Shown here: positions 1 through 64,000 of the stretch, in pieces
Position numbering within the stretch: the stretch's first letter is position 1
Layout of the letters: each line of letters starts with the position of its first letter
The notes under the pieces: generated by a model
Seen by the model: only the letters and a program-made list of their open reading frames with translations
Database searches by the model: none
Told to the model about the DNA's origin: nothing
Source: Bacillota bacterium
Lineage (GTDB): Bacteria > Bacillota > Bacilli > Paenibacillales > UBA4045
Assembly: GCA_023441055.1 (NCBI GenBank)
Contig: JAEZQY010000001.1
Coordinates: 81,032 to 145,031, forward strand
Reading direction: 5' to 3'
Length of the DNA stretch: 64,000 bases
Position numbers and translations under genes: made by a program

Positions 1-669
1 GCAGCCGCGCTTAACCAAGTGCTGCTCATGGAAGCGATGAAATCGTCATTCCTCCCGAACTTTCTTGCGATTCGTGACAATCTACATAAGATTGGGAAGA
101 TCAGGCGTTATTCGAGCAGCTATTGTCAGTATTCCTCTAGGTATGATCGTTACAAGAACGGTGAGAACATCAACACGTTCAATCCGGTATTCTCGAATGG
201 CGCGCTAATGGACTTAGGTATCTATTGCATCTATCCGTTGGTGATGCTGTTCGGTCAGCCGGAGCGTGTGCAGGCGAGTGCGATCATGCTGGATTCCGGC
301 GTGGACGGCGCAGGGAGCTTGCTGCTGTCCTATAGCGATATGGATGCGGTCATACAATACTCGAAGATTACAGATTCCTATGTGAGCATCGAGATCCAAG
401 GTGAAAATGGGACGATCATCATTGACAAAATAAGTACTCCGGACAAGGTGCAAATCCGGTATCGCGATGGCTCGATAGAGGAGCTTACTGTTCCTCAAGT
501 GGATAATACGATGCTCTATGAGGTGGAGGAATTTATCCAAGTAATAAAGCGGGGCAAGTGCGAATCACAAGTGAACTCGCATGAATTGTCGCTGCAGGTC
601 ATGCAGCTAATGGATGAAGCGCGCAGGCAGATCGGACTGAAGTATCCTGCTGATGAAGCCGTAAATTAA
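1..669 (+). CDS. Gfo/Idh/MocA-family oxidoreductase, C-terminal part (5' end outside window)
   Basis: The frame is open from base 1 to the stop at 669. The translated segment (NPVFSNGALMDLGIYCIYPLVMLFG...) resembles the C-terminal domain of Gfo/Idh/MocA oxidoreductases. Confidence 0.6.
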   Translation, partial: AAALNQVLLMEAMKSSFLPNFLAIRDNLHKIGKIRRYSSSYCQYSSRYDRYKNGENINTFNPVFSNGALMDLGIYCIYPLVMLFGQPERVQASAIMLDSGVDGAGSLLLSYSDMDAVIQYSKITDSYVSIEIQGENGTIIIDKISTPDKVQIRYRDGSIEELTVPQVDNTMLYEVEEFIQVIKRGKCESQVNSHELSLQVMQLMDEARRQIGLKYPADEAVN

Positions 670-793
670 TTATTTTGTTGTTAATTAATCACCCTGTAGC
701 GTATAACTATATAGTATGCGGATGCCACGGAAGCCCCTAATGACTACGAGCATTCATTACGATCATGTCAGTCACATTCCATAAGGAGTAGTC

Positions 794-1951
794 ATGCAGA
801 AGCACAACTTCACGTTAGCCATCTTATTATCGAATTTACTGATAATCTTCATGGGCATCGGGCTTGTTATTCCAGTCACGCCGACGATTATGAATGAGCT
901 GGATGTGTCTGGCTCCGTGGTCGGCAATATGGTCGCGGCATTCGCGCTAGCGCAGCTTGTTGTGTCGCCGTTCGCCGGGCGCGGAGTGGACAGGTTCGGT
1001 CGGAAGATCATGATTGTGATCGGACTCGTCATCTTCGGCTTGTCGGAATTGCTGTTCGGGTTAGGACAATCGGTGAGCGTTCTATTCCTGTCCCGTATGC
1101 TCGGAGGCGTTAGTGCTGCGTTCATCATGCCTGCTATCACCGCATTTATCGCGGATATTACGACAATTGAGACACGGCCGAAGGCGCTGGGGTATATGTC
1201 AGCGGCCATCTCCACGGGATTCATTATCGGTCCAGGCATTGGCGGATTCTTGGCAGCCTTCGGGACTCGTGTACCGTTCTTCTTCGCCGCTGTACTGGCG
1301 CTAGTCGCGATGATCCTGTCGATCATTACACTGCGGGAACCTACGCGTCACTATGAGGGGCAGAACTTGAAGCAGAAGGCAGGCATCAAGCGGATCTTCG
1401 CGCCGATGTACTTCATCGCGTTTCTAATCATTCTAATCTCTTCGTTCGGACTAGCTGCATTCGAATCGTTGTTCTCGCTGTTCACGGATCATAAATTCGG
1501 CTTCACGCCCAAGGATATCGCCATTATGATTACCGGTGGTGCGATCATAGGCGCAATTATCCAGATTCTATTCTTCGATCGATTAACCAGATGGATGGGT
1601 GAGATTAAGCTGATTCGAATCAGTCTAATCTTCTCTACTGCGCTTGTTCTTATGATCACGGTTGTCAATTCGTACCTATCGATCATGTTAGTGACGTTCA
1701 CGATCTTCATCGGATTCGACCTGATGCGTCCAGCCGTTACGAATTATCTAGCCAGGCTTGCAGGCAATGAACAAGGCTTCGTAGGCGGAATGAACTCGAT
1801 GTTCACGAGTATTGGCAACATCTTCGGTCCGATTATCGGCGGGATTCTATTCGATGTGGATTTGAACTATCCCTTCTACTTCGCGACGATCGTGCTGGTT
1901 ATTGGAATCGCGCTAACACTGCTGTGGAGAAATCCTATCGTGACCAAATAA
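794..1951 (+). CDS. MFS transporter (DHA1 drug-efflux type)
   Basis: 385 aa with about 12 hydrophobic helices and the MFS loop motif GRGVDRFGRK. AAGGAG lies 6 nt before the ATG. Confidence 0.8.
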   Translation: MQKHNFTLAILLSNLLIIFMGIGLVIPVTPTIMNELDVSGSVVGNMVAAFALAQLVVSPFAGRGVDRFGRKIMIVIGLVIFGLSELLFGLGQSVSVLFLSRMLGGVSAAFIMPAITAFIADITTIETRPKALGYMSAAISTGFIIGPGIGGFLAAFGTRVPFFFAAVLALVAMILSIITLREPTRHYEGQNLKQKAGIKRIFAPMYFIAFLIILISSFGLAAFESLFSLFTDHKFGFTPKDIAIMITGGAIIGAIIQILFFDRLTRWMGEIKLIRISLIFSTALVLMITVVNSYLSIMLVTFTIFIGFDLMRPAVTNYLARLAGNEQGFVGGMNSMFTSIGNIFGPIIGGILFDVDLNYPFYFATIVLVIGIALTLLWRNPIVTK

Positions 1952-1955
1952 AATT

Positions 1956-1988
1956 GCAGCACCTGCTCCTTGGAGCAGGTGCTGCTTT
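1956..1988 (+). terminator. Rho-independent terminator after the MFS gene
   Basis: GCAGCACCTGCTCC / GGAGCAGGTGCTGC inverted repeat followed by TTT. Confidence 0.7.
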
Positions 1989-2014
1989 CATGAGTGACGC
2001 TGGCGATGTCGCTA

Positions 2015-2776
2015 TTAAGCGAATCCCGCCTGCTTCAAATTGTTGTAGCTGATCTGCAAGCTGTCAAATGCATCAGTTGGTCCGCCATCGCGCTCAACTA
2101 GATACCACTTCACGCCGGCTTCTTCACATGCCTTGAATATATCCGGCCACGCTAGATTACCTTCCATTACCTCGGTCATGATCTGCTCGTTGTCAATAAT
2201 CGTCATATCCTTCAGGTGAATCGCATCAATCCGGCCCTTGAGCTTGCGGATCCAGGTTGCCGGATCGGCGCCGCCCGCCTGTACCCAATAGGTGTCTAGC
2301 GTGAACAGGAACGTCTCAGGATTCGTGCGCTCAGCAATAATATCTAGACCAAGCTTGCCGTTATACTTCTGGAATTCGAAGTGGTGATTGTGATAACTGA
2401 ATGTCAGTCCATTCTTGCCCAGCTCATTCGCAATATCATTGAATTTATCAGCGAACACAGCATAGCCTTCCGAATTGCGATATTCCGGAGGAAGACCGCC
2501 AAGACCTGCGATCCCGCAGCCCAGCGTATGATGCTCCTTGATCAAGCCGTCCAGATCATTAATAAACCGATCGTAAGGCATATGTGTGATGACGATCTTC
2601 AAGCCCAGCTCGCGGGCGATTTCAGCCAACTCCTCCGGGGCAATCGGTCCAAGCCCGGAAGCCTGAATCGTCGTATAGCCGAAGTCTCTAATTCTGCGCA
2701 AGGATTGCTTGATCGCTTCAGGTGTCCTCGCAAAATCTCTAATCGTATAGAGCTGTGCGCCTGCAATTTTCGTCAT
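2015..2776 (-). CDS. Sugar phosphate isomerase/epimerase (xylose-isomerase-like TIM barrel)
   Basis: The translation (AQLYTIRDF..., ...IDAIHLKD...) is typical of the AP-endonuclease-2/xylose-isomerase-like family. I placed the start at the internal MTKIAGAQ methionine. Confidence 0.7.
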   Translation of the reverse strand: MTKIAGAQLYTIRDFARTPEAIKQSLRRIRDFGYTTIQASGLGPIAPEELAEIARELGLKIVITHMPYDRFINDLDGLIKEHHTLGCGIAGLGGLPPEYRNSEGYAVFADKFNDIANELGKNGLTFSYHNHHFEFQKYNGKLGLDIIAERTNPETFLFTLDTYWVQAGGADPATWIRKLKGRIDAIHLKDMTIIDNEQIMTEVMEGNLAWPDIFKACEEAGVKWYLVERDGGPTDAFDSLQISYNNLKQAGFA

Positions 2777-2910
2777 GTTCGTTATTCCTCCCATATTAGC
2801 TAGATAACTTCCATCCTCTCAATGTATCACTATTATGTGCAATCCACATCGCCAATATTGTTTGAAACTATGCAAATCTTGCTGTATTATGAGAGCCGGA
2901 GGTGAAGGCA

Positions 2911-3789
2911 ATGGACCTGCTGGCGTATCATCAATCCTTGCATTATCGCGCTTCGGATCAAACCTTCTTCTATGATCATTCGAGAGATGACAAGCCGGAT
3001 CCGCGGAGCTTCAAACCACACTACGAGAAGGGGTACGAAGTATTCCTATTCATTAGCGGGTCCGGCAGCTATATGATTGAAGGCACGAAGTATGAGCTCG
3101 AGCCGTATTCCATTCTCCTAATGAATTCGAATGAATTGCATGCCATTGACATATCCGAGCATGAGCCTTATGAGCGCATTGTGCTCAGTATTAGGGAGAG
3201 CTTCTCTCTGCCATTTATGTTAAGCGGGGTCGACTTCTTCCGTACGATCAAGTACCGTGATCTTGGACATGACAATCAAATCCCTCCTCGAATCGTCTTG
3301 GAGAATGGTCTGATCGACCTGTTCGGCAAGCTGAGCCACCTGCTCACTACTGCCAACCCAGAGAATGAGATTGTAGCCAAATGTGTCATCGTACAGATGC
3401 TGTCGACCATTAACCGCATTGCCGAAACGAATAAAACCCGAATGAAAAGAAGGAGTAATAACAAAACCGGAGCCGTGCTCGCGCATATTAACGCCAACTT
3501 GGAGGAACCGCTCAGTCTGGACGTGCTCTCCGAGAAGTTCTATATGACCAAATACCACCTATGCCGCACATTCAAAGAGACGACCGGCTTCTCCATCAAT
3601 CAATACATCACCTATAAGAGAATTCACTTAGCGGACACTCTAATGAGTAAAGGAAGCTCCCCGACTCAAGCTTGCTTCATGTCCGGCTTTAACAGCTATT
3701 CGAATTTCTTCCGTTCGTATCGCAAGCTGACCGGTAAGTCGCCACGGAGCGGGCATCGGACTCGTCATTCCGGTGATGACAACGATTAA
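2911..3789 (+). CDS. AraC-family transcriptional regulator (cupin sensor + HTH)
   Basis: The C-terminus carries a double HTH (LSEKFYMTKYHLCRTFKETTGFSINQYITYKRI...). GGAGGTG lies upstream of the ATG at 2911. The gene is divergent from the isomerase gene. Confidence 0.8.
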   Translation: MDLLAYHQSLHYRASDQTFFYDHSRDDKPDPRSFKPHYEKGYEVFLFISGSGSYMIEGTKYELEPYSILLMNSNELHAIDISEHEPYERIVLSIRESFSLPFMLSGVDFFRTIKYRDLGHDNQIPPRIVLENGLIDLFGKLSHLLTTANPENEIVAKCVIVQMLSTINRIAETNKTRMKRRSNNKTGAVLAHINANLEEPLSLDVLSEKFYMTKYHLCRTFKETTGFSINQYITYKRIHLADTLMSKGSSPTQACFMSGFNSYSNFFRSYRKLTGKSPRSGHRTRHSGDDND

Positions 3790-3850
3790 GAATGAGCACA
3801 ATCTGGGTAAGCTATAGTGAATAATCACACTAGCTCCCAGGAGGTTGACG

Positions 3851-4984
3851 ATGAAAGCTGTAACTTACCAAGGCGCCAATCGAGTGGAACTGAAGGAAGT
3901 AGACGATCCGGTTATGGTGAACAAGGATGATGTGATCATCCGAATAACGAGCACGGCGATCTGCGGCTCGGATCTGCACCTGTATAAGGGAGCATTCCCC
4001 TTGCCTGAAGGATATGTCATCGGTCATGAGCCGATGGGGATCGTAGAGGAGGCTGGGCCTGAGGTGACACGGGTGAAGAAGGGGGATCGCGTCATTATCC
4101 CCTTCACTGTTGCATGCGGACATTGCTATTATTGCTCACACGAGATGGAGAGCCAATGCGATAACAGCAACCCGCATTATGACTCCGGCGGTTACTTCGG
4201 CTATTCGGAGAAATTCGGCAACTACATGGGAGCCCAAGCCGAGTACCTGCGAGTCCCATTCGGTAACTTCACACCATTCGTCATTCCAGAATCATGCGAG
4301 CTGGAGGACGAGTCTCTGCTGTTCCTGTCCGATGTGCTGCCGACCGCCTACTGGAGTGTCGAGCATGCCGGCGTGCAGTCCGGAGATACTGTCATTGTGC
4401 TCGGCTGCGGGCCGATCGGCTTGATGGCGCAGAAATTCGCCTGGCTGAGAGGAGCCAAGCGGGTCATCGCGGTCGATTACTTGCCATATCGTATGGCACA
4501 TGCGAAGCGGATGAATCAGGTGGAGACATTCGACTTCACAGAGCATGATGATATGGGGGAATACCTGAAGGAGATCACCCATGGCGGTGCCGATTGCGTC
4601 ATCGATTGTGTCGGCATGGATGGGAAGAAGTCACCTCTGGAATTGATCGGGCAGAAATTAAAACTGCAAGGGGGGACGCTCGGTCCGATTCAGATTGCAA
4701 CCAAGGCAGTGCGTAAATTCGGGACCGTGCAGCTGACGGGTGTCTACGGAGGAAATTACAATGTATTCCCGCTGGGCGCCTTCTTCGCTCGCAATGTTAC
4801 GCTGAAGATGGGCCAAGCACCGGTTATTCACTACATGCCTGAGCTCTACGATCAGATTGTGCGGGGCGCAATCAACCCCAGAGATATTATCACACATCGA
4901 CTGCCGCTTGAGGATGCCGAACATGCCTATCGGATCTTCAATGATCACGAAGACGATTGCATCAAGGTCATTCTGAAGCCGTAA
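3851..4984 (+). CDS. Zinc-dependent alcohol/formaldehyde dehydrogenase (MDR superfamily)
   Basis: Contains GHEPMG, the structural-zinc Cys cluster (CGHCYYCSHEMESQC) and a GCGPIG Rossmann motif. AGGAGG lies 7 nt before the ATG at 3851. Confidence 0.8.
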   Translation: MKAVTYQGANRVELKEVDDPVMVNKDDVIIRITSTAICGSDLHLYKGAFPLPEGYVIGHEPMGIVEEAGPEVTRVKKGDRVIIPFTVACGHCYYCSHEMESQCDNSNPHYDSGGYFGYSEKFGNYMGAQAEYLRVPFGNFTPFVIPESCELEDESLLFLSDVLPTAYWSVEHAGVQSGDTVIVLGCGPIGLMAQKFAWLRGAKRVIAVDYLPYRMAHAKRMNQVETFDFTEHDDMGEYLKEITHGGADCVIDCVGMDGKKSPLELIGQKLKLQGGTLGPIQIATKAVRKFGTVQLTGVYGGNYNVFPLGAFFARNVTLKMGQAPVIHYMPELYDQIVRGAINPRDIITHRLPLEDAEHAYRIFNDHEDDCIKVILKP

Positions 4985-5074
4985 CGAGCCAAGCAATGAT
5001 TTAATGCGAAAATAGAACCGTCAGATGCGGGCGATCATTGAGGATCAGATTGTGAATGATCAACTGTGCAGGGG

Positions 5075-5114
5075 CTACCGGGAACAGATTTTTTTTCAGA
5101 TCTGTGCCCGGTAG
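5075..5114. terminator. Bidirectional terminator between convergent genes
   Basis: A 15-bp stem (CTACCGGGAACAGAT / ATCTGTGCCCGGTAG, one mismatch) around a T-rich loop. Confidence 0.75.
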
Positions 5115-5148
5115 TCCTATTAATTGTGCTTGAATATAGGATTCCGTC

Positions 5149-6111
5149 CTATTCTTGTACCGTGTTCAGATGCTCGACCAGACGATTCCAGCTTTCAGTA
5201 AGCCCCTGCAGCATGCCCATCTCGATTACGGATTTAAGATCGTCAGCGGTTGCGTATACCGTTGTGCAGATGATCTGGGTTCTGCTGTTACCTAGATCAA
5301 TGAAGCTTGTGGTGATTGTCATGGATGGCAGGCTATCGTTCACTTGACCACTATCATCGGAGAACGAGTCAATCTGAACGATCTTCTCCGGCGGGTCAAT
5401 CTCCTGGAAGATGGAGATTCCCCAGGATTCCATATCGCCATCCGGCGAGCGCATGCAGTAATGCCACCTGCCGCCGGTTCGGAGATCCATATCGCATACC
5501 GGCATCGTCCAGCCCTGCGGCCCCCACCATTGCGCCAGATGCTCAGCCTCTGTGAACGCCGCATACACCAACTCACGTGGTGCGTTCAGCACACGTTCAA
5601 TAGTGAACTCCGACTCCCTGACCTGATGGAATTGCACCATAGGCAGCTGGTTCTCCAACCGCGCTAGGGTGGACACAGCGCCTTCGAGTGCACCGTATTC
5701 GCGAACCGATTTCTCCAGTTCTTCTAGCGATTTGAACGTCGTCTGCATCGTTAATTGTGTCGTATTCCCCTGACCGATGAAGGTGACTGTTGTGTTGAAC
5801 CAAGCTGGATCGGCGGAATCCCCATGTGCATACACGAGTCTCTCGTTCTCCACAATCTCCTGATAGGTAATCACATTGTCATAGTCGGTCCCCTCAGGGC
5901 CATGCATGATGTAGATCCATGAGCCACCAGGCCTAAGATCGAACGTCTTGATCGTTGTTCGGAAACCTGCAGGCCCCCACCAGCTCACCAGATGCTTGGG
6001 GTCAGTCCACGCCTTGTACACATACTCGACTGGCGCTTGGTACACTCGGTTAATGATCATCGTACGGTCTTGAATGGACGTTGTGGTGCTGGATGATTGG
6101 ATTACTGCCAT
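5149..6111 (-). CDS. SRPBCC-superfamily protein with two tandem AHSA1-like domains
   Basis: Two internal repeats share ...VY.A.TD/E..HL..WWGP.G...(DLR.GG.W...M..P.G). AGGAGG RBS is present. The gene lies downstream of an ArsR gene, which is a classic pairing. Confidence 0.7.
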   Translation of the reverse strand: MAVIQSSSTTTSIQDRTMIINRVYQAPVEYVYKAWTDPKHLVSWWGPAGFRTTIKTFDLRPGGSWIYIMHGPEGTDYDNVITYQEIVENERLVYAHGDSADPAWFNTTVTFIGQGNTTQLTMQTTFKSLEELEKSVREYGALEGAVSTLARLENQLPMVQFHQVRESEFTIERVLNAPRELVYAAFTEAEHLAQWWGPQGWTMPVCDMDLRTGGRWHYCMRSPDGDMESWGISIFQEIDPPEKIVQIDSFSDDSGQVNDSLPSMTITTSFIDLGNSRTQIICTTVYATADDLKSVIEMGMLQGLTESWNRLVEHLNTVQE

Positions 6112-6137
6112 AAATTCTCGCCTCCTAATAGATTCAA

Positions 6138-6464
6138 TTATTGTTGGACATCCTTGCTCTGCAGCTTCTCCAGATACTCTTCAAGTCGATCGAGACGAGC
6201 TTCCCAGATGCGGCGATAGGCACTAAGCCATTCATCAAGTTCCTGGAACGGCTCGGCCTGCAGCTGATAGATCCGCTTATTCGCTGCGGGCCGTACGCTC
6301 ACTAATCCTGCTTCGTTGAGTACACGCAGATGCTTGGAGGCTTGGGGCTGATTCAGTTCCAATCGATCTGCGATCTCGCCTACTGAGAGCGGGCCGTCGA
6401 GCAGAAGCTCTACAATCTCTAATCGGTTAGGTTCAGCTAGGGCGCTGAATGTTGTCGCATTCAT
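6138..6464 (-). CDS. ArsR/SmtB-family transcriptional regulator
   Basis: 108 aa with a winged-HTH pattern (LAEPNRLEIVELLLDGPLSVGEIADRLELNQPQASKHLRVLNEAGLV). Confidence 0.8.
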   Translation of the reverse strand: MNATTFSALAEPNRLEIVELLLDGPLSVGEIADRLELNQPQASKHLRVLNEAGLVSVRPAANKRIYQLQAEPFQELDEWLSAYRRIWEARLDRLEEYLEKLQSKDVQQ

Positions 6465-6605
6465 GATCCGTCAACTCCTCTGAAACCGAGTATACCACAC
6501 TTGGAATATTCCTGTAAAGGAATATACAGAGCAAAAAAAAGAGATTAACTGTTACATTTCTCATATAAACTTGCATGGTAGTATGGTAATATACTAATAA
6601 AGTGA

Positions 6606-7346
6606 ATGGAGGCGATCGGTATCCGCGATAAGACGAATCCAGATCAGGATAAGGCTGTACTAGAAACAATACGCGCTAAGTATGCTCATCACTCGAGCAG
6701 CGAAGCGGTGTATCTTACGCTGAAGGAAGCGATCGTGCAGCTGCTGCTTAAACCTGGCGAGCAGATCTCCGAGAATGAGATCTCGACCAGATTGAATATC
6801 AGCCGAACCCCAGTGCGCGAGGCGTTCATTCGGTTATCGCTCGAGCAGCTGTTAGAGATCTACCCGCAGCGAGGAACGTTCGTAGCGAGGATCGATCTGG
6901 AGCAAGTAGAGGAGGCTAGATTCGTCCGTGAGCATCTGGAATCAGCAGTGGTTAGGCTGGCTGCTGAGACGTTCAATGCGGAGCATCTATTCGAGCTGGA
7001 GACGAATCTAATGCTGTTCGAGCGGATGCTCGCAGAGAAGAACCACAGCAAGCTGTTCGAGCTCGATGAGCAATTTCACGAGACGATCGCTAAGGGCTGC
7101 GGCAAGGGGCGTATCTGGACGATCATCAAGCAGATGAAGGCGCATCTCGATCGCGTCCGGATCTTATCTCTGGTTGCAGAGTATCATGGGAACGAGATTC
7201 TAGAGCAGCATCATGCCATCGTGTCGGCCATACGCTCCCGTCAGCCTGAACAAGCCGAGGAAGTGATGACGAAGCATCTCCATCTGGTTCTATACGATCT
7301 AGATGCGCTGCAACGGGATTATCCCGACTATCTGAAGAGGGAGTGA
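6606..7346 (+). CDS. GntR/FadR-type transcriptional regulator
   Basis: N-terminal GntR HTH (ISENEISTRLNISRTPVREAFIRL) plus a helical FCD-like C-domain. It sits immediately upstream of uxuA. Confidence 0.8.
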   Translation: MEAIGIRDKTNPDQDKAVLETIRAKYAHHSSSEAVYLTLKEAIVQLLLKPGEQISENEISTRLNISRTPVREAFIRLSLEQLLEIYPQRGTFVARIDLEQVEEARFVREHLESAVVRLAAETFNAEHLFELETNLMLFERMLAEKNHSKLFELDEQFHETIAKGCGKGRIWTIIKQMKAHLDRVRILSLVAEYHGNEILEQHHAIVSAIRSRQPEQAEEVMTKHLHLVLYDLDALQRDYPDYLKRE

Positions 7347-7351
7347 GCACG

Positions 7352-8425
7352 ATGAGAATGGGTTTTCGTTGGTTCGGTGAAGGCAATGACCATGTTACAC
7401 TCAAGCAGATTAAGCAGATTCCGGGTGTCGAGGGTATTGTCTGGTCTCTACATCATGTTCCGGCTGGAGAGGAATGGTCCATGTCAGACATTCTAGCGGT
7501 CAAGGAGCAAGCGGCAGCACATCATCTCAACATTGATGTGGTGGAGAGCGTGAATATTCATGAAGATATTAAGCTGGGTCTGTCAACACGTGACGCGTAC
7601 ATCGCGAATTATTGCCGTACGATCGAGAAGCTGGGCCAGGCTGGTGTCAAGGTAATCTGCTACAACTTCATGCCGGTGTTCGATTGGATTCGCACGGATT
7701 TGGCGAAGGAGCTGGAGGATGGATCGACCGCGCTCTTCTATGAGCAGGCGAAGCTGGCGCATACCGATCCGATGGAGCTGGTAACGAAGCTGACGGCAGA
7801 TCCGAGCATCACGATCCCAGGCTGGGAACCTGAGCGTCTGCAGCATCTCTCTCTCCTATTCGAAGCCTACCGGAATGTGACGGAAGAGGATTTATGGGGG
7901 AATTTGCTGTATTTTCTGGAGCGGGTAGTGCCTGTTGCTGAGGAGAGCGGAATCAAGCTGGCGATTCATCCGGATGATCCGCCGTGGCCGGTGTTCGGAC
8001 TGCCGAGGATTATGACGTGTCAGGACAATCTGCGGCGAGTGCTGAGTCTGGTCGACAGTCCATCCAATGGGCTTACGCTGTGCAGCGGAGCGCTTGGCGC
8101 GAATCCAGCTAATGATGTGCCCGCGATGATCCGCGAGTTCGCTGATCGCATTCCGTTCGCGCATATTCGTAACGTAAGAATTTATGAGAATGGCGATTTC
8201 ATTGAAACCTCACATCGGGCTCAGGACGGGTCGATCGATATGGTTGACGTTGTGAAGGCTTACCACGAGAATGGCTTCACCGGCTATGTCAGACCAGATC
8301 ATGGTCGTCACATCTGGGACGAAGTTTGCAGACCGGGATATGGGCTGTACGATCGAGCGCTGGGCATTATGTATCTATGGGGCATCTGGGATACCTTAAC
8401 GAGAGAGGCAGGGGGACGATCATGA
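7352..8425 (+). CDS. uxuA: Mannonate dehydratase
   Basis: The N-terminus [30 protein letters not shown] and overall length are typical of UxuA. GAGGGAG RBS precedes the ATG at 7352. Confidence 0.9.
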
Positions 8426-9273
8426 TGATACCATTGAATCCGAATTTACGAGGCAAGGTGGCGGTAATCACAGGCGGAAGCGGTGTGCTGTGCAGCGCGA
8501 TGGCGATTGAGCTCGGCAGACAAGGTGTGAAGGTCGCGGTGCTGAACCGGCGCGCAGATAATGGGGAGAAGGTAGCGGAGGCGATTCGCGAGCATGGCGG
8601 TGAGGCGATATCAGTAGCTTGCGATGTGCTGGACGCGGAGAGCGTGAAGCGGGCAGAGGCCATTGTGAGCGATCTGCTCGGTGAATGCGACATTCTAATC
8701 AACGGTGCCGGCGGCAATCATCCGGATGGGACGACTACGAATGAGACGCTGAAGCTGGCGGACCTGCAGCAGGAGGGACTGAAGACCTTCTTCGATCTGA
8801 CCGCTGACGGCTTCGGATTCGTGTTCAATCTGAACATTCTAGGCACCTTGATTCCCACGCAGATCTTCACGCGCAAGATGCTGGGCAAGCCTGGCGCGAC
8901 GGTGATCAATCTGTCCTCGATGAGCGCTCCGAGTCCGATGACCAAGGTTCCCGCCTACAGTGCGGCTAAGGCAGGGATCGATAATCTGACCCAGTGGCTC
9001 GCTGTTCATCTGGCAGATGTCGGCATTCGCGTGAACGCGATTGCCCCAGGCTTCTTCCTCACGGATCAAAATAGAGCCCTGCTCACCCACTCCGACGGCT
9101 CGCTCAAGGAGCGTGCGCATAAGATCATTACGCACACGCCGATGCGCAGATTCGGCAAGCCGAGCGATCTGCTCGGTACCGTACTCTGGCTGTGCGATGA
9201 TCAGCAGTCCGGCTTCGTCACAGGCATTGTCGTGCCGATCGACGGCGGGTTCATGGCATACGCTGGCGTGTAG
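8422..9273 (+). CDS. SDR-family oxidoreductase (short-chain D-mannonate oxidoreductase type)
   Basis: Contains TGGSGVLC (glycine-rich motif) and YSAAK (catalytic Y-x3-K). The start overlaps the uxuA stop (ATGA at 8422-8425). The longer track ORF from 8326 is an upstream read-through inside uxuA. Confidence 0.8.
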
Positions 9274-9337
9274 ACGAAGCGTTGTCCGTGGTTTACACTG
9301 ATAGAGGAACAACAACAGAGAGCGATTAGGAGAAGAT

Positions 9338-9865
9338 ATGCGGATTGACTATCAGGAAGCATTGACAGATGAACAGCGCTTGGCGGATATATGGGGAATG
9401 CTCTGTACGTACGATCATGAGTTCGTGCCGCGATTATCTGCGCGGGCGAATACGTTCCAGTCGGAGCTTAGCCGCGATGACCTTGTGAAGCAGGAGCCTG
9501 TCCGCTATTATGAGAATCTGAAGCAGCAATCGTTCCTGCTCGCATTCGATGAGCGAGAGCAGCAGGTGATTGGCTTCATGTCGTTCAGACCGGAATATAT
9601 ATGCGAGGATCTTCAGGATGATGTTGTCACCTTATATATCACCACGATTATCGTAGAGAAATCACATCGCGGTAGGGGGATAACGACTAGCTTCTATCGG
9701 GAAATCGCGCTATTGGCCGATCAACGCCAATTGCCAATAACAACGCGAACATGGTCGACGAATCATTCGCATATTCACCTGCTGAACAAGCTGGGATTTC
9801 AGGAAGTGTTAAGGCTGAGGGACGGCCGGGGCTCGGGGATCGATACGGTTTATTTTCGCAAATAG
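9338..9865 (+). CDS. GNAT-family N-acetyltransferase
   Basis: Acetyl-CoA pocket pattern (IIVEKSHRGRGITTSF). AGGAGA RBS. Confidence 0.65.
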   Translation: MRIDYQEALTDEQRLADIWGMLCTYDHEFVPRLSARANTFQSELSRDDLVKQEPVRYYENLKQQSFLLAFDEREQQVIGFMSFRPEYICEDLQDDVVTLYITTIIVEKSHRGRGITTSFYREIALLADQRQLPITTRTWSTNHSHIHLLNKLGFQEVLRLRDGRGSGIDTVYFRK

Positions 9866-9886
9866 GGGTAAGGAGATACAGTCAGC

Positions 9887-10816
9887 ATGAACAGAAAGCT
9901 ATCCATGTGGGGGAAAATTAAAGCATACAAGCTCCATAATAGTATATACGCGATAATGATCTTATTCGTCTTCATGTCGCTGTCGATCTGGGTGTATATC
10001 GATGATCTGTTCGAGAACTTCCAGGTGGCCACTGATCTGGCGCTGGCATTCGCAACATCATTGCTAGCTACAATTTTCATGGTGCTGGCGGATGTCTATG
10101 TGAAATACAAGATGCATCAGAATGATCAATTTCTCGAGGGTGTGCATGAATTCGGCATCGACAATCTTCACTTCAATAAGCAGGAATTGCTGGAGCGTCT
10201 ATTGGAGGATTGTGATAAGGAGCTATGGATATCAGGCTATCGGCTCATCCTGACCAGCAAGATCACAGATGCCATTATGAAAGCGATCAAGCAGGGCGCT
10301 AAAGTACGAATCTTAGTCTCGCCTCCCTGGCTGAGCGGATTTCAATCCGTCTATGGACTTAACGATCGTGTCATGGACAATTATTGCAAGGTGTTCAGCG
10401 CGATTGTGAGAGCGAGCGCTGACGTACAGCAGACATGTGAGGTTCGGTTCACGAGCAAGCCATTGTTCAACGATACATACAAAGTGGATCAGCATCTGAT
10501 CACTGGTCCTTATATGCACAATCGTGACGAGGATAATAACCGGATTACCGCGAATGACTTCTTCACTTATGACTTGATCAAGAAGAGCAGGCTGTATCAA
10601 CTCGTGGAGAAGGAGTATCTCACCATCTGGGACGAAGCGGAAGAGATACTCGATTGGAACGAATTTGCGAAAGTAGCGGCTGCGTTCAGCATCCATGATT
10701 TACGAGAGCAAGAGAAAATTGGGATGATGCAAGGCGCGTGTGTGCGAACTACGCGCGCTGCGTCTGAGTTTGATCCGGTTGAAGCGCCTGCGCATGCTCA
10801 CACCTTGCCTTCATAG
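9887..10816 (+). CDS. Hypothetical membrane-anchored protein with a degenerate PLD-like C-terminal domain
   Basis: Two N-terminal hydrophobic helices. The C-domain has a PLD-fold-like pattern (ELWISGYRL...GAKVRILV...VRFTSKPLFNDTYKVDQHLITGPY) but no HxK catalytic motif. AAGGAG RBS. Visibly lower G+C than the neighbouring genes. Confidence 0.45.
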   Translation: MNRKLSMWGKIKAYKLHNSIYAIMILFVFMSLSIWVYIDDLFENFQVATDLALAFATSLLATIFMVLADVYVKYKMHQNDQFLEGVHEFGIDNLHFNKQELLERLLEDCDKELWISGYRLILTSKITDAIMKAIKQGAKVRILVSPPWLSGFQSVYGLNDRVMDNYCKVFSAIVRASADVQQTCEVRFTSKPLFNDTYKVDQHLITGPYMHNRDEDNNRITANDFFTYDLIKKSRLYQLVEKEYLTIWDEAEEILDWNEFAKVAAAFSIHDLREQEKIGMMQGACVRTTRAASEFDPVEAPAHAHTLPS

Positions 10817-12294
10817 ATATGGTACTGATTCTTGCCGCGCTCCTTGGATTGATACAGCGCAATATCTGCATGCTTGCAGAGCGTCTCCTCATCTGAGCCA
10901 TGCTCAGGAGCGATTGCAATCCCGATACTGAGCGAGACAGTAGGGCTGACGAGCTCAGCGGTGGATGTATACTGCTGCGCAGATTGCAGCAGGAGCTCTG
11001 CAGTTGCGATGATATCCTCTCGCGTAGTGGATGGCAGAATGATCATGAATTCATCGCCGCCTAAGCGGAAGCAGGAGTTGTTCCCGCGCGTAACCGCGCG
11101 AAGCAATTGCGCGAAGTTGATCAGCAGAGCGTCGCCCTGATCATGCCCCAGCTGGTCGTTCACTTGCTTGAAGTTATCGAGATCAATCATGAATAGCGCT
11201 GTGCATCCTTTATTCGTAAGAAGCGCATTCTGTATGGATTCGTCGAATGCAGCGCGATTCTTCAAGCCGGTCAGACTATCGTGAAAAGCTAGATACATCG
11301 GTCGGGCGATCCATCGGGAGATGCCGTAAGCGAGCAGGATGGCACCGAGGAAAATAATGCTCATCTGCAGCATGAAGATGCGAATATGATTGTCCAGCAC
11401 AGCTTGTAGTCGATCATCATGGTAGATGATCTCCAGAATCTTCTGCTGTGTAGTACCCTTATCATAGTTGGAGAGGTAATGAATGAATCTAGCTTTGGCA
11501 GGCATCCCTTCCCAAACCGTGTCGATTTCCGTCGGCTGGCCTGTTGTCAGCGTCTGTTGGAAAGCGATTCGGTGTTCTTCTGACAGCTTATGAGGGATTG
11601 GATTCCCCAGTGCTAACCCGCCGATGTTCAGGATGTTCATATCCAGGAACGCATGATTCTGGTTGCGAAGCTGGTCAACCATATGTAGGAAATTAAATTC
11701 CTGGAAGACCGGACTATCTTGAATGGAATATCCTAACTGAATGATATATCGCTGATCAGGTGTTGCCATGTAGCTGTACTTCGTAATTGTGCCAGTCGCC
11801 TGTTCGACATCGAATCCATCATGATAGAATTCGCCTGTCGTTCTGCGTTGGTCCAGTACCCTGGCGAGCTTGGTACAGCATAGGTTGAAATTAAGTCCAA
11901 CATCGGTGGGTACCGTGCTATGCGTAATGCTATTATTCTGATCAATCATATGAATGTCGAAGGATAGCAGTTGCTTCCACTCGGGTAATGACCAGTCATC
12001 CAGATTCGGGTTAGCCAGATAAGCCTGCTGAAGCTGGATAGATCCTTCACGCATCTTCTCTGTGATTTCTTCTGCAAGCAGGTAATTAGCCTTCTCGCTG
12101 TTCTCCAATGCGAATACAAGCCTGTCAATATCCTGCTGCAGTAGACGTTGCTCATACCGGATCGCTTGATCCTTCAGTCTAAAGTGATTTGTCGTGGCCA
12201 AGGTAATTGAGATAGCAAAGGTGAATATGACGATGATGAAGGTCAATTTAATACGGAAGTCGATACGCAAAATTATACACCTCTTGGGCTGCAT
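10798..12294 (-). CDS. Diguanylate cyclase (TM - extracytoplasmic sensor - TM - GGDEF)
   Basis: The C-terminal domain has RLGGDEF and the LKNR/DLDNFKQVND motifs, and two hydrophobic helices flank a sensor region of about 280 aa. An alternative TTG start at 12270 follows AAGAGGTG. The 3' end overlaps the convergent gene by 19 bp. Confidence 0.85.
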   Translation of the reverse strand: MQPKRCIILRIDFRIKLTFIIVIFTFAISITLATTNHFRLKDQAIRYEQRLLQQDIDRLVFALENSEKANYLLAEEITEKMREGSIQLQQAYLANPNLDDWSLPEWKQLLSFDIHMIDQNNSITHSTVPTDVGLNFNLCCTKLARVLDQRRTTGEFYHDGFDVEQATGTITKYSYMATPDQRYIIQLGYSIQDSPVFQEFNFLHMVDQLRNQNHAFLDMNILNIGGLALGNPIPHKLSEEHRIAFQQTLTTGQPTEIDTVWEGMPAKARFIHYLSNYDKGTTQQKILEIIYHDDRLQAVLDNHIRIFMLQMSIIFLGAILLAYGISRWIARPMYLAFHDSLTGLKNRAAFDESIQNALLTNKGCTALFMIDLDNFKQVNDQLGHDQGDALLINFAQLLRAVTRGNNSCFRLGGDEFMIILPSTTREDIIATAELLLQSAQQYTSTAELVSPTVSLSIGIAIAPEHGSDEETLCKHADIALYQSKERGKNQYHIYEGKV

Positions 12295-12379
12295 TTAATT
12301 GTCGAATGATAGTTGCTACCATTATACATGGAATACCTGCGTTTGTGATCATAACAATGACACGCACCACGCGCAGCGC

Positions 12380-12408
12380 TTGAAAACTTACAGGCTCCGT
12401 TATAGAAT
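12380..12408 (+). promoter_or_regulatory. Sigma-A-type promoter candidate for argS
   Basis: TTGAAA (12380-12385), 17-bp spacer, TAGAAT (12403-12408). Confidence 0.45.
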
Positions 12409-12448
12409 ATAACGATACACTAATGGAGTCGGAAAGGAAGTCGTCTGG

Positions 12449-14170
12449 ATGATGGATTATCGTTGGAAGATCGCGGAAGCGCTCAGCGGAGTAAGCGATG
12501 CGGTAACGACTGAGGAATTCGCAGGTCTTATTGAAGTGCCGCCGAATCCGCAGATGGGAGATTTCTCGCTCCCTTGCTTCAAGCTAAGCAAGTCTCTGCG
12601 TAAAGCGCCGCCGGTGATCGCGGAGGAGCTGCGCGCGGGAATTGATGCGGCTGGTCTTTATTTTGTCGAGAAGGTAGAAGCGGTGTCGGGGTATGTGAAT
12701 CTGTTCCTGGATCAAGCTGTGTTCGCGCGTGAGGTAATCAGTGGCGTGCTTGCTGCCGGAGAACGATATGGCGCGGACACACTAGGCTCGGGCAAGACGA
12801 TTGTCATCGATTTCTCCTCGCCGAATATCGCCAAGCCGTTCCATGTCGGCCATCTGCGCTCGACGATGATTGGACAAGCACTCGGCAATATTCATCGCTA
12901 CCTGGGCTACAACGTTGTCGGTATCAACCATCTGGGCGATTGGGGCACACAGTTCGGCAAGCAGATTGTCGCTTACAAGAAGTGGGGCAACGAAGCGGAC
13001 GTTGAGGCGAATGACGTACGGGAGCTCGTTCGCTTGTATGTGAAGTTCCATGAAGAGGCTGAGCAGCATCCAGAGCTGGAGGATGAGGCCCGGGCGGAGT
13101 TCCTCAAGCTGGAGCAGGGCGACCCAGAGGCGGTTAGGCTGTGGAAGTGGTTCATTGAGATCAGCTATCGCCAATTCAACAAGATTTATGAACTGCTCGG
13201 CGTCTCGTTCGATTCGCTGGCAGGCGAGAGCTTCTATAATGATAAGATGGCAGCGACTGTACAGGAGCTGGAGGAGAAGCAGCTGCTCACGGAGGATGAC
13301 GGCGCGCGTATTGTGCGTCTGGATGATTATAATATGCCGCCTGCGCTCATCATTAAGAGTGACGGCGCAACACTGTACCACACGCGCGATATAGCCGCCG
13401 CGCTGTATCGGCAGCAGACGTATGATTTCGAGAAGGCGATCTATGTGACGGATTACGCGCAGAATCTCCACTTCGCGCAGTGGTTCAAGGTAATCGAGCT
13501 GATGGGCTATGAATGGGCGTCCAAGCTGGTTCATGTTCCATTCGGCAGAGTCCATCTGGAGACAGGCGGATTCTCAACGCGTAAGGGGAATGCGATCTGG
13601 CTGGAGGATGTGCTCGCACAGGCGATCGCCAAGACAGCCGATATCATTGAAGCGAAGAACCCCGATCTGGAGAATAAGGAGCAGGTGGCCCGGGAGGTCG
13701 GCGTAGGCGCCATCGTATTCCATGATCTGAAGTCCAATCGGATTAAGGATGTCATCTTCTCCTGGGAGGAGATGCTCAGCTTCGATGGCGAGACCGGACC
13801 TTATGTGCAGTATACGCATGCTCGGGGCTGCAGCCTGCTGCGCAAGGCTGCTGATCAATATGGCGACGATAGCGAATCTACCCAGTGGCAAGAGGAGCTG
13901 CTGGTCGGACCGGAAGCCAGCCAAGTACTGACTGATCTGTACCAGTTCCCGGACCGTATTCGTCAGGCGATGGAGAAGCTGGAGCCATCGATCATCAGTC
14001 GACATCTGGTAGATCTGTCGCAGAGCTTCAACCGGTTCTATCATGAATGCCCGATTGTGGTTGAGGATACTCAGCTTCGTGCAGCCAGGTTGGCGTTAGT
14101 ACGCAGCACTGTACTCGTGCTTAAGACAGGCCTTGCCTTGATCGGTCTGGCAGCGCCTGAGAAGATATAA
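12449..14170 (+). CDS. argS: Arginine--tRNA ligase
   Basis: 573 aa. Contains the class I HIGH-type motif (PNIAKPFHVGHLRST) and a C-terminal anticodon-binding region that ends like ArgS proteins. Confidence 0.95.
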   Translation: MMDYRWKIAEALSGVSDAVTTEEFAGLIEVPPNPQMGDFSLPCFKLSKSLRKAPPVIAEELRAGIDAAGLYFVEKVEAVSGYVNLFLDQAVFAREVISGVLAAGERYGADTLGSGKTIVIDFSSPNIAKPFHVGHLRSTMIGQALGNIHRYLGYNVVGINHLGDWGTQFGKQIVAYKKWGNEADVEANDVRELVRLYVKFHEEAEQHPELEDEARAEFLKLEQGDPEAVRLWKWFIEISYRQFNKIYELLGVSFDSLAGESFYNDKMAATVQELEEKQLLTEDDGARIVRLDDYNMPPALIIKSDGATLYHTRDIAAALYRQQTYDFEKAIYVTDYAQNLHFAQWFKVIELMGYEWASKLVHVPFGRVHLETGGFSTRKGNAIWLEDVLAQAIAKTADIIEAKNPDLENKEQVAREVGVGAIVFHDLKSNRIKDVIFSWEEMLSFDGETGPYVQYTHARGCSLLRKAADQYGDDSESTQWQEELLVGPEASQVLTDLYQFPDRIRQAMEKLEPSIISRHLVDLSQSFNRFYHECPIVVEDTQLRAARLALVRSTVLVLKTGLALIGLAAPEKI

Positions 14171-14310
14171 GAACATAATGTGGTTAAGGAGCTGCGCATG
14201 GTCAAATTTGACTGTGGGCAGCTTTTGTGTGTTCAGAAAGCCTATAAATCCACAAGATTTCGGTCATACTAGTGCTGAATGCCGCTTATTATAGCAAGGA
14301 GGCGAAGTAA

Positions 14311-14514
14311 ATGTCGGCAAAGAAGGATTTCGATAATCTAGTTCAATATACCGCGGAGCGGCTAACGCATTATATTGAGACACCGAAGGAGCAGAGGAAA
14401 CGGATGCGCTTGGAACAGGCCCAGCGTAGAGAGAACTGGAGCTACAGGTGGTTTGGGATGCTCCCCTATGCGATTAAGCAATGGGTGCGGGGGGTGAAAG
14501 TAAAAAAAGAATAG
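14311..14514 (+). CDS. Small YqzE-like protein
   Basis: 67 aa. The pattern ...YIETPKEQRK...RWFGMLPYAIKQW resembles the Bacillus YqzE family as I recall it. Confidence 0.45.
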   Translation: MSAKKDFDNLVQYTAERLTHYIETPKEQRKRMRLEQAQRRENWSYRWFGMLPYAIKQWVRGVKVKKE

Positions 14515-14593
14515 ACATATTCCCAGTAATCAGATAAGATTATATCCTATAATCCAACTGAATTACTTGGTATTCGAAGGGCGTGGAGAATCT

Positions 14594-15655
14594 ATGATGA
14601 TATTCGCGATCGCAATCGGTCTATTCTTTGCTATGAATATCGGAGCTAGCGGCACAGCTGCGGCAATGGGCTCAGCCTACGGGGGCGGTGCAATCAATCG
14701 GAAGTGGATTGCAGTTGTGCTGGTGGCATTCGCCGCGTTGGCGGGCGCAGTGCTAGGCGGTGGTGAAGTCGTGAAGACCATCGGGAGCGGATTGATTGAA
14801 CCGAGTCTCATTACCGTCAAGATTTCCGTTATTATTCTGGTATCCGCCTGCATCACATTGTTCTACGCCAATCTAGTCGGCATTCCGCTCTCGACGAGTG
14901 AAGTAACTGTCGGAGCTGTTGTTGGTGTCGGTGTGGCGTATCAGACCATGTTTGTCAGCAAGATCCTGTTCATCGTCGGCGTCTGGCTCACGATGCCCTT
15001 CGTGGCGTTCGGTATCGCCTATCTATTGGCCAAGACAACACCCTTTATCGAGCGATGGTTAGGGAAGCTTGGCAAGCCAAAACTGGTTAAGGGCTTATTA
15101 GTCGCGTTTCTCATCTTCGCAGGCTGCTATGAGGCGTTCTCTGCGGGGATGAACAATGTCGCGAACGCCGTTGGACCGCTGGTAGGCGCTGGCATTATGA
15201 CTACTGAGGTTGGCGTATGGGTCGGCGGATTGTTCGTGGGCTTAGGCGCAATTCTGCTCGGTGGTAAGGTGCTGGAGACTAATGGTAAGAAGATTACGAA
15301 GCTATCCTTAATTAACGGCAGTTTCGTATCTATGACCAGCGGTACATTGGTGATTGTCGCCTCTGTCTTCGGCATACCTGTCCCATTGACACAAGCCACG
15401 ACAATGGCTATCTTCGGCGTCGGTCTGGCCGACCACGGACGCAAGCTCTGGGATAACGCCGTAGTGAAGCGGATTGTGAAGATCTGGCTCATCTCACCGC
15501 TCTCTTCATTAGTGGTCTCTTACTCATTGGTCGAATTCTTCATTCGCCAAAATTATTATGCGATCATTGTGGTGGCTAGCGTATTCATCATTACGGTCAC
15601 GTTCTTCGGCTTTAAGCGCTTGCGTCATCGTGAGTTTGAGGGAGAAGGCATCTAG
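14594..15655 (+). CDS. Inorganic phosphate (PiT-family) transporter
   Basis: Polytopic membrane protein with the duplicated PiT signature (NIGASGTAAAMG and GMNNVANAVGPLV). GTGGAG RBS precedes the ATG at 14594. Confidence 0.75.
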   Translation: MMIFAIAIGLFFAMNIGASGTAAAMGSAYGGGAINRKWIAVVLVAFAALAGAVLGGGEVVKTIGSGLIEPSLITVKISVIILVSACITLFYANLVGIPLSTSEVTVGAVVGVGVAYQTMFVSKILFIVGVWLTMPFVAFGIAYLLAKTTPFIERWLGKLGKPKLVKGLLVAFLIFAGCYEAFSAGMNNVANAVGPLVGAGIMTTEVGVWVGGLFVGLGAILLGGKVLETNGKKITKLSLINGSFVSMTSGTLVIVASVFGIPVPLTQATTMAIFGVGLADHGRKLWDNAVVKRIVKIWLISPLSSLVVSYSLVEFFIRQNYYAIIVVASVFIITVTFFGFKRLRHREFEGEGI

Positions 15656-15668
15656 GCGAGTGAGCTGC

Positions 15669-16052
15669 TTACAGGGGATACTCGCCCAGACCATACTCAG
15701 ATAACTGAAGCTTGCCGGAATCATCCATGCTCACAACCATATAGCCTATCGCTCGTTCCTGGTCGGATAAGATGACAATCCAGCCGTGCATGCCAGGACC
15801 GAGTGGCTCTCTGCGCCACTGAGCATGATGCCAGGCGGCGTATTCCTGTTGCTGGGAGAGCTCTGAAACCCAGCCCTTCACCGCCTCTTCGAAGCGCTCG
15901 GAGAAGGAACTCTCTGAGTCGGGGATAGCGAGCGTCTGTTCCATTGATTGGCTCGAATGGGGATGCGCAGCTTGCGCAGTCAAATGTATGGCTGAAGCAG
16001 ACATCAGGACAATTCCTCCTGATAGAACGGCAAGTATGAACATACGATTCAT
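15669..16052 (-). CDS. Hypothetical secreted protein
   Basis: 127 aa with an N-terminal signal-like segment (MNRMFILAVLSGGIVLMSASA). AAGGGTGG RBS. It is the last gene of the helicase-yqhG string. Confidence 0.5.
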   Translation of the reverse strand: MNRMFILAVLSGGIVLMSASAIHLTAQAAHPHSSQSMEQTLAIPDSESSFSERFEEAVKGWVSELSQQQEYAAWHHAQWRREPLGPGMHGWIVILSDQERAIGYMVVSMDDSGKLQLSEYGLGEYPL

Positions 16053-16103
16053 GTACCAACCACCCTTTAAATTAATCGTAATCGAAAGACGGATACACCG
16101 GCA

Positions 16104-17087
16104 TTATTGATAGCGAAAGCTATCCGAGAGCAAGTGATAATATCCGCAGTGGATAGGCGCAACCTCCACGCGCGGCTTATATTGCCACTCGATCTCTTCC
16201 TTGCGCCGGGTGTATTCAGCGGTCAGCTCATCTCTACGACGCGCTGCTTCAGTAGCGGCTTCGCTCATTGGCTCGACCTCGCTAGACGCATCGCGCTGCC
16301 CGCTATCCACGATTCGTTCTAGCTTCTCCTTCAGCGCTGCGCCGTAATAGCTGTCGATTCTAGCCATCTCTTCTTCCATTCTCTCCAATGCTTTACTGGC
16401 CCATTCATAATCGGCTTGGCGAAGCTGCTGCTCGATATACGATTCCAGCGTCATGACGGCTCGAGCGAGCGTAATCGACTCGCGCAGCATCGTTCGAGGC
16501 GGAATTCGTGAGGTCAGCTTCCTGACTCTGACGCGTTCCTCGAAGTCGGTGACGACCTCACCTGTATTCATACTGATCCCGAGCGAGATCATTTCCTCTC
16601 GCTTCATATCACAGATGAATTCAATCTTGTAGTTCACGCCAAGCCAAGTCGTATAGGGGACAGAGGAATACGTGCCCGCCGTGAGCTCGGGCGGTTCCTC
16701 GAACAGCTGCACATAGCGCCCCTTACTATGAGCGGAGTGGAAGATCTGCTCCAGCCTGCGTGAGCCGAAGACGACGGTCTCCTCCAATATGCGATTGGAC
16801 GGAGCTGCGAAGAGTGGCATCATTGCATTTCTGACAGGTGGCGAAGTCTCGCCGGGCGCTGCTGGGTCTTCTGGATTAGCCGGATCGAAGAGGAATTTCA
16901 TGCTCATCGTCTCGGGCTCAGCCCCGGTACGTTCAATGAAGCTCCAGTAATAGTGGCGCCCAGTCAGATCCAGATCCGCCTCAGGCGAGAGCTTGACCGT
17001 GAGATGCGCAGAGGACCGCTCCATGATATGGCAGCCTGTCGCGTCTAGATAACGTTCGCAATAAGCGGCAACCTGCTCCTTATTCAT
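16104..17087 (-). CDS. yqhG: YqhG-family protein
   Basis: It lies immediately downstream of the SNF2 helicase and overlaps it, as yqhG does in Bacillus. I placed the start at MNKEQVAAYCERYL (overlap with the helicase stop). Confidence 0.6.
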   Translation of the reverse strand: MNKEQVAAYCERYLDATGCHIMERSSAHLTVKLSPEADLDLTGRHYYWSFIERTGAEPETMSMKFLFDPANPEDPAAPGETSPPVRNAMMPLFAAPSNRILEETVVFGSRRLEQIFHSAHSKGRYVQLFEEPPELTAGTYSSVPYTTWLGVNYKIEFICDMKREEMISLGISMNTGEVVTDFEERVRVRKLTSRIPPRTMLRESITLARAVMTLESYIEQQLRQADYEWASKALERMEEEMARIDSYYGAALKEKLERIVDSGQRDASSEVEPMSEAATEAARRRDELTAEYTRRKEEIEWQYKPRVEVAPIHCGYYHLLSDSFRYQ

Positions 17088-18780
17088 GTACGGCTCCTCG
17101 CGCAGACGCAATTGTATCGCCGATCTTGACTAGTCCACGCTTGATATCCTCATCCGTCTCGGCTTCGAGCATTATGCGATTCAATCGCTGCTCGAAGGTT
17201 GCGTCCTGCTCCAGCCGCTCGAGAATCGTATCCAGCTCGCCGATAACCAGCTCGAACATATTGATCTTCTCATGCAGCAGGCTGACAAGGTGCTCTTCGA
17301 TCGTGCCCAGTGTGCACAGATTGTAGATGTTCACATCGCAAGTCTGCCCCAGACGATGTACGCGGCCAATCCGCTGTTCGACCCGCATCGGATTCCAGGG
17401 CAAGTCGAAGTTGATGATGTTGTGACAGAACTGCAGATTTATGCCTTCTCCGCCAGCCTCGGTGGCGACCAGCACCTGAGCACGCCCGCGGAACTTGTCC
17501 ATCATCCAATCCTTCTTGCCACGGTTCATCCCGCCGCGATACGGCACTGCTGTCAGATTGTGATCGCTGAAGAACTTCAGCAGATACTCCTGCGTTGCGC
17601 GGTATTCTGTGAACACAATCACCTTGTCGTCGACCTCCCGTATCAGCTCCAGCGTCTTATCTGCCTTCGTATTCGAGGCGATTCCCTTAATCAAGCTGAC
17701 GAGCTCCCAGATCCGTTCACGATAGGGGGAATCCTCCGGTGTCTTCTTAAACAGATTCACTAATGTTAAGAATACTGCGTCTCTGCTGGAGCATACTTCA
17801 CGCTGCAGCGTCACCAGCGACAGCATACTGCTGGCGACTATTCCAGCCTCACGCACACGATCCCGCACGAAGCTGGTCACGCCCTCATAGAGCGCTTGTT
17901 CTTCTGCGGACAAGGTGAGCGGTATATTCTTCACATTCCGCTTAGTGAAGGAGATGCCTCCGTCGCCTCTGCGATTGCGGATCATCACCTTGGCCAACTC
18001 GTCATGCAGCGCCTCCTTGTTCTTCGGCCTACGCTTGTGTGCGACGTAATCAGCAGTGAACTTGCCCTCGGCACCTAATTGCCCCGGCTTAAGCATCGTG
18101 ATCAGATTGTACAGCTCGCTCATATCATTCTGCACAGGTGTGGCGGTCAGCATTAAGCAATACTTCTTGTGAATCTGGCTGACAAAGCTGTAATTCGTTG
18201 TATTCTTATTCTTCAGCTTATGGGCTTCATCGATAATGAGCATGTCGTACTCCTGAGCAAGCACCAGCTCGCGATGCGGGTCCCGCTTGGCGGTATCCAT
18301 AGATGCCACAAGCACATCCGCGCTCTCCCACATATAGGATTTCTTCTGCGCCATCGCAGGGATACCGAACTTCTGATTCAGCTCCCTCACCCATTGCAGC
18401 ACCAGTGAAGCCGGCACGAGAATGAGCACCTTATGCGCGAGACCGCGCACCATATATTCCTTCAGGATGAGTCCGGCTTCTATCGTCTTGCCTAGTCCAA
18501 CCTCATCCGCTAGAATCGCTCGGCCGCGCATCTCGTAGAGCACGCGCCTCGCTGTATCGATCTGATGAGCCATCGGTGTAACATCTTGCAGGAGCGGGAG
18601 GGCCTGCAGTTCATCGAAGCTGCGCACGAGCTTGCTGGCAGTGGCCTCGCTGGCGAGCTGCGCCATCTCATAGCGATCCCACGGGCCGTTATTCTCATTC
18701 CTAGCGGTTAACTCCTCACACCAGCCACGCGAGAAGCGTACCTGAACAAGCGAATTGATCGGCTTCAGGATATCCTGCAT
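17080..18780 (-). CDS. SNF2-family DEAD/DEAH-box helicase (YqhH-like)
   Basis: Contains motif I (DEVGLGKT), motif II (DEAHKLKN) and the helicase C-domain (QRIGRVHRLGQ). A strong GAGGAGGAGG RBS is present. Confidence 0.9.
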   Translation of the reverse strand: MQDILKPINSLVQVRFSRGWCEELTARNENNGPWDRYEMAQLASEATASKLVRSFDELQALPLLQDVTPMAHQIDTARRVLYEMRGRAILADEVGLGKTIEAGLILKEYMVRGLAHKVLILVPASLVLQWVRELNQKFGIPAMAQKKSYMWESADVLVASMDTAKRDPHRELVLAQEYDMLIIDEAHKLKNKNTTNYSFVSQIHKKYCLMLTATPVQNDMSELYNLITMLKPGQLGAEGKFTADYVAHKRRPKNKEALHDELAKVMIRNRRGDGGISFTKRNVKNIPLTLSAEEQALYEGVTSFVRDRVREAGIVASSMLSLVTLQREVCSSRDAVFLTLVNLFKKTPEDSPYRERIWELVSLIKGIASNTKADKTLELIREVDDKVIVFTEYRATQEYLLKFFSDHNLTAVPYRGGMNRGKKDWMMDKFRGRAQVLVATEAGGEGINLQFCHNIINFDLPWNPMRVEQRIGRVHRLGQTCDVNIYNLCTLGTIEEHLVSLLHEKINMFELVIGELDTILERLEQDATFEQRLNRIMLEAETDEDIKRGLVKIGDTIASARGAVHE

Positions 18781-18797
18781 GTCGCCGCAACCTCCTC

Positions 18798-18990
18798 CTC
18801 GTGAATTAACGTTGTGACTAACCCGGCGATTAATTCACAGCCGCCTTGGCGTGTCCTCGTGAATTAACGTTGTGACCAACCCCGGCGATTTACTCGCATA
18901 AAGACAATGACGCCGTCATTCGCGAGTAAACGCTGATACGATTAATTCGCAGCCGCCTTGGCGTGTCCTCGTGAATTAACGTTGTGACTA
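18798..18990. repeat. Dispersed intergenic hairpin element, three copies
   Basis: CTCGTGAATTAACGTTGTGAC occurs at 18798-18818, 18856-18876 and 18968-18988. A 50-nt version (CGATTAATTC[A/G]CAGCCGCCTTGGCGTGTCCTCGTGAATTAACGTTGTGAC) occurs at 18827-18876 and 18939-18988 with one mismatch. It contains a 9-bp inverted repeat, TTAATTCAC-N20-GTGAATTAA. Confidence 0.85.
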
Positions 18991-19175
18991 ACCTATGCGT
19001 GATCTCGTGAGTAAACATTGGATGACATTCGATTATTAGTATGCGCATCAAGTGATAGTTTCCATGCATAACCGACAACTTCGAATGAGGGAAAACGGAA
19101 TCTAGGAGGACAAGGGCGGCTGAAAAACATCAGTTGGGGAGGTTGCCCCAATGGGCAATAAAGTGATGGGGAGAC

Positions 19176-19395
19176 GTGCGTGCAGCGCCGGAAAGTGAAG
19201 CTGCATGATACTGTTCGAGGTAACTGGTGCATGTAACGTCGGAAAGTGAAGCTGCATGGTGCTGTGCGAGATAACTGGTGCGTGCAGCACCGGAAAGTGA
19301 AGCTGCATGGTGCTGTGCGAGATAACTGGTGCGTGCAGCGCCGGAAAGTGAAGCTGTATAGTGCTCATGTCGAATTAATCGGTGCGTGTAGCGCC
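19176..19395. repeat. 51-bp tandem repeat, 4 full units plus a partial fifth
   Basis: GGAAAGTGAAGCTG recurs at 19190, 19241, 19292 and 19343, an exact 51-bp period. Units span 19176-19226, 19227-19277, 19278-19328 and 19329-19379, and a partial unit starts at 19382. Confidence 0.9.
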
Positions 19396-19525
19396 AGAGC
19401 TCGTCCTGATCGTATATTCGCAGCTCAACGAGCATGGATGAGACGCTGGCCGCACGCAAGCCTGCGTTGAATTACCTGCGTGCGTTTCATCTGCGTCTCA
19501 TTCCATGTCGCGTTCAAGCCTTATT

Positions 19526-22500
19526 TTATATCAGCAGCTTCAATAATCGATTAATCACAGCCGCCGCTTGGGCACGACTGCCGAATTGCTCCGGCCTGAA
19601 ACTCCCGTCGATCCCTTGGAGCAGACCGAGCGAGCTGGCTGCGCGAACCTGATTGCGCGACCACTGGCTAATCTGCGCGGCATCCTTGTAGTCGGGTTCA
19701 TCGACATCCTCGAACTGCTCTATACGGCTATCTGTCGCATACAAGTACGCCTGCATGATCATGACTGCCATCTGCTGTCTGGTGATCCGCTCATTGGGCG
19801 CGAAACGGTCGTCATTCATCCCTCTTATAATGCCGTTCTGATAGGCTGCACGAATATCATTCGCGTACCACGCGTCCTTCGGTACGTCTAGGAATGGCAA
19901 TGATTGATCCTTCGGCGCAAGCTTCAATGCCCTGGATAGCATAGCCGCGAATTGTGCTCTCGTCACATGCCCTTCGGGGTGATAGAGCTGCTCAGTCATG
20001 CCGCTAACGATCTGCTTGGCCGCTAGCGATTCAATGTCCGATCTAGCCCAATGCTGGGTGATATCTGCGAAGGTCTTATCGCTCTCGAACACGCCGTAGA
20101 CGGAGAAGTGCGCAAGCGCTGTCGAGATACTGTCGTCATGATGATATAGGCCTCCGATATAACGCCATTGCTGCTGACTAGTCTCATAGTGGAAAATACC
20201 GGCACGATCATGATTCGTACTCGGATCCACATGGAGCGTCAATCGCACTGCACCGGATAATCGTTCTAACGGCTGATCATTCAGCAGCCAGACGAAATCA
20301 TAAGCATCTGATCGATCATGCAGCGCTTGCTGAGTAGCCGCTTGCATGACGGAAGGTTCCGCAGGCTTCACCTTGAGCTTTACCCGATCAGTATCCGTGA
20401 CCTTCAACCAATGTGGAGGCAATTCTAGGAGCCAGTAGCCGGTATCAATAATTATTGACTTGTTCTTCGCAGCAGCCAGCGCAATAATTGGACCGGTCAA
20501 CTCCAGTGTAAGATGTTCATACGGCTCATCGTATGGAATTTCGATCGTGTAGACGGAATCGGAACCGTTCAGCCGGTTGCGGGCATTCTGCTCATTGGGT
20601 TCATACGTCAATGTCACCTGATCAGCCTCACCTGTGTAGGTGACCTTATCCGATAGATCAATAGCGAATCCTATGAACGGCGCCCCGCTACCATTACCGC
20701 TATCACTACCATTATCACCATTATCGCCTTTCCCATCATCCGTCTTCGCAGGCTGCGTACTGACCTCCAGTCGCGCTTCGTCTGATAGATTGCCTGCTTG
20801 ATTAATCGCGGCAATCGAGAACGCATATTTCGTAGCTGGCTTCAGCTGGTCTGCGGTATAAGCTGGCCCGGTCACATAATCTGTCATGTCAGCATCTCCA
20901 TCCGAGACGTTGACCCGGTATTCGACCGCGCTCGGAACGGCATTCCATTCCAGAGAGATGCTGCTGTCGGTCACGACGGTCTCTCGCACATTCTGCGGTT
21001 TATCCGGCGTGCCGATTACCGCCTTGATAGCCTCGCTGTAGAGTGAGCGGCGCCCGAGATAGTCAATGGCTGCAATCGTATAGCTGAGCTCTTGACCAAT
21101 GGTTAATCCCTCATGTGCATACTCGGTTACATCGTAGAGCGTCTCCGACGCGCCATCCTTGAACGTTAGCTCATAGCCCATAACCTGATCTTCAATGGAC
21201 GCTGTCCACTTCAGCAGGATTGATTCGTTGGTCTGTGATGCGATGTGGAAGCCGCTAACTGGTGAAGGCAAAGTCATCTCGACTGCGCTGAGATTATCCG
21301 TCGATTCATTCCCTGCAACATCGACAGCAGCTACCGAGACTGTATAGGTCGTAAGCGGCTGCAGCTCGTTAATCGTCAATCTCGTGTCCGTCGTTGTGTA
21401 AACCTGATCATCGACGAAGACGCGATATTCCGCTGCATCCGGCACAGCATGCCATTCCACCATTAAGGCTTGATGGGTGAAGTCATAGATATTCACATAG
21501 TCCGGAGCTGCTGGAGGTGTAGTATCCGCAGTTGGCAATGTTCGGAAGGAGATGACGCTCTCCGATGAATAGTTAGCCGACGTGTCCACTGCAGCAACCT
21601 TAAACGTATAATCAGAGTCCGCCAGCAGCGGAAGAGTGGTATAGCTAGTGTCTCTAGTTACACTAACTATCCGGCCATCTTCAGAGAATACCTCATAATG
21701 ATCAACCGCGATATTGTCCGTGGACGGTTCCCAACTGATTGTCACAGTGCCATCGGCATTGAATGCATGCGAGATCTCACCGGGTCTAGTCGGATTCTTC
21801 GCGGCGATCTGCCCATGGACCATGATCGCCTGCACCGCATCATACCAGATATCGCCCATGATCTCGAAGGCTTCACGGCCCGGATGAATGCCATCCTGGA
21901 TCGGATCGCCATGGACATAAGGGAAGTACTCATTCTTCATAAGCGAATAGGTGTCGACGAAGCCGACCTTCTGTCCACGACTTTGATGCTCTACGATAAG
22001 AGCCCTGATCTTCGCATTGAAGATAAGCACACGAGGGGTGAATACGTCAGGATCGGATTGCATAGGCGTAATACTAGAGATGATGATGTGAGTGCTCGGA
22101 GAGAGCTCATGAATCCGGTCAATTAATTCTGACACATCATCAGGCGCAGCAGCTGCTCGACCAGCGGAGAACATATCATTGGTGCCTGTGAATACGAGCA
22201 GAATATCTGGGTTGTACAGAGGCACCTGCTTGTCCACGAGCGCGATCAGATCGTCTACGGTATAGCCGGAGTCGCCATGGCCTTCATGATCGAGATCAGG
22301 TGCTATGTCGCCGACAGCTCCGAATGGATTGTCGGTTCGGGAGCCGACCAAATTGGCATCAAGTCCGGCCTGACGCAGCTTCTGCCAGAGGAAGCCGCGA
22401 TAGCCGCCTTCATAGAATTTTCCATACGTCATGGAGGCGCCAATCGGCATAATCGTAGTGCTGCCTGCTGATTTGGCCGTCACGGTCACCAGATTATTGC

Positions 22501-23362
22501 TCGGATCAGACATAACGCCGTTCTCCGTCTCAGCAGATACTGTGAAGCGATATTGCGCAGCTGCCCGCAGATTCGTCACGGTGAAGTCGGTGACATCGCC
22601 ATACACAGCACCGATGACCGTATCGTCTTGGGCGATATGGTAGCGGGCAATGGCTTCACTTCCGACAGGCGGGCTCCAGGCGAGCTGGATTGTGGTATCC
22701 GTTGCGCTGACAGCATGAAGTAATCTAGGCGACCAGCTGCTAGTCAAGCTTAGATTGTCGATCTGAATCACACCGCTGCCGTCAGCTTCACGGGCCTTCA
22801 GAATGATATGAACCTTAGCGTAACTGGCATCGGCCGGTGTATAAGCACTGAGCAGCTCGCGGATAGGCGTGCCGATATTGCTGTTGTCCAGCGCGCGATA
22901 TATATTCCTCTCGTTAGACTTCCCTTCCAGATAACGCCCTTCTGCGTCCAGATACTCCAATCGGAGCGTGACGAGTGCATTATTCATCTGTTCGATGTAC
23001 AAATCAGCCGACAGCGTGATCCATTCGCCTGGATTTACACGGACGGTTTGGACAATTCGCTTGGTCTCATATTGCCATTCGAAGCGAGGGGCAGTGATTT
23101 GATAAGCATATTGATTATGATCGTCATAGACCATTGCAGTTACCGTTCCCATGGTGCCAGAGGACACATCCTGATAAGTCTCCCACGGCTCGGCGTCACC
23201 AGTCTCGAAATCGCCGTTCACAAGCAGATTGACTGCTGCTAAGGCGCTTGAGCCGTCGCTCCCAGCGGGCACAGGGGGGGAATCTGCGGCGGATAATAGG
23301 ATAGATGCCAGCATTGACCCGATGATGATACCAATAAGCGATAGACGACGTACACGTTTCAT
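19526..23362 (-). CDS. Large S-layer-anchored surface protein: signal peptide - CBM-like - Fn3 - SGNH/GDSL hydrolase - Fn3 array - 3x SLH
   Basis: Signal peptide MKRVRRLSLIGIIIGSMLASILLSA follows a GAGAGGAG RBS. SGNH blocks are present (IMPIGASMTYG, GHGDSG, LVFTGTNDM, DGIHPG). There are several Fn3-like repeats (e.g. LEWNAVPSAVEYRVNV). Three C-terminal SLH repeats are present (FADITQHWARSDIESLAAKQIVSG...). Confidence 0.85.
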   Translation of the reverse strand: MKRVRRLSLIGIIIGSMLASILLSAADSPPVPAGSDGSSALAAVNLLVNGDFETGDAEPWETYQDVSSGTMGTVTAMVYDDHNQYAYQITAPRFEWQYETKRIVQTVRVNPGEWITLSADLYIEQMNNALVTLRLEYLDAEGRYLEGKSNERNIYRALDNSNIGTPIRELLSAYTPADASYAKVHIILKAREADGSGVIQIDNLSLTSSWSPRLLHAVSATDTTIQLAWSPPVGSEAIARYHIAQDDTVIGAVYGDVTDFTVTNLRAAAQYRFTVSAETENGVMSDPSNNLVTVTAKSAGSTTIMPIGASMTYGKFYEGGYRGFLWQKLRQAGLDANLVGSRTDNPFGAVGDIAPDLDHEGHGDSGYTVDDLIALVDKQVPLYNPDILLVFTGTNDMFSAGRAAAAPDDVSELIDRIHELSPSTHIIISSITPMQSDPDVFTPRVLIFNAKIRALIVEHQSRGQKVGFVDTYSLMKNEYFPYVHGDPIQDGIHPGREAFEIMGDIWYDAVQAIMVHGQIAAKNPTRPGEISHAFNADGTVTISWEPSTDNIAVDHYEVFSEDGRIVSVTRDTSYTTLPLLADSDYTFKVAAVDTSANYSSESVISFRTLPTADTTPPAAPDYVNIYDFTHQALMVEWHAVPDAAEYRVFVDDQVYTTTDTRLTINELQPLTTYTVSVAAVDVAGNESTDNLSAVEMTLPSPVSGFHIASQTNESILLKWTASIEDQVMGYELTFKDGASETLYDVTEYAHEGLTIGQELSYTIAAIDYLGRRSLYSEAIKAVIGTPDKPQNVRETVVTDSSISLEWNAVPSAVEYRVNVSDGDADMTDYVTGPAYTADQLKPATKYAFSIAAINQAGNLSDEARLEVSTQPAKTDDGKGDNGDNGSDSGNGSGAPFIGFAIDLSDKVTYTGEADQVTLTYEPNEQNARNRLNGSDSVYTIEIPYDEPYEHLTLELTGPIIALAAAKNKSIIIDTGYWLLELPPHWLKVTDTDRVKLKVKPAEPSVMQAATQQALHDRSDAYDFVWLLNDQPLERLSGAVRLTLHVDPSTNHDRAGIFHYETSQQQWRYIGGLYHHDDSISTALAHFSVYGVFESDKTFADITQHWARSDIESLAAKQIVSGMTEQLYHPEGHVTRAQFAAMLSRALKLAPKDQSLPFLDVPKDAWYANDIRAAYQNGIIRGMNDDRFAPNERITRQQMAVMIMQAYLYATDSRIEQFEDVDEPDYKDAAQISQWSRNQVRAASSLGLLQGIDGSFRPEQFGSRAQAAAVINRLLKLLI

Positions 23363-23610
23363 TAATATAACGCTCCTCTCGTATTCCACATCCTCAGTCC
23401 AAGGACATTGTATAATAGAATGATAGATATGGTAAATGGTGTTAAAATGTAACGTTATGTATCATCTTGTCGATCCATGTGTAAATGCGTCCCTTACCGC
23501 TCGATTTGTAAAGAAATTGCGTATTCGCTATCATGAATACCAACGAACATAGGAGCGTTGTAAGCAATCAAGCTAGTCATTTCTGAGTGGAGGTGGATGA
23601 TGTGAGCAAT

Positions 23611-24453
23611 ATGAACAACAACTGGCGATTTATAAATTCAGGGCCGTGCTCGCCTGCGGAGAACATGGCGATAGACGAAGCGATTTTGACCAGTCACAGC
23701 AAGGGGCTAGTGCCTCCAACTGTACGATTCTACGGCTGGAGTCCAGCGACGCTGACGATTGGTTATTTTCAGAAGGCGGATGAAGAGGTGAATTTCGAGC
23801 GGCTGCATGCCCGCGGACTCGGCTTCGTGCGGCGTCCAACAGGCGGCAGAGCCGTGCTGCATGATGCAGAGCTGACATACAGCATCATCGTGTCAGAGGA
23901 TTATCCGGGTATTCCGAGTACCGTGAATGAAGCTTATCGGGTGCTGAGTGAGGGGCTGGTGCATGGGTTTCGCAGACTCGGCTTGCAGGCGGAGATGGTC
24001 AATCTGTCGAGCGAGGAGGACAAATCGAAGATGATGACAGGCTCGGCTGCCTGCTTCGATTCGCCTTCCTGGTATGAGCTCGTTGTTGAAGGACGCAAGG
24101 TCGCGGGCTCTGCGCAGGTCAGACAGAAGGGCGTCGTGCTGCAGCATGGCTCGATTCTGCTGGATCTGGATGTTGACCTGTTGTTCGAGGTGCTGCAATT
24201 CCCCAGTGAACGTGTCCGGGAGCGCTTGCGGGCATCCTTCACGGAGAAGGCTGTAGCCATTAATGATGTGAAGCGCAGACTGGGGCACGCGGAAGTGAGC
24301 TTGACAGAGGCTGAGGCGGCATTTCGAAGCGGATTAGCGGAGGGTCTCGGCGTTGAGCTGGAGTCCGGCGATCTGTCCGAATGGGAGCGGGAGCTTGCGC
24401 TGCAGCTCGTTCTGGAGAAGTACGGTCACCGGGATTGGAATTTCCGCAGATGA
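23611..24453 (+). CDS. lipM: Octanoyltransferase LipM (lipoate-protein ligase family)
   Basis: About 280 aa in the LplA/LipM family (WRFINSG...ENMAIDEAIL...RFYGW.PATLTIGYFQ). Synteny with yqhH/yqhG matches Bacillus yqhM=lipM. The start is ambiguous (GTG 23587/23602 or ATG 23611). Confidence 0.75.
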   Translation: MNNNWRFINSGPCSPAENMAIDEAILTSHSKGLVPPTVRFYGWSPATLTIGYFQKADEEVNFERLHARGLGFVRRPTGGRAVLHDAELTYSIIVSEDYPGIPSTVNEAYRVLSEGLVHGFRRLGLQAEMVNLSSEEDKSKMMTGSAACFDSPSWYELVVEGRKVAGSAQVRQKGVVLQHGSILLDLDVDLLFEVLQFPSERVRERLRASFTEKAVAINDVKRRLGHAEVSLTEAEAAFRSGLAEGLGVELESGDLSEWERELALQLVLEKYGHRDWNFRR

Positions 24454-24479
24454 TCCGCGCACATCGCCGCATGGGAAAA

Positions 24480-24521
24480 TGTGATGAAGATCACTAGCGT
24501 TCCTCATCAATCTTCTATAAT
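24480..24521 (+). promoter_or_regulatory. Crp/Fnr-type box plus -10 element upstream of the RIC gene
   Basis: TGTGAtgaagaTCACT (24480-24495) has its centre 28.5 bp upstream of TATAAT (24516-24521). Confidence 0.55.
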
Positions 24522-24573
24522 GAATGTATAAGCAATGAGATTTATTCTCAGTTGAATAGAAGGAGGACGTCAT

Positions 24574-25293
24574 ATGAAGCCCATTAGGATTGAGCAGAAT
24601 CGGCCAATCGGTGAGATTGTAGCTGATTTCCCGACTGCCGCGCTTATCTTCAAGAAGCACCGCATCGATTTCTGCTGCGGTGGTGATCGGCCGCTGTCAG
24701 TCGCGGCAGGCGCGAAGCAGGTCGACGTTCAGACCGTCATCGAGGAGCTGCATGCCGCATACCAGGCTGAGGCTAATCGCAAGGATCGCGGCACGGATTG
24801 GCAATCCGCGGACTACACAGCGTTAGTCGATCATGTGTTAGATACTCATCACGCCTATCTAAAGCGCGAGCTTAGCGGTATCGGCGAGTTCACGAATCGT
24901 ATTCGCAATGTGCATGGTTATCATCATCCTGAATTGCTGCGCCTCGATGAGCTGTTCCGCCAGGTGAAGGCAGAGCTTGAGGAGCATATGCAGAAGGAGG
25001 AAGCGCAAATCTTCCCGCTTGTGAAGCAATATGCGGCTGCAGGAGACAGAGAACTGCTGGCAGAAGCCGTCAAGACGATTGACGAGCTGGAGGCGGAGCA
25101 TAGCGCAGTAGGCGAACTGCTGGAGGAGATGCGCGAGATTACCGCGGACTATACGCTGCCACCGGAGGCTTGCCGGAGCTATACGGTCACATTCGAGAAG
25201 CTGGAGGAGCTGGAGGATGATATGTTCCAGCATATCCATCTTGAGAATAATATCATGTTCCCTAGACTGGAGAAGGAGCTGAGTGCCTTATGA
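24574..25293 (+). CDS. scdA: Iron-sulfur cluster repair di-iron protein (RIC / ScdA / YtfE family)
   Basis: N-terminal ScdA_N signature (HRIDFCCGGDRPL) plus a hemerythrin-like His/Glu-rich C-domain. AGGAGG RBS. Confidence 0.85.
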   Translation: MKPIRIEQNRPIGEIVADFPTAALIFKKHRIDFCCGGDRPLSVAAGAKQVDVQTVIEELHAAYQAEANRKDRGTDWQSADYTALVDHVLDTHHAYLKRELSGIGEFTNRIRNVHGYHHPELLRLDELFRQVKAELEEHMQKEEAQIFPLVKQYAAAGDRELLAEAVKTIDELEAEHSAVGELLEEMREITADYTLPPEACRSYTVTFEKLEELEDDMFQHIHLENNIMFPRLEKELSAL

Positions 25294-25577
25294 TGAAACT
25301 GCCCATGCTGAAGGAGAAGGATTGGTCGCTGAATCTGGAGGATGAAGCCTTCGTCGACAATCCGCAGGAGCTGATCGAAGAGGCAGTTAAGGCGGTGGAG
25401 ATCACCGCTGCCGGCCATTACGTGAATCTGGTGACGCCTGCTGGAACCGGTCACCCGGAGCAGGGGCTGCTCGGCGAAATCAAGCAAGCTATCGATCGCG
25501 CAGGTGTCGCTTATCAACAGATTGTTTACGTGGACGAATGCGGATGCGGCGGCTTCGTCACCAGAGTATATCGATAA
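25290..25577 (+). CDS. Small conserved protein with a C-terminal CGCGG motif
   Basis: 95 aa ending ...YVDECGCGGFVTRVYR. Its ATG overlaps the RIC stop (ATGA, 25290-25293), which implies translational coupling. Confidence 0.6.
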   Translation: MMKLPMLKEKDWSLNLEDEAFVDNPQELIEEAVKAVEITAAGHYVNLVTPAGTGHPEQGLLGEIKQAIDRAGVAYQQIVYVDECGCGGFVTRVYR

Positions 25578-25595
25578 TTTGCATTAGCTTTTGAG

Positions 25596-25706
25596 GTAGT
25601 TTTGTTGCGATGATTACTCAGGGGGTATAGCTTCACAAAACTAAGCGTATGCTTCCGAAGTAGTTTTGTTGCGATGATTACTCAAGAGGTATAGCTTCAC
25701 AAAACT
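25596..25706 (+). repeat. Two copies of a 47-nt hairpin-capable element (64-bp period)
   Basis: GTAGTTTTGTTGCGATGATTACTCA[G/A]G[G/A]GGTATAGCTTCACAAAACT occurs at 25596-25642 and 25660-25706. Each copy has AGTTTTGT...ACAAAACT inverted ends. No T-run follows either copy. Confidence 0.85.
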
Positions 25707-25723
25707 TGGAGGAGGAACTAATC

Positions 25724-26065
25724 ATGGAAATCAAATCCTTAGGTCCATTGCGAGAGTTCGGCGAGGAACGCTTCACGAAGAGAATTATTCACAAGAAGGA
25801 TGAAAGTGTCGTATTCGTGTTAAACTTCGAGCCGGGACAGGAGCTGCCTACGCATAACCACCCGGGGACGGCTGTCTACATTCTGGTATTATCCGGCTCA
25901 GGCGAGGTGGTGATTGACGGGACGCCGTCCGCAATTACGGAAGATGATGTGGTATGGGTCGATGGAGCAGAGCAGTTCGCGTTCAAGAATACCGGCAGCG
26001 AGCGCGTTACGCTCTATGTCATGCTGGCGAAGATTCCGGATGAGCGATTCGCGCAGAATATCTAA
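25724..26065 (+). CDS. Cupin-domain protein
   Basis: Cupin motif (PTHNHPGTAVYILVLSGSGEVVIDG). GGAGGAGG RBS precedes the ATG at 25724. Confidence 0.75.
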   Translation: MEIKSLGPLREFGEERFTKRIIHKKDESVVFVLNFEPGQELPTHNHPGTAVYILVLSGSGEVVIDGTPSAITEDDVVWVDGAEQFAFKNTGSERVTLYVMLAKIPDERFAQNI

Positions 26066-26083
26066 TGAATGGAGGCTGGCGCG

Positions 26084-27349
26084 ATGACGGCGTCCAAGGC
26101 ACCCACTAATTTATACATTCTGCGATTAAGTTTCATACACTTCGCGACCGGCATCCTGCTATTACTGACAGCGATGCTGGCCGCTATCTGGCTAATTCCG
26201 GATATCGCGCAACTGGGCACATTCCGAGTGACAGAAGGGTGGCTGCTGGCCCATCTGCTGCTGCTCGGCTTCGCCTCCATGACAGCGATCGGCGCGAGCT
26301 ATCAGCTAGTGCAAGTCATCATGCGCACCGCACTGTTCAGCCGGCCGCTCGGATACGTCCAGTATGTCTGCTATACAGTCGGTCTGCTGCTCATCCTGCT
26401 CGGTTTCGGCTGGCGAATCCAGTTCGTGGCGCCGGGCGGCACGCTTGTCATTATCGGCATTATACTATACTGCGTTAATATGGGTATGACCTTGCTGCGC
26501 AAGCGCGAGTGGAACCCCTTCGTGCTGGGGATTGCGCTCAGTGCGGCCGCCTTCCTAGCGGCAGGTGTCATGGGCACGCTGCTGGGGCTGTATCTGGCGG
26601 GGAATCTGCCGTCTGCGCTGTCTGCGCTGGAGTACGATGTACTCTTCGGCAGCCATCTGTGGCTAGGGATCGGCGGCTGGCTGTCCGGTCTGATCGTGGT
26701 GTTCAGCTTCAAGCTGCTGCCCATGTTCTATGTGTCACCCAAGAAGGTGACCAGACAAGTGTATGCGATTATAGGCGGCTTCCACACAGGCATTGGGCTG
26801 CAGGTGGTGTCACTGTGGCTTAGACAAGATACGCTTACGCTGGCAGCTTATCTGATCATTGGCGGTTCAGCGGTCTGGTTCACGATCTACTTGTTCCGGG
26901 TACGTGCACTCAGCCGCGCGAAGTCGCCAGTCGGTGCTGTGCGGACAGCCTTCTGGCTTATCCCATTACATACCGCGCTGTTCCTGCTATGGGGCGCGAT
27001 GATCCAGCTTCATATAGCAGAGGACCTACTCCATGAGAGCGTTCTGGCGTTCATAACACTAGGGTGGTTCATCCCTTCAATCTTAGCCTATCTGTCCAAA
27101 ATACTGCCATTCCTCTGGTGGGCGCATCGGTTCCGTACCGGGGCGCAGAAGAAGGCAGCTGTGCTGCTCTCTGAGATGCTGCCAGAGCGTCGGCTGACGC
27201 TGGAGCTGACTGGATACATAATAGGCGCTGCCTTACTGTCAATTGGCTTCTACTACGGTTCTGCCGCAATTGTGGTATTAGGGCAGGTGCTTATGACGGG
27301 CTTCCTGCTGGTCTATCTGTGTGAGCTGACCCGCACCTTCCGATACTGA
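26084..27349 (+). CDS. 12-TM His-bearing integral membrane protein, paralogue 1 (NnrS-like / haem-copper-oxidase-subunit-I-like; family not verified)
   Basis: About 12 hydrophobic helices. Blocks are shared with the protein at 36541-37773 (GW..AHLL.LG.A.M...GA.YQL; H.WLG..GW......FSFK.LPMFY.S; .LAYLSKI.PFLWW.H.). GGAGG lies 8 nt before the ATG at 26084, which is 18 nt past the cupin stop at 26063-26065. Confidence 0.6.
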   Translation: MTASKAPTNLYILRLSFIHFATGILLLLTAMLAAIWLIPDIAQLGTFRVTEGWLLAHLLLLGFASMTAIGASYQLVQVIMRTALFSRPLGYVQYVCYTVGLLLILLGFGWRIQFVAPGGTLVIIGIILYCVNMGMTLLRKREWNPFVLGIALSAAAFLAAGVMGTLLGLYLAGNLPSALSALEYDVLFGSHLWLGIGGWLSGLIVVFSFKLLPMFYVSPKKVTRQVYAIIGGFHTGIGLQVVSLWLRQDTLTLAAYLIIGGSAVWFTIYLFRVRALSRAKSPVGAVRTAFWLIPLHTALFLLWGAMIQLHIAEDLLHESVLAFITLGWFIPSILAYLSKILPFLWWAHRFRTGAQKKAAVLLSEMLPERRLTLELTGYIIGAALLSIGFYYGSAAIVVLGQVLMTGFLLVYLCELTRTFRY

Positions 27350-27454
27350 TGTAGCTGATAATGGAAATCTTAAGAAGCACGCTATATCTAGGGTGCGTTG
27401 GGTTATAATGGTATAGTGGGATCATAAAGCTGAATCGATAGGGGTGTCTAGTCG

Positions 27455-29137
27455 ATGGACGATCAGGATTTGCGAATACGCAGTCATGTGATTAGCGAGG
27501 GAACCGGCCGCGCGCCGAATCGAGCCATGCTAAGGGCGGTCGGGTTTACGGATGCAGACTTCCAGAAGCCGATGATTGGCATAGCCAGCACCTGGAGTGA
27601 AGTGACGCCATGCAATATGCATATCGATCAGCTCGCCGTGCATGCCAAGCAAGGAGCTAAAGATAATGGCGGAGCGCCGCTAACCTTCGGTACGATTACG
27701 GTATCAGACGGGATTGCGATGGGGCATGTCGGGATGCGCTACTCGCTCCCGAGTCGGGAGGTAATCGCCGATTCGATCGAGACCGTTGTAAGCGCAGAGC
27801 GATTGGATGGTCTAGTAGCGATTGGCGGCTGCGACAAGAATATGCCAGGCTGTCTAATCGCTATGGGGAGGCTGAACGTCCCTGCTGTATTCGTGTACGG
27901 CGGTACGATTGCGCCGGGTGATCTACACGGACAGGATATCGATATTGTCTCCGCCTTCGAGGCAGTTGGACAATTCAATCAGGGCAGTATCAATTCAGAG
28001 CAATTGTATGACGTCGAGTGCCATGCTTGTCCGGGAGCTGGCTCCTGCGGGGGTATGTATACGGCGAATACGATGGCTTCCGCTATCGAGGCAATGGGAA
28101 TGAGCTTGCCGGGCAGCTCATCGAATCCGGCGGAGACGTCGCTCAAGCAAGAGGATTGCTTCAAGGCCGGACAGGCGGTAGTCGATCTGCTACGCAAGGG
28201 AATCTATCCGCGGGATATCATGACTAGGCTGGCGTTCGAGAATGCGATCACTGTGGTGATGGCGCTGGGCGGGTCGACGAATGCCATCCTGCATCTGCTC
28301 GCCATGGCTCATGCGGTTGATGTTGATCTGACGCTGGACGACTTCGAGACAATCCGCGCTCGTGTGCCGATGCTGGCGGATATGAAGCCGAGCGGCCGCT
28401 ATGTCATGCAGGATCTATATGAGGCAGGCGGTGTCCCGGCTGTTATGAAGCTGCTGCTGGATGAGGGGCTGCTTCATGGTCACTGTATAACTGTTACTGG
28501 CAGGACCGTCGCCGAGAATCTGGCTGATCTTCCCGGATTGGTCGATGGTCAGGAGGTCATCCGACCGATGTCCAATCCGGTGAAGGCATCAGGCCATCTG
28601 GTCGTGCTGAAGGGGAATCTGGCACCGGAGGGCTCCGTTGCCAAGACATCAGGCCTCAAGTCAACGCGATTCATTGGGCCGGCGAGCGTGTTCGATTCCG
28701 AGGAGGAAGCAACCACTGCGCTGCTGGAGGATCGGATTCAGCCAGGTGATGTGATCGTCATCCGCTATGCCGGACCGAAGGGTGGACCAGGTATGTCCGA
28801 GATGCTAGCGATTACAGCGATTGTAATCGGCAAGGGCTTGAACGAGCAGGTTGCGCTGTTAACAGATGGACGCTTCTCAGGTGGGACGCACGGCTTCGTA
28901 GTCGGGCATATTGCCCCTGAAGCTCAAGTCTGTGGACCGATCGCGCTCATCCAGGACGGCGATATCATTACCATCGACAGCGAGACGCGAGAACTCAGCG
29001 TTGACGTATCGGAGGCTGAGCTCGCAGAGCGACGCCAGACCTGGGTCGAACCGCCACTCCGCTATAATCGAGGTGTGCTGTACAAGTACGCGCAGCTCGT
29101 CTCCTCGGCCTCTAAAGGCGCGGTTACTGATTTGTAA
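27455..29137 (+). CDS. ilvD: Dihydroxy-acid dehydratase
   Basis: 560 aa with typical IlvD blocks ([37 protein letters not shown]). Confidence 0.95.
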
Positions 29138-29387
29138 CCGGATTAGATTGTAGAAGCACGATACATGATTCACAGATAATCGCCCGTAGGCTATCCAGGA
29201 TTGGATAAGCAACGGGCGATTCGCCTGTCCAGAGTCGGATAAGCAGCGCGGGCGATTGGCAGAAGAAATTAAAGTATAAGGCACTTAAACTAACGGGCAG
29301 TTATTTGAAACTCACACTCTCACAATAAAGGATAATTATAGAAAAAATGTAGAACTCTCCAGATAACAACTAAAACGGAGGTGTGTA

Positions 29388-30440
29388 ATGTCAGATAATA
29401 TGGGGATTAACATTAATAAAGTACAATTGGATAACTATGTATTTAGCGGTATTGATGCCTCTTTAGTCGGTGCGATTAAATCAGTTGCTGATTATTATCA
29501 ATTTCCATTGACAACATCATGGATATATGGAATGTCAGGGCTTGCTTTCTTGCACGTACTTGATGAAAACTTAATGGAACCCAATGGAGGACCATCTGAA
29601 CCAGAGGTTTTTAATCTTGTACGTAATATTGGTTTAGAAATAGATGGTCTGCATGTTTATGCAGAAGGTGAAGACTTTTCTAACCTGCAAGCTGTAGCAT
29701 GGGAGAAGGCACAACTAGCCATTACCTCAAAGCAACCAGTTTTCGCAAAAAATATTGATATCGGGAGCCAAACATCAGTTATTTATGCTTATGATGAAGT
29801 CGGTTATTATACACGAACATGGCATACTGGATATGAGAACAGTGAAGACGTCATTCCTTGGAACTTACTAGGCTTAAGTCAATGTCCTTGTATCAACTGC
29901 GAAAATTATCGGAATTCAATCAACCAAACGGTTAACTTAGAAAGTGGTTTGATTTCTTTACACTGGGCTAATCCAATCCAACCAGTAGATGAATTGACTG
30001 CTTTTAAAGAAACACTTGAATTTGTTATACGTTTAAACGAAGAAGGAAGCTATGTGTGGGCGGGAAAAACTTATTTGGTGGGTTCGAAAGCTTATGAAAA
30101 ATGGTTAACTGCTTTGGAAAGTGATAGTGTGGATAAATACTTTTTTAGCCTATTCGTCGAGATTTTATATGAAGCAAGAAGCCATGCAATTAAATTTCTG
30201 TCGGAAATAAAAGGGAGGAACTTTGGGATAAGTGAACAATTGATTGATGCCAGTATAAATAAATATAGTGATGTTTCTGCTGAATATAAAATTTTGAGAG
30301 ACATGTATCCATATCAAGAACCACGTGATAGCGAAATAAAGCAAAAAGAACAGTGTATTGCTATCGTAGCGAAGTTGCATCAATTAGAGATGGACTGTTT
30401 AAAATTCATAAAAAAAATCCACAAAAGCATATCACAATAG
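29388..30440 (+). CDS. Hypothetical protein encoded on an AT-rich island (possibly BtrH_N/DUF4872-like; unverified)
   Basis: 350-aa ORF with a GGAGGTG RBS. The DNA is conspicuously AT-rich compared with the flanking genes. I recognise no catalytic motif with confidence. Confidence 0.55.
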   Translation: MSDNMGININKVQLDNYVFSGIDASLVGAIKSVADYYQFPLTTSWIYGMSGLAFLHVLDENLMEPNGGPSEPEVFNLVRNIGLEIDGLHVYAEGEDFSNLQAVAWEKAQLAITSKQPVFAKNIDIGSQTSVIYAYDEVGYYTRTWHTGYENSEDVIPWNLLGLSQCPCINCENYRNSINQTVNLESGLISLHWANPIQPVDELTAFKETLEFVIRLNEEGSYVWAGKTYLVGSKAYEKWLTALESDSVDKYFFSLFVEILYEARSHAIKFLSEIKGRNFGISEQLIDASINKYSDVSAEYKILRDMYPYQEPRDSEIKQKEQCIAIVAKLHQLEMDCLKFIKKIHKSISQ

Positions 30441-30484
30441 CTGAATGGACTAACGGGATACGATACCTCAATGGCATCAGGCTT

Positions 30485-30790
30485 TTGATAGAATGGCTGG
30501 AGCGGATGAATCGGGCGATAGACTATATTGAAGCGAATCTGACCGAGGAGATCGAATTGAACGAGGCGGCCCGCATGGCCTGCTGCTCGTCTTACCAGTT
30601 CCAACGGATGTTTTCGTTTATTACGGACGTGACGTTGGCAGAGTACATTCGGCGGAGACGGTTGACGCTTGCTGCGTTGGAATTGCAACACAGCGGGGCG
30701 GCGAAGGTGATCGTGTGGCGGAGATTTGCCATCGTTCGTCAGCGGGGATTTGCATCTCGTTCATGCGGCATGCAGCTACCGGAAGACTAG
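30485..30790 (+). pseudogene. Truncated AraC/MarA-type regulator remnant
   Basis: The first HTH is intact (..EWLERMNRAIDYIEANLTEEIELNEAARMACCSSYQFQRMFSFITDVTLAEYIRRRRL). After ...LQHSGAAKVI the sequence degenerates and stops. The second HTH and any effector domain are missing. Confidence 0.55.
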
Positions 30791-30988
30791 ACCGGACATG
30801 TTTCCGTACATGCTTTGTGCCTTCAAAGACAATGCCAGAAATACGGACGGGTACACCTCTGGTTCGCGGTTAGTAAGGCTGCCACGTTAAACTATACGGC
30901 AGCCTTCGTTGAATAAACGGGAAACGATAGTAACAATTGCGTTATTACATACGCCAGATGGGATTCATAAGCAGATGCTCCTCGCCGA

Positions 30989-31225
30989 TCAGGCAAGCTT
31001 GCTGATCTGTACTTGAAAGGTGATGGGACCTTGCTCCACATACTCCCAGCTGTATCCGCCCGGATACATGGATTGGAACTGGAAGTGCAGCGGCTTCGGG
31101 TCGTGGTCGTTAATCAGCAGCATCGCCTCACTCGGATTCAGCTTGGCGAAGGTTTCGAAGATGACTTTATGTTTTAGATGGGGCGGGTATTCGGTAGCGT
31201 TCACTGTTGCAGCATATTGACTCAT
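30989..31225 (-). CDS. DUF2249-domain protein (single domain)
   Basis: 78 aa from MSQYAATV. The pattern ...PPHLKHKVIFETFAKLNPSEAMLLINDHDPKPLHFQF...WEY.EQGP..F.V.I is the DUF2249 pattern as I recall it. AAGGAGGAG RBS. Confidence 0.65.
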   Translation of the reverse strand: MSQYAATVNATEYPPHLKHKVIFETFAKLNPSEAMLLINDHDPKPLHFQFQSMYPGGYSWEYVEQGPITFQVQISKLA

Positions 31226-31264
31226 TAGAAACTCCTCCTTGAATGGATGATGATTGTCATCTTG

Positions 31265-31307
31265 AGTGTAGCAATATGCGCTCAGCACCTGTGTGATGCG
31301 AATCACA
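31265..31307 (-). promoter_or_regulatory. Crp/Fnr-type box plus -10 element upstream of the DUF2249 gene
   Basis: A perfect TGTGAtgcgaaTCACA (31292-31307) has its centre 29.5 bp upstream of TACACT (minus strand, 31270-31265). Confidence 0.55.
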
Positions 31308-31397
31308 TTGTATCATGTCGCACACAATAGACTTAACCTCATCAAGTATTAGGGAATTTCCAGCGGCTAGTTTATAATGAATGGAGGAGGTGCAGCG

Positions 31398-32387
31398 ATG
31401 AAATTTATCGATAATCAAGGGATAACCGATCCACGCATCAATCTTGCGATCGAAGAATATGCGCTCAGACATCTGGATCAGGAGGACGATTACCTCTTGT
31501 TCTATGTGAATGAGCCCTCGATTATTATCGGCAAGAATCAGAATACCGTCGAGGAAATTAATCAGGCCTACGTGGAGGAGCACAGCATTCATGTTGTTCG
31601 AAGATTATCGGGTGGAGGCGCCGTCTATCATGATCTGGGCAATCTGAATTTCAGCTTCATTACCAAGGATGACGGACAGTCCTTCCATAATTATAGAAAG
31701 TTCACGGAACCAGTAGTGGAGGCACTGCATAAACTCGGCGTACAAGCGGAGCTTACCGGACGCAACGATATACAGGTAGGAGAGCGTAAAATTTCCGGCA
31801 ATGCGCAATTCGCGACCAAGGGACGGATGTATTCGCATGGCACGTTAATGCTCCAGACGGACCTGGAGGAGGTGACACGCGCTCTCAAGGCGAATAGGGC
31901 GAAAATTGAATCCAAAGGGATTAAGTCGATTCGCAGCCGAGTGGCGAACATCTCTGAGTTTCTGCGTGAACCAATTACCATGGAACAATTTAAGGATCAT
32001 CTATTAGCTTCTATATTCGGTGGCGGCCAGCGTGAGCAATATGTGCTGCAGGAGGACGATTGGCGCAGAATCGAAGAGATCTCAGCTGCTCGCTATCGGA
32101 CCTGGGAATGGAACTTCGGCAAATCACCTGCCTATAATGTGACAATCTCACGCCGGTTCGAAGGGGTAGGCACGCTCGACATCCGGCTGCAGGTGGAGGG
32201 AGGAATGATCGAATTCGTGAGAATCTTCGGTGATTTCTTCGGAACAGCGGATGTGCAAGAACTGGAGGAGCGGCTGGTGGGTGTGCCTTACAGCCGCGCT
32301 GAGATTGAGGAAGCCTTGGGCAAGCTGGATTTGAAGCCTTATTTTGGCAGGTTGGAGAGCGGGTTGTTCTTCGAGTTGTTCACATAG
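31398..32387 (+). CDS. lplJ: Lipoate--protein ligase
   Basis: MKFIDNQGITDPRINLAIEEYAL...RRLSGGGAVYHDLGNLNFSF is typical of the LplA/LplJ family, and a C-terminal accessory domain is present. GGAGGAGG RBS. Confidence 0.9.
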   Translation: MKFIDNQGITDPRINLAIEEYALRHLDQEDDYLLFYVNEPSIIIGKNQNTVEEINQAYVEEHSIHVVRRLSGGGAVYHDLGNLNFSFITKDDGQSFHNYRKFTEPVVEALHKLGVQAELTGRNDIQVGERKISGNAQFATKGRMYSHGTLMLQTDLEEVTRALKANRAKIESKGIKSIRSRVANISEFLREPITMEQFKDHLLASIFGGGQREQYVLQEDDWRRIEEISAARYRTWEWNFGKSPAYNVTISRRFEGVGTLDIRLQVEGGMIEFVRIFGDFFGTADVQELEERLVGVPYSRAEIEEALGKLDLKPYFGRLESGLFFELFT

Positions 32388-32406
32388 GAGCCCGTATAAC
32401 AGGTTA

Positions 32407-33585
32407 TTATTCGGGCTTTGTCTCTCTTCCAAGCACGAGTAGGGTTACAGCGCCAATGAGCAGCACGATTGTGAACAGGCTGAATATAACAGAATAGGTA
32501 TAGGTCTGGGCGAGCAACCATCCGACGAGCAATGGCGCGATCATGCTGCCGACTCTCCCGACCGCTGAGGCAAGACCTGCGCCAGAGGCCCGTACTGCTG
32601 TTGGGTAATTCTCTGGTGTATAGGCATACAGCGCGCCCCATGCACCGAGATTGAAGAAGGAGAGCATGGCGCCGGATAGAAGCATCACAGTGACGGTTGC
32701 GCTGCTGCCGAAGATGAACGCCGCGATGGCTGTCATCGCCATGAATAGGACGAGCGTAGGCTTGCGGCCGATGCGCTCCACCAGATAGGCAGCCGCGAAG
32801 TAGCCGGGTACCTGGGCAAGCGTCATGATGAGGACATATTCGAAGCTCTGGATTATGCTGTAGCCTTTATCCACGAGTACAGAGGGCAGCCACAGGAACA
32901 TGCCATAATAGGAGAAGGTGATGGCGAACCAGACGGTCCACAGGACGATGGTCTGCTGCTTGTACTGGGTGAAGAGCTGGCTCAGCGGGATGCGAGTTGC
33001 GCGTTTCGTGAACTTGGGAGATTCCGGAATGCGCTTGCGGATGAGCAGCGCATAGACGAGCGGCAGGGAGCCGATAATGACGGCGACGCGCCAGCCGAAG
33101 TCTGGAATGACATAATAAGCGATAATCGCCGCTAAGAGCCAGCCTACCGCCCAGAAGCTCTCGAGCAGGACGACGATACGTCCCCGCTTGTGTGCAGGCG
33201 AGAACTCATTGACCAGCGTTGAGGCGACTGGCAGCTCCGCGCCAAGCCCCAGACCCATGATGAAGCGCAGGACCAGCATGACGGCGAGCCCGGTTGCAGC
33301 TGCGCTGGCTAGACTAGCCATGCCGAAGATGATCAGCGTTGCGAGGAAAATCGGCTTGCGGCCGATGCGATCCGCCATATAGCCGCCGATCGACGCGCCC
33401 AGCGCCATGCCTGCCAGATTAACCGTTCCGAGCAGTCCGGTCTGTGTCGTAGTCAGCCCCCATTCGGAAGCTAGCGAGACGACGATGAAGGACAGAAGAC
33501 CAACATCCATCGCGTCGAACATCCAACCGAAACCCGCGGACCAGAATACTCGTCTCTGCACTCGATCTGACGCTTCTATCATCAT
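32407..33585 (-). CDS. MFS transporter
   Basis: 392 aa, 12 helices, with the MFS motif GGYMADRIGRKP and a second-half repeat LVERIGRKP. Confidence 0.8.
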   Translation of the reverse strand: MMIEASDRVQRRVFWSAGFGWMFDAMDVGLLSFIVVSLASEWGLTTTQTGLLGTVNLAGMALGASIGGYMADRIGRKPIFLATLIIFGMASLASAAATGLAVMLVLRFIMGLGLGAELPVASTLVNEFSPAHKRGRIVVLLESFWAVGWLLAAIIAYYVIPDFGWRVAVIIGSLPLVYALLIRKRIPESPKFTKRATRIPLSQLFTQYKQQTIVLWTVWFAITFSYYGMFLWLPSVLVDKGYSIIQSFEYVLIMTLAQVPGYFAAAYLVERIGRKPTLVLFMAMTAIAAFIFGSSATVTVMLLSGAMLSFFNLGAWGALYAYTPENYPTAVRASGAGLASAVGRVGSMIAPLLVGWLLAQTYTYSVIFSLFTIVLLIGAVTLLVLGRETKPE

Positions 33586-33655
33586 ATAATCCCCCTCATT
33601 GGACTAGTTATAGTATCCCACAGACCCGTATGGATTTACACACCTATTCAGACTG

Positions 33656-33684
33656 AAAAGCGACTCCCCAGTCGGAGAGTCGCT
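33656..33684 (-). terminator. Terminator after nirK
   Basis: AGCGACTC / GAGTCGCT stem followed by TTTT on the minus strand. Confidence 0.6.
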
Positions 33685-33699
33685 ATTCCCAGTCACTTA

Positions 33700-34689
33700 T
33701 CAGTGACTCATCGGCTTGGCACCATTGTCCTTGCCATCTTCGGTCACTCTTAGTATCGCCACCGCACCCTTGCTCGCATGGTTGAACTGATGGGTCACAA
33801 TGGCGTAGTCGCCAGCTTCTGTGACAGTGAATTCAACTACCGCGCCGCCGCTTGCTGGCAGCATGACCGTCTGCATTCCCTTCAGCACATTAGCGGGATT
33901 ACCATCCAGGTAGACGTTGTCCATGATCGTGCCCACGACGTGAAGGGAGCTTACTTCATTCGGGCCTACGTTGTTCACATAGAGGCGAACCTTGTCGCCG
34001 ACCTTAGCCAGCAGGGGCTTCTCCTTAAGGCCGAAGTCATTGCCGTTGAATACGACGTAGGAGGGTACACCGTTCAGGAAGTCACTGTAATCCTTCTCCT
34101 TATACCATTCGCTCTGTACGATTACATATTCCTGATCGATCTCAGCGTCAGTAGGATAGCCTTCAGTTGGCTCTACGATAATTACACCATACATCCCGTT
34201 CGCGATATGGGCCAGTACTGGTGCGGTTCCACAGTGGTACATGAATACGCCTGGCATATTGGCGGGATAAGTGAAGGTGCCTTCTTCTTCGGGCATGATA
34301 TCGATGAATTTCTCACTCGGCGATGCATGCACCGCATGGAAGTCCATGGAGTGGGGAACATCGGGATCGAGATTCTTCAGTGTGAAGTTAATGATATCGC
34401 CTTGCTTAACACGCAGTACAGGCCCCGGCACAGTGCCGTTGAATGTCCAGGCGTTATAGAATACGCCCTTGGAGATCTCCACATCAGTTACCTGCGCGGT
34501 CATCTCAATATTGACAATGTTGCCGTTACGCTCGACAATCGGTTCGATGGGCGGCTGGTTGATCTTCGCAGGGGCTGCAGCTTCTGCTGCTGGCGGATTA
34601 GACACAGGTGCTGCTTTGTTAGATCCACACCCGGTTAAAATCAATGCGATGGCGGACAGTAAGATGGCAGTTTTCTTTATGGCTAGCAT
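33700..34689 (-). CDS. nirK: Copper-containing nitrite reductase (NirK), lipoprotein form
   Basis: Lipobox LTGCGS. Type-2/type-1 Cu ligand blocks are present (PHSMDFHAVH; MYHCGTAPVLAHIANGMYG). It has a two-cupredoxin length of about 330 aa. ATG 34689 follows AAAGGTGA. Confidence 0.85.
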   Translation of the reverse strand: MLAIKKTAILLSAIALILTGCGSNKAAPVSNPPAAEAAAPAKINQPPIEPIVERNGNIVNIEMTAQVTDVEISKGVFYNAWTFNGTVPGPVLRVKQGDIINFTLKNLDPDVPHSMDFHAVHASPSEKFIDIMPEEEGTFTYPANMPGVFMYHCGTAPVLAHIANGMYGVIIVEPTEGYPTDAEIDQEYVIVQSEWYKEKDYSDFLNGVPSYVVFNGNDFGLKEKPLLAKVGDKVRLYVNNVGPNEVSSLHVVGTIMDNVYLDGNPANVLKGMQTVMLPASGGAVVEFTVTEAGDYAIVTHQFNHASKGAVAILRVTEDGKDNGAKPMSH

Positions 34690-34798
34690 GAGAATCACCT
34701 TTCCTTCTTATAATTGTGATTTCCTTCTCAACCAGCCGGAAAAAGTTTTGCCTGTCTGTTCGAGCTATCATCCGCTATCGGCTGGTTCTTATGATTCA

Positions 34799-34841
34799 AG
34801 CTTACGTTTTTAAGGAGAAACCAAATGTGATTGAGAACACA
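34799..34841 (-). promoter_or_regulatory. Crp/Fnr-type box plus -10 element upstream of nirK
   Basis: TGTGAttgagaACACA (34826-34841, 9/10 match) has its centre 29.5 bp upstream of TAAGCT (minus strand, 34804-34799). Confidence 0.45.
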
Positions 34842-34876
34842 TCTCAATTAGCTGTCGTTATGTCGCCACAATTGCA

Positions 34877-34918
34877 ATAAAAAATCAGGTAATGTGATGA
34901 TAATCACACTGCCTGATT
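34877..34918 (-). terminator. Terminator of the crp-GNAT unit (its stem contains a perfect TGTGAT-N4-ATCACA palindrome)
   Basis: Minus strand reads AATCAGGcagTGTGATtatcATCACAttaCCTGATTTTTTATT, a long hairpin plus a T-run. Confidence 0.7.
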
Positions 34919-34958
34919 GTAAATATACTTACAGTTATAGGTTATAGAGAGAGCAAGC

Positions 34959-35390
34959 TTATCTCCCAATCGTCTTCTCCATCACGACATGTGGCATATC
35001 CGCTTCCAGGAAGAGATCCGACGTCGTCTGATAGCCCAACTGGGTATAGAAGGACTCCGCGTGTGTCTGGGCATGCAGCTTCAGCTGCGTCATATTGTGC
35101 TGGATCGCGTATTGTTCCATGGCTTCCATTAAGTGTCTCCCGTATCCTCTTCTGCGATGCGGGGCTAAGATACAGAACCGCTCGACCTTGACGAATGGAT
35201 AGATGCTGCGTAATCGGCCTGTTCCGATTGGCAGCTCTCCATCGTAGAGGATGAAGTGGATGGACTCGGCTTCATGCTCATCTACTTCGAGTTCCATTGG
35301 AACCTGTTGCTCCTCCACGAACACTTGCATACGGATGTGAAATGCTGACTTCAGTTGTTCCTCTGTTGATGCAACCTCGATCTTCAGCAT
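34959..35390 (-). CDS. GNAT-family N-acetyltransferase
   Basis: Pattern ILAPHRRRGYGRHLMEAM. Start taken at MLKIEV, which follows GAAAGG. A GTG start at 35426 overlapping the crp stop is the alternative. Confidence 0.65.
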   Translation of the reverse strand: MLKIEVASTEEQLKSAFHIRMQVFVEEQQVPMELEVDEHEAESIHFILYDGELPIGTGRLRSIYPFVKVERFCILAPHRRRGYGRHLMEAMEQYAIQHNMTQLKLHAQTHAESFYTQLGYQTTSDLFLEADMPHVVMEKTIGR

Positions 35391-35422
35391 GTGATCGTCG
35401 ACCTTTCTATTCCATGTCCAAC

Positions 35423-36109
35423 TCACTTCACCAATAGCTCCTTCAGTCGATCAATGTCATATATCACATAACCAGTGCGGTCGGTTTCCAGGATACCATC
35501 CTTGCGCAGCTGGTTGATCAGTCGATTAACCGTCTCGCGAGTTGTGCCGATCGTGCTGGCGAACTCCTGGTTAGTCATTGGAACATTGATATGGATCGCG
35601 CCGTCTCTGGATGTACCGTACTTCTCCGCTAGGGTCAGGAGGAAGGAGAGGCCGCGGTCCTGCACGTCATTACCTGTCAACTCCTGCAGCTTGCGCTGCA
35701 GCTCTTCGATCTTCGTACTGAGTCCTCGCATCACCTTGATTGATATTTCGGGAATACGAATCAGAAGCTGCTCGAATGAACGAATGGGAATAGCCAGCAG
35801 CTTGGTATCGACGATGGCCTCTGTTGTTGCAGGGTAGGGATGTTGATTGAACAATCCCGTATGCGGGAACATCTCGCCGGATTTCAGGAAGGAGACAATA
35901 TGCTCATTGCCATTCTCATCAGTCTTGAATGCCTTGACCAGACCGTCCTGTATGAAGTATACCGCTTCCTTATCATCGCCTTCGATGAAGATAATCGTCC
36001 GCTTGCGGTAAGAACGTTGAATGGTAATGGTGTGGATCTGCTCCAATTCTTCATCGGTAAGGTCACGGAACAATGGAACCTTGCGTAGAATCTCCAATTC
36101 ATGCTTCAT
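35423..36109 (-). CDS. Crp/Fnr-family transcriptional regulator (cysteine-free)
   Basis: cNMP-binding-type beta-roll (LRKVPLFRDLTDEEL...) plus a C-terminal HTH with recognition helix TRETVNRLINQL. The 228-aa translation contains no Cys. Confidence 0.85.
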   Translation of the reverse strand: MKHELEILRKVPLFRDLTDEELEQIHTITIQRSYRKRTIIFIEGDDKEAVYFIQDGLVKAFKTDENGNEHIVSFLKSGEMFPHTGLFNQHPYPATTEAIVDTKLLAIPIRSFEQLLIRIPEISIKVMRGLSTKIEELQRKLQELTGNDVQDRGLSFLLTLAEKYGTSRDGAIHINVPMTNQEFASTIGTTRETVNRLINQLRKDGILETDRTGYVIYDIDRLKELLVK

Positions 36110-36156
36110 CCTCTGCGAATTCCCCTTTCATCACATAACGGGAAAAATGATAAAGA

Positions 36157-36189
36157 CCCCTTCAATAAAGTATAACCTTTTTTGAAGGG
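36157..36189 (-). terminator. Terminator after the DUF59 gene
   Basis: CCCCTTCAA / TTGAAGGGG stem. On the minus strand it is followed by a T-rich tract. Confidence 0.65.
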
Positions 36190-36204
36190 GGTTGGAATCC
36201 ATTT

Positions 36205-36513
36205 CTAGAAAAACGATAGCTGCTCCTTAGCCGCATCAGACATCTTCTCAGGTGTCCATGGCGGGCTCCAGACGACGTTCACATGCACAGCGTTTACCGC
36301 TGGCAGTCCCAGCAAGGCTCGCTCCACGCCGCCAGCTATTGTATCATGCATCGGGCAGCCTGGCGTAGTCAGTGTCATCGTGACGGTAACAATGCCGTCG
36401 TTATCTTGTTCGATGGCATAGATAAGTCCCAGATCAACAATATTCACGCCAAGCTCGGGGTCATAGACCAATCGCAGCTGGTCCATAATCAATTCCTGAT
36501 CAGTTAACATCAT
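36205..36513 (-). CDS. DUF59 / SufT-like metal-sulfur cluster assembly factor
   Basis: VYDPELGVNIVDLGLIY...TLTTPGCPMHD is the DUF59 signature. ATG 36513 follows GAGAGGAGTGG. Confidence 0.8.
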   Translation of the reverse strand: MMLTDQELIMDQLRLVYDPELGVNIVDLGLIYAIEQDNDGIVTVTMTLTTPGCPMHDTIAGGVERALLGLPAVNAVHVNVVWSPPWTPEKMSDAAKEQLSFF

Positions 36514-36540
36514 TTCCACTCCTCTCAGAATCGTAATAGA

Positions 36541-37773
36541 TCAACGTAAGAATACATTCGCGATCAATCCCATATAGCCGATCGAACTGATCGACAGCAG
36601 GCAGCCGCCGATCGTGATAAGCGGCATAACCGATGTGCCGATCCCGATCACGAGCAGCGCGAGGCTCGCTGCGATCAGGCTCAGCCCGATCCGTACATAC
36701 CGGTCATTGATCAGGTCAGACATCGTGGGAATCTTCTTCTTCCCGACCTGCGGGCCGTACTTATGCGTCCACCATAGGAAGGGCACGATCTTGGACAGAT
36801 AGGCCAGCATCGTGATGCCCAGAAACCCCCATAGGTAAATCCAGCCCAGCATCGTGCTGATGCGCACCTGCAGCACCTGGTCTGGCACAGCAGCAGCGGC
36901 GATCAGCACAATCAGGCTCACCAGTAGCAGCATTCGCGCCGACCAGATGGACCAGCGTATGCCCTCGCCCGGATTAGGCTTATGCTTGGCTCGTCGAATT
37001 TGCCGAATGTGATAGCTGTATAGGGCGAGTGCGGTGACAAGGAGGAGCAGGGCGAACCACTTCGCTAGATCATGCCAGTCCAGCAGGAAAGCGACGGCGC
37101 CGAGCGCGGCTGATGCATGCCAGAGATGTACGATATACTTCTGCAAGGTTTCGGAATGGCCGTGCGATAGATAGAACATCGGCAGCATCTTGAAGCTGAA
37201 GCCGATGATCAGCAGCCCAAACCAGCCGATCATACCTAGCCAGATATGCGCGTGGAAGATCTGCTCATGCATGAAGCTCCACCAGCCGAACGCGAAGTTC
37301 ATGCCCATTGCCATTCCGCTGAGACCTGTGAAGAAGAGGTAGACTACAGCGAGTCCCGCGCTGACCGTGATGGGTGTCCACTTACCGGCACGTACCAGAG
37401 TGGCAAACAGATTGATCGCGAATAGAATAATTCCGATATAAGCGACGGTGGCCGAGATGCCGATCAGCATGAAATTTGCTTGGTAGAAGCCGACCAGCAA
37501 GCCTGCAGAGCCAATGGTGAACACGCCATAATTAGTGAAGCCCAGCTTCTCACTGAAGATATTGGATTGCAGCACCACATTGATCAACTGATACACAGCA
37601 CCCATTGCAATCATCGTAGCCCAGCCGAGCACGAGCAGATGCGCGCTGAACCAGCCTTGGGGGCTGCGCGGATGCTCACCGATCCAGCCTGCCGCGTCAG
37701 CAAGATTGAAGCCCTGAAACAGGAAGAAGCAGACCATGCCAGTTATAATGAATGAGAAGGGGAGTCGGAACAT
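36541..37773 (-). CDS. 12-TM His-bearing integral membrane protein, paralogue 2
   Basis: 410 aa, alignable by eye over its whole length with 26084-27349 (same conserved His-containing blocks). AGGAGG RBS. Confidence 0.6.
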   Translation of the reverse strand: MFRLPFSFIITGMVCFFLFQGFNLADAAGWIGEHPRSPQGWFSAHLLVLGWATMIAMGAVYQLINVVLQSNIFSEKLGFTNYGVFTIGSAGLLVGFYQANFMLIGISATVAYIGIILFAINLFATLVRAGKWTPITVSAGLAVVYLFFTGLSGMAMGMNFAFGWWSFMHEQIFHAHIWLGMIGWFGLLIIGFSFKMLPMFYLSHGHSETLQKYIVHLWHASAALGAVAFLLDWHDLAKWFALLLLVTALALYSYHIRQIRRAKHKPNPGEGIRWSIWSARMLLLVSLIVLIAAAAVPDQVLQVRISTMLGWIYLWGFLGITMLAYLSKIVPFLWWTHKYGPQVGKKKIPTMSDLINDRYVRIGLSLIAASLALLVIGIGTSVMPLITIGGCLLSISSIGYMGLIANVFLR

Positions 37774-37790
37774 GGCGTGATCCTCCTAAC

Positions 37791-38342
37791 TTAAGATTTC
37801 GTTATCGTTACAATGGCAGACCCATCTTCTTGATTATCAACGCTATAGGTGTAATTGAGCGCATGGAGTTCTTCAATCAGGAACATGGGCACGCGATCAT
37901 TGTGAATAACCACCTGATCGCCAGCTGAGGCGCTGCTCAGCTTGGCTAATGTACGCACCATCGGCTGTGGCGGCTCCAGACCGCGATTGTCGAGCATGAA
38001 TACACGAGGCTCCGCGGCGGAATCACCCTGAGCTTCAGCAGACGCGTCACCCAGCTCATCATCCGCAGGCGCATCAGAGTGAGTAGCCTGATCACCAGTC
38101 AGCAGATGCTTCATACTCTTATGAACGAAGGTCGTGATCCAGTGCTCATCACCGACCTTCTCCACCTTGTTGTGGAAGCCCTTGGTCTTCATTAGACCGA
38201 GCAGAGGAGTCGGCTTGAACGTGGCATGCAGGACGAATAAGTCGTCCTTCTCCAGCTTCTTCACCGCATCCATAATTAGCTGGAATGGCTCCAGCTTCTT
38301 CTTCAATTGCTCTCTAACATCGAGCTCGATAGTCCGCGTCAT
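37791..38342 (-). CDS. Protein with two DUF2249-like domains joined by an acidic linker
   Basis: Domain 1 runs IELDVRE...LFVLHATFKPTPLLGLM...HWITTF. Domain 2 runs MLDNRGLEPPQPMVRTL...VVIHNDRVPMFLIEEL...GSAIVTITK. The start overlaps the upstream stop (ATGA). Confidence 0.6.
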   Translation of the reverse strand: MTRTIELDVREQLKKKLEPFQLIMDAVKKLEKDDLFVLHATFKPTPLLGLMKTKGFHNKVEKVGDEHWITTFVHKSMKHLLTGDQATHSDAPADDELGDASAEAQGDSAAEPRVFMLDNRGLEPPQPMVRTLAKLSSASAGDQVVIHNDRVPMFLIEELHALNYTYSVDNQEDGSAIVTITKS

Positions 38343-38683
38343 ACCGACACCTCCTTGAGCTGCTCTTTGGCTGCTTCGTACAACCCAGCCATACCGCCGT
38401 AGAGCGCATAGAAGAACGAGTCCGGCGCATCAAGCGAGAAGGATAAGTATTGCTTGGGATCGGTTCCCAGCATCTTCTCGAACAGGCTGGCGGAATCGTA
38501 GGCATAGAAGCAGAAGTAGGTGTACTCGAATTCCGGCATCTTATCGCGTATGGTCACGATGTCCTGCGCATATCGCGGGATATTCTGAGCAGCTTCCCGC
38601 ACCATGCTGATTGCATCGTCCAGCGTAACGTGAATCTGGATCGTCTTCTCGTCCACAATATCAATATGAGCCATAGGAAACAT
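38339..38683 (-). CDS. Hypothetical protein (first gene of the operon)
   Basis: 111-114-aa ORF (ATG 38683 or 38674) following AAGGAGTGG. I recognise no motif. Confidence 0.5.
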   Translation of the reverse strand: MFPMAHIDIVDEKTIQIHVTLDDAISMVREAAQNIPRYAQDIVTIRDKMPEFEYTYFCFYAYDSASLFEKMLGTDPKQYLSFSLDAPDSFFYALYGGMAGLYEAAKEQLKEVSV

Positions 38684-38717
38684 CCACTCCTTGTGAGAAT
38701 CATTATCAATAATTCTC

Positions 38718-38759
38718 AGTATAGCGCTCCTTCATATTCAGAACGTGATCCTAATCACA
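38718..38759 (-). promoter_or_regulatory. Crp/Fnr-type box plus -10 element upstream of the 38683 operon
   Basis: CGTGAtcctaaTCACA (38744-38759, 9/10 match) has its centre 28.5 bp upstream of TATACT (minus strand, 38723-38718). Confidence 0.5.
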
Positions 38760-38790
38760 CATGGCGATCATGCTGCACACTGCGCATAGA

Positions 38791-38830
38791 AAAAGCGGTG
38801 AAGCCAGAGTAACTCTGCTGCTTCACCGCT
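38791..38830 (-). terminator. Terminator after pepF
   Basis: An 11-bp stem (AGCGGTGAAGC / GCTTCACCGCT) with a T-run on the minus strand. Confidence 0.75.
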
Positions 38831-38855
38831 TATTCGAAATTCCTATGAGATTCAC

Positions 38856-40646
38856 TCAGCCTGTGAGCTGCTCCATCTGCTCGATCAGGCTCTTGAATAC
38901 GTCCATCGCTTGACGGATCGGTTCAGGAGAGGACATATCCACCCCGGCCTTCTTCAAAATATTGATCGAAAAGTCGCTGCCGCCGCTCTTCAGAAAACCT
39001 AGATAGCGATCGACAGCCGGCTCTCCCTCTTCCAGAATCTGCTTCGAGAAGCTGGTAGCGGCAGAGAAGCCTGTCGCATACTTATACACATAGAAGCTGG
39101 TGTAGAAGTGGGGAATTCTCGCCCATTCCATCTCGATATCCGAATCGACAACCATATCGCTACCGTAATACTGGAGGTTCAGATCATAGTAGATCTTCGA
39201 CAGCTCTTGCGGCGTCAGCGATTCGCCGCGCTCAGCAGCTGCATGAATAATCTTCTCGAATTCCGCGAACATCGTCTGGCGGAATACGGTTGTGCGGAAC
39301 TGATCCGCGTAGTAGGTCAACAGGTACATTTTCTCCTTGGGGTCTGTGGACTTGTTCAGTAAGTAATCCATCAGCAGCGCCTCATTCAACGTAGACGCGA
39401 CCTCCGCTAGGAAGATCGTGTACTGCGCATCGCGGTAGGAGAGGGTGTTGTCTGAGTAATAGGAATGCAGGGCATGCCCCATCTCATGCGTCAGGGTGAA
39501 CATGCTGTTCAAGTTGTCCTTGTGATTGAGCAGGACGTAGGGATGCGTGCCATAAGCACCCCAACTGTATGCGCCGCTGCGCTTGCCTTCATTCTCATAC
39601 ACATCGATCCAGCCATTGTCAAAGCCTTCGGCCAGCACCTTCAGATAGTCGTCGCCCAGAGGCTTCAAGCTCTCCATAACCGTCTTCTTGGCGTCCTCGT
39701 AGGAGATATTCATCTTAAACTCTTCGACTAATGGTGTGAACAAATCATACATATGCAAGTCATCCGTCTTCAGCAGCTTCTTGCGAAGCGCCATATACCG
39801 ATGCATCAGCGGCAGATGCTCATGGATAGTGTCGACGAGGTTGTCATAGACAGATACCGGAATGTTATCACCAGACAAGGACATCTCCAGGACAGACGGA
39901 TACTTGCGCGCCCGCGCGTAGAAGATATTCTTATTCACATTGGCGGATAAGGTTGCGGCCAGCGTGTTCTTCTGCTTGCTGTATGTGGCGTACATGGCTT
40001 GGAAGGCGTTCTTGCGCACCTCTGGATCAGAGCTCTCAAGGAACTCGATGTAACGCCCATGAGTGAGCTCAATCTCTTCGCCGTTCTCATTCTTCACCTT
40101 AGGGAATTTCATATCGGCATTGTTAATCATCCCGAATATTGTGCTGGGCGCTTGTGACAAATTGCCAATTTGGGCCATCAGCGCTTCCTCTTCCTTGGAC
40201 AAGATATGAGGCTTCTGGCGAAGCATCTCCTCCAAGGTGAATTTGTACGGCGTGAGCAACGGGTCTGCAATGAATGCCTTTAGCTGGTCCTCGCTGAGCG
40301 CCAGAATTTCTGGCGTAATGAACGAGGTCGCTTCGCTCACCTGTACGCTAAGCTTCTTGGCCTTGTCCGACAGGGCCATATGGGTCGGATCGGCCATATC
40401 CTCATGATGGCGCATATTGGCATAGACATATAACCGCTCAGTATGTAGGGACAAGGTGTCCTCCAGGGCGAAGCTATCCTTGACAGCCTGCGCGGATTGC
40501 AGTGTTCCTTGGTAGCTGGCGATATCCGCCATTAGCGATCCGACCTTCTTATATTCCGCGTCCCAATCCGCCTGGCTGGCGAATAGATCCTCCAGCTTCC
40601 ATCTGTGTGCTGCCGGGACATCAGCGCGCTTGATCAACTCACTCAT
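38856..40646 (-). CDS. pepF: Oligoendopeptidase F
   Basis: M3B family zinc motif (HEMGHALHS) and typical length from MSELIKRADVPAAHRWKLEDLF. AGGAGGAG lies 4 nt before the ATG at 40646. An in-frame upstream ATG exists at 40748 (see findings). Confidence 0.9.
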   Translation of the reverse strand: MSELIKRADVPAAHRWKLEDLFASQADWDAEYKKVGSLMADIASYQGTLQSAQAVKDSFALEDTLSLHTERLYVYANMRHHEDMADPTHMALSDKAKKLSVQVSEATSFITPEILALSEDQLKAFIADPLLTPYKFTLEEMLRQKPHILSKEEEALMAQIGNLSQAPSTIFGMINNADMKFPKVKNENGEEIELTHGRYIEFLESSDPEVRKNAFQAMYATYSKQKNTLAATLSANVNKNIFYARARKYPSVLEMSLSGDNIPVSVYDNLVDTIHEHLPLMHRYMALRKKLLKTDDLHMYDLFTPLVEEFKMNISYEDAKKTVMESLKPLGDDYLKVLAEGFDNGWIDVYENEGKRSGAYSWGAYGTHPYVLLNHKDNLNSMFTLTHEMGHALHSYYSDNTLSYRDAQYTIFLAEVASTLNEALLMDYLLNKSTDPKEKMYLLTYYADQFRTTVFRQTMFAEFEKIIHAAAERGESLTPQELSKIYYDLNLQYYGSDMVVDSDIEMEWARIPHFYTSFYVYKYATGFSAATSFSKQILEEGEPAVDRYLGFLKSGGSDFSINILKKAGVDMSSPEPIRQAMDVFKSLIEQMEQLTG

Positions 40647-40736
40647 GGTACTCCTCCTGTCAGTAGCGTTAAGTGCGGACGCGTAGCTGCCGCATCCACA
40701 ATTGACGCATAAGAATAGAATGGTTAGAACAGCAAT

Positions 40737-40831
40737 GGTCATACGCATCGGCGATCCTCCTTCACACCGATTAGTATGACCGCTTGGTCATACGCATCGG
40801 CGATCCTCCTTCACACCGATTAGTATGACCG
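40737..40831. repeat. 49-bp tandem duplication (2 units) carrying an RBS and ATG
   Basis: GGTCATACGCATCGGCGATCCTCCTTCACACCGATTAGTATGACCG occurs at 40737-40782 and 40786-40831. Each unit has GGTCATAC/GTATGACC inverted ends. Confidence 0.9.
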
Positions 40832-40858
40832 TTTCTCCAGCTTCAAACCCGAAGGATG

Positions 40859-41029
40859 CTATAAGAAGAAGCTGTACAGCAATAGGACGAAGGCGGCTGC
40901 CACCATGACGACGGCCATGATAGCCATCGGCTTGCGCAATCGCTCGGGCAGGGATTCCTTCTTCATAATCACAATCAGGGCGAAGGAGAATGCGACGATA
41001 ATAAAGATGACAAGTGCTTCCGTGTTCAT
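40859..41029 (-). CDS. Possible 56-aa two-TM small membrane protein (below the ORF-track size cut-off)
   Basis: My hand translation gives MNTEALVIFIIVAFSFALIVIMKKESLPERLRKPMAIMAVVMVAAAFVLLLYSFFL. GAGGTGA lies 9 nt upstream of the ATG at 41029. Confidence 0.35.
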   Translation of the reverse strand: MNTEALVIFIIVAFSFALIVIMKKESLPERLRKPMAIMAVVMVAAAFVLLLYSFFL

Positions 41030-41126
41030 AGCTTGGGTTCACCTCATACCGAGATCATTTCGGCATTGGAATACGGAATCCTGCTTCGCACAAGATTTTA
41101 ATTCATCCTATGCAGAGCGGAATCAG

Positions 41127-41807
41127 TTATGCCGCTGCATTGCTCTTCTTGCGAGATTTGTTCACCAGGTACCCTCCGGCAATAACGAGAATGACAACAA
41201 GCACCTCGAAGCCATACTTCACGAATGCCTCCGTGAACAAGAAGTCAATTAACTTCTCGCCCACAATCATCTTAGCTGCTGTGTATGCGAGCACGCCGCT
41301 GCCGATGTATAGAATCCATGGGAATCTGTCAATTAGTTGAATGATGAGCATACTGCCCCATACGACGATGGGTACGCTGATGAGCAAGCCGATGATGACG
41401 AGCTCCATGCTGCCGTGGGATGCACCGGCAATAGCGAGTACATTATCCAGCCCCATAACCATGTCAGCGACGATAATCGTCTGGATTGCCTTCCATAAGC
41501 TTGGCGCGGCTTTCACCTCGCCATGATCCTTATTATCGATCAGCAGCTTGAAAGCGATCCAGACGAGGACGAGACCGCCGACGATCATCAGGCCAGGAAT
41601 CTTGAGAAGCCATACCACTATGAATGTTGCGATAACACGGATAATGATCGCGCCTGCTGTTCCCCACCAGATGACTTTCTTCTGCTGACTTTTCTCTAGG
41701 TTTCTCGCGGCAAGGCCGATCAGGATCGCATTGTCACCTGCCAGTACTAAGTCAATCACAATAATGCTCAATAATGCCATGAACCAATCTGCTGTAAACC
41801 ATTCCAT
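41127..41807 (-). CDS. TerC-family integral membrane protein
   Basis: The motif DLVLAGDNAILIG is duplicated as VADMVMGLDNVLAIAG. 226 aa. Confidence 0.85.
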   Translation of the reverse strand: MEWFTADWFMALLSIIVIDLVLAGDNAILIGLAARNLEKSQQKKVIWWGTAGAIIIRVIATFIVVWLLKIPGLMIVGGLVLVWIAFKLLIDNKDHGEVKAAPSLWKAIQTIIVADMVMGLDNVLAIAGASHGSMELVIIGLLISVPIVVWGSMLIIQLIDRFPWILYIGSGVLAYTAAKMIVGEKLIDFLFTEAFVKYGFEVLVVILVIAGGYLVNKSRKKSNAAA

Positions 41808-41845
41808 CTGTTACTACCTCCATTGTTTGGGTCTGTCATGCGCAA

Positions 41846-42008
41846 TAAAAAGGCCTCTACCTAGTATGCGGTAAAGGCCTCAAAAATAATAAAGACCTTT
41901 ACCGTATGTTCACGATAAAGGTCTGGCTACAACAGATTCGTTGCCGACCAGCCGGGGTTAATACAAACCCGAATTGACGACTGTGTCGTATCTAGCTACT
42001 CCCCTTTA
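41846..42008 (-). promoter_or_regulatory. yybP-ykoY (manganese) type riboswitch with terminator, leader of the TerC gene
   Basis: The minus-strand leader starts AAAGGGGAGTAGC... and the aptamer closes ...TTGTAGCCAGACCTTT (about 42008-41916). A terminator follows (AGGCCTTTACC..GGTAGAGGCCT + T-run, 41881-41846). Promoter: TTGACC (42047-42042), 18-bp spacer, TATAAT (42023-42018). TerC genes commonly follow this riboswitch. Confidence 0.7.
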
Positions 42009-42060
42009 ATTGTAACCATTATAGATGAACAAGTTAAATTTGGTCAATCATTTTATTAGG

Positions 42061-42291
42061 CTATACGGAACGGAAGGCGGCTATAAGCTGCTCATATTCG
42101 TCCTCGCGGCCGATGAAGTCGGAGACGGGAAAGCGGCGCTCCACCCAATCCATCATCGCGGGCCGGCTCATGAAGGTGTGACAATCTTCACCCCATTGGT
42201 CCGAAATCTCGCGCACAATAAGGGTGCGCCCTTGCACTTCGACATTCAGCATATTCCAGTTGTCCTTCTTGTAGATCTGATGAATCTTCAT
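42061..42291 (-). CDS. Hypothetical small protein
   Basis: 76-aa ORF with a GGGAGGAA RBS. No motif recognised. Confidence 0.5.
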   Translation of the reverse strand: MKIHQIYKKDNWNMLNVEVQGRTLIVREISDQWGEDCHTFMSRPAMMDWVERRFPVSDFIGREDEYEQLIAAFRSV

Positions 42292-42395
42292 CCAATCATT
42301 CCTCCCGAATCAGCAATGTCTGCTGCTACATACGATAACGAAATCATTGCTCGATTGCAAATCCTTTGATATCTTGAGATGGGGTGGATAAGCGA

Positions 42396-42716
42396 ATGGA
42401 GACATATTTCACATATGATGAACGATTAGGAATACGCTTGCCCGATCTGAATCAGCAGTGGGCCGCGTATACACAGGAAGAACAGGAGCGCATCCTGAGC
42501 GAGTGGGAGCAGATTCGGGGCAGTATCCCTGAACGGATTAAGCAGATGGAGGCCATCATAAATGAGCGGCAAGCGCAGCTGAATGTTGAGCCCGTGTTCG
42601 CGGATGCGGTGAGGCTCAATCATGAGATCGCAGACTATGCCAGCCGCATCATGGATCTGCATATGCTGTTCCGGATCGACGAGCAGCTCGAGACTGGAAA
42701 GTCGCATTCTGGCTAA
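42396..42716 (+). CDS. Hypothetical protein
   Basis: ORF starting METYFTYDERL, preceded by GGGGTGG. The helical sequence is rich in charged residues. No motif recognised. Confidence 0.5.
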   Translation: METYFTYDERLGIRLPDLNQQWAAYTQEEQERILSEWEQIRGSIPERIKQMEAIINERQAQLNVEPVFADAVRLNHEIADYASRIMDLHMLFRIDEQLETGKSHSG

Positions 42717-42721
42717 ATATT

Positions 42722-42846
42722 CAAGCACGACGGCTAGACGTGATTACAAGCACGACGACTAGACGTGATTACAAGCACGACGACTAGACGTGATTACAAG
42801 CACGACGACTAGACGTGATTACAAGCACGACGACTAGACGTGATTA
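42722..42846. repeat. 25-bp tandem repeat, five units
   Basis: CAAGCACGACG[G/A]CTAGACGTGATTA occurs at 42722, 42747, 42772, 42797 and 42822. Units 2-5 are identical and unit 1 differs at one base. Confidence 0.95.
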
Positions 42847-42912
42847 GAAATTGACCTGAACTTGTATTATAATAGGAGGAATGGTCTTAGGGGCAAGGGA
42901 AGGTGAGGAAGT

Positions 42913-43989
42913 ATGCGTGCACCATTAAGACTGCGGACACTTCCGAGGAACCCAGCGGCATTGATGTATCGTTACTATCGATTCGTACTGCCGGAGGTGC
43001 GTGAGAAGCTGGCTCATTGGCGTTCGCGCGCTGCATTAATACCGGATAAGGAGCTTCGCAAGCAAGCACTGGCCAGTATTGACAGCAAGCAATTTCATTG
43101 CGAGGGCGGAGCCGTGTATGCGACGGCGAATATTGCGCAGCGCAGTGCGATGATCTCGCTAATCGTCGCCTTCCAGACGATTAGCGATTACTTGGACAAT
43201 CTGTGTGATCGCAGCACCTCCATGGACCCGTACGACTTCCGTAAGCTGCATCAATCCATGCTGGATGCGGTAGATCCTTCCTCATCTCCGAGTAATTATT
43301 ACGCGGAGCGGCAGGAGCAGGAGGATGGCGATTACCTGGTCAGCCTCGTACAGGAGTGCCAGCGATGTGTAGCACTGCTGCCTTCCTATCGGAAGGTACA
43401 ATCGCGTATAATCGAGCTTGTCGGGCTGTACTGCGATCTTCAAGTACATAAGCATATACGCAAGGATCAGCGCGAACAAGCCTTGCTGACCTGGTGGGAG
43501 CAGCATCGGGGTGTGTACCCGGCGCTGCAGTGGAATGAATTCGCTGCAGCCACGGGGTCGACGCTAGGCATGTTCATGCTATTCCTGACGGCGGCAAGGC
43601 AGGACATCACCGATTCCGAGGCTGACGCGGTTCAACAAGCCTATTTCCCTTACATCTGTGGTCTGCACATTCTTCTGGATTATCTGATCGATCAGCAGGA
43701 GGACGCAGAGGGGGGAGATTTGAATTTCTGCCGCTACTACGAGAGCCCTGAGCTTGCGGCTGAACGCATAGGCTGGTTCGCCTCGGAGGCCAAGCAGGCG
43801 ATACGCGCGTTGGATAGTCCTGGGTATCACAAGATGATCGTCGAAGGCTTGCAGGCGCTCTATCTGTCGGATCCCAAGGCTGGGCTGCAAGAAAGCGTAC
43901 GCAGAACGCGCAGTTTATTGATGAAGAAGAGCCCATTATCCCGCGTATTCTTCTGGGTGAACAGCATGTGGGTGCGCAAGACACAATGA
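42913..43989 (+). CDS. ytpB: Tetraprenyl-beta-curcumene synthase (YtpB/DUF2600 family)
   Basis: 358 aa. The N-terminus ...YRFVLPEVREKLAHWRSRAALIPDKELRKQALASI..K.FHCEGGAVYA and the DYLDNLCDR block match my memory of YtpB-family proteins. Confidence 0.7.
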   Translation: MRAPLRLRTLPRNPAALMYRYYRFVLPEVREKLAHWRSRAALIPDKELRKQALASIDSKQFHCEGGAVYATANIAQRSAMISLIVAFQTISDYLDNLCDRSTSMDPYDFRKLHQSMLDAVDPSSSPSNYYAERQEQEDGDYLVSLVQECQRCVALLPSYRKVQSRIIELVGLYCDLQVHKHIRKDQREQALLTWWEQHRGVYPALQWNEFAAATGSTLGMFMLFLTAARQDITDSEADAVQQAYFPYICGLHILLDYLIDQQEDAEGGDLNFCRYYESPELAAERIGWFASEAKQAIRALDSPGYHKMIVEGLQALYLSDPKAGLQESVRRTRSLLMKKSPLSRVFFWVNSMWVRKTQ

Positions 43990-44040
43990 TGCGAGTGATG
44001 GTGCTCTTACATTTTGTATATATTTAGGGAGGTAACATGG

Positions 44041-45006
44041 ATGAGTGTGAAATCAATTGCTGTATTAACCAGCGGAGGCGACTCCCAAGGGATGAACGCT
44101 GCTGTTCGAGCCGTAGTGCGCAGCGGGTTGTATCATGGACTTCAGGTATTCGCAGTGCAACGTGGTTATCAAGGGCTAATCAATGAGGACATTCGCGAGA
44201 TGGATCTGCGCAGTGTCGGCGATATTATTCAGCGTGGCGGGACCATTCTGCAGACAGCTCGGTGCAAGGAATTCATGACGCCTGAGGGTCAACAGCTGGC
44301 AGCGGACAATCTGCGCAAGCATGGCATAGATGGGTTGGTTGTTATAGGTGGAGACGGATCCTATCGCGGTGCTCAGAAGCTAAGCAATCTGGGGATCAAG
44401 ACGATGGGCCTGCCCGGCACAATCGATAACGATATTCCCTATACCGACTTCACGATCGGATTCGATACTGCAGTGAGCATCGTAGTGGATGCGATTAATA
44501 AATTACGTGATACGATGAGCTCTCATGAGCGTTCTTCCGTTGTGGAAGTCATGGGACGACACTGTGGGGATATTGCGCTGTACGCGGGTGTAGCGAGCGG
44601 CGCGGAGACGATCCTGGTGCCCGAGGTACCGCATGATCTTGATGTTGTGGCTAGACGCATGAAGGATAATTTCGATCATGGCAAGCGTCACAGTATTATC
44701 ATCGTTGCCGAAGGTGTTGGCAGCGGCGAGGAGATCTCCAAGGCGATCTCTGATCGCAACGGCATCGAGTCCCGCGTTACCGTTCTGGGACATGTGCAGC
44801 GCGGCGGCGCGCCTACACATAATGACCGAATCCTGGCAAGCCGACTCGGTGACTATGCGGTTCGCAGGCTAGTCGAAGGGGATTCCGGCAAGTCGGTCGG
44901 CATCTATAAGAACGAGCTTGTCGCGACAGACTTCGATCTAGTGATCGGCACGAAGAAGCCATTCAAGACGGACCTCTATGAGATGGCGATTCGGTTATCG
45001 CAATAA
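44041..45006 (+). CDS. pfkA: ATP-dependent 6-phosphofructokinase
   Basis: IAVLTSGGDSQGMNAA, GGDGSY, PGTIDNDI and MGRHCGDIA are canonical PfkA motifs. GGGAGG RBS. Confidence 0.95.
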   Translation: MSVKSIAVLTSGGDSQGMNAAVRAVVRSGLYHGLQVFAVQRGYQGLINEDIREMDLRSVGDIIQRGGTILQTARCKEFMTPEGQQLAADNLRKHGIDGLVVIGGDGSYRGAQKLSNLGIKTMGLPGTIDNDIPYTDFTIGFDTAVSIVVDAINKLRDTMSSHERSSVVEVMGRHCGDIALYAGVASGAETILVPEVPHDLDVVARRMKDNFDHGKRHSIIIVAEGVGSGEEISKAISDRNGIESRVTVLGHVQRGGAPTHNDRILASRLGDYAVRRLVEGDSGKSVGIYKNELVATDFDLVIGTKKPFKTDLYEMAIRLSQ

Positions 45007-45041
45007 AGTGGACAGTGGGGTTCATGCTCCCTGCATATAAG

Positions 45042-45088
45042 AGAAGAGCTGCTAGGAGAACATACGCGTTCATCCAAGCAGCTCTTCT
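45042..45088. terminator. Bidirectional terminator between pfkA and the convergent HlyD gene
   Basis: A 12-bp stem (AGAAGAGCTGCT / AGCAGCTCTTCT). Confidence 0.6.
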
Positions 45089-45095
45089 ATTTGGG

Positions 45096-46172
45096 CTATC
45101 TGAGGTATACGATATCCCCTTCGCTGAGGCCTTCGAGCACCTCGGTCTTATCCGAGGTTTCAATTCCGATTTGAATGTCGCGCCGCTCAATGCCATCTGC
45201 CCCGTCTGTATACACATAGTATTGATTCGCTTCACGCAATACAGCGATCGTCGGGACCACTATAGCATCCTGTCGACTATCGGTCACAATCTTCCCGGTT
45301 AGGCTTAGCCCGGCGATCAGGTCCGGCTGGTTTTCCAGACTGATGCGGATTTCGAAGAGAGCTGATCCGGACTGCTGGCCAATCGCGGCCTTGGCGAACT
45401 TGGCCACCTTCTCCACACGGCCCTCAATGGCTGCTCCGCCCCAAGCCTCAACCTTCACCTCAACGCGCATGTCCTCCTTGATCCGGAACACTTCATACTC
45501 GCTCGCCTCGGTGATCAGCTCCATGTTCGTGATATCGACGATATAGCCGATTAACTGGTCTTGCTCAACGCGGTCCGGCCGCTTGCCGTCCGCCAGCAGG
45601 AAGATCCCGCCTACAGGCGCAGTCATTCGCTGTCTATCTAATCGATCCTGCTTATCCTCGATATCGGCCTCTGCGATCTGGAGCTCCAGCTGCTTTAGCT
45701 TCTTGGCAAGCTCCTCCTGCTCCTTCTTGGCAAACCGTGTCAGCGGTGTCTGATCACCGGCTGTCGGCTGTTCGCTCGCTAATACCGCGGTGGCCTCCAG
45801 TAGCTTCAGATCCAGTCGTTGCTGCAGCAAGCGGGCTTCAGCGAGCGATAATTCCTGCTGCAGTCTTCCGCTATTGAGCTCGAACAGGATATCCTCCGCA
45901 TCGATACTCTGTCCTTCTTCCACATGCCAGGCGTTCACATCGGCGCTGAAGGGCGCATACACCGCGGTCTGATTCACATAGGATGACTTCCCCTTGACCT
46001 CTACGGATTGCGTAATATTCTCCTTGGTTACCTCGAATTGAATCTCATTCGCATAATCGTTGAACTGCTCTGAACCCCCGCTAGGCGGCTTGCTCGCTAG
46101 ATAGAGGAACACGGTTAGCGAGATGGCGGCGATCGCCAACACCATAAGTCCCCATTTCATTCTTCTCTTCAT
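45096..46172 (-). CDS. HlyD/RND-adaptor-family periplasmic-type adaptor subunit
   Basis: N-terminal anchor (MKRRMKWGLMVLAIAAISL), a coiled-coil middle region and a beta-barrel C-terminus. It is the last gene of the ABC operon. Confidence 0.7.
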   Translation of the reverse strand: MKRRMKWGLMVLAIAAISLTVFLYLASKPPSGGSEQFNDYANEIQFEVTKENITQSVEVKGKSSYVNQTAVYAPFSADVNAWHVEEGQSIDAEDILFELNSGRLQQELSLAEARLLQQRLDLKLLEATAVLASEQPTAGDQTPLTRFAKKEQEELAKKLKQLELQIAEADIEDKQDRLDRQRMTAPVGGIFLLADGKRPDRVEQDQLIGYIVDITNMELITEASEYEVFRIKEDMRVEVKVEAWGGAAIEGRVEKVAKFAKAAIGQQSGSALFEIRISLENQPDLIAGLSLTGKIVTDSRQDAIVVPTIAVLREANQYYVYTDGADGIERRDIQIGIETSDKTEVLEGLSEGDIVYLR

Positions 46173-46218
46173 AGCTCCTAACCCTTCCTTCTCCCCTAAA
46201 ATATTGACCGGCCATCTG

Positions 46219-47544
46219 CTACTCACGCTTGATTGCGGACAACGCGTCAGTCCGCGATGCCTTGATCGCCGGATATAGCCCAGACAGCACACCTGTCAGA
46301 ATAGCGAACAGCATCCCGATGGGCAGCACCCAACTGGATATGAATAAAATCTCCGAGCCTGCTCCTTGTCCAGAAAATTGGACGATGACCGCATTGATCC
46401 CCCAGATAACCCAATAGGAGAACAGGATGCCGAGCAGTCCGCCCAGCACGCCCAGCAGCGTGGCCTCAACTATGAACATATTGCGGATTTGAGCCAGGTT
46501 GGCACCCAATACCTTCATGATGCCGATCTGCCTCCTGCGCTGATGGGTGGCCATCGTCATGGCAACCACAATCGTCAGCGAGGCGACGAACAGGACGAAC
46601 AGCCCGACACCGCCGAAGATAAGTCGAACAATAATCATCTCTTCGTTGAACCGATCGATCTGCGATAGATTATTGTAGCTGTTCAAGCTAAGCTTCCGGA
46701 TTAATCGCTCAACCTGCTCGACCCTCGATTGATCGGTCACCTTGACCTTGGCGCTGTTGAAGGAATCGGTCGAAATGGGTTGTTCACGGTCACCTGCTGC
46801 GATATAAGTATTCTGAATCTTCTTAGCGGTCTCCATCGAGATATAGGCCTGCTTCTGATAACGTTGCTGATTAATCGGAGTACCTTCCACAGGCGCGATG
46901 ATACCGACGACTTTGAGCGGATAGGTGATCGTCTTCATCGATCCGTCAGCTTGCTGGATGTCCCTGTTCAAGCTAACTGTCTTCTGATACAACGGATACG
47001 AGATCGGTGGGGGCTCAACGCCACCCATACGAGCGGCAGCCTGCAGCGCGCGTTCATCATAGATGTCGAAGGTGGCGCCATAATTGATAATAACCGTATT
47101 ATCCAGATTGGCTGGCGATCCCTGTCGAAGTTCGAATCCGAAGTCGGGAAGTGACTCGAGCTCAGTGGCGATTAATTCCATATAGCCATACTTCGTATCG
47201 TCCACATTGAACCGCATGTAGCCAACCCCCTGGAAGGTGGCGGCCGCCAGTACATCCGGGAAGCTCTTGATAATGGATAACAGCTCAGGCGTAATCGGCA
47301 CCGGCTTGCTCTGATTTGGATCGTCTACAGAGATAATGTGGCCGGTAGAGATGTTGATCTCGTCCATCTTGAACCATTGATTCATCGATTGCTGACTGTA
47401 ATGACCAATCGATTCGCCGAGAGAGAGCGCCACAATGATCGATGTGCAGCCGATTGCAATGCCAAGCGCACATAGCGCGGTTACAACCTTGCGTCGTCTG
47501 AGCTGGTCCCAGCCCAGTCGTATGTAATCCTTTATTCTCATCAT
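46219..47544 (-). CDS. ABC transporter permease (FtsX/MacB type)
   Basis: One TM helix, a large extracytoplasmic domain, then three C-terminal TM helices containing the FtsX-like block. The start overlaps the ATPase stop. Confidence 0.85.
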   Translation of the reverse strand: MMRIKDYIRLGWDQLRRRKVVTALCALGIAIGCTSIIVALSLGESIGHYSQQSMNQWFKMDEINISTGHIISVDDPNQSKPVPITPELLSIIKSFPDVLAAATFQGVGYMRFNVDDTKYGYMELIATELESLPDFGFELRQGSPANLDNTVIINYGATFDIYDERALQAAARMGGVEPPPISYPLYQKTVSLNRDIQQADGSMKTITYPLKVVGIIAPVEGTPINQQRYQKQAYISMETAKKIQNTYIAAGDREQPISTDSFNSAKVKVTDQSRVEQVERLIRKLSLNSYNNLSQIDRFNEEMIIVRLIFGGVGLFVLFVASLTIVVAMTMATHQRRRQIGIMKVLGANLAQIRNMFIVEATLLGVLGGLLGILFSYWVIWGINAVIVQFSGQGAGSEILFISSWVLPIGMLFAILTGVLSGLYPAIKASRTDALSAIKRE

Positions 47545-48224
47545 GATGCGCCCAGTTCCTCCCCGACGAGCTTGCCGTCCTTCAGTCGCAGGATGCGCTG
47601 CGTGCGGCGGGCAACCTCTTGTTCATGCGTGACGATCATGAAGGTGATACCCAGTGTCTCATTCAGCTCCAGCAACAGGCGCAGGATCTCGGCTTCGGTC
47701 TGTGTATCCAGATTCCCGGTTGGTTCATCGGCGAATACAATCGAAGGATGGGTGATCAGCGCGCGTGCGATGCTCACACGCTGTTGCTGGCCCCCCGAGA
47801 GATCCGATGTGAACATATCTGCCTTTTCGCCAATGCCTACTTGTTCAAGTAGGAGCAGGGCTCGTTCTCTTCGCTCCTTTTCCTTAACGCCTTGGAAGAC
47901 GAGTGGAAGCTCCACATTCTCCCGTACCGTCAGATGCGGAATCAGCTCATAGGATTGGAAGATAAACCCGATGCGAGATCGTCTGAAGACGGCCAGCTCA
48001 TTCTCGCTCATGCGCTCGATTGGCTGACCGCATATGCGAATGGACCCCTCGCTTGGTTTCATGAGACCGGCCATCAGATTGAGCAGCGTTGATTTGCCCG
48101 AGCCAGAGCTGCCGAGCAAGGCAACAATCTCTGATTCAGCGACCGTGAAATCAATCTGATCGAGGACGGTTGTCCGTTCGCTGCCGGTTAGGAACTGATG
48201 GGTTAAAGCTTCTACTTGCAGCAC
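47541..48224 (-). CDS. ABC transporter ATP-binding protein (MacB/LolD type)
   Basis: Walker A (GSSGSGKST), signature (LSGGQQQRV) and Walker B (IVFADEPT). GTG start follows GAGGAG. Confidence 0.9.
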   Translation of the reverse strand: MLQVEALTHQFLTGSERTTVLDQIDFTVAESEIVALLGSSGSGKSTLLNLMAGLMKPSEGSIRICGQPIERMSENELAVFRRSRIGFIFQSYELIPHLTVRENVELPLVFQGVKEKERRERALLLLEQVGIGEKADMFTSDLSGGQQQRVSIARALITHPSIVFADEPTGNLDTQTEAEILRLLLELNETLGITFMIVTHEQEVARRTQRILRLKDGKLVGEELGAS

Positions 48225-48373
48225 GCGTTCATCTCCTCACATTAATGATCTAGTATATATAGACGTAACATAATCGAAAAGGACTGCATAAAGTTGAAAA
48301 TAAAAAAGAGCGCGCGATTGTCATGTATGCCGCGACACTCTAGCAGTTATTTTATAAGTCATATTTGAAGGTA

Positions 48374-49582
48374 CTATTTATATTCCACTCCGGATGTATA
48401 GCGATTGCCCGCATTCCAGAGCAGATATTCATGCACATCATTATCGTTCAGCGCACGGATCTGTTCCTCGATTTCATGCTTGCCATACTTAATATAACCG
48501 GGTATCCAGGTGGCGGTGAAGTCTTGAATCCATGGTCGGATAATGGGCTTCTGTTGCAGCTCTACTAATGGTTCGAGCTTCTTATGTGTATCCTCAGTCG
48601 CGCCATTAATGGTTACATATGGATTGGCGTCGGGAACCTTAGAGCCATACCAGCCGGTGCTGTAATGGCTCGGATAGATCATCGGACTTATTACATCAAC
48701 AAACTTCGAAATCTTCACGAAATCCTGCCCGATGCCTTCAGCAGCTGGGACGGAGGCTGCGTATCCGAAGATGTCAACGGAGATACGCGCGCCAAGATGA
48801 TTTAATTGCTCGCGAGCATATTCGACGAATTCTGCGACAACATCTACGCGGGAACGCTCATCGGTGTCGAAGCTGAGCGAATCTGCCTTCTTCTCGAAGC
48901 CTTCAGGGAACCGCACATAGTCGAATTGAATTTCCTTGAAGCCCATCTTAATGGCTTCCTTCGCCACTTCAATATTATAATCCCACACTTCCTGGCGATA
49001 GGGATTGACGAAGTTTTCCTTCCGGCCATTCATCCAGATATCTCCACCTGCAGTCAGGAACGACCATTCCGGCTTCTTCTTGGCTAGAATGGAGTCCTTA
49101 AATACAACGATACGGGCAATTGGATAAATCTCATTCTCCTCGAGTGTCGTCATCAGCTTGCCCATATCACCAATGATCTTCTTCGTGGTGCCAAGCTCCT
49201 GAATGATTTCATTATCCGTCACCCAAGTGACATTGCCCCAATCATCCTTGATATCGATCACAAGGGAGTTGAGCTCCGTCTCATTAAGCAAGGTGATAAG
49301 ATCTTGCAGCCTCGCTCCTCCAGCGGAGTGAGCGGTTGCGTATACACCCTTGATGTACGGCGTATCGGGTGCAGGATCGACCTTGATGAATTGGCCGTCC
49401 TCATCTGTGCCATCTACAAGGGCAGAATCAGGGATTGGGTCTGTACCTTCACCTTGCTGCTGCGCAATAATCGCGTTCTGGGTGTGAATAGACGCTTGAA
49501 CGAGCTGTTCATAGGTGGCTTCCGGACTCGCCGCCGATACGTCACCCCATACTAACAACAATGCGGCTAAAAGAATATCCAT
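48374..49582 (-). CDS. Putative glycoside hydrolase (DUF4015-like TIM barrel)
   Basis: IKGVY.T...AG......L......ELNSLVIDIKDD.G and FKEIQFDYVRFPE resemble the DUF4015 family as I recall it. The N-terminus looks like a short signal peptide. Confidence 0.55.
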   Translation of the reverse strand: MDILLAALLLVWGDVSAASPEATYEQLVQASIHTQNAIIAQQQGEGTDPIPDSALVDGTDEDGQFIKVDPAPDTPYIKGVYATAHSAGGARLQDLITLLNETELNSLVIDIKDDWGNVTWVTDNEIIQELGTTKKIIGDMGKLMTTLEENEIYPIARIVVFKDSILAKKKPEWSFLTAGGDIWMNGRKENFVNPYRQEVWDYNIEVAKEAIKMGFKEIQFDYVRFPEGFEKKADSLSFDTDERSRVDVVAEFVEYAREQLNHLGARISVDIFGYAASVPAAEGIGQDFVKISKFVDVISPMIYPSHYSTGWYGSKVPDANPYVTINGATEDTHKKLEPLVELQQKPIIRPWIQDFTATWIPGYIKYGKHEIEEQIRALNDNDVHEYLLWNAGNRYTSGVEYK

Positions 49583-49683
49583 AATAAGTTCTCTCCCTTA
49601 AATGCTCTATATGCTCTAATGATCATTATATGACAAAGAGCGACATACAAACAGGGAAATGTTGTTCATTCGACTTGGAAAAC

Positions 49684-49716
49684 AGATAAGGCTGCCCGTG
49701 TTAGGCAGCCTTATCT
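49684..49716 (-). terminator. Hairpin terminator downstream of the 64-aa gene
   Basis: A 13-bp stem (AGATAAGGCTGCC / GGCAGCCTTATCT). Confidence 0.6.
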
Positions 49717-49728
49717 ATATGAATCATG

Positions 49729-49923
49729 TTAATGAATAAAGGAAACCTTCTGATGCTCGAAAATACTCTGCTGAACAATCTCTATGGCGCCTGTTGAATC
49801 GAGCATATCAAGTCCATTCCTCAGCACTATCGGACAATCCAGTTCGTCCGGCTTCAGAAAGGAGTAGAGCTCAGGCGTCAGCTTCATTACTATGCTGGAT
49901 AGCTTTACTACTTGCATGTCCAT
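49729..49923 (-). CDS. Hypothetical small protein
   Basis: 64 aa from MDMQVVKL, following AAAGGGTGAG. Confidence 0.45.
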   Translation of the reverse strand: MDMQVVKLSSIVMKLTPELYSFLKPDELDCPIVLRNGLDMLDSTGAIEIVQQSIFEHQKVSFIH

Positions 49924-50041
49924 TCGTCTCACCCTTTCAACCGAATTGTACAACACGATCGAAAAGCGGTACCGCTGGAAAGCCTGTAGCCTGAATCATA
50001 CATAATTATATCATAATTTCATCTATAGAACTACTCAGCGA

Positions 50042-50863
50042 TTAATTCAATCTGCGGAATTCTCCGATCACGCCTACGGTCTCGACGATATTGACGAACG
50101 CTTTAGGGTCTATACGTTTAATCAGTGTGCGCAGCTCCGCAAGCTCATAGCGGGTAGTTACCGTCATCAGCATGTCCTTGTCATCATGGCTGTAAGCCCC
50201 TCTGGTATGAATGATCGTCACGCCGCGAGGACGCAGGAGAAGGTGCTCTAGCATCTCGTCTGTCTTGCCAGTGACGATGAAGGCGGTAATTTTCTCATGT
50301 CGAATGTGGACGAAGTCGATAAGTTTGCTGCTAATGAAGATACTGAGCATAGAATACAGTGCCGCATCCCAGTTATCTAGATAGCCGAGTGCTAGAACAA
50401 CCAAGCCATTGAGCGCGAATAACACATTGCCTAGCGGGAAATCACGCTTCTTGGTCAAGATTGAGCCGATGATATCGAATCCGCCGGAGGAGCCGTTATA
50501 ACGAAGTGTGATTCCGACACCAAATCCAGCAATGACACCACCGAATACAGCAGCCAGGATCGGATCGCTGACAACTGCCTTGGCGGGAATAACCTGCAAC
50601 AGCCAGGAGGTGCAGGTGACAGAGATGATGGTCAGCGCAATAAATTTTCGACCGATCGCGAACCAGCCCCACACCATAAGGGGGAGATTGATGATGAAGT
50701 ACAGGTAGCCGATATTCCAATCCGTGTAGTAACCAATAATCATGGAGATTCCTGACACTCCTCCACTCAGCAGCTTATGAGGAACAAGGAATAAGTTGAA
50801 CCCTGCGGCTACGAGGAAGGACGCCGCGAGAATGATGACGATATTTAGCGAACGGTTTAACAT
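50042..50863 (-). CDS. YitT-family membrane protein (with C-terminal DUF2179)
   Basis: Five or six helices with LLSGGVSGISMI, plus a soluble C-terminal domain (...TIIHTRGAYS...). Confidence 0.75.
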   Translation of the reverse strand: MLNRSLNIVIILAASFLVAAGFNLFLVPHKLLSGGVSGISMIIGYYTDWNIGYLYFIINLPLMVWGWFAIGRKFIALTIISVTCTSWLLQVIPAKAVVSDPILAAVFGGVIAGFGVGITLRYNGSSGGFDIIGSILTKKRDFPLGNVLFALNGLVVLALGYLDNWDAALYSMLSIFISSKLIDFVHIRHEKITAFIVTGKTDEMLEHLLLRPRGVTIIHTRGAYSHDDKDMLMTVTTRYELAELRTLIKRIDPKAFVNIVETVGVIGEFRRLN

Positions 50864-51003
50864 GTTGATCGACCTCCGTGTCAGGTGATTATTAACCAGT
50901 ATGGAAATGAATTTGGATTGTTATAACAGTTGCGGTTGACGGATACCACCTTTTCTATGGTACAGTAAAAAGTATAATATGAACAATTTGAGGGAGGATT
51001 GCC

Positions 51004-51594
51004 ATGATGTATGAATTAAAAGATGCAGAACGTATATTTGTATTTACGGGTCCTGACGGCGCAGGTCGGTCCACGATCGCGGATATGGTCGGTAACACCC
51101 TGGGCATAAAGAAAGTCATTGGATATACCACCAGACCTTCTCGTCCAATTGAAGAGGACGGACAGGATTATCATTTCATTACTATGCAACAATTCAAGGA
51201 AGCTGATGCTCGTGGCGAGTTTATTGAGAAGATTAGCTTCAAGAATAACCTATACGGGATTAAGAACAATGATATCGCGCGCATGTTCCTGAATTTCAGC
51301 TGCATCTACCTGATATTAAATATCGAAGGTGCGGAAATACTAAAGCGACTATACGGCGATAAGGTGGTTCGCGTCTTCGTTCATGCTGATAAGGCAACTG
51401 TAGAGAAGCGCCAGCGCGACAAGGGGTTGTCTGAGGAAGATATCTCCAGTCACTTGGAGCACTATGAGAAGGATATGGCCTATATGCAGAATTGCGAGCA
51501 CTCCTTCGAGAACCTGGATCTAGCTCATGTTGTGTTCGATATTACCAATGTATTCGAGGGTTATCTCCATCGCAATCTCGTTGATAAGGATTAA
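51004..51594 (+). CDS. Guanylate-kinase-like protein (atypical P-loop)
   Basis: The GMP-binding block YTTRPSRPIEEDGQDYHFIT is present. The P-loop reads GPDGAGRST, with Arg where the Walker A Lys is expected. Confidence 0.65.
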   Translation: MMYELKDAERIFVFTGPDGAGRSTIADMVGNTLGIKKVIGYTTRPSRPIEEDGQDYHFITMQQFKEADARGEFIEKISFKNNLYGIKNNDIARMFLNFSCIYLILNIEGAEILKRLYGDKVVRVFVHADKATVEKRQRDKGLSEEDISSHLEHYEKDMAYMQNCEHSFENLDLAHVVFDITNVFEGYLHRNLVDKD

Positions 51595-51711
51595 GTGGTA
51601 AATGTCGGATAACTTGTGTTATAATATTCAGGATATACTTTCGGACGGATGCTGCATGGATGGAGAGTATAGAGATATAAGGCGCATAAGACGCCTAAGA
51701 CAAGAAGGAGC

Positions 51712-53367
51712 ATGAATCTATTGGAAACAACGGACAACACTAACACGAACGAGAATGAACGCCCAACAATAACGTTTAATGATTTTAACTTGGAGCCTAA
51801 GGTATACCGCGCGATTACCGAGCTTGGCTTTGAGGAACCGACTCCGATTCAGATGAAGTCGATCCCGGTTGCCCTGACAGGCAGAGATTTGATCGGTCAG
51901 GCGCAGACAGGGACAGGGAAGACAGCAGCCTTCGGTATTCCGCTTATTAATAAGATTGATACTCGCGGCGACAAGATTGAGGCGCTGATACTGGCGCCTA
52001 CACGTGAGCTGGCCATACAGGTTTCTGAAGAGATTGGCAAGCTTGCTCGTTATAAGGGTGTACGCACATTGCCGATCTACGGCGGGCAAGAGATCGGTCG
52101 ACAAATCCGCGCTCTGAAGAAGTATCCGCATATTATTATCGGCACGCCAGGCCGGCTGCTCGATCACATTAACCGCAAGACGATTCGCCTGGATGAAGTG
52201 AAGACGGTCATACTGGACGAAGCGGACGAGATGCTGGATATGGGCTTTATGGAGGATATTCAAACCATTCTAAAGCTGGTCCCCAGCGAGCGTCATACGA
52301 TGTTATTCTCGGCCACGATGCCTGCTAACATCAAGAGGCTTGCGCAACAATTCCTAACGAATCCAGAGCATGTCTCGGTCATCCCGAAGCAAGTGGAAGT
52401 GCCATTAATTGCGCAATCCTACTTCGAGGTGCATGAGCGTCAGAAGTTTGACATTCTATCCCGGCTATTGGATATGGAATCGCCAGATCTTGCGATCATC
52501 TTCGGCCGAACTAAGCGCCGCGTAGATGAGCTGGCAGAAGCGCTGCAGAAGCGCGGGTATTCCGCCGACGGGCTGCACGGCGATTTATCGCAGAATCAGC
52601 GTGATGCTGTTATGCGCAAGTTCCGTGATGGCAGCATCGATGTGCTGGTTGCAACAGATGTCGCGGCGAGAGGACTTGACGTATCAGGCGTCACGCATGT
52701 TATCAACTTCGACTTGCCGCAGGATCCTGAGAGCTACGTGCATCGGATCGGCCGAACGGGAAGAGCGGGCAAGGAAGGCAGCGCGTGGACCTTCGTCACG
52801 CCGCGCGAGATTGATCATCTTCGCTTCATTGAGCGTGTGAACAGACATCGCATCAATCGCAAGCCATTGCCAAGTCTGGCAGAAGCGATCGAGGGTAAGC
52901 AGAAGGTGACTGCTGAGCGCTTATTAGATTCGATCAATAGCGATAGCATTAATGAGTTTAAGGGCTTAGCGATTCAACTGCTTGAGCAGTACGATAGCGT
53001 CCAATTGCTGTCAGCCTCGCTCATGCTGTTGACAGGCGAGAAGAATGACGTGTCGATCCAATTGACGCCGGAGGATCCGCTTCGCGCCAAGAAGAGAAGA
53101 TCGGATGTCAGCACAGCGGGTCGCAAGTATACGGGCTTCAGCAACAGCGGCGGCTCTCGCTTCGGACGCGGCAACAGCGGCGGTTCGCGTGATAGCTCGT
53201 CTAGAGATCGCGGGGGCTACGGTGATCGCGGAGGCTATGGCGACCGTGGAGGTTACGGCCGCAGCTATAGCAGTCGCGATAGCAGTCGTGATTATAGCCG
53301 TGATGGATCCAGTCGCAAGCCAAAGGCTGACCGCAAGGACCGCAGCTCAGACGAATTTACCAATTAG
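51712..53367 (+). CDS. cshA: DEAD-box ATP-dependent RNA helicase (CshA type) with an RG/SR-rich tail
   Basis: Q-motif (FEEPTPIQ), [15 protein letters not shown] and [10 protein letters not shown] are present, with a low-complexity C-terminal tail. The start could instead be TTG 51721, because the RBS lies very close to ATG 51712. Confidence 0.9.
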
Positions 53368-53391
53368 GATCGGGATCTGGAGGTAGCCGCG

Positions 53392-54171
53392 ATGGAAATG
53401 AAAGGGCTGATGGGGGGATTCTACCGCATATCTGAATGGATTATGCGGCTCTCCGGGATTAATCTGCTGTGGATCATCTGTTCGTTACCATTTGTCTTTC
53501 TGATATTCACACAACTGCTGTACATCGCAGGACAGTCTGCTGATGAGGTTGCATATACATCCTTGTATGAATTGCTTGCAGGGCTGCTAATACCTATGGT
53601 TATTGCGCCTTTCACCTTATTCCCTGCCACATCAGCCATGTTCTCAGTCGCGCGGAAGTGGGCGACAGGAGATGGGGATATCCCCATCTTCAAGTCGTAT
53701 TTTCAATACTACAAATCTAATTATAAGCAAGCGATGCTGGGCGGGATCTTCTTCGTTCTCGCCTTTATCATCATCGTAATTAATATTCAGTTCTATGCAG
53801 ACCAGAAATCCGGCTTGGCCATCCTGAATTATGTATTCTTATTTTTGATGGTGCTGCTTGCCGGCGCGCTTTTCAATTTCTTTTGTTATTTGTCTCATTT
53901 TGAGATGAACTTCCTAGGCATTCTCAAGAATAGCCTGCTGTTTACAATTGCAAGGCCTTTCAATACGGTGTATATGTTATTTATGAATATTGCGATCATG
54001 TACATTAGCTTCTTCAGGTTCACCTTCTTGATACCCTTCTTCATGGGCTCGTTGATCGCGGTTGTATCGTTCTGGGGCTTCCTTAGGAGCATCCAGCGCA
54101 TTCAGGATAAGGCTGAGCGGCTACGGGAGAAGGAAGAAGCTAAACAAGCGCAGAGCGAAGAGTCGGAATAG
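53392..54171 (+). CDS. YesL-family (DUF624) membrane protein
   Basis: FYRISEWIMRLSGINLLWIICSLPFV plus about 6 helices. Confidence 0.6.
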   Translation: MEMKGLMGGFYRISEWIMRLSGINLLWIICSLPFVFLIFTQLLYIAGQSADEVAYTSLYELLAGLLIPMVIAPFTLFPATSAMFSVARKWATGDGDIPIFKSYFQYYKSNYKQAMLGGIFFVLAFIIIVINIQFYADQKSGLAILNYVFLFLMVLLAGALFNFFCYLSHFEMNFLGILKNSLLFTIARPFNTVYMLFMNIAIMYISFFRFTFLIPFFMGSLIAVVSFWGFLRSIQRIQDKAERLREKEEAKQAQSEESE

Positions 54172-54202
54172 ATACTGGATACAATTCACTGTGCAGATCC
54201 AA

Positions 54203-54231
54203 TTTACAATTTGGGCAATCAGGCATATAAT
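54203..54231 (+). promoter_or_regulatory. Sigma-A-type promoter of the structured RNA
   Basis: TTTACA (54203-54208), 17-bp spacer, TATAAT (54226-54231). Confidence 0.55.
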
Positions 54232-54237
54232 AAGGAT

Positions 54238-54461
54238 AATAATCCTGCGATGCTCGTCACGGTTCCATGCTGTTTTGAACCAATGGACGTTTCTTGGGAG
54301 CCTATATCGGAGCGAGGCTGTCACGCCCTCTAAAGGGGACTTCAAAATCGCTTCAGCGGGCACCCACCTGCTTGGGCAGGTTCAGAAACACATAACCGAA
54401 CGGCATTCGCGGGTTACAACTCCTAATTTTCTCAGACACTACCTAATTGGTAGTGTTTTTA
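54238..54461 (+). ncRNA. Independently transcribed rod-like structured RNA, 6S RNA-like architecture
   Basis: It has its own promoter and its own terminator (ACACTACC/GGTAGTGT + TTTTT, 54436-54461). The 5' and 3' arms pair over the whole length: 54244-54253 with 54403-54413, 54260-54264 with 54394-54398, 54272-54281 with 54379-54389, and 54295-54302 with 54359-54366. An unpaired central region has a possible 3'-side mini-hairpin (CCTGCttggGCAGG). No plausible ORF is present. Confidence 0.5.
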
Positions 54462-54530
54462 TGTACAATCCCTCCCTGCTGTGCTAATATAAAAAATAGT
54501 GCAAAAGGTGAAGAGAACGGGGGAAAACTG

Positions 54531-54923
54531 TTGAACATCAAGCGGGTACTGGTTGGGATTTTTCGGAGTATCGAATCTACAGGCGAGAAGGCGAAGGATC
54601 CGCTGCTTAAGTCACACTTCTATAAGTTGTCCAAGGACAAGTTGATGGATGAGGTGTCTGCAGCGATTAAGAAGCTTCGCGGCTACAGGATCATTCATGA
54701 GGTGCCGAATGTAGGGGAGATTGTACTGGAGAAGAAGACGGCGCTTGGTCGTGTACAGGATATCACCATCACTGTGGTTGGCATTACGCCTGTCAGCTCT
54801 TCCGTGGATATCTACTCAGCGTCCAGAGGATCGCTGGGAGATCTCGGATCCAACTATCGAACCATCATCGAGATTTACAGTGCGCTAGACCGCGCGCTCA
54901 AGGTGTATAAGGACGCTAAATGA
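54531..54923 (+). CDS. Hypothetical cytosolic protein
   Basis: 130 aa from TTG 54531, following GGGGGA. The upstream part of the track ORF overlaps the RNA terminator and is unlikely to be coding. Confidence 0.45.
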   Translation: MNIKRVLVGIFRSIESTGEKAKDPLLKSHFYKLSKDKLMDEVSAAIKKLRGYRIIHEVPNVGEIVLEKKTALGRVQDITITVVGITPVSSSVDIYSASRGSLGDLGSNYRTIIEIYSALDRALKVYKDAK

Positions 54924-54934
54924 TCCTAAATGAA

Positions 54935-54971
54935 GAAACCATCCAATGGTCCTACGACCGAGGATGGTTTC
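54935..54971. terminator. Bidirectional terminator between convergent genes
   Basis: A 10-bp stem (GAAACCATCC / GGATGGTTTC) followed by TTT. Confidence 0.7.
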
Positions 54972-54990
54972 TTTGGGCTTGAGCCGGGAA

Positions 54991-55509
54991 TTAGATCAGC
55001 TTTTTAAGCGCTGCGATTGCAGCATCATAATCTGGATGCTCGGTCATCTCGCTCAATACCTCTATGTATTGAACCGTATCGTTCTTATCGATTACGATGA
55101 CAGCGCGCATATCCAGGCGAAGCTCCTTAATGAGCAGGCCGTAGTTCTCGCCGAAGCTAGCACGCTTGTGGTCAGACAATACCACGACCTTGTCTACACC
55201 TGCAGCGCCGCACCAGCGGGACTGAGCAACAGGCAGGTCAGCGCTGATTGTTAGGATGACAACATCATCGCCCAGCTTAGAGGCCTCTTCATTAAAACGA
55301 CGTGTTTGCGCATCGCAAACACCTGTATCCAGTGAAGGCACCGAGCTGATGAGTCTAACCTTACCGGAGTATTCTGACAATTGAATTTCTTCAACCAGAT
55401 TCTTGCTTACAACGGCATCCGGAGCCTTATCCCCAACCTTCAATTCAGGTCCAATCAGGGTAAGTGGATTACCTTTAAGCGTAGCGACATTCGCGCGTTC
55501 TTGAGCCAT
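54991..55509 (-). CDS. tpx: Thiol peroxidase
   Basis: SVPSLDTGVCDAQTRRFNEE is the Tpx active-site block. 172 aa from MAQERANV, following AAGGAGG. Confidence 0.9.
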   Translation of the reverse strand: MAQERANVATLKGNPLTLIGPELKVGDKAPDAVVSKNLVEEIQLSEYSGKVRLISSVPSLDTGVCDAQTRRFNEEASKLGDDVVILTISADLPVAQSRWCGAAGVDKVVVLSDHKRASFGENYGLLIKELRLDMRAVIVIDKNDTVQYIEVLSEMTEHPDYDAAIAALKKLI

Positions 55510-55671
55510 GTTCGAAATTTGCCTCCTTCTCGAATATAAGTAATATTTGGTATACACCTATTTAATTATATCTGTGACGAATCGCATTGTCCAATCCAGA
55601 GAAGACAAACAAGCATACAGCAGGTATAATTAATAGGGATAATGATTGCATAAAGTGAATGAGGGTTGATT

Positions 55672-56571
55672 GTGGAACTACGGCAATTGCAATACTTCGT
55701 TAAGGTAGCGCGTAAACAGCATGTTACACAAGCGGCAGAAGAGCTGCATGTGGCGCAATCGGCGGTCAGCCGCCAGATTCGTCTGCTTGAAGAAGAGATG
55801 GGTGTGGATCTATTCGTACAAGTCGGTCGGAATGTGCAATTAACACCCGCCGGCAAGCTGTTCTTGCACAAGGTTGAATCGATTCTGGCTGAGCTTGATC
55901 GATCTGTTAATGAGGTACGTGAGCTCATGGACCCCGACCACGGTGAGGTACGATTGGGATTCCCTCACAGCCTGGGTGTGAACCTGATCCCTTCTGTTGT
56001 AGCGGAATTCCGCAAGGGGCATCCGAATGTGAAGTTCCGCTTCCGACAAGGAAAGTTCGATGTATTAATTCAAGATGTTATCAATAATGAGGTTGACCTG
56101 GCATTTATCTCGCCATTTCCCGAGATTCATGCCGAGGTGACTGGCGAGTTGCTTATTACGGAGCAATTATTCGCGATCGTGCCCCCGAATCATCGGTTAT
56201 CGGATCAATTATCCATCGATCTGGCCGATCTGAAGGATGACCCGTTCGTCGTGTTCAGCGATGGCTACTCGCTGCGACCGATTGTTATAGAGGCATGCGC
56301 GAGAGCGGGGTTCAAGCCTGTGATTGGCTTTGAAGGGGAAGAGACAGATACGATTCGCGGATTAGTCGCTGCAGGCATGGGTGTCAGTCTGCTGCCTGAA
56401 CTGGCATTGCTTGAGGTCAGTCCGCTTCAGCCGGTTAAGGTTGCGCTGCGACCGCCTAGTGTTACACGTACAATCGGCTTAATTCGCCGCACGGACGAGA
56501 AGCTGCCGGTTGTCGCTGAGAAGTTCAGGCAATTTTTGATCGCATACTTTAATGATAAGCAGCAACGGTGA
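55672..56571 (+). CDS. LysR-family transcriptional regulator
   Basis: (V)ELRQLQYFVKVARKQHVTQAAEELHVAQSAVSRQIRLLEEEMGV is a typical LysR HTH. I prefer GTG 55672 to the track's TTG 55666. Confidence 0.85.
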   Translation: MELRQLQYFVKVARKQHVTQAAEELHVAQSAVSRQIRLLEEEMGVDLFVQVGRNVQLTPAGKLFLHKVESILAELDRSVNEVRELMDPDHGEVRLGFPHSLGVNLIPSVVAEFRKGHPNVKFRFRQGKFDVLIQDVINNEVDLAFISPFPEIHAEVTGELLITEQLFAIVPPNHRLSDQLSIDLADLKDDPFVVFSDGYSLRPIVIEACARAGFKPVIGFEGEETDTIRGLVAAGMGVSLLPELALLEVSPLQPVKVALRPPSVTRTIGLIRRTDEKLPVVAEKFRQFLIAYFNDKQQR

Positions 56572-56584
56572 AGGAGCGGATACA

Positions 56585-57361
56585 ATGGCACTCATTACAT
56601 GTAATTTCCATTCGGATTCGTTAGGGTTTGGCGCGTCAATGACGGTGATTTTGCCCGAGCGCACAAAGTCTCAGATTGGCATCGAGCATGGTGCTGTCGG
56701 CAAGAAGCATCCCGTCCTGTATTTGCTGCATGGGCTGTCTGATGATGATACAATCTGGCTTCGGCGCACATCTATAGAACGCTATGTTGCAGGTATGGGA
56801 CTTGCTGTGGTTATGCCGAATGTCCATCGAAGCTTCTACGCTGATATGGCATATGGCGGGCAGTATTGGACATTCTTGACCGAAGAGCTGCCCAGCATTG
56901 CTGGCTCCTTCTTCCCGCTGTCGGATGCCAGATCGGATAATTATGTTGCCGGCCTATCGATGGGCGGCTATGGGGCATTCAAGTGGGCGCTTAGTTACCC
57001 AGAGCGATTCGCTGCAGCGGGCAGTCTATCTGGCGTGTTGGATCTGGCGAAGCATCAGAATGGGAGGTTCCAGCGCGACATGCAGCTGGCCTTCGGTGAC
57101 CTGCCGATCAGCGGATCTGGCAATGATCTGCTGGAGCTGCTGGAGCGTAATCGCAATTCTGCAGCTGAGCTGCCTGATCTGTATCAGTGCTGCGGTACCG
57201 AGGATCACCTGTATGAAGACAATGTCACTTTTCGTACTGCATGCGAGGCGGCGAATGTTGACTTGCACTATGAAGAGGGGCCAGGCGCTCATAATTGGGG
57301 ATACTGGGATGCGCAGATTCAGCGATTCCTAGCAAGACTGCCCATTGCTTCCGAGCGTTGA
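56585..57361 (+). CDS. Esterase-family protein (esterase D / putative-esterase fold)
   Basis: HPVLYLLHGLSDD and the nucleophile elbow GLSMGGYGA are present. AAGGAG RBS precedes the ATG at 56585. Confidence 0.75.
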   Translation: MALITCNFHSDSLGFGASMTVILPERTKSQIGIEHGAVGKKHPVLYLLHGLSDDDTIWLRRTSIERYVAGMGLAVVMPNVHRSFYADMAYGGQYWTFLTEELPSIAGSFFPLSDARSDNYVAGLSMGGYGAFKWALSYPERFAAAGSLSGVLDLAKHQNGRFQRDMQLAFGDLPISGSGNDLLELLERNRNSAAELPDLYQCCGTEDHLYEDNVTFRTACEAANVDLHYEEGPGAHNWGYWDAQIQRFLARLPIASER

Positions 57362-57547
57362 AGGTGAGTATAATTAGCTCATAGTTACATAGACATCTGG
57401 AGCTGTCGCCCTGTTAGGGTGGCAGCTTTTGTGCGTGAGTTGTGCGTAAGTGAATATGTTTTATCATAGTCTTCCCAAGCAGTAACGGTTCCACCGGACT
57501 AAATGAGCTCAGATGGTGTTGATCTTAGTTCTACAATGCATTCCTTA

Positions 57548-57564
57548 TGTAATATAATATGACA
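57548..57564. promoter_or_regulatory. GlnR/TnrA-type box (distal)
   Basis: TGTAAtataataTGACA fits TGTNA-N7-TNACA. Confidence 0.4.
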
Positions 57565-57643
57565 CTAACCGGGTAATCACGAATTATTTATAGGGTGATA
57601 AGTAACATCTTTCGGATTTAGCGATATATCTGTAAAAAAATGA

Positions 57644-57672
57644 TTGAAATCTAGATTCGAGATAACTATAAT
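57644..57672 (+). promoter_or_regulatory. Sigma-A-type promoter candidate for the ammonium transporter
   Basis: TTGAAA (57644-57649), 17-bp spacer, TATAAT (57667-57672). Confidence 0.5.
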
Positions 57673-57692
57673 GACACTAAGAAAACATTACA

Positions 57693-57709
57693 TGTTATCT
57701 AATCTAACA
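57693..57709. promoter_or_regulatory. GlnR/TnrA-type box (proximal, downstream of the predicted TSS)
   Basis: TGTTAtctaatcTAACA fits TGTNA-N7-TNACA. It lies between the predicted -10 and the amt start codon. Confidence 0.45.
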
Positions 57710-57724
57710 TCGGGAGTGGTTGTA

Positions 57725-59068
57725 GTGAAGAAGAAAATTGGGATGTCCATGCTTGCGCTAATGGCCTTATCACCATCGGCAGCATTCGCCGCATCAGAAG
57801 GGGCGGAGTTGTCAGCGTTCGGACTAAATTCATTATGGGTTATGGTTGCTGCAATTCTAGTGCTGCTTATGCAAGGCGGGTTCATTCTACTTGAAGCTGG
57901 ATCGACAAGAATGAAGAATGCCGGTCACGTAGCGGGCAAGACAATCTTCACTGTTGGATTATGCACCTTGGTTTACTGGGCGATTGGTTATGGATTCGCC
58001 TTCGGCGGTGGAGGCAATCCCCTAGTCGGGCTAGACAGCTTCTTCTATAGTCCGGGAACCGATGCTGATCTGGCGCCATCAGTCTTCTTCGTCTTCCAGC
58101 TGGCATTCGCTGCGATCTCGCTCACGATCGCATGGGGGGGATTTGCCGAGCGAGCGAAGCTGGGCTCCTATCTGGTATTTACACTATTATTCTCCACACT
58201 GGTCTATCCAGTCATTGCTCACTGGATCTGGAATGCTGATGGCTGGTTAGCGAAAGATGGCGCACAAGACTTCGCCGGCTCGACTGTTGTACACTTAACT
58301 GGCGCATGTGCGGCGTTCGCGGCAACGGTGCTTCTGAAGCCGAGAATCGGTAAATTCAACAAGGATGGCACAGCCAATGAAATTCACGGTCACAGTCAAG
58401 TGTTCACGTCACTCGGTGTGTTGATTTTGTGGGTAGGTTGGTTCGGGTTTAATGCAGGCAGTACTGTTGCTATTGGAGACGGCTTCTTCGGATATGTGGC
58501 TTTCAACACGCAATTAGCTGCAGGGGCAGGCGCGGTCGCGGCGTTGATCATCTCTTGGATTATTATGGGTAAGGCAGATATCTCAACGATGCTCAATGGT
58601 GCGCTGGCAGGTCTGGTTGCCATTACAGCGTCCTGTGCCTTCGTAGAACCATGGGCTGCGGTTGTGATTGGTCTCTTAGCTGGCATGATCGTATTCGGCA
58701 GTCAGAAGATGTTCGAGAAGCTGGGGATCGATGATCCGATCTACGCGCTGTCTGTCCATGGCGTTGTCGGGATCTGGGGAACGCTTGCGAACGGATTCTT
58801 CGCTACCGAAGAGCTGGCGGCTAGTGTGGGCGTAGGTCAAGCGGGCTTATTCTATGGTGGTGGGTTCCATCAACTGGGCGTTCAATTTCTATCAGTCGTT
58901 ACAGCTGGCGGATACGCGCTTGCGGCCTCCTTCATTCTGTTGTTGATTACGAAGAGCTTGGTCGGTCTGCGTGTAACAGAGGAAGAGGAGATTATCGGCC
59001 TCGACTTGAGCGAACATGGCGTATACGGTTACCCAGAGCAATTGAAGAATACACAGCACACAGTTTAA
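57725..59068 (+). CDS. amt: Ammonium transporter (Amt family)
   Basis: Signal-like N-terminus, 11 helices, and Amt blocks (LMQGGFILLEAG, DFAGSTVVHL, VHGVVGIWGTL). GTG 57725 follows GGGAGTGG. Confidence 0.9.
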   Translation: MKKKIGMSMLALMALSPSAAFAASEGAELSAFGLNSLWVMVAAILVLLMQGGFILLEAGSTRMKNAGHVAGKTIFTVGLCTLVYWAIGYGFAFGGGGNPLVGLDSFFYSPGTDADLAPSVFFVFQLAFAAISLTIAWGGFAERAKLGSYLVFTLLFSTLVYPVIAHWIWNADGWLAKDGAQDFAGSTVVHLTGACAAFAATVLLKPRIGKFNKDGTANEIHGHSQVFTSLGVLILWVGWFGFNAGSTVAIGDGFFGYVAFNTQLAAGAGAVAALIISWIIMGKADISTMLNGALAGLVAITASCAFVEPWAAVVIGLLAGMIVFGSQKMFEKLGIDDPIYALSVHGVVGIWGTLANGFFATEELAASVGVGQAGLFYGGGFHQLGVQFLSVVTAGGYALAASFILLLITKSLVGLRVTEEEEIIGLDLSEHGVYGYPEQLKNTQHTV

Positions 59069-59102
59069 TTGGTGCGATTAATGATTGACGAGGAGACTAG
59101 TC

Positions 59103-60140
59103 ATGCGGCGAATCCTGGAAGGATTAAGTGAGCGAATTCAATTATGCGACAATCTGGGGCAGTTGCGAGCGTTGCGTGATCAGGTTCAGGAGAAGCTGCG
59201 TGACTGTCTCCTATTCACCGATCCAGTAGACTGGTATAGAATGGCGAACAACTGTCAGGATTGGTTGATCCAGCACGCCATCAGACTTGCTGAGCTGGAC
59301 GTATATCGGGAAGCGGGTGCGCCGCCGGCAGGTTCATATGCCTTCATCGTATTAGGCAGCGCCGGTCGCATGGAACAGACGTTATGGAGTGATCAGGATA
59401 ATGGATTGATTTACTCCAGCACGGATGAAGCAGCCAAGAATTATTACCGCAAGCTGTCCATCACAATAGAACATGCGCTCAAGCAGATAGGATATCCACC
59501 ATGTGAAGGTGAAGTAATCACCAGTAATGAGAAGTGGAGGATGTCGATTGCGGAGTGGAAGGCGACGCTGGCAGAATGGTTCGAGGATGGAGCTTGGGAG
59601 AATGTCCGGCAGCTGTTGATCATGGCTGATGCGCGTGTGATCTACGGCGATACCGGATTGCTGGATCAGCTCCGAGCGGAGTATCTGGATCGGGTAAGCC
59701 AGAGAGCGGATATCATCGCGCTTATGCTGCGCAATACGCTTCGCCACAAGGTGGTGCTGGGTCCGCTCGGACAGCTGATCAGAGAGTCCTATGGCGAGGA
59801 CGCTGGAGGGTTTGATATGAAGTATGGCGCCTATCTTCCTATGGTAAATGCCATTCGATTGCTCGCTATTAGGCATCACATCACAGCGACGTCGACGCAT
59901 GCTCGCTTAGAGGCGCTGCGGAGCCAGCTTGGTCATGCTAAGGTTGATCGTATTCGCGGCGCATTCATACACATTATGAAGCTAAGGGCGATGACCCCCT
60001 ATCAGCTTACGCCGGAGGGGTATTATGCGACACGCGGGAAGCTTCGTTCGCAGGATCTGACGAAACCGGTCATTGCCAAGCTCAAGCTAAGTCTGCATGT
60101 CGGTGAAGAGCTGCAACGATATATTAGAAAGCTGCAATGA
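59103..60140 (+). CDS. DUF294-type putative nucleotidyltransferase (NTase + DUF294_C, no sensor domains)
   Basis: NTase motif (GSAGRMEQTLWSDQDNG) followed by a helical substrate-binding-type domain. GAGGAG RBS precedes the ATG at 59103. Confidence 0.6.
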   Translation: MRRILEGLSERIQLCDNLGQLRALRDQVQEKLRDCLLFTDPVDWYRMANNCQDWLIQHAIRLAELDVYREAGAPPAGSYAFIVLGSAGRMEQTLWSDQDNGLIYSSTDEAAKNYYRKLSITIEHALKQIGYPPCEGEVITSNEKWRMSIAEWKATLAEWFEDGAWENVRQLLIMADARVIYGDTGLLDQLRAEYLDRVSQRADIIALMLRNTLRHKVVLGPLGQLIRESYGEDAGGFDMKYGAYLPMVNAIRLLAIRHHITATSTHARLEALRSQLGHAKVDRIRGAFIHIMKLRAMTPYQLTPEGYYATRGKLRSQDLTKPVIAKLKLSLHVGEELQRYIRKLQ

Positions 60141-60156
60141 ATGAGGAGGCTTACCG

Positions 60157-60894
60157 ATGAAGGACCCGCTCGGACCTGTCGGCAGAATGTGGAGTATCTA
60201 CAAGCAGGGTGGGCTGACTCCTACTGTAGCCTCGATACTCGGCTCGCCCAGCGCTGGTCAGATGGCTTTCATACGTTCAGCGATGAGGATGCAGCGGCAA
60301 ACCTCGCTCCTCGAATTACCGCTGCGTTCACTCGATGCCGTGGTGTTCGATCTGGAGACGACAGGCTTCCATCCCTATCAAGGTGATGAGATTATCTCAT
60401 TCGGCGCTGTAGCTGTAAGCGGGATTGATGTTCAGGACAAGGAGACGTTCTACAGTTTATCTAATCCGCACAGGACCATTCCGCATGAGATCGAGCGCTT
60501 GACTGGCATTGCTACAGAGATAGCTGAAGCAGCGCCCGAACTCATTACGGCCTTATCGCAGTTCCTGGAATTCGTGCAGCGAAGACTGCTGATTGCCCAT
60601 GGCACTGGACATGATAAGCAGTTCCTGAACGCGGCGCTCTGGAAGACCTCGAAGATCAATCTTACGCACCGCGTGCTGGATACGATGATGGTCGCGAAGT
60701 GGCTGCATCCGGCGCTGCCGACCTATGATCTGGACGCGCTGCTGCATCTGTACGATATCCCGATAACAGATAGGCATCACGCGCTGCAGGACAGCCTGAT
60801 GACGGCTCAGTTATGGGTGAGGATGGTCGATGCCATTACCGATCGTCAGGTGATGACATTAGGAGATCTGTATATGTATCTTAGCAGGCATTAG
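60157..60894 (+). CDS. DEDDh 3'-5' exonuclease domain protein (DnaQ/epsilon-like)
   Basis: ExoI (VVFDLETTG), ExoII (AHGTGHDKQFL) and ExoIII (HHALQDSLMTAQL) are present. GAGGAGG RBS. Confidence 0.75.
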   Translation: MKDPLGPVGRMWSIYKQGGLTPTVASILGSPSAGQMAFIRSAMRMQRQTSLLELPLRSLDAVVFDLETTGFHPYQGDEIISFGAVAVSGIDVQDKETFYSLSNPHRTIPHEIERLTGIATEIAEAAPELITALSQFLEFVQRRLLIAHGTGHDKQFLNAALWKTSKINLTHRVLDTMMVAKWLHPALPTYDLDALLHLYDIPITDRHHALQDSLMTAQLWVRMVDAITDRQVMTLGDLYMYLSRH

Positions 60895-60901
60895 GCTCTC
60901 C

Positions 60902-62155
60902 TTATCTTACCTCCTTGTCCGGCTTGATGAGGAAGAAGGATAGCAGGAGCGCCAGTAGAGAGAGGGCGGATACGCTGATGAACACCGCGCTGTGAGATTT
61001 ACCCATGATCCAGCTGAATAAGGGCGGACCGAAGGCGACGCCGAGGAAGCGCAGGCTGCTGTATAACCCTGTGATCATTCCGCGCTGCTCCAACTCGACG
61101 CTGCCTGTAATCATCGTATTCAAGCAGGGTAATATCAAGCCGGTACCGATGCTGCTGATAGTCAGCAGTGTGATGAACAGATAGATCTGCTTCAGGAAGA
61201 GAATGGAGCACCCCAGAGCGGCAGTCATGAGCGCGAATCCGATTAGGATGAGCCAGCGCATGACTATGCCGTTCTTTTTTATTAGGCTACCGGTTGTATA
61301 TGATGTTATAACCATGCCAGTCAGCGGAATAGCAAGCACGAAGCCCTTCGTTAAGCCCTTGATCCGGTAAGGGGCCTCCTCCAGGATGTCCGATAAGTAG
61401 AAGAGAACGCCGAACAGCACGAACAACGCCAGCGCACCGCCGAAAAAAGCAGGTAGGAGCCACTTGCCTTGGGCCTTGAAGGTGTCGACGATCGAGGCTA
61501 GATAAGGCTTCAGCTTCGGGGGACTGGACTCGCGCTTGGGCTCCTTAATCCAGAATATGATCGCCAGCAAGCTGAGAATGCAGAAGCCAGGGAATGCGAA
61601 GAAGGAGGCGTACCAGGCAATTAAGGCGAATAAGGAGCCGATAATTGGACTAAGCACCTTGCCGGCACCATTGGCCGCTTCCGTTAATCCAAGCGCCTTG
61701 CTTTCCTGTCCCCCGCTATATAAATCCCCTACGAGTGCCATTGCAATCGGCGAGGTGCCAGCCGCACCCAACCCCTGTATGGATCGAGCTGCAATCATAA
61801 CGCCATAGGACTCCCAAACCGCGCCTAGGCCTGCTAACAATCCGCCGAGCCCGTAGATGATAAGTGCCGGAATCATGATCGCCTTACGGCCGAATCGGTC
61901 TGAGAGATATCCGATAATTGGAATCGTGAGTCCGGCGGTAACAGAGAATAGAGATATCATTAGACTCGTCTGAAATTGGCTGATATCGAGCGCTTTCTTC
62001 ATCTCTGGGAGAATTGGAATGATCATGGAATTGCCGAAGACGAGCACCAATGGCACGCTGGCAATTGCGGTGTATGCGCTAAGCGAGCCTGATTGCTCCG
62101 ATGATGGCTTCGTCTTGGAAGACTTGCCTGGATTAGAGGTTGTGCTGTGTGCCAT
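60902..62155 (-). CDS. MFS transporter
   Basis: 417 aa, 12 helices, with the motif GYLSDRFGRK. AAAGGAGG RBS. Confidence 0.8.
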   Translation of the reverse strand: MAHSTTSNPGKSSKTKPSSEQSGSLSAYTAIASVPLVLVFGNSMIIPILPEMKKALDISQFQTSLMISLFSVTAGLTIPIIGYLSDRFGRKAIMIPALIIYGLGGLLAGLGAVWESYGVMIAARSIQGLGAAGTSPIAMALVGDLYSGGQESKALGLTEAANGAGKVLSPIIGSLFALIAWYASFFAFPGFCILSLLAIIFWIKEPKRESSPPKLKPYLASIVDTFKAQGKWLLPAFFGGALALFVLFGVLFYLSDILEEAPYRIKGLTKGFVLAIPLTGMVITSYTTGSLIKKNGIVMRWLILIGFALMTAALGCSILFLKQIYLFITLLTISSIGTGLILPCLNTMITGSVELEQRGMITGLYSSLRFLGVAFGPPLFSWIMGKSHSAVFISVSALSLLALLLSFFLIKPDKEVR

Positions 62156-62349
62156 CTGATCTGTTCCTCCTTTATGATGTAACTGCGCGAATGCGCATGA
62201 ACATGTACATTGTGTCCTCTGTTCATACGCTTCATTCCTGCATGAATCGTGCCCGGATTCGATTTGGCATTCTGCGGCGAACAGTGTATGCTAATAAGTG
62301 CAAGTCGAATCACTCTGGAACATACAATCTGTACAGGCGGTGACAAGTC

Positions 62350-62889
62350 ATGCGTAAGAAGAATTGGATGGTCGTAGCGGTAGTTCTCGTGTTAGCGGGA
62401 GCGGCGTTATATCAAAATATAGCCACAGCAGACGAGCGCTCTTCCGCGTCGCTGGAGGAAGCTGCCAAGCCGGGGTATCGAGCGCCGGCTTTCGAGCTAG
62501 TTGGGATGGACGGCATCACCTATTCCGTGGGCGGCGAGCGAGAGAAGCCGGTGCTTGTCAACTTCTGGGCGTCCTGGTGCGGACCTTGCCATATTGAAGC
62601 GCCCGATCTTCAAGAGCTCTATGAGAAGTATGACGGTAAGCTGGACTTGTACAGTGTGAATGTTATGAGTCTGGACACGCGCAAGGGTGCGGAGCGGTTC
62701 ATCGAGGAATACGGGCTGACCTTCCCGGTTCCAATTGATGAAGACGGGACCATTACGAGCAAGCGTTATGGCGTGGACGGCTATCCGACCTCATTCCTGG
62801 TGAATCAGGAGGGGATTGTCGTTGATGCGGTGTTCGGCATCATCGACCGTGAGGATTTGGAACGCAAGATTAACAAATTGCTACAGTGA
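62350..62889 (+). CDS. Membrane-anchored thioredoxin-fold thiol-disulfide oxidoreductase (TlpA/ResA-like)
   Basis: N-terminal anchor plus [14 protein letters not shown] (CxxC). Confidence 0.8.
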
Positions 62890-62902
62890 GAGGGTTTTAT
62901 TG

Positions 62903-64000
62903 ATGACGATTTCATTCATGGAGCTCGGCGTGCGTGAGCCGCTGGTTCACGCACTTAAGAAAGACGGATTAACCGTTCCGACTCCGATCCAGGAAGCGAC
63001 CATTCCGCTGCTGCTCAGTGGCCGGGATGTGATCGGCCAGGCACAGACCGGTACGGGCAAGACATTGGCCTTCCTGCTGCCGATCTTCGAGCGTATTCAG
63101 GTCAAGGAGGCGGCCACGCAGGCCATTGTGGTCACGCCAACACGCGAACTAGCCATCCAGATTGCCGCGGAGGCTAAGAAGCTCGCTGGTTCGGTAGGCG
63201 CCACAATCTTGGCGGCATACGGCGGCCAGGACGTGGAATCGCAAATTCGCAAGCTGAAGGGCGCGCCGCATCTGATTATCTGCACACCTGGCAGAATGCT
63301 TGATCATATGCGCCGTGGAACGATGCGCCTGGACCGTGTATCCTTCCTGGTCCTGGATGAAGCGGACCAGATGCTGACGATGGGCTTCTTGCCAGAGGTA
63401 GAGCGCATTATTATGGAGCTGCCGCGCAGTCGGCAGACGATGTTATACTCTGCTACGATGCCTGATGCGATTCGGCATCTGGCTAAGCAGTTCATGCGCA
63501 GTCCGGAGAGTGTCAAGATCAGCGGCAAGCGCGTGACACTGGAGGGCATTAAGCAGATCGTCGTGCAGACGACGGACCGCGCGAAGCTGGACGCCTGTAT
63601 CGAGATGCTCAACCGAGACCAGCCTTATCTAGGTGTACTATTCTGCCGAACCAAGATTAGAGCCAAGAAGCTTGCGGAATCATTGGCTGAAGCGGGATTC
63701 AGCGTGGGTGAGCTGCATGGCGACCTGTCGCAAGCCAAGCGCGAGCAGGTGATGAAGCGATTCAGAGAAGCGAAGATCCAGCTGTTGGTCGCGACGGATG
63801 TGGCGGCGCGCGGGCTGGATGTAGAGGGGATTACCCATGTATACAATTATGATATCCCGCATGATACTGACAGCTATATTCATAGAATTGGACGTACAGG
63901 TCGCGCTGGCAATGAGGGTGTAGCGATTACATTCGCGGCTCCGCGCGATGAGAGCTTCCTCCAGCAGATCGAGCGGCGAATCGGACTGACCCTGAGCAGG
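62903..64000 (+). CDS. DEAD-box RNA helicase, second copy (3' end outside window)
   Basis: This ORF is absent from the track because it has no stop in the window. My hand translation from ATG 62903 gives MTISFMELGV..., [26 protein letters not shown] and [10 protein letters not shown]. Confidence 0.85.
   Translation, partial: MTISFMELGVREPLVHALKKDGLTVPTPIQEATIPLLLSGRDVIGQAQTGTGKTLAFLLPIFERIQVKEAATQAIVVTPTRELAIQIAAEAKKLAGSVGATILAAYGGQDVESQIRKLKGAPHLIICTPGRMLDHMRRGTMRLDRVSFLVLDEADQMLTMGFLPEVERIIMELPRSRQTMLYSATMPDAIRHLAKQFMRSPESVKISGKRVTLEGIKQIVVQTTDRAKLDACIEMLNRDQPYLGVLFCRTKIRAKKLAESLAEAGFSVGELHGDLSQAKREQVMKRFREAKIQLLVATDVAARGLDVEGITHVYNYDIPHDTDSYIHRIGRTGRAGNEGVAITFAAPRDESFLQQIERRIGLTLSR

Follow-up and report, generated by a model that had tools for sequence, protein, structure and literature searches.

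The window, as we call the whole 64-kb stretch of DNA that was analysed, carries genes for nitrite reduction, iron-sulfur repair and several proteins of unknown function in four units, each preceded by a TGTGA-N6-TCACA box and a T-A-N3-T hexamer (Table 1). The original prediction had joined four such boxes into one putative regulon; its boxes and hexamers all lie at the coordinates and on the strands it gave, with 28.5, 29.5, 29.5 and 28.5 bp from the centres of boxes 1 to 4 to the first base of the hexamer, and family searches confirmed its gene calls (RIC, single DUF2249, copper nitrite reductase, 2xDUF2249, DUF59 and Crp/Fnr regulator). All four boxes are real, but two more upstream of nirK had been overlooked, a perfect one at 34893-34908 and one with a single mismatch at 34715-34730. 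No recognisable NO reductase was found in the window. With up to one mismatch allowed, the motif occurred eight times in the window, where 1.79 occurrences were expected; none of 100 shuffles gave as many as eight. Six of the eight were intergenic, all within 24480-38759 (P for at least six of eight ~1.6e-5, using a crude coding fraction of 0.91), and the one-mismatch boxes at 17608 and 42177 were intragenic and are probably chance matches. A TANNNT at 28.5 or 29.5 bp accompanied five window boxes, compared to a mean of 0.065 and a maximum of 1 in 200 first-order Markov simulations.

Table 1. Features of the four units, in window coordinates
Feature	Position	Strand	Remarks
Box 1, TGTGATGAAGATCACT	24480..24495	+	Predicted class II site of RIC operon promoter
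-10 TATAAT	24516..24521	+	28.5 bp from box 1 centre
Fur-family-like 7-1-7 palindrome, TGAGATTTATTCTCA	24536..24550	.	RIC promoter, ~+9 to +23
RIC/ScdA di-iron iron-sulfur cluster repair protein	24574..25293	+	TIGR03652, 258.8 bits (cutoff 204.7); Pfam ScdA_N + Hemerythrin
CGCGG-family putative radical-SAM-modified small protein	25290..25577	+	TIGR03995, 90.9 bits (cutoff 70)
Cupin_2 protein	25724..26065	+	Likely start ATG 25724; listed ORF from TTG 25706
426-aa membrane protein	26069..27349	+	Paralog of 410-aa protein
ilvD, dihydroxy-acid dehydratase	27455..29137	+	Pfam
Single-domain DUF2249 protein, 78 aa	30989..31225	-	Pfam PF10006, E = 1e-20
-10 TACACT, DUF2249 gene	31265..31270	-	29.5 bp from box 2 centre
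Box 2, TGTGATGCGAATCACA	31292..31307	.	Perfect palindrome, divergent intergenic region
Candidate -10 TAGACT	31328..31333	+	28.5 bp from box 2, other side, facing lplJ (31377-32387)
nirK, copper nitrite reductase, lipoprotein	33700..34698	-	TIGR02376 E = 1.3e-58, below family cutoff; Pfam Cu-oxidase_2/3
Downstream nirK box, TGAGAAGGAAATCACA	34715..34730	-	25 nt before start codon, just 5' of ribosome-binding site
-10 TAAGCT, nirK	34799..34804	-	29.5 bp from box 3 centre
Box 3, TGTGTTCTCAATCACA toward nirK	34826..34841	-	nirK promoter box
Intrinsic terminator, regulator-GNAT transcript	34877..34918	-	15-bp stem, then UUUUUUAUU
Distal nirK box, TGTGATGATAATCACA	34893..34908	.	Perfect palindrome, centre near -108.5
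GNAT acetyltransferase	34959..35426	-	Pfam
Crp/Fnr-family regulator, cysteine-free	35423..36109	-	Pfam cNMP_binding + HTH_Crp_2; candidate cognate activator
DUF59/FeS_assembly_P protein	36205..36519	-	Pfam PF01883
410-aa 12-helix membrane protein	36541..37773	-	Predicted heme-copper-oxidase superfamily fold
Tandem DUF2249 (TusA-like) protein	37791..38342	-	Pfam PF10006, two copies
114-aa protein, first operon gene	38339..38683	-	Position conserved in relatives
Fur-family-like 7-1-7 palindrome, TGATAATGATTCTCA	38694..38708	-	~+4 to +18
-10 TATACT	38718..38723	-	28.5 bp from box 4 centre
Box 4, TGTGATTAGGATCACG toward 114-aa-protein operon	38744..38759	-	

Gene content of the four units

The 114-aa protein that opens the box-4 operon had no match in Pfam or NCBIfam searches, and a gene of 106-109 aa occupies its position in four related loci (L024, L027, L028 and L029). 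The original label of the 410-aa protein as 12TM was right as to its twelve helices but missed a probable heme-copper-oxidase fold, since the AlphaFold2 model (pLDDT 93) had cbb3 CcoN and cNOR NorB as its top Foldseek matches (TM 0.70-0.77); some of its homologs bear the name 'heme-copper oxidase family protein'. The 426-aa protein of the RIC operon is ~30% identical to it, and invariant His45 and His176 are common to both. At the end of the box-4 operon the GNAT start overlaps the regulator stop, an arrangement also present in L026, and the Fur-family-like element of the box-4 promoter recurs in the promoters of L027, L003, L004 and L002. In L027 the order RIC-CGCGG-424aa-V4R-ilvD is conserved, with a CGCGG protein (PF26005) at the same position and a 42-bp gap before ilvD; the window ilvD has a 105-bp gap in front and its own TATAAT without a box, and is probably a downstream member of the RIC operon. 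The cupin genes of L024 and L028 carry their own boxes. For the single-domain DUF2249 gene, which has a ribosome-binding site AGGAGG at 31234-31239, ATG 31225 is the more likely start over GTG 31306. On the other side of box 2, the TAGACT facing lplJ was seen in a single genome, and lplJ is perhaps a member of the regulon. As ilvD shares an operon with RIC in L027 and a TAGACT stands at the correct spacing from box 2 on the lplJ side, these two genes, originally taken to lie between the regulated ones, may instead be members.

Only one box had been proposed for nirK (likely start, ATG 34689), and this part of the original prediction did not hold, as three conserved boxes were found, at about -108, at -41.5 and just before the ribosome-binding site. 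The distal box forms the top of the hairpin terminating the upstream operon (fold energy -17.9 kcal/mol, z = -4.5). L024, L026, L027 and L028 each have a distal box, 66-68 bp ahead of the promoter box, and also the imperfect form of box 3, TGTGT...ATCACA. The -10 hexamer TAAGCT is identical in L026 and reads TAATCT in L024 and L028. Perfect downstream boxes stand 23-28 nt ahead of the nirK ATG in L024, L026 and L028, and L006 has a further box immediately 5' of the nirK ribosome-binding site. The three-box layout is kept in full in L024, L026 and L028; L027 and L006 each retain two of the boxes.

Conservation of boxes and spacing in related Bacillales

Phylogenetic footprinting, proposed along with the original prediction, was carried out, and boxes at orthologous promoters supported its core claim. 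The same box was found upstream of orthologous genes in 27 related Bacillales loci, where it precedes RIC, DUF2249, nirK, qNor, hemerythrin, hemerythrin-PAS, radical-SAM, cupin and regulator genes. Boxes are kept at the RIC, DUF2249, nirK and operon promoters of relatives whose regulator is 41-87% identical, with orthologues of box 1 upstream of RIC in L027, L028, L029, L007 and L020, of box 2 in L027, L029, L002, L024, L028, L013 and L005, and of box 4 in L027, L004, L003 and L002. Between L027 and the window, cTATAATga at the RIC promoter and gtTACACTc at the DUF2249 promoter are identical. No box with up to one mismatch was found within the searched flanks (up to 10 kb on each side) at L008, L009, L012, L014, L015, L016 and L019, whose regulators are 41-48% identical.

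Among 120 oriented sites from 24 sources (the window and 23 loci), a TANNNT began 29.5 bp from the centre in 38, compared to about 2 at each other offset. In the 71 promoter-type sites, whose information content is concentrated in TGTGA/TCACA, the -10 lay at 29.5 bp in 55, at 28.5 in 11 and at 30.5 in 5. This sharp peak bears out the class II placement originally proposed, since a spacing of 29.5 bp gives exactly the -41.5 geometry. Box and spacing are kept across genomes although the intergenic DNA has otherwise diverged. Furthermore, the gene order DUF2249 - 2xDUF2249 - 410aa - DUF59 - regulator - nirK is conserved in relatives, and genes that are scattered in the window are contiguous in L024 and L028, confirming the proposed link between them. 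Overall, the comparative evidence for the original observation is strong, and the four boxes are real, conserved predicted sites for a CRP/FNR-type activator.

The cysteine-free regulator and the signal it may read

The cysteine-free regulator is the only such regulator encoded in the 64-kb window, and in at least six genomes its gene lies within the box-4 operon. Its sequence lacks cysteine altogether and has no C-terminal CxxC cluster, in contrast to the true Fnr of L022/L023, which has a C-terminal Cys cluster; it is therefore not a Bacillus-type Fnr. Thus, the Bacillus Fnr motif to which the boxes had been assigned fits them, but the name Fnr is unfit for the regulator of this cluster. The recognition helix, TRETVNR, follows the R-E...R pattern of CRP, which fits TGTGA half-sites, the residue roles in the CRP recognition helix being well established. 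GEMFPHTG, including F81-P82-H83, is invariant in the regulator family and was carried by 41 of the 150 best representatives of clusters at 50% identity. By BLASTP as well as by MAFFT, the residue opposite His83 was His77, a heme ligand, in R. rubrum CooA (1FT9) and the equivalent His in that of C. hydrogenoformans, within a similar SGxMF(x)xHxG context, whereas the second CooA ligand, the N-terminal Pro2, has no counterpart; the His83 loop was modelled with moderate pLDDT (about 71-83). The regulator resembles DNR no more than it does NtcA or CRP: PDB sequence matches gave 8e-24 for NtcA and E = 2.6e-14 for DNR (3dkw), the fold search did not discriminate, and the NCBIfam scores were all far below the cutoffs (CRP 96/266, NtcA 84.5/245, Fnr 83.4/228). 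True Fnr paralogs with the same R-E-x-V-N-R helix and a C-terminal CxCxxCPxxxC lie beside the regulator in L005, L006, L020 and L029, suggesting a cascade from Fnr to an NO sensor like that of ANR-DNR.

A regulon model and its alternatives

Taking in the observed boxes, spacing, conservation, gene content and absence of Cys ligands, we favor, with a probability of about 0.7, a regulon for NO/nitrite stress and denitrification that is conserved in Paenibacillaceae and other Bacillales and driven by the cysteine-free regulator as a class II activator, with an NO/heme signal inferred. As predicted, it joins the nitrite reductase, iron-sulfur repair genes and several genes of unknown function. A dimeric CRP/FNR-family activator would bind 16-bp palindromes (consensus aTGTGAT-N4-ATCACAt) that stand in place of the -35, their centres lying 29.5 or at times 28.5 bp ahead of the -10 (equivalent to -41.5/-40.5), and would recruit RNA polymerase as class II activators do. 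Unit 1 would comprise RIC, the CGCGG protein, the cupin, the heme-copper-oxidase-like 426-aa protein and probably ilvD; unit 2 the single DUF2249 gene and possibly the divergent lplJ; unit 3 nirK; and unit 4 the 114-aa protein, 2xDUF2249, the 410-aa protein of heme-copper-oxidase fold, DUF59, the regulator and GNAT. The cognate factor for binding and activation is most likely the unit-4 regulator, in which case the circuit would be positively autoregulated, and it may act downstream of a true Fnr reading the same box, by analogy with ANR-DNR. The regulator would be an NO sensor and possibly a heme-based one, with NO, or another diatomic gas, acting on heme held by the family-invariant His83. 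The nirK box before the ribosome-binding site probably limits NirK production, and would therefore limit NO production. In Thermus, DUF2249 genes are induced in denitrification under the CRP-like DnrT (PMC6282519, PMC11218638), and COG4309 has been linked to nor genes in NnrR/NsrR regulons (PMC1274295).

A possible but doubtful variant keeps the regulon and the local regulator and replaces NO-heme as the effector, so that a small metabolite would bind in the GEMFPH pocket or the regulator would be signal-independent, its own concentration controlling. The best PDB sequence matches, NtcA and actinobacterial CRP/GlxR rather than CooA or DNR, are consistent with this, NtcA binding 2-oxoglutarate and CRP binding cAMP, and box 4 would supply concentration control through autoregulation. 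DnrT, the activator of the Thermus DUF2249 genes, likewise acts according to its concentration, and neither O2 nor nitrate affects it in vitro (PMC6282519). However, the alignment of His83 with the CooA heme ligand, the low scores against the CRP, NtcA and Fnr models, and target genes that are all linked to NO production, removal or damage argue against this variant. We consider it unlikely that the boxes are ordinary Bacillus-type Fnr sites, at which a [4Fe-4S] O2-sensing Fnr from outside the window would activate the four units under anoxia, with the local regulator not the factor or only fine-tuning. TGTGA-N6-TCACA does serve as the Fnr consensus in Bacillus and Paenibacillus, and in EMSA it is bound by Fnr1 and Fnr3 of P. 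polymyxa (bioRxiv 10.1101/2020.01.03.894683). The Fnr-ywiC promoters of L022/L023 have the same box with the same 29.5-bp spacing, and the boxes could partly or wholly belong to the true Fnr proteins whose genes adjoin the regulator in four loci. However, the genes found here (nirK, qNor, RIC, hemerythrins) are more like those of NO-responsive DNR/NnrR regulons than like the nar, narK and arfM of the B. subtilis Fnr regulon; moreover, the cysteine-free regulator alone is encoded in the window, it recurs inside the box-4 operon, and a conserved paralog of the same DNA specificity is the pattern of the ANR-DNR cascade, in which both proteins act. It is extremely improbable that the boxes lack a regulatory role and are palindromes arisen by chance, or parts of terminators or repeats: the 34893-34908 box does top a terminator hairpin and the boxes at 17608 and 42177 look like chance, but the observed count arose in none of the shuffles and five correctly spaced boxes in none of the 200 simulations, and the comparative data, with box and spacing retained in otherwise diverged intergenic DNA, refute this reading.

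Box sites, promoter spacing and conservation

All coordinates of the four TGTGA-N6-TCACA boxes (boxes 1-4) in the original prediction, and of the hexamers said to follow them, matched the sequence as read, and the distances from box centre to hexamer agreed as well. When the 64 kb were scanned for this motif with at most one mismatch, 8 sites were found where 1.79 were expected, a count attained by none of 100 dinucleotide shuffles of the window. Six of the eight were intergenic, all within 24480-38759 (P ~1.6e-5, with ~9% non-coding DNA assumed); the sites at 17608 and 42177 fall within long ORFs and look like noise. Two boxes absent from the original prediction, a perfect palindrome and a site with one mismatch, both lie upstream of nirK. 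Five boxes have a TANNNT hexamer at 28.5 or 29.5 bp, compared with a mean of 0.065 and a maximum of 1 in 200 Markov simulations.

Positions of boxes, genes and palindromes; positions refer to the window unless a related locus is named
Feature	Sequence	Position	-10 hexamer and distance from box centre, or source of annotation
Box 1	TGTGATGAAGATCACT	24480-24495	TATAAT 24516-24521, 28.5 bp
Box 2	TGTGATGCGAATCACA	31292-31307	TACACT (minus strand) 31270-31265, 29.5 bp
Box 3 (nirK promoter box)	TGTGATTGAGAACACA	34826-34841	TAAGCT 34804-34799, 29.5 bp
Box 4	CGTGATCCTAATCACA	38744-38759	TATACT 38723-38718, 28.5 bp
nirK distal box (perfect palindrome)		34893-34908	
nirK downstream box (one mismatch)		34715-34730	
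RIC/ScdA		24574-25293	Pfam, NCBIfam
CGCGG-family putative radical-SAM-target protein		25290-25577	Pfam, NCBIfam
426-aa membrane protein		26069-27349	
IlvD		27455-29137	Pfam, NCBIfam
Single DUF2249		30989-31225	Pfam, NCBIfam
Copper nitrite reductase		33700-34698	Pfam, NCBIfam
Crp/Fnr regulator		35423-36109	Pfam, NCBIfam
410-aa membrane protein		36541-37773	
Cupin, LplJ, MFS transporter, GNAT, DUF59, tandem DUF2249			Pfam, NCBIfam
Fur-like palindromes, window		38694-38708, 24536-24550	
Fur-like palindrome, L027		8668-8682	
Fur-like palindrome, L003		7542-7556	
Fur-like palindromes, L004 and L002 promoters			
True Fnr gene, L005		11674-12501	
True Fnr gene, L006		11433-12206	
True Fnr gene, L020		3937-4800	
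True Fnr gene, L029		6768-7499	

In a class II CRP/FNR-dependent promoter, the activator site is centred at about -41.5 and overlaps the -35 region. The spacing was counted, in both orientations, for all boxes of the window and of 23 related loci that had no more than one mismatch (120 oriented sites). TANNNT started at centre+29.5 in 38 of these sites, at +28.5 in 7 and at +30.5 in 5, and at all other offsets in ~2 each. With closer relatives included, 71 promoter-type sites were obtained (55 at 29.5 bp, 11 at 28.5 bp and 5 at 30.5 bp), and the matrix built from them reads aTGTGAT-N4-ATCACAt. If the -10 occupies -12 to -7, a centre 29.5 bp before its first base would put the box at -41.5; the class II placement in the original prediction thus agrees with the spacing to the -10, from which it is read. 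We put at about 0.9 the probability that a CRP/FNR-type protein uses the boxes as functional class II sites and that they form a conserved NO/nitrite regulon. All four promoters escaped simple promoter and terminator scans, which is to be expected if they are class II promoters that lack a -35, and a long-loop terminator at 34877-34918 was overlooked as well. An Rfam scan of 23000-41000 (E up to 0.1) returned no match, so the palindromes and a tandem repeat in this region are not known RNAs.

Two routes led to the related Bacillales loci (labelled L002, L003 and so on). The regulator was used to scan GTDB species genomes, which gave 23 loci and a nearest regulator only 62% identical, and exact-protein look-ups gave the closer relatives L024/L025, L026, L027, L028 and L029, with regulators 70-87% identical to that of the window. 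L030 (ENA ERZ27268945, contig k141_83976, 305 kb), in which the 410-aa protein is 100% identical and the gene order the same, is the window's own genome or a near-identical strain. The order DUF2249 - (~108 aa) - 2xDUF2249 - 410 aa - DUF59 - regulator - nirK was found in L002, L003, L004, L024, L027 and L028. The scattered genes that had been proposed to form one unit are contiguous in L024 and L028, which speaks for that proposal, and phylogenetic footprinting found a box upstream of the orthologous RIC, DUF2249, nirK and operon promoters. The original observation is real, and its interpretation was largely right. In diverged intergenic alignments, the conserved islands were the box, the -10 and the ribosome-binding site. 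The box also precedes qNor in L005, L013 and L017 (a qNor gene is present in L029 as well) and, among the relatives, hemerythrin, hemerythrin-PAS, radical-SAM and cupin genes and the regulator gene itself. No homologs of the radical-SAM, qNor, hemerythrin-PAS and V4R members of these regulons were found in the window, and the loci of seven more distant orthologs (L008, L009, L012, L014, L015, L016 and L019) had no convincing boxes even at 2 mismatches.

On its other side, box 2 has a TAGACT (31328-31333, plus strand) at 28.5 bp that faces lplJ (31377-32387). A second, LplA/LipM-like gene (23587-24453) ends 27 bp before box 1. We speculate that under NO stress lipoate salvage could substitute for the Fe-S enzyme LipA.

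The nirK promoter and the region upstream of the regulator gene

The three boxes at nirK follow a conserved layout. The distal box stands 66-68 bp before the promoter box, near -108, and the promoter box has the imperfect TGTGT...ATCACA form in every case. The start codon comes 23-28 nt after the third box, which directly precedes the ribosome-binding site. L024, L026 and L028 have a perfect copy of it and the window a copy with one mismatch; in L006, too, a box directly precedes the nirK ribosome-binding site. The distance of the third box to the ribosome-binding site is kept, while its distance to the promoter varies (~+70 to +98). Because that distance and the exact protein-binding sequence are kept, a DNA operator is favoured, and we hypothesize that the third box limits synthesis of NirK and hence of NO.

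The distal box of the window coincides with the top of the regulator-GNAT terminator hairpin (-17.9 kcal/mol, z = -4.5). Between the distal and promoter boxes lies an island, ATTGTGGCGACATAACGACAG (34852-34872, minus strand), that recurs in L024, L026, L027 and L028 as TTGT..C...(C/T)(G/A)ACA and could be the site of a further factor near -75. The distal box also has a TACAGT (34930-34935, plus strand) at 29.5 bp, which would drive a transcript antisense to the GNAT and regulator genes. The equivalent of this box in L026 serves a divergently oriented radical-SAM gene, which the window lacks; the TACAGT may therefore be the relic of a promoter.

The regulator gene would be driven from box 4 as well. 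In the 95-bp gap before this gene, between it and the DUF59 gene, there are a hairpin (CCCCTTCAA...TTGAAGGGG, with a T-rich run after it) and a TTCCAA-17-TATACT of sigma-A type (both within 36130-36200, minus strand), which suggests partial termination together with a basal promoter; expression of the regulator is probably both basal and autoregulated.

Identity of the cysteine-free regulator

The regulator is a protein of 228 aa with zero cysteine. It matched PF00027 (4.5e-22), PF13545 (1.8e-18) and PF00325 in Pfam, and its AlphaFold2 model aligned with CRP/GlxR/NtcA/FNR structures at TM 0.7-0.8; an N-terminal cNMP-binding-like beta-roll, a dimerisation helix and a C-terminal HTH_Crp_2 were found, which places it in the CRP/FNR superfamily. 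Within the superfamily, the fold search with the model returned the generic CRP fold and did not tell CooA, DNR, NtcA and CRP apart, no NCBIfam equivalog was reached at its cutoff, the top PDB sequence matches were NtcA and actinobacterial CRP, and homologs are named only "Crp/Fnr family" in databases.

Sites of B. subtilis Fnr have class II placement (-41.5/-40.5), and a Bacillus-type Fnr holds a [4Fe-4S] cluster with C-terminal cysteines (C227, C230 and C235 in B. subtilis) and an Asp. The system described here resembles it in the placement predicted from the spacing, in the TGTGA-N6-TCACA consensus (cited in bioRxiv 10.1101/2020.01.03.894683), which the boxes match, and in the R-E...R recognition helix, through which the consensus would be read. 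However, without a cysteine the regulator cannot hold a C-terminal [4Fe-4S] cluster, its NCBIfam Fnr score was 83.4 against a cutoff of 228, and the predicted targets are nirK, RIC, DUF2249 and HCO-like genes rather than nar, narK and arfM; we rejected its assignment as a Bacillus-type Fnr. The regulators of L022/L023 (29% identical, adjoining ywiC) do have the [4Fe-4S] motif of Bacillus Fnr at their C-terminus, as C-EGC-PIDIC; this motif is missing from the window regulator and its orthologs. In four relatives, a true Bacillus-type Fnr (CxCxxCPxxxC C-terminus) is encoded only a few kb away from the cysteine-free regulator; the C-termini of these paralogs and of the L022/L023 proteins are of the CxxCxxxxC type. 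The recognition helix (T/A)RExVxR is common to both kinds of protein (TTRETVNRL in the regulator vs AREVVSRL in the true Fnr of L022/L023); judged from this helix the two should recognise the same half-site, and in L005, L006, L020 and L029 they probably share one box. Assignment as CRP was rejected at 96 bits for NCBIfam PRK11753 against a cutoff of 266; where CRP has its cAMP-contacting cassette the regulator apparently has GEMFPHTGLFNQHPYPA. Membership in the DNR/NnrR clade was rejected as well: DNR (3dkw) was the 47th PDB match (E = 2.6e-14), a weak likeness that ranks under NtcA and CRP, and the boxes are TGTGA-N6-TCACA in contrast to TTGAT-N4-ATCAA. Further differences are the GEMFPH motif, peculiar to this subfamily, and the hosts, which are Gram-positive spore formers. 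The functional resemblance to ANR-DNR of P. aeruginosa and NnrR of alpha-proteobacteria stands despite the difference in clade, since each case has a CRP/FNR paralog without Fe-S cysteines and targets of the nitrite reductase, NO reductase and RIC/DnrN type at class II sites (activation being predicted here). As with ANR-DNR, the regulator stands alongside an O2-sensing Fnr, in four relatives, that is predicted to read the same box. What supports a putative NO-dependent activation of nir/nor is the identity of the targets: nirK in the window, and qNor in L005, L013, L017 and L029.

The motif GEMFPHTG(F/L)F..YPA is invariant or nearly so across the cysteine-free group, and a search of 1.84 billion proteins showed FPH in 41 of the top 150 cluster representatives, mostly in high-ranked ones. 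R. rubrum CooA His77 is a heme ligand. In both BLASTP and MAFFT alignments, His83, which is invariant in the family, takes the position of CooA's proximal heme ligand (Rr His77, Ch His82); the R. rubrum sequence was confirmed to be identical to 1FT9, and that of C. hydrogenoformans came from the same search. The context is SGEMF-PHTG in the regulator vs SGDMFCMHSG and AGDIFCTHTR in the CooA sequences. The regulator thus resembles CooA (1FT9, 2FMY) in domain architecture and in the SG(D/E)MF..H.G context, but the identity is ~27%, there is one residue fewer from Phe to His, and the targets are NO/nitrite genes instead of CO dehydrogenase. A CooA-type N-terminal distal ligand (Pro2/Ala2) has no counterpart in the regulator, whose N-terminus, MKHELEIL, is weakly conserved among orthologs, and coo genes are absent from all loci. 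Since His83 falls on the CooA proximal ligand, we infer from the alignment that the regulator may be a heme-based gas sensor, with NO as the most likely gas because the targets make NO, remove NO or repair NO damage. We consider it likely that the boxes have the local cysteine-free regulator as a cognate factor; that it senses NO through heme bound at His83 is close to an even call, leaning slightly against.

HcpR uses CRP-like TGTGA-type boxes in some lineages. Like the regulator, HcpR of anaerobes is a predicted or proven NO-linked CRP/FNR factor for nitrosative stress (PMC1274295); hcp, the main target of HcpR, was found in none of the loci examined. A likeness by function is seen with Thermus thermophilus DnrT and drpAB, a CRP-like activator with DUF2249 targets in a denitrification island (PMC6282519); DnrT reportedly acts together with DnrS and is insensitive to signals (PMC6282519). 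DUF2249 genes are induced in haloarchaeal denitrification (PMC11218638), and COG4309/DUF2249 genes occur in NnrR-type regulons, linked to nor (Rodionov et al. 2005, PMC1274295). These three cases lend support to the functional theme. P. polymyxa has cysteine-free "Fnr5/Fnr7" paralogs with an unknown signal (bioRxiv 10.1101/2020.01.03.894683). No DNR/NnrR-equivalent NO-responsive CRP/FNR activator of Bacillales was found in the searchable literature, and this Bacillales regulator and regulon were not found in PMC1274295, in PMC8139620 (2021 review) or by full-text searches.

Genes of the putative regulon

The 410-aa and 426-aa membrane proteins are paralogs (~30% identical). Nothing matched the 410-aa protein in Pfam (E up to 10), NCBIfam or a PDB sequence search, and the 426-aa, 114-aa and 350-aa proteins had no Pfam or NCBIfam match. 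About one third of the listed 410-aa homologs have a precomputed Pfam COX1 match and some are named "heme-copper oxidase family protein"; on the window's own proteins COX1 was below significance. The fold of the 410-aa protein was recognised only by structure prediction and Foldseek: the AlphaFold2 model (pLDDT 93) had as top matches cbb3 CcoN 3mk7 and NorB 3o0r_B/4xyd_A (TM 0.70-0.77), giving a predicted 12-helix subunit-I fold of the heme-copper oxidase (HCO) superfamily. Only four His (45, 176, 204 and 255) are invariant in the 410-aa clade, vs six canonical ligands, and His45 and His176 alone are invariant across both groups, so these proteins are taken as reduced HCO-fold members and not canonical oxidases or NORs. 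Both genes lie in predicted box-controlled operons beside DUF2249, DUF59 and cupin genes.

No radical-SAM gene was found in the 64-kb window for the CGCGG protein. In L026, L027, L029, L002/L003 and L013, a box-bearing radical-SAM gene is present in the same island, and in L011 a radical-SAM gene adjoins a box facing the regulator gene. IlvD is a classic NO-sensitive Fe-S enzyme, which makes membership of ilvD plausible. In L027, the closest syntenic relative, ilvD (15746-17446) follows RIC-CGCGG-424aa-V4R after a 42-bp gap; in the window it lies 105 bp after the 426-aa gene and has its own TATAAT without a box. It may be an NO-induced spare copy of this NO-sensitive dehydratase. The AT-rich island at 29000-31000 (GC 41-43% vs ~53% in the flanks) contains the 350-aa ORF without family match, where the L030 annotation has a 94-aa AraC-type HTH fragment. 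The island resembles an insertion that separates ilvD from the DUF2249 gene.

Gram-positive nitrite reduction and NO control are known mainly through B. subtilis Fnr, ResDE and NsrR. What would be new here, as a joint proposal that we put forward tentatively and regard as rather doubtful in full, is that the cysteine-free CRP/FNR subfamily with GEMFPH and His83 would be a heme NO sensor of Gram-positive denitrifiers and nitrite reducers, acting downstream of Fnr on identical boxes. The regulator would control three DUF2249 domains, two reduced HCO-fold proteins, DUF59, the CGCGG protein and a spare IlvD, which together would detoxify NO or rebuild NO-damaged metal centres, and a conserved operator immediately ahead of the nirK ribosome-binding site would restrain nirK. 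The circuit type is already known; the variant is new, not the kind of circuit. If true, the proposal would offer a candidate regulator whose sensor residue (His83) can be tested, a sharp motif and promoter geometry for genome-wide regulon prediction in Paenibacillaceae, and a functional context for DUF2249, the reduced HCO-like family, the 114-aa family and the CGCGG proteins together with the radical-SAM partners of the latter; it would also bear on NO and N2O emission from nirK-carrying soil Bacillota. Its interest rests on the undescribed sensor subfamily, the clean promoter rule, the three-box architecture of nirK and the context given to unknown families.

A Fur-family-like 7-1-7 palindrome (TGATAATnATTCTCA / TGAGATTTATTCTCA) is located just downstream of the -10 of the main-operon and RIC promoters and recurs in the orthologous operon and hemerythrin-PAS promoters. 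Its right half is always ATTCTCA vs ATTATCA of Fur. The palindrome may be a second repressor input for iron, peroxide or NO; NsrR, Rex and ResD sites were dropped as candidates, their motifs being dissimilar.

Between the CGCGG and cupin genes there is a 64-bp tandem duplication (25596-25723), with GTAGTTTTGTTGCGATGATTACTCA at 25596 and 25660, that was absent from 30 related loci and had no Rfam match. Each unit holds the inverted repeat AGTTTTGT...ACAAAACT, and the RNA fold of 25578-25712 has an energy of -44.3 kcal/mol (z = -4.4).

What the first reader, a model, noticed from the sequence alone, without database searches (positions are those of the whole stretch)
25290..25577. 95-aa CGCGG-motif protein translationally coupled to the RIC/ScdA Fe-S repair gene, with no radical-SAM partner in sight
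The ORF starts in the ATGA overlap with the RIC stop codon and ends ...IVYVDECGCGGFVTRVYR.

I recall, but cannot verify here, that small proteins with an invariant C-terminal CGCGG motif have been proposed as radical-SAM-modified peptide precursors. No radical-SAM or SPASM gene occurs anywhere in this 64-kb window. The gene is instead embedded in a di-iron / cupin / 12-TM membrane protein operon behind a Crp/Fnr-type box.

The context therefore points to a metal- or cluster-binding accessory role in nitrosative stress, with two adjacent Cys in a Gly-rich turn. A RiPP precursor seems less likely.
Basis: partly seen in the sequence, partly recalled or inferred. Interest (0 to 1): 0.6.

Follow-up and report, generated by a model that had tools for sequence, protein, structure and literature searches.

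The report
Cys-hairpin helper protein in nitrite-stress operon
This small gene encodes a folded protein with an exposed Cys-Gly-Cys turn that belongs to a nitrite/nitric-oxide stress gene set, and the evidence says its database label 'radical-SAM-modified peptide precursor' is probably wrong.

Summary
The ORF is real. It is 95 aa, shares an ATGA overlap with the RIC stop codon, and ends ...DECGCGGFVTRVYR. It scores 90.9 bits against NCBIfam TIGR03995 (cut-off 70).

It is predicted to be a compact beta-alpha-beta-alpha-beta-beta domain (AlphaFold2 pLDDT 92). The invariant CGCGG forms the turn of the last hairpin, and conservation runs along the whole length. That is unlike a RiPP precursor.

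The family's supposed maturase is TIGR04053, whose nearest characterised relatives are the tetrapyrrole enzymes AhbD and NirJ. This 99.96 %-complete genome has no TIGR04053 gene.

Among 401 Paenibacillales genomes:
- 71 of 80 TIGR04053 holders lack CGCGG.
- 5 of 14 CGCGG holders lack TIGR04053.
- All 14 CGCGG holders carry the haem-copper-oxidase-like 12-TM protein encoded two genes downstream.

The operon sits behind a Crp/Fnr-type box inside an island that also holds NirK, DUF2249, DUF59, IlvD and LplA genes.

Best reading: a cytoplasmic, rSAM-independent accessory of the NO-stress module that uses its Cys pair to hold iron or an Fe-S centre for RIC and client metalloproteins. The ligand is inferred, not shown.

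The family is known and uncharacterised, and interest is moderate.

The parts
24480..24495 (+). Crp/Fnr-type box TGTGATGAAGATCACT, centred about 41 bp upstream of the inferred transcription start
   Evidence: The window holds 8 boxes with at most 1 mismatch, against 1.79 expected; 0 of 100 shuffles reach 8.
24516..24521 (+). TATAAT -10 hexamer of the operon promoter (inferred)
   Evidence: Read directly from the sequence. The generic sigma-70 scan, which needs a -35 hexamer, did not list it. That is expected for an activator-dependent promoter.
24574..25293 (+). RIC/ScdA di-iron Fe-S repair protein, 239 aa
   Evidence: TIGR03652, 258.8 bits against a cut-off of 204.7; Pfam ScdA_N plus Hemerythrin.
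25290..25577 (+). CGCGG-family protein, 95 aa, with only two Cys (C84, C86); translationally coupled to RIC
   Evidence: TIGR03995, 90.9 bits. AlphaFold2 pLDDT 92.3, pTM 0.83. pI 4.6 and no signal peptide.
25587..25706 (.). Two tandem copies of a 64-nt intergenic repeat. This is a dispersed repeat family of the genome, not specific to the operon.
   Evidence: The close relative L092 has an 82-aa DUF2249-like ORF in the same gap.
25724..26065 (+). Small Cupin_2 protein, 113 aa, with a GGAGGAGG ribosome-binding site upstream
   Evidence: Pfam PF07883, E = 2.5e-13. It is fused to a CGCGG domain in metagenome protein P0164 / locus L096.
26069..27349 (+). 12-TM protein (TM12a) with a haem-copper-oxidase subunit-I-like fold and few conserved His
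   Evidence: No Pfam or NCBIfam family. AlphaFold2 pLDDT 86.9. Foldseek finds cbb3 CcoN at TM 0.71 and NorB at TM 0.65. H196 is the only invariant His.
33700..34698 (-). NirK-type copper nitrite reductase, a lipoprotein, with Crp-type boxes at 34715, 34826 and 34893
35423..36109 (-). Crp/Fnr-family regulator without any Cys; candidate activator of the island
36205..38683 (-). Second module, transcribed in the order 113-aa ORF, double DUF2249, TM12b (36541-37773), DUF59/SufT-like, with a Crp-type box at 38744

Best explanation
The ORF encodes a genuine member of the CGCGG family (TIGR03995/PF26005).

What it is (shown or predicted):
- A small, acidic, cytoplasmic protein predicted to fold as an alpha/beta domain.
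- Its only two cysteines sit in an invariant Cys-Gly-Cys-Gly-Gly turn at the tip of the C-terminal beta-hairpin.

How it is expressed:
- It is the second cistron of an operon of RIC, CGCGG, cupin and an HCO-like 12-TM protein (shown).
- The operon is driven by a Crp/Fnr-type activator site, as part of a NirK-centred nitrite/NO-stress island (box shown, activation inferred).

How it probably works (inferred):
- It needs no radical-SAM enzyme in this organism.
- The exposed thiolate pair holds iron, as a mononuclear, Fe-S or dinitrosyl-iron species, probably across a dimer or a partner interface.
- It passes that iron between the di-iron protein RIC and client metal centres: the cupin and 12-TM proteins here, and the Fe-S-rich AhbD-type radical-SAM enzyme in organisms that have one.
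- That role would explain why it co-occurs with the radical-SAM enzyme without being its substrate.
For: - Family membership and invariance of the motif.
- Confident globular model, with CGCGG as the 84-88 turn between strands 77-83 and 89-94, and conservation along the whole length.
- TIGR04053 is absent from this 99.96 %-complete genome, with no remnant by tblastn. The other two SPASM proteins are an anaerobic sulfatase maturase and a 298-aa enzyme found irrespective of CGCGG.
- In 401 Paenibacillales genomes there are 14 with CGCGG, 80 with TIGR04053 and 96 with TM12. Of the TIGR04053 holders, 71 of 80 lack CGCGG. Of the CGCGG holders, 9 of 14 have TIGR04053 and 14 of 14 have TM12 (Fisher 9e-10; genus-level 5e-5 for TM12 against 0.085 for the rSAM).
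- rSAM-less genomes are scattered in the CGCGG tree, needing at least 3 changes, and their genes are intact.
- dN against the 81 % relative is 0.14, lower than RIC (0.24) and TM12 (0.24), with dS saturated.
- Neighbours within 7 kb in 81 loci: TM12 27, DUF2249 23, TIGR04053 14, NirK 13, qNor 9, cupin 9, RIC 5.
- TIGR04053's next-best NCBIfam matches are AhbD, NirJ2 and AhbC. H. volcanii ahbD lies in the nirK/norB cluster, and its deletion is rescued by haem (PMC5746218).
- Read-through or fusion forms exist with RIC (L018) and with the cupin (P0164/L096).
- The island's theme is Fe-S damage control: RIC, DUF59/SufT-like, an extra IlvD and two LplA genes.
Against: - No experiment or structure shows metal binding.
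- Only two Cys per chain, so any cluster would need a dimer or a partner.
- No sequence or fold relative with a known ligand: PDB profile search empty, best Foldseek TM 0.57, hhalign against DUF2249 null.
- RIC adjacency is lineage-specific (5 of 81 loci). In Bacillaceae the gene sits beside MsrAB and an acyltransferase, away from the module.
- Family-wide, TIGR04053 still co-occurs in 43 of 50 CGCGG genomes, and the two genes are translationally coupled in some haloarchaea. A direct rSAM-CGCGG reaction elsewhere is therefore not excluded.
- One rSAM-less relative, Thermobacillus xylanilyticus L025, has a frameshifted copy.
Confidence: 0.45

Rival explanations
1. Cofactor chaperone or soluble subunit of the HCO-like 12-TM protein. 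The CGC hairpin would deliver or hold haem, or a metal such as Cu or Fe, for TM12. Its link to AhbD would then reflect anaerobic haem supply rather than Fe-S care.
For: - TM12 is the best co-occurring gene: 14 of 14 in Paenibacillales and 48 of 50 family-wide.
- TM12 is also the commonest neighbour, within 2 kb in 22 loci.
- TM12 has the CcoN/NorB fold.
- TIGR04053 co-occurs with TM12 (50 genomes, p = 4e-17) and is AhbD-like.
- Archaeal members are His-rich, median 8 His.
- From memory: the CuB chaperone Cox11 uses a CFCF motif.
Against: - TM12 keeps only one invariant His and one near-invariant His, so it is unclear which cofactor it holds.
- The Paenibacillaceae CGCGG proteins have only about 2 His.
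- CGCGG is cytoplasmic, whereas HCO metal insertion by the known chaperones takes place on the outer face of the membrane.
- 82 of 96 TM12-holding Paenibacillales genomes do without CGCGG.
Confidence: 0.25
2. Redox-active CXC disulfide shuttle. Cys84 and Cys86 would cycle between dithiol and disulfide to pass electrons to or from RIC, the cupin, MsrAB or AhbD.
For: - An exposed C-G-C turn.
- Adjacency to MsrAB in 7 Bacillaceae loci.
- From memory: CGC motifs act as shuttle disulfides in Erv2p and as PDI mimics.
Against: - No thioredoxin-like fold and no flavin or partner reductase in the operon.
- The invariant Gly-Gly after the Cys pair, and the conserved Asp and Glu/Gln before it, fit a ligand-binding loop at least as well.
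Confidence: 0.1
3. It is what the label says: a protein substrate modified at the CGCGG site by a radical-SAM/SPASM enzyme. In this genome the gene would then be an orphan left after loss of TIGR04053, or be served by another rSAM.
For: - TIGR04053 exceeds its cut-off in 43 of 50 CGCGG genomes.
- It is adjacent in 14 of 81 loci and directly downstream in several haloarchaea.
- One rSAM-less relative has a frameshifted copy.
- The genome has two other SPASM enzymes.
Against: - 71 of 80 TIGR04053 genomes lack CGCGG.
- TIGR04053 is nearest to tetrapyrrole enzymes. In H. volcanii, the ahbD deletion phenotype is haem auxotrophy under anoxia (PMC5746218).
- The protein is folded and conserved throughout, and under purifying selection here.
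- At least 3 independent rSAM-less lineages keep it intact.
- No peptidase or exporter is nearby.
- The other SPASM enzymes are a sulfatase maturase and a CGCGG-independent family.
Confidence: 0.08
4. The ORF is not expressed or is a spurious call.
For: No transcript or peptide data could be obtained.
Against: - E = 5e-26 to a curated family.
- Conserved synteny with an 81 %-identical relative.
- dN lower than that of its neighbours.
- A ribosome-binding site and start/stop coupling.
Confidence: 0.01

Closest known systems
TIGR03995 / PF26005 'CGCGG family putative rSAM-modified RiPP protein' (uncharacterised)
   Same: Scores above the curated cut-off. It has the same length, the same invariant WS.NLE, VNLVT and CGCGG motifs, and the same denitrification/NO context as the archaeal and Bacillales members.
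   Different: This genome and at least four other Paenibacillaceae lack the TIGR04053 rSAM on which the family's name rests. Here the gene is coupled to RIC instead.
AhbD (haem b synthase, EC 1.3.98.6) and the TIGR04053 radical SAM/SPASM family
   Same: This is the enzyme family that co-occurs with CGCGG. In archaea it is induced or located with nirK and nor. It is a partner, not a homologue.
   Different: It is not encoded in this genome. Its known chemistry acts on coproheme, not on peptides.
A-type Fe-S carriers (IscA/SufA/ErpA) with a C-terminal C-G-C-G motif (recalled from memory)
   Same: A Cys-Gly-Cys-Gly thiolate pair on a small acidic protein, in a context of Fe-S repair and assembly proteins (RIC, DUF59).
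   Different: No HMM or profile similarity, a different predicted fold, and no third conserved Cys. This is an analogy of mechanism only.
TusA/DUF2249 small beta-alpha-beta-alpha-beta-beta proteins of the same islands
   Same: The same order of secondary-structure elements and the same size. DUF2249 genes are the second commonest neighbour, and one occupies the CGCGG-cupin gap in relative L092. There is a weak Foldseek hit to a TusA-like YeeD complex (TM 0.45).
   Different: hhalign probability 0.04 %. There is no CPxP motif, and the reactive Cys are in the last hairpin, not at helix 1.
rSAM/SPASM-modified precursors such as MftA and PqqA
   Same: A small gene product with a conserved C-terminal Gly/Cys-rich motif, and family-level co-occurrence with a SPASM enzyme.
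   Different: Those are 20-40-aa, largely unstructured peptides whose maturase is obligatorily present. This is a 95-aa folded domain that persists without the enzyme.

Membership tests
TIGR03995 / PF26005 (CGCGG family) | HMM score above the curated cut-off (70 bits) | tested here: met
   90.9 bits, E = 5.1e-26, covering residues 9-94. PF26005 is precomputed on all 38 homologues.
TIGR03995 / PF26005 (CGCGG family) | Invariant C-terminal C-G-C-G-G motif | tested here: met
   Residues 84-88. C84, G85, G87 and G88 are invariant and C86 is conserved in at least 90 % of 75 sequences. The motif is present in 78 of 78 intact genomic homologues.
TIGR03995 / PF26005 (CGCGG family) | Co-occurrence with the TIGR04053 radical SAM/SPASM enzyme, which is the basis of the 'rSAM target' name | tested here: not met
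   There is no TIGR04053 match in the own genome. The best rSAM hit to the L018 enzyme is 31.5 bits. The feature is met in 43 of 50 other CGCGG genomes.
RiPP precursor | Cognate maturase encoded nearby or in the genome | tested here: not met
   None of the 17 rSAM matches lies on the window's contig. The two SPASM proteins are a sulfatase maturase and a CGCGG-independent family.
RiPP precursor | Leader/core architecture: short, largely unstructured, with conservation limited to recognition and core segments | tested here: not met
   pLDDT 92.3 and pTM 0.83 for a compact domain. Conserved positions are spread from W12 to R92.
RiPP precursor | Processing peptidase or exporter in the cluster | tested here: not met
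   The neighbours are RIC, cupin, TM12, IlvD and LplA, with no peptidase or ABC exporter in the operon.
RiPP precursor | Covalent post-translational modification of the product | not testable with these tools
   This needs intact-mass or MS/MS analysis of the native protein.
A-type Fe-S carrier (IscA/SufA, PF01521) | Match to the family HMM and three conserved Cys (C-X~60-C-G-C) | tested here: not met
   No Pfam family at E <= 0.01, and only two Cys in the protein.
TusA/DUF2249 | Profile similarity or a CPxP motif | tested here: not met
   hhalign probability 0.04 %, and no CPxP in the sequence.

The most novel reading that the evidence does not exclude
The CGCGG family would be a previously unrecognised kind of thiolate-hairpin carrier for iron, Fe-S or nitrosyl-iron, or an assembly factor. 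It would serve the NO-handling module built around an uncharacterised, ligand-poor haem-copper-oxidase-like membrane protein, in both Bacillales and haloarchaea. The 'rSAM-modified RiPP' label used by NCBI and Pfam would then be wrong for the whole family, having arisen from co-regulation with the anaerobic haem synthase AhbD.
Probability: 0.3. Interest if true: 0.7.

Novelty: new member of a known kind. Interest (0 to 1): 0.5.

Why it matters
Genome annotation and RiPP-mining pipelines label every member of this family a RiPP precursor. If that is wrong, natural-product surveys inherit a false biosynthetic class.

More importantly, the gene marks an untouched module for surviving self-made nitric oxide. 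The module comprises the CGCGG protein, an HCO-like 12-TM protein, DUF2249, DUF59 and a cupin, and it is shared by denitrifying haloarchaea and Firmicutes.

A genome that keeps CGCGG without the radical-SAM enzyme is a natural experiment. It separates the two functions and offers a clean background for mass-spectrometric and metal-binding tests.

Tried and rejected
- **PDB relatives.** A profile search and Foldseek on the model gave only weak partial Rossmann/methyltransferase overlaps (TM <= 0.58, E >= 4e-3). The resemblance of 'DECGCGG' to methyltransferase motif I was rejected because here the motif lies in the last hairpin, not after strand 1.
- **Homology to DUF2249/TusA.** hhalign found nothing.
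- **Rfam scan of the operon leader and gap.** No matches.
- **Rosetta-stone search with the L018 CGCGG-RIC open frame.** No second fusion turned up among 3,724 RIC homologues, and NCBI calls ScdA separately there. This is weak evidence only.
- **Fusion fold.** The alignment built to fold the L018 fusion (A4) was misaligned by MAFFT, so the fold was not run.
- **The 298-aa rSAM/SPASM as an alternative maturase.** This enzyme (C66) lies next to nitroreductase and Asp/Glu racemase genes, which precede CGCGG in L094 and L002. It was rejected because it occurs in 9 of 22 sampled CGCGG-negative genomes and is missing from 5 of 14 CGCGG-positive ones.
- **CGCGG-rSAM fusion P0188.** It comes from an assembly full of split genes, so it was not used.
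- **Literature.** No paper mentions TIGR03995, TIGR04053, PF26005 or 'CGCGG family'.

Full report
**1. The observation**

The window has an ORF at 25290-25577 (+) of 95 aa ending ...IVYVDECGCGGFVTRVYR. Its ATG overlaps the TGA of the preceding gene (ATGA), and an AAGGAG lies 11 nt upstream.

- The preceding gene is a RIC/ScdA di-iron protein: TIGR03652, 258.8 bits, with ScdA_N and Hemerythrin domains.
- Downstream lie a 113-aa Cupin_2 protein and a 426-aa membrane protein with no Pfam or NCBIfam family.
- The ORF scores 90.9 bits (E = 5e-26) on NCBIfam TIGR03995, 'CGCGG family putative rSAM-modified RiPP protein', against a cut-off of 70. Its database homologues carry PF26005 'rSAM_target_put'. 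The local Pfam copy returned no family for it.
- The protein is acidic (pI 4.6) and has no signal peptide. Its only two Cys are C84 and C86.

**2. The protein itself**

A 75-sequence alignment spanning Paenibacillaceae, Bacillaceae, Halobacteria and Hydrothermarchaeota shows conservation along the whole chain:

- Invariant: W12, E17, T39, V45, N46, P56, C84, G85, G87, G88, V90.
- Near-invariant: S13, L16, G42, T49, G54, D82, C86, R92.

AlphaFold2 gives a confident compact model, pLDDT 92.3 and pTM 0.83. Its elements are beta(12-15), alpha(20-37), beta(44-49), alpha(60-71), beta(77-83) and beta(89-94). CGCGG is the tight turn of the final hairpin.

No solved structure is related by sequence. 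The best structural matches are weak partial overlaps with Rossmann-type methyltransferases, TM <= 0.58.

The family is small: 111 clusters at 50 % identity out of 1.84 billion representatives. A few divergent members read C-E-C-G-G, so C-x-C-G-G is the core of the motif. Archaeal members are His-rich (median 8 His), while Paenibacillaceae members have about 2.

**3. The supposed radical-SAM partner**

Among 81 loci (80 fetched loci plus the window), a radical SAM/SPASM gene lies within 7 kb in 14. It is TIGR04053, scoring 475-541 bits against a cut-off of 395.

- Its next-best NCBIfam models are all tetrapyrrole enzymes: haem b synthase AhbD, NirJ2, AhbC and NirJ.
- In haloarchaea the only other paralogue found is the AhbC-like TIGR04347 pseudo-SAM protein.
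- In Haloferax volcanii, ahbD (HVO_2144) lies in the nirK/norB cluster. Its deletion blocks anaerobic growth, and haem restores it (PMC5746218).
- About two-thirds of haloarchaea carry ahbD (PMC8305020).

That TIGR04053 is this AhbD is an inference. It rests on these scores, on the shared context, and on the single above-cut-off control hit in H. volcanii.

**4. Whole-genome tests**

The window's genome is 99.96 % complete and has no TIGR04053. tblastn finds no remnant either.

It has 17 Radical_SAM matches, none on the window's contig, and two SPASM proteins:

- One is an anaerobic sulfatase maturase (TIGR03942, 400 bits).
- The other is an unassigned 298-aa enzyme. It occurs in Paenibacillales irrespective of CGCGG.

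Family-wide, TIGR04053 exceeds its cut-off in 43 of 50 CGCGG-bearing genomes. The 12-TM protein (TM12) is present in 48 of 50.

In an even sample of 401 Paenibacillales genomes:

| Gene | Genomes with it |
|---|---|
| CGCGG | 14 |
| TIGR04053 | 80 |
| TM12 | 96 |

- 71 of 80 TIGR04053 holders lack CGCGG.
- 9 of 14 CGCGG holders have TIGR04053 (Fisher 2.8e-4; genus-level p = 0.085).
- 14 of 14 CGCGG holders have TM12 (Fisher 9e-10; genus-level p = 5e-5).

So neither gene needs the other, and the membrane protein tracks CGCGG better than the rSAM does.

The rSAM-less CGCGG genomes are this one, ZCTH02-B3, Paenibacillus cymbidii and Gorillibacterium massiliense. They are scattered within the Paenibacillaceae clade of the CGCGG tree, needing at least 3 changes, and their genes are intact. 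Thermobacillus xylanilyticus XE also lacks the rSAM, but its copy is frameshifted.

Against an 81 %-identical relative with the same synteny, dN of CGCGG is 0.14. That is lower than RIC (0.24) and TM12 (0.24), with dS saturated. The gene is under purifying selection.

**5. Genomic context**

The operon has a TGTGA-N6-TCACT box at 24480-24495, about 41 bp upstream of the start site inferred from a TATAAT at 24516-24521. The window holds 8 such boxes against 1.79 expected, and 0 of 100 shuffles reach 8. Six of the eight precede island genes.

The island also contains:

- a lipoprotein NirK
- an MFS transporter
- a Crp-family regulator with no Cys at all
- a DUF59/SufT-like protein
- three DUF2249 domains
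- a second TM12 paralogue (36541-37773)
- an extra IlvD
- two lipoate-protein ligases

My qNor model found no match in the genome.

TM12 was folded here (pLDDT 86.9). It matches cbb3 CcoN at TM 0.71 and NorB at TM 0.65, but keeps only one invariant His.

Neighbours within 7 kb of CGCGG across the 81 loci:

| Neighbour | Loci |
|---|---|
| TM12 | 27 (22 within 2 kb) |
| DUF2249 | 23 |
| cupredoxin | 15 |
| TIGR04053 | 14 |
| NirK | 13 |
| TIGR04347 pseudo-SAM | 11 |
| qNor | 9 |
| cupin | 9 |
| CopA | 7 |
| RIC | 5 |
| Crp | 5 |

In the 17 Bacillaceae loci none of these is adjacent. There CGCGG sits beside MsrAB (7 loci), an acyltransferase (6) and a coupled ORF of about 95 aa (7-10). In Bacillus sp. 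HNG (L083), RIC, Crp, TIGR04053, TM12 and DUF59 genes cluster elsewhere in the genome, and other Bacillaceae show TM12 a few kb from TIGR04053.

Open frames joining CGCGG to a neighbour occur twice in sound assemblies:

- CGCGG-RIC in Gordoniibacillus kamchatkensis (L018). It is not recurrent.
- CGCGG-cupin in a metagenome contig, immediately after qNor (P0164/L096).

**6. Mechanism**

Shown or predicted by tools:
- a conserved protein with a confidently predicted fold
- an exposed Cys-Gly-Cys turn
- membership of a Crp-box-marked nitrite/NO island
- independence from TIGR04053 in this genome

Inferred:
- The thiolate pair binds a metal centre.
- Iron, Fe-S or nitrosyl-iron is favoured, because the gene is translationally coupled to RIC and the island is devoted to Fe-S damage control: RIC, DUF59, a spare IlvD, and lipoate salvage that would bypass LipA.
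- The Fe-S-rich AhbD-type enzyme would be another client. That would explain the co-occurrence without a substrate relationship.

Rivals, in decreasing order of likelihood:
- a cofactor chaperone or subunit for TM12, which is the strongest statistical partner
- a CXC disulfide shuttle
- a true rSAM substrate that is orphaned here

Earlier AI notes from this scan reached the 'AhbD plus folded helper' reading for haloarchaeal loci, and the 'ligand-poor HCO-like' reading for TM12. I treated these as leads. The points re-tested here were the family scores, the TM12 fold and the co-occurrence.

**7. Verdict**

This is a genuine member of a known but uncharacterised family, in an informative rSAM-less context.

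- Metal binding remains to be shown.

Noticed in passing
window 25587-25706: Two tandem 64-nt repeats fill the CGCGG-cupin gap. They fold into a long hairpin (z = -3.6). The same unit occurs in tandem arrays on at least five other contigs of the genome (C35, C61, C22, C14, C27), so it is a dispersed intergenic repeat family rather than an operon-specific signal.
   Followed up: partly
L092:10368-10616 (relative, 81 % identical CGCGG): In the close relative the CGCGG-cupin gap holds an 82-aa ORF that looks DUF2249-like (LDVRE...P...L...G pattern). The window has the repeat element there instead, so a gene was apparently lost or replaced.
   Followed up: partly
window 36205-38683 (-) and 33700-36109 (-): A second module comprises a 113-aa ORF, a double DUF2249, TM12b and DUF59, followed by a Cys-free Crp-family regulator and a lipoprotein NirK. 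Each transcription unit has a TGTGA-N6-TCACA box upstream (38744; 34715, 34826, 34893; 31292).
   Followed up: partly
window 23587-24453, 27455-29137, 31377-32387: Two lipoate-protein ligase genes and an IlvD (an Fe-S dehydratase) flank the operon. Relatives add acetolactate synthase and Com_YlbF (L092, L096). This suggests replacement or bypass of NO-sensitive Fe-S enzymes as part of the island.
   Followed up: no
L018:3754-4791: In Gordoniibacillus kamchatkensis the CGCGG frame reads without a stop into RIC, giving 345 aa. It is followed by a YwiC-like protein, TIGR04053, a NorB fragment, a hemerythrin, a cupin, a frameshifted TM12 and Crp. NCBI annotates ScdA separately, and no second such fusion was found.
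   Followed up: yes
L096:8001-8663 (P0164): A 220-aa CGCGG-cupin fusion lies directly downstream of qNor on an 83-kb metagenome contig that also carries IlvD, TM12 and Crp.
   Followed up: partly
L030, L039, L041, L043, L046, L054, L057 (Bacillaceae loci, just 3' of CGCGG): A conserved ORF of about 92-104 aa overlaps the 3' end of the CGCGG gene by 6-43 nt. It has no Pfam or NCBIfam family and ends ...IYFP(H). It may be a coupled partner specific to Bacillaceae.
   Followed up: no
own genome C66:271141-272034 (L095:7142-8035): An unassigned 298-aa radical SAM/SPASM protein is followed by nitroreductase and Asp/Glu racemase genes, with a hemerythrin 2 kb upstream. The nitroreductase-racemase pair directly precedes CGCGG in L094, and the nitroreductase also precedes it in L002. 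The rSAM itself is widespread irrespective of CGCGG.
   Followed up: yes
P0203, P0208, P0212: Divergent family members carry C-E-C-G-G, some with an extra upstream Cys (CGRCECGG), instead of C-G-C-G-G.
   Followed up: no
L019, L024, L035, L037, L040, L062 (archaeal loci): A conserved protein of about 200 aa with an FTPTTPFCPQ motif reminiscent of DUF59 accompanies TM12 and CGCGG in 9 haloarchaeal loci. It has no Pfam hit.
   Followed up: no
L025:10001-10278: The CGCGG gene of Thermobacillus xylanilyticus XE, an rSAM-less genome, is frameshifted. This may be decay or a sequencing error. A Thermobacillus MAG copy (P0022) is intact.
   Followed up: no

Follow-up and report, generated by a model that had tools for sequence, protein, structure and literature searches.

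The locus examined here raises the question of what two diverged, histidine-bearing membrane proteins are doing among the NO-related genes of a Bacillota bacterium. The initial annotation of this stretch, which spans 64,000 nucleotides and is hereafter called the window, had likened both proteins to NnrS and had seen in the absence of a recognizable NO reductase (NOR) beside nirK a reason to consider them for an uncharacterised NO-handling activity. Our analysis shows that their true relatives are the catalytic subunits of haem-copper oxidases (HCO) and NORs, not NnrS, and they are probably helpers under NO stress rather than the missing NO reductase.

Two paralogous genes, their neighbors and a shared box

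Copy 1 is located at 26,084–27,349 on the plus strand and encodes a 421 aa protein, while copy 2 is located at 36,541–37,773 on the minus strand and encodes 410 aa; both ORFs were recovered at exactly these coordinates. Copy 1 represents a rarer subfamily with about 43 close relatives and copy 2 the common one. The start of copy 1 at 26,084 was accepted because a GGAGG motif lies 8 nt before it and because a called protein of 421 aa in public data is identical to it. BLASTP aligned the two copies over 367 aa with 31% identity and 53% positives (E = 9e-48), a similarity far above chance, and all three sequence blocks by which they had originally been matched by eye were recovered in this alignment. 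The two are true paralogues, and their description as diverged 12-TM proteins was borne out by this alignment together with the structural models presented below.

Copy 1 ends a plus-strand gene set that opens with RIC at 24,574–25,293 (TIGR03652, 4e-77, 259 bits, over the cut-off), a di-iron protein for the repair of iron centers with ScdA_N and hemerythrin domains. The RIC stop is overlapped by the start of a small CGCGG-family protein at 25,290–25,577 (TIGR03995, 5e-26, over the cut-off), a putative rSAM-modified peptide, and a Cupin_2 protein at 25,724–26,065 (PF07883, 2.9e-13) ends 18 bp before copy 1. Copy 2 belongs to a minus-strand operon whose first gene, at 38,339–38,683, encodes a 114 aa protein with no Pfam or NCBIfam match. 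Directly upstream of copy 2 in this operon lies a gene for a protein with two tandem DUF2249 domains (37,791–38,342; PF10006, 3.7e-27, two stretches), which resembles DrpB of Thermus minus its DUF1858 domain. Directly downstream is a DUF59 protein of the FeS_assembly_P/SufT-like type (36,205–36,519; PF01883, 1e-19) that also matches SUF_assoc and SufT of NCBIfam, and after it a Crp/Fnr-family regulator (35,423–36,109; cNMP_binding and HTH_Crp_2 domains) without a single Cys. Also on the minus strand are a NirK-type copper nitrite reductase at 33,700–34,698 (TIGR02376, 1.3e-58, 199 bits, under the 296-bit cut-off), whose N-terminus reads as a lipoprotein signal (LILTGC), and, between the two copies, a stand-alone, single-domain, DrpA-like DUF2249 gene at 30,989–31,225 (PF10006). 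DUF2249 has a weak TusA-like match; a search of the PDB with DUF2249 returned nothing, and one with DUF59 returned uncharacterised structural-genomics entries only. These domain matches agree with the neighbors named in the initial annotation and with its placing of each copy inside an N-oxide gene set, namely the RIC set and the nirK/DUF2249/DUF59 set. The absence of a recognizable NOR from the 64-kb window also stood, as tblastn with qNOR and B-family subunit I gave a best E-value of about 1.

The two sets appear to be tied together by a common DNA box. Counted with at most one mismatch, TGTGAT-N4-ATCACA occurs at five sites in the window against 0.20 expected, and none of 100 shuffles reached five. 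The sites are TGTGATGAAGATCACT at 24,480–24,495, about 86 bp before the RIC start codon; the perfect palindrome TGTGATGCGAATCACA at 31,292–31,307, about 75 bp before the lone DUF2249 gene; TGTGATTGAGAACACA at 34,826–34,841 and the perfect palindrome TGTGATGATAATCACA at 34,893–34,908, both upstream of nirK; and CGTGATCCTAATCACA at 38,744–38,759, about 68 bp before the first gene of the copy-2 operon. Judged by these sites, the box would unite both copies, nirK, RIC and the lone DUF2249 gene in one Crp/Fnr-type regulon, and its likely reader is the Cys-less Crp/Fnr regulator of the copy-2 operon. Of 80 other loci, 25 have an equivalent box in the 300 bp that precede the operon, where about 1.7 would be expected. 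The box is of a general Crp/Fnr type; the Fnr site of B. subtilis is TGTGA-N6-TCACA. An Rfam scan of positions 24,000–39,500 gave nothing at E ≤ 0.1.

Fold, conserved histidines and a predicted haem pocket

Structure prediction gave confident 12-TM models for both copies (AlphaFold; pLDDT 93.6 and pTM 0.92 for copy 1, 94.3 and 0.92 for copy 2). The sole structural neighbors of the two models in Foldseek were HCO/NOR catalytic subunits (TMq 0.70–0.76), the best being cbb3 CcoN (8smr_E, E = 2.6e-6, TMq 0.74) for copy 1 and cbb3 CcoN, aa3 subunit I and cNOR NorB (TMq 0.73–0.76) for copy 2; no unrelated transporter family was matched with confidence. Each protein is built of three homologous four-helix units, with pairwise HHalign probabilities of 97.0–97.9%. 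Models, Foldseek and HHalign converge on the HCO core of 12 TM helices in three four-helix units with pseudo-threefold symmetry, and both proteins are predicted to share the fold of the HCO/NOR catalytic subunit. Sequence searches are far less telling. The curated Pfam and NCBIfam libraries do not recognize the family, and a kinship with COX1 (PF00115), suggested for checking at the outset, surfaced weakly in 18 of 32 relatives (best E = 6e-12) and not in the window proteins themselves (no match at E ≤ 0.1). Neither copy found any PDB sequence at E ≤ 10, and cbb3 was reached there with the family profile only. That profile matches helix X of cbb3 CcoN (E = 6e-5), which helix 2 of the family resembles locally (‘H..LGW..MI..G..Y.L.P’). 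HHalign against qNOR and B-family profiles, built from genes neighboring family members, was weak (E = 0.015–0.07), with units ambiguous because of the pseudo-symmetry, and was used for the register argument below only.

Four aligned histidines are common to both copies (H45, H176, H219 and H337 of copy 2, corresponding to H57, H191, H234 and H348 of copy 1), in line with the three or four first counted as invariant. Across the family the number falls to two: H45 in TM2 and H176 in TM6 are the only ones invariant in all 113 sequences, H337 being conserved in 73% and H219 not conserved. The observation that the proteins carry fewer His than the six ligands of HCO subunit I is thereby upheld. 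A functional HCO oxygen reductase or NOR (cNOR, qNOR, bNOR, eNOR, sNOR, gNOR or nNOR) is recognized by a His in TM2, a His in TM6, a His-His pair in TM7 and a His-x-His pair in TM10 (PMC11214002). The family resembles HCO catalytic subunits (closest to cbb3 CcoN, but also aa3/ba3 subunit I and cNOR/qNOR NorB) in the three units of the 12-TM fold and in the position of the His of TM2 and of TM6 close to the outer face; it differs from them in its size (about 410–425 aa vs. 450–800 aa) and in what it has lost. No conserved His occupies the TM7 HH or TM10 HxH positions in the 113 sequences, and both the cross-linked Tyr of the oxidases and the FeB Glu of cNOR/qNOR are absent from the two copies. 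In TM6, copy 2 has ‘HIWLGMIGW’ and copy 1 ‘HLWLGIGGW’, compared with ‘HLWVEG’ in a neighboring qNOR and ‘HPMVY’ in a neighboring B-family protein. The operon also contains no electron-entry partner, be it subunit II/CuA, NorC or a fused quinol- or cytochrome-c-like domain; the partners are DUF2249, DUF59 and the 114 aa protein. A protein so built would be unable to convert NO into N2O in the way HCOs do.

The two invariant histidines point to a different cofactor site. Counted from the repeat motif G-x-x-[YF]-[QK], their His-to-Gly spacings are 13 and 15 in 113 of 113 sequences, equal to those of the second and first His, respectively, of B-family ‘GHFHLTAATAVVLTFFG’. In true oxidases register 13 is that of the second His in the HxH pair of helix 10 and register 15 that of the first, and a His in register 13 on one unit combined with a His in register 15 on the next is the geometry of the bis-His low-spin haem site. 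From the two registers we infer a single haem b with bis-His ligation, lodged between units 1 and 2 in a pseudo-symmetric pocket that to our knowledge holds no cofactor in canonical oxidases. Lysine and arginine average 14.3 in the even loops and termini against 2.4 in the odd loops, a bias seen in 113 of 113 sequences. By the positive-inside rule both termini are predicted to be cytoplasmic and both histidines to lie near the outer membrane face, which is the side where the lipoprotein NirK produces NO.

The window proteins fit a described group, the HCO-homology (HCOH) proteins. The three-unit HCOH proteins of Pei, Li, Kinch and Grishin (2014; Protein Sci 23:1220) reportedly combine 12 TM helices with two conserved His and a single predicted haem, and have genomic ties to denitrification, NO detoxification and DUF2249. 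The window family is alike in its 12 TM helices, three units and two conserved His, in the loss of most canonical ligands, and in its gene association with denitrification or NO and with DUF2249. As cited in PMC11218638, Pei et al. (2014) catalogued HCO homologues with two conserved His, and HCO homologues were linked there to DUF2249 and denitrification. As far as that citation goes, this kind of protein is already known, if uncharacterised, and is not new; the evidence added here consists of the conservation of the module, the DUF59 fusions, the tandem double module and the box-linked regulon. Single-unit HCO homologues (DUF2871-like, four-TM) share the evolutionary unit that makes up each third of the window proteins, but consist of one unit instead of three and carry an H-A-H pair, with both His registers on one helix.

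A module conserved in four phyla

The family comprises 1,534 clusters at 50% identity (E ≤ 1e-30) and has members in Bacillota, Ignavibacteriota/Bacteroidota, Longimicrobiales and Alphaproteobacteria. Neighborhoods were counted at 81 loci, a partner being scored when it lay within 7 kb of the family gene. A homologue of the double-DUF2249 protein was present at 70 loci and DUF59 at 69, so that about 70 of the 81 loci, from four phyla, share a DUF2249/HCO-like/DUF59 module. Next in frequency come a Crp/Fnr gene (47/81) and a single DUF2249 (45/81), followed by a genuine qNOR (18/81), NirK (17/81), the cupin (11/81, and found with copy-1-type genes at two loci) and RIC (4/81). Homologues of the 114 aa protein occur at 11 of the 81 loci and keep its position in each. 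Many loci have no N-oxide reductase within 7 kb, and the type of reductase varies from locus to locus; in one the family gene adjoins nosZDFYL-apbE. Proteins with the full DrpB architecture (DUF1858 plus two DUF2249 domains) are encoded in the operon of the HCO-like gene at two loci, and in four relatives the HCO-like protein continues at its C-terminus into a fused DUF59 domain. One relative carries a tandem double module; because this tandem fusion suggests pairing, the two paralogues of the window may form a heterodimer. In seven Ignavibacteria/Bacteroidota loci DUF59 is followed by a 151 aa four-TM protein matching the C-terminal part of COX1 (8.7e-9) and DUF2871.

The same partners occur in Longimicrobiales, in a Mesorhizobium nos locus and on another contig that also carries RIC, and pSymA of S. 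meliloti holds the full module between nirK/nnrS and norB, with the HCO-like gene at 688,231–689,589 on the minus strand of NC_003037.1. The association of the family with nirK, RIC and DUF2249 thus extends well beyond this strain. Upstream of the S. meliloti operon no NnrR box was found, and its five sites in pSymA are not above chance (3.1 expected). Searches of the literature on DUF2249 with DUF59, on HCOH and on SMa1253-1261 found nothing useful, and SMa1253-1261 are not covered by the supplementary data of PMC5596199. In Bacillaceae the housekeeping neighbors (a methyltransferase, an M32 peptidase and helicases) were taken as synteny and not as function. A B-family oxidase neighboring the family there was considered as a bNOR and rejected, as it keeps a Tyr at His+4 (‘HPMVY’) and is of the O2 reductase type (criterion of PMC11214002).

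Proposed protection against NO and competing readings

We favor, with a probability of about 0.5, an auxiliary protection against the NO that arises from nitrite reduction, with the HCO-like protein as the single-haem membrane partner of the DUF2249 and DUF59 proteins. The HCO-like protein would be the membrane component of a module whose cytoplasmic components are DUF2249 proteins, with the same type of domain as DrpA/DrpB of Thermus, and a DUF59 protein with a domain of the Fe-S-assembly type. Its haem may couple events at the outer face to the upkeep of cytoplasmic iron and Fe-S centers by DUF59, DUF2249 and RIC. Such a role would be akin to that of NnrS, a haem- and copper-containing protein, in proteobacteria, without homology to it. 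NnrS is a membrane protein of NO-responsive regulons that include dnrN/RIC, nir and nor (PMC1274295), and as a membrane haem protein it has an auxiliary, not a primary, role in NO resistance (PMC3345576). Several points weigh against protection. A lone haem at the outer face lies at too great a distance from the cytoplasmic side to pass electrons directly to DUF59 or DUF2249; the sole genetics of DUF2249, that of Thermus DrpAB, indicates regulation and not repair; and RIC is near the family gene in 4 of 81 loci only. Moreover, since the box is of the general Crp/Fnr type, the regulon could answer anoxia instead of NO.

The kinship with NnrS to which the initial annotation had pointed now reduces to function and context. 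Both families are about 400 aa long with 12 TM helices and few conserved His, and both occur in NO-related regulons with RIC (dnrN; PMC1274295), but NnrS has other conserved motifs and is not accompanied by DUF2249 or DUF59. PF05940 matched neither the window proteins nor 32 relatives, the S. meliloti island carries nnrS and the family gene as distinct genes, and when a genuine NnrS (PF05940, E = 1.9e-113) was aligned to the family profile, HHalign gave a probability of 0.14%. As far as sequence homology can be detected, membership is refuted, and we consider it scarcely credible overall. That the proteins are an unconventional NO reductase or detoxifier taking the place of the NOR missing beside nirK is suggested by their NorB/HCO fold, by co-regulation with nirK through the common box and by the NOR-free window, yet a 64-kb window cannot show a NOR-free genome. 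Four of the six canonical metal ligands (TM7 HH and TM10 HxH) are missing, whereas every HCO-type NOR family, old or new, retains the high-spin haem and three ligands of the non-haem metal, gNOR replacing one His ligand by Asp (PMC11214002). The argument from a missing NOR is further weakened by the genuine qNOR beside the family gene at 18 of 81 loci and by norB, along with nnrS, in the S. meliloti island; since the family coexists with qNOR/norB, it complements NOR and does not replace it. We therefore hold a reductase role to be very improbable. A maturation factor delivering metal or haem to NirK, qNOR and NosZ, with the HCO-like scaffold as chaperone or conduit in the membrane and DUF59/DUF2249 as carriers in the cytoplasm, would suit the adjacency to qNOR, NirK and nosZDFYL-apbE (18, 17 and one loci), the occurrence of DUF59 domains in assembly proteins for Fe-S and metal cofactors (SUF_assoc, SufT) and the TusA-like match of DUF2249. 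It is unlikely nonetheless: the reductase differs by locus and is often absent within 7 kb, which counts against a factor for one enzyme, and the copper centers of NirK and NosZ are assembled outside the cytoplasm, where the partner proteins do not reside.

A sensor or transducer is a more serious, if still doubtful, alternative. Here the haem at the outer face would pick up NO, some other N-oxide or a redox signal and relay it through DUF2249/DUF59 to the Crp/Fnr (Dnr-like) regulator, the HCO-like protein being the membrane partner needed by Drp-type proteins, that is, by DUF2249 with or without DUF1858. DrpA and DrpB act in the denitrification circuit of Thermus thermophilus; deletion of drpAB makes nar and dnr expression independent of nitrate, and DrpB is cytoplasmic and partly membrane-bound without a TM helix, for which the authors postulate a trans-membrane relay (PMC6282519). 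Their architectures (DUF2249; DUF1858 with two DUF2249) and their place in denitrification gene sets recur in the module, including complete DrpB-type proteins in two operons of the HCO-like gene. A Crp/Fnr gene is adjacent in more than half of the loci (47/81), the Cys-free regulator of the window needs another signal input, and the histidines face the side where NirK makes NO. On the other hand, the Thermus proteins were studied without an HCO-like membrane partner, no adjacent HCO-like gene being reported for drpAB, and the double-DUF2249 protein of the window has no DUF1858. NO passes membranes freely and so does not require a trans-membrane sensor, regulators often adjoin their targets without physical coupling, and Fe-S maintenance is a better match for the DUF59 fusions and for the neighbors RIC, ferredoxin and IlvD. 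A joint reading, more tentative again, has the bis-His haem in a third HCO pocket, not known to be filled in any oxidase or NOR, and the HCO-like protein as the missing membrane partner of Drp-type DUF2249/DUF1858 proteins, which with DUF59 would report or buffer outer-face NO to the cytoplasm; the outcome might be control of the Cys-less, Dnr-like regulator, protection of Fe-S centers, or both.

The protective role that we prefer concerns a large family (about 1,500 clusters in four phyla), whose members lie almost always within nitrite, NO and N2O gene sets. Some records label a member as ‘cbb3-type cytochrome c oxidase subunit I’, a label that can inflate the respiratory or NOR capacity deduced in genome-based surveys of denitrification. 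Knowing the role of the family would clarify the tasks of its DUF2249 (Drp) and DUF59 partners, which are widespread, the way in which Gram-positive denitrifiers handle the NO that they make themselves and the re-use of an oxidase scaffold with a different cofactor site. With the complete module present in pSymA of S. meliloti, the question can be put to the test in a genetic model.

Two paralogous proteins with a haem-copper oxidase fold

Copy 1 (421 aa) is located at 26084-27349 on the plus strand and copy 2 (410 aa) at 36541-37773 on the minus strand; both ORFs are present. A GGAGG lies 8 nt ahead of the copy 1 start at 26084, and an identical 421-aa protein is called in public assemblies. 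The paralogy proposed in the initial annotation was borne out by BLASTP (E = 9e-48, 31% identity over 367 aa), with all three quoted sequence blocks falling inside the alignment. Neither copy had a Pfam or NCBIfam match at E <= 0.1, nor a sequence match in the PDB. Relatives are numerous, many with a weak precomputed COX1 match and some annotated as cbb3 subunit I or "heme-copper oxidase family protein". A 32-sequence family profile (A1) matched cbb3 CcoN (E = 6e-5), aligning family helix 2 to CcoN helix X. Scanned singly, 18/32 profile members matched COX1 (best 6e-12); the COX1 affinity considered initially is found among relatives but not in the window copies at Pfam E <= 0.1, and NnrS was negative throughout.

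AlphaFold predicted 12 TM helices for each protein (pLDDT 94.3 for copy 2, 93.6 for copy 1). Foldseek against the PDB matched the catalytic subunits of cbb3, aa3, bo3 and ba3 oxidases and of cNOR, and nothing else, with query-normalised TM-scores of 0.70-0.76. The three four-helix thirds are mutually homologous (HHalign probabilities 97.0-97.9%, E = 1e-10 to 1e-13), as are the three four-helix units that form the hallmark architecture of the haem-copper oxidase (HCO) superfamily. Modelling gave confident 12-TM HCO-type structures, and the putative His-lined pocket is deduced from sequence registers.

Gene neighbours and a shared promoter box

Pfam/NCBIfam domain scans recovered the neighbours described for both copies. 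On the copy 1 side the order is RIC (TIGR03652, 4e-77), a CGCGG-family small protein, a cupin and copy 1; on the copy 2 side it is a 114-aa protein without family match, a double-DUF2249 protein, copy 2, DUF59, a Crp/Fnr regulator, GNAT and a NirK-like protein. As had been stated for the surroundings of nirK, no oxidase or NO reductase (NOR) gene was found in the window (best tblastn E ~1, with a qNOR and a B-family subunit I as queries). The NirK-like protein (33700-34698) scores 199 bits on TIGR02376, under the 296-bit cut-off, and bears the lipoprotein signal LILTGC; it is apparently a divergent copper nitrite reductase of a membrane-anchored, Gram-positive type.

Directly 3' of copy 1 lies a gene for the Fe-S enzyme IlvD (dihydroxy-acid dehydratase, 27455-29137), which may be an NO-context paralogue of this NO-sensitive enzyme; at another locus (L059) a copy-1-type gene is found near an IlvD 82% identical to it. 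LplA-family (lipoate-protein-ligase-like) genes were identified by Pfam immediately 5' of the RIC gene set (23587-24453) and ~4 kb downstream of copy 1 (31377-32387), the second divergent from the lone DUF2249 gene between the copies. RIC and the CGCGG-family gene (25290-25577, TIGR03995), which encodes a putative rSAM-modified peptide, are translationally coupled. The peptide's usual partner, the TIGR04053 radical-SAM protein, is missing from the window; unbiased neighbour clustering placed it beside the HCO-like module in 15/81 loci, hinting at a place for the CGCGG/rSAM pair in the same N-oxide context. The gap between the CGCGG-family and cupin genes is filled by a tandem direct repeat of 56-nt units (25587-25642 and 25651-25706, 91% identical, 64-nt spacing), the only two copies in the window, whose unit ends are inverted (AGTTTTGT...ACAAAACT). 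Folded as RNA, the region reaches -44.7 kcal/mol (z = -4.0) and has no Rfam match; within the RIC-to-copy-1 transcript it might act in regulation or processing.

The box TGTGAT-N4-ATCACA (<=1 mismatch) occurs five times in the window against 0.20 expected, a count reached in 0/100 shuffles. All five sites are in promoter regions, namely those of RIC (heading the set that ends in copy 1), the lone DUF2249 gene, nirK (two) and the copy 2 operon. It was also located <=300 bp upstream of the operon in 25/80 other loci, compared with ~1.7 expected from background density. The Crp/Fnr regulator of the copy 2 operon (35423-36109) contains zero cysteines, which rules it out as an Fe-S Fnr; it could plausibly respond to haem or NO in the manner of Dnr/NnrR. 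Among related neighbouring regulators, nine have no cysteine, eight one, fifteen two and four three.

Genomic context across relatives

Genomic context is the strongest evidence on these proteins. A scan of species-representative genomes yielded at least 526 relatives, of which 80 loci were analysed. Within 7 kb of the family gene in 81 loci (window included), a 2xDUF2249-type protein was found in 70, DUF59 in 69, a Crp/Fnr regulator in 47, a single DUF2249 in 45, and a cupin and the 114-aa protein in 11 each. Of the other associations initially proposed, NirK accompanies 17/81 loci and RIC 4/81. Unbiased neighbour clustering also detected a genuine qNOR in 18 loci (NorB cytochrome-c-like domain 2.7e-63, COX1 9e-53).

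The partnership is kept even in the most distant family members. Longimicrobiales present HCO-like, DUF59, [DUF1858 + 2xDUF2249] and DUF2249; L086, a separate locus, shows this order preceded by RIC; Mesorhizobium has nosZDFYL-apbE, HCO-like, 2xDUF2249, DUF1858 and Crp/Fnr. In the genetic model organism S. meliloti 1021 a full-length, previously unrecognised member (L089:18232-19590 = NC_003037.1 688231-689589, minus strand) lies on pSymA in the order DUF2249, HCO-like, 2xDUF2249, DUF59, flanked by nirK/nnrS1 and hemN/norCB; it has no Pfam match and no literature on it was found. Four independent proteins carry DUF59 fused to the C-terminus of the HCO-like module. In P0191 (862 aa, metagenomic) two complete family modules are fused in tandem, and both invariant His are present in each; this suggests that the modules act as dimers and bears on the two paralogues of the window. 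Copy-1-type genes are rare (~43 close relatives) and almost always adjoin a copy-2-type operon, typically divergent, with cupin and ferredoxin; the two "gene sets" of the window are best seen as one locus pulled apart.

Two further neighbours were recorded. Clustering revealed a four-TM COX1/DUF2871-like protein sharing an operon with the three-unit protein in seven Ignavibacteria/Bacteroidota loci. At L074 (11616-12071) it has 151 aa, follows DUF59 and gives matches to DUF2871 and, at 8.7e-9, to the C-terminal third of COX1; its H-A-H pair puts the two His registers on the same helix and marks it as an HCO homologue of one unit. Close to the module at L053:3883-6014, in ~20 other Bacillaceae loci and at L084 there is a subunit I of a B-family oxidase that keeps the Tyr ("HPMVY"), accompanied by a CuA subunit II and, at L084, also SCO1; this adjacency may reflect either functional linkage or lineage synteny.

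Histidine ligands, predicted haem and proposed role

The initial annotation expected fewer His than the six of HCO subunit I, and across 113 family sequences only H45 (TM2) and H176 (TM6) are invariant (copy 2 numbering). H204 is 88% conserved and missing in copy 1, H337 is 73% conserved, and neither a conserved TM7 His pair nor a TM10 HxH was found. All known O2- or NO-reducing HCO families, including the recently described eNOR, bNOR, sNOR, gNOR (one Asp for His) and nNOR, keep the high-spin haem ligand and three second-metal ligands (PMC11214002). Judged by these missing TM7 and TM10 ligands, the family proteins cannot be HCO-type NORs. The likeness to NnrS suggested at first did not hold either: 0/32 members match it, and against the genuine S. 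meliloti protein recovered from pSymA (PF05940, E = 1.9e-113) the family profile gave an HHalign probability of 0.14%, making identity with NnrS highly improbable. The family member is a separate ORF 2 kb away on the same island (HHalign 99.95%, E = 3e-38).

K+R residues average 14.3 in even loops and termini versus 2.4 in odd loops in 113/113 sequences, which places both termini in the cytoplasm and both invariant His in the outer third of the membrane, like the haem ligands of oxidases. Independently, the C-terminal DUF59 fusions require a cytoplasmic C-terminus. The second helix of each unit carries ...LGW...G-x-x-[YFS]-[QK]-x-x-P, and H45 lies 13 and H176 15 residues ahead of its Gly in 113/113 sequences. 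In canonical helix X (GHFHLTAATAVVLTFFG) the first His, the high-spin haem ligand, is 15 residues and the second, the low-spin ligand, 13 residues before Gly. Each oxidase haem sits between the 13-register His of one unit and the 15-register position of the next; with this pair on units 1 and 2, the family would hold one bis-His haem b near the outer face, in a pocket that canonical enzymes leave empty. This agrees with Pei et al. 2014, who reportedly stated that two His are retained in most HCO homologues of three units, which could thereby accommodate one haem. The same authors linked HCO homologues, DUF2249 and N-oxide handling, as reported in PMC11218638.

Under nitrite/NO conditions the proteins would work with their DUF2249 and DUF59 partners in the cytoplasm. 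We favour an auxiliary role in protection against NO stress, linked to the maintenance of iron and Fe-S centres, with a probability of about one half for the whole package. Pointing this way are the fusions to DUF59, the neighbouring RIC, ferredoxin and IlvD genes, and DUF1858, which is probably related to the RIC N-terminal domain ScdA_N, as well as an Fe-S carrier of haloarchaea that is fused to DUF2249 (PMC11218638) and the precedent of NnrS (PMC3345576, PMC1274295). Thermus genetics (PMC6282519) lends some credit to its main rival, in which the HCO-like protein is the membrane partner of Drp-type (DUF2249-type) regulators, a possible but clearly less probable role. Maturation is unlikely, and true NO turnover, against which the missing TM7/TM10 ligands speak, slightly more so.

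Ligand-poor HCO homologues tied to denitrification and DUF2249 are already in the literature, as an experimentally uncharacterised kind. What our work appears to add to that literature is a count of how widely the module is conserved, the fusions to DUF59 and in tandem, evidence explicitly excluding NnrS, the presence of qNOR and norB alongside the family, the shared regulon, the S. meliloti orthologue and the register argument for a putative third-pocket haem. Specialists will not be surprised, yet N-oxide biology has here a large blind spot, one that can now be tested easily.
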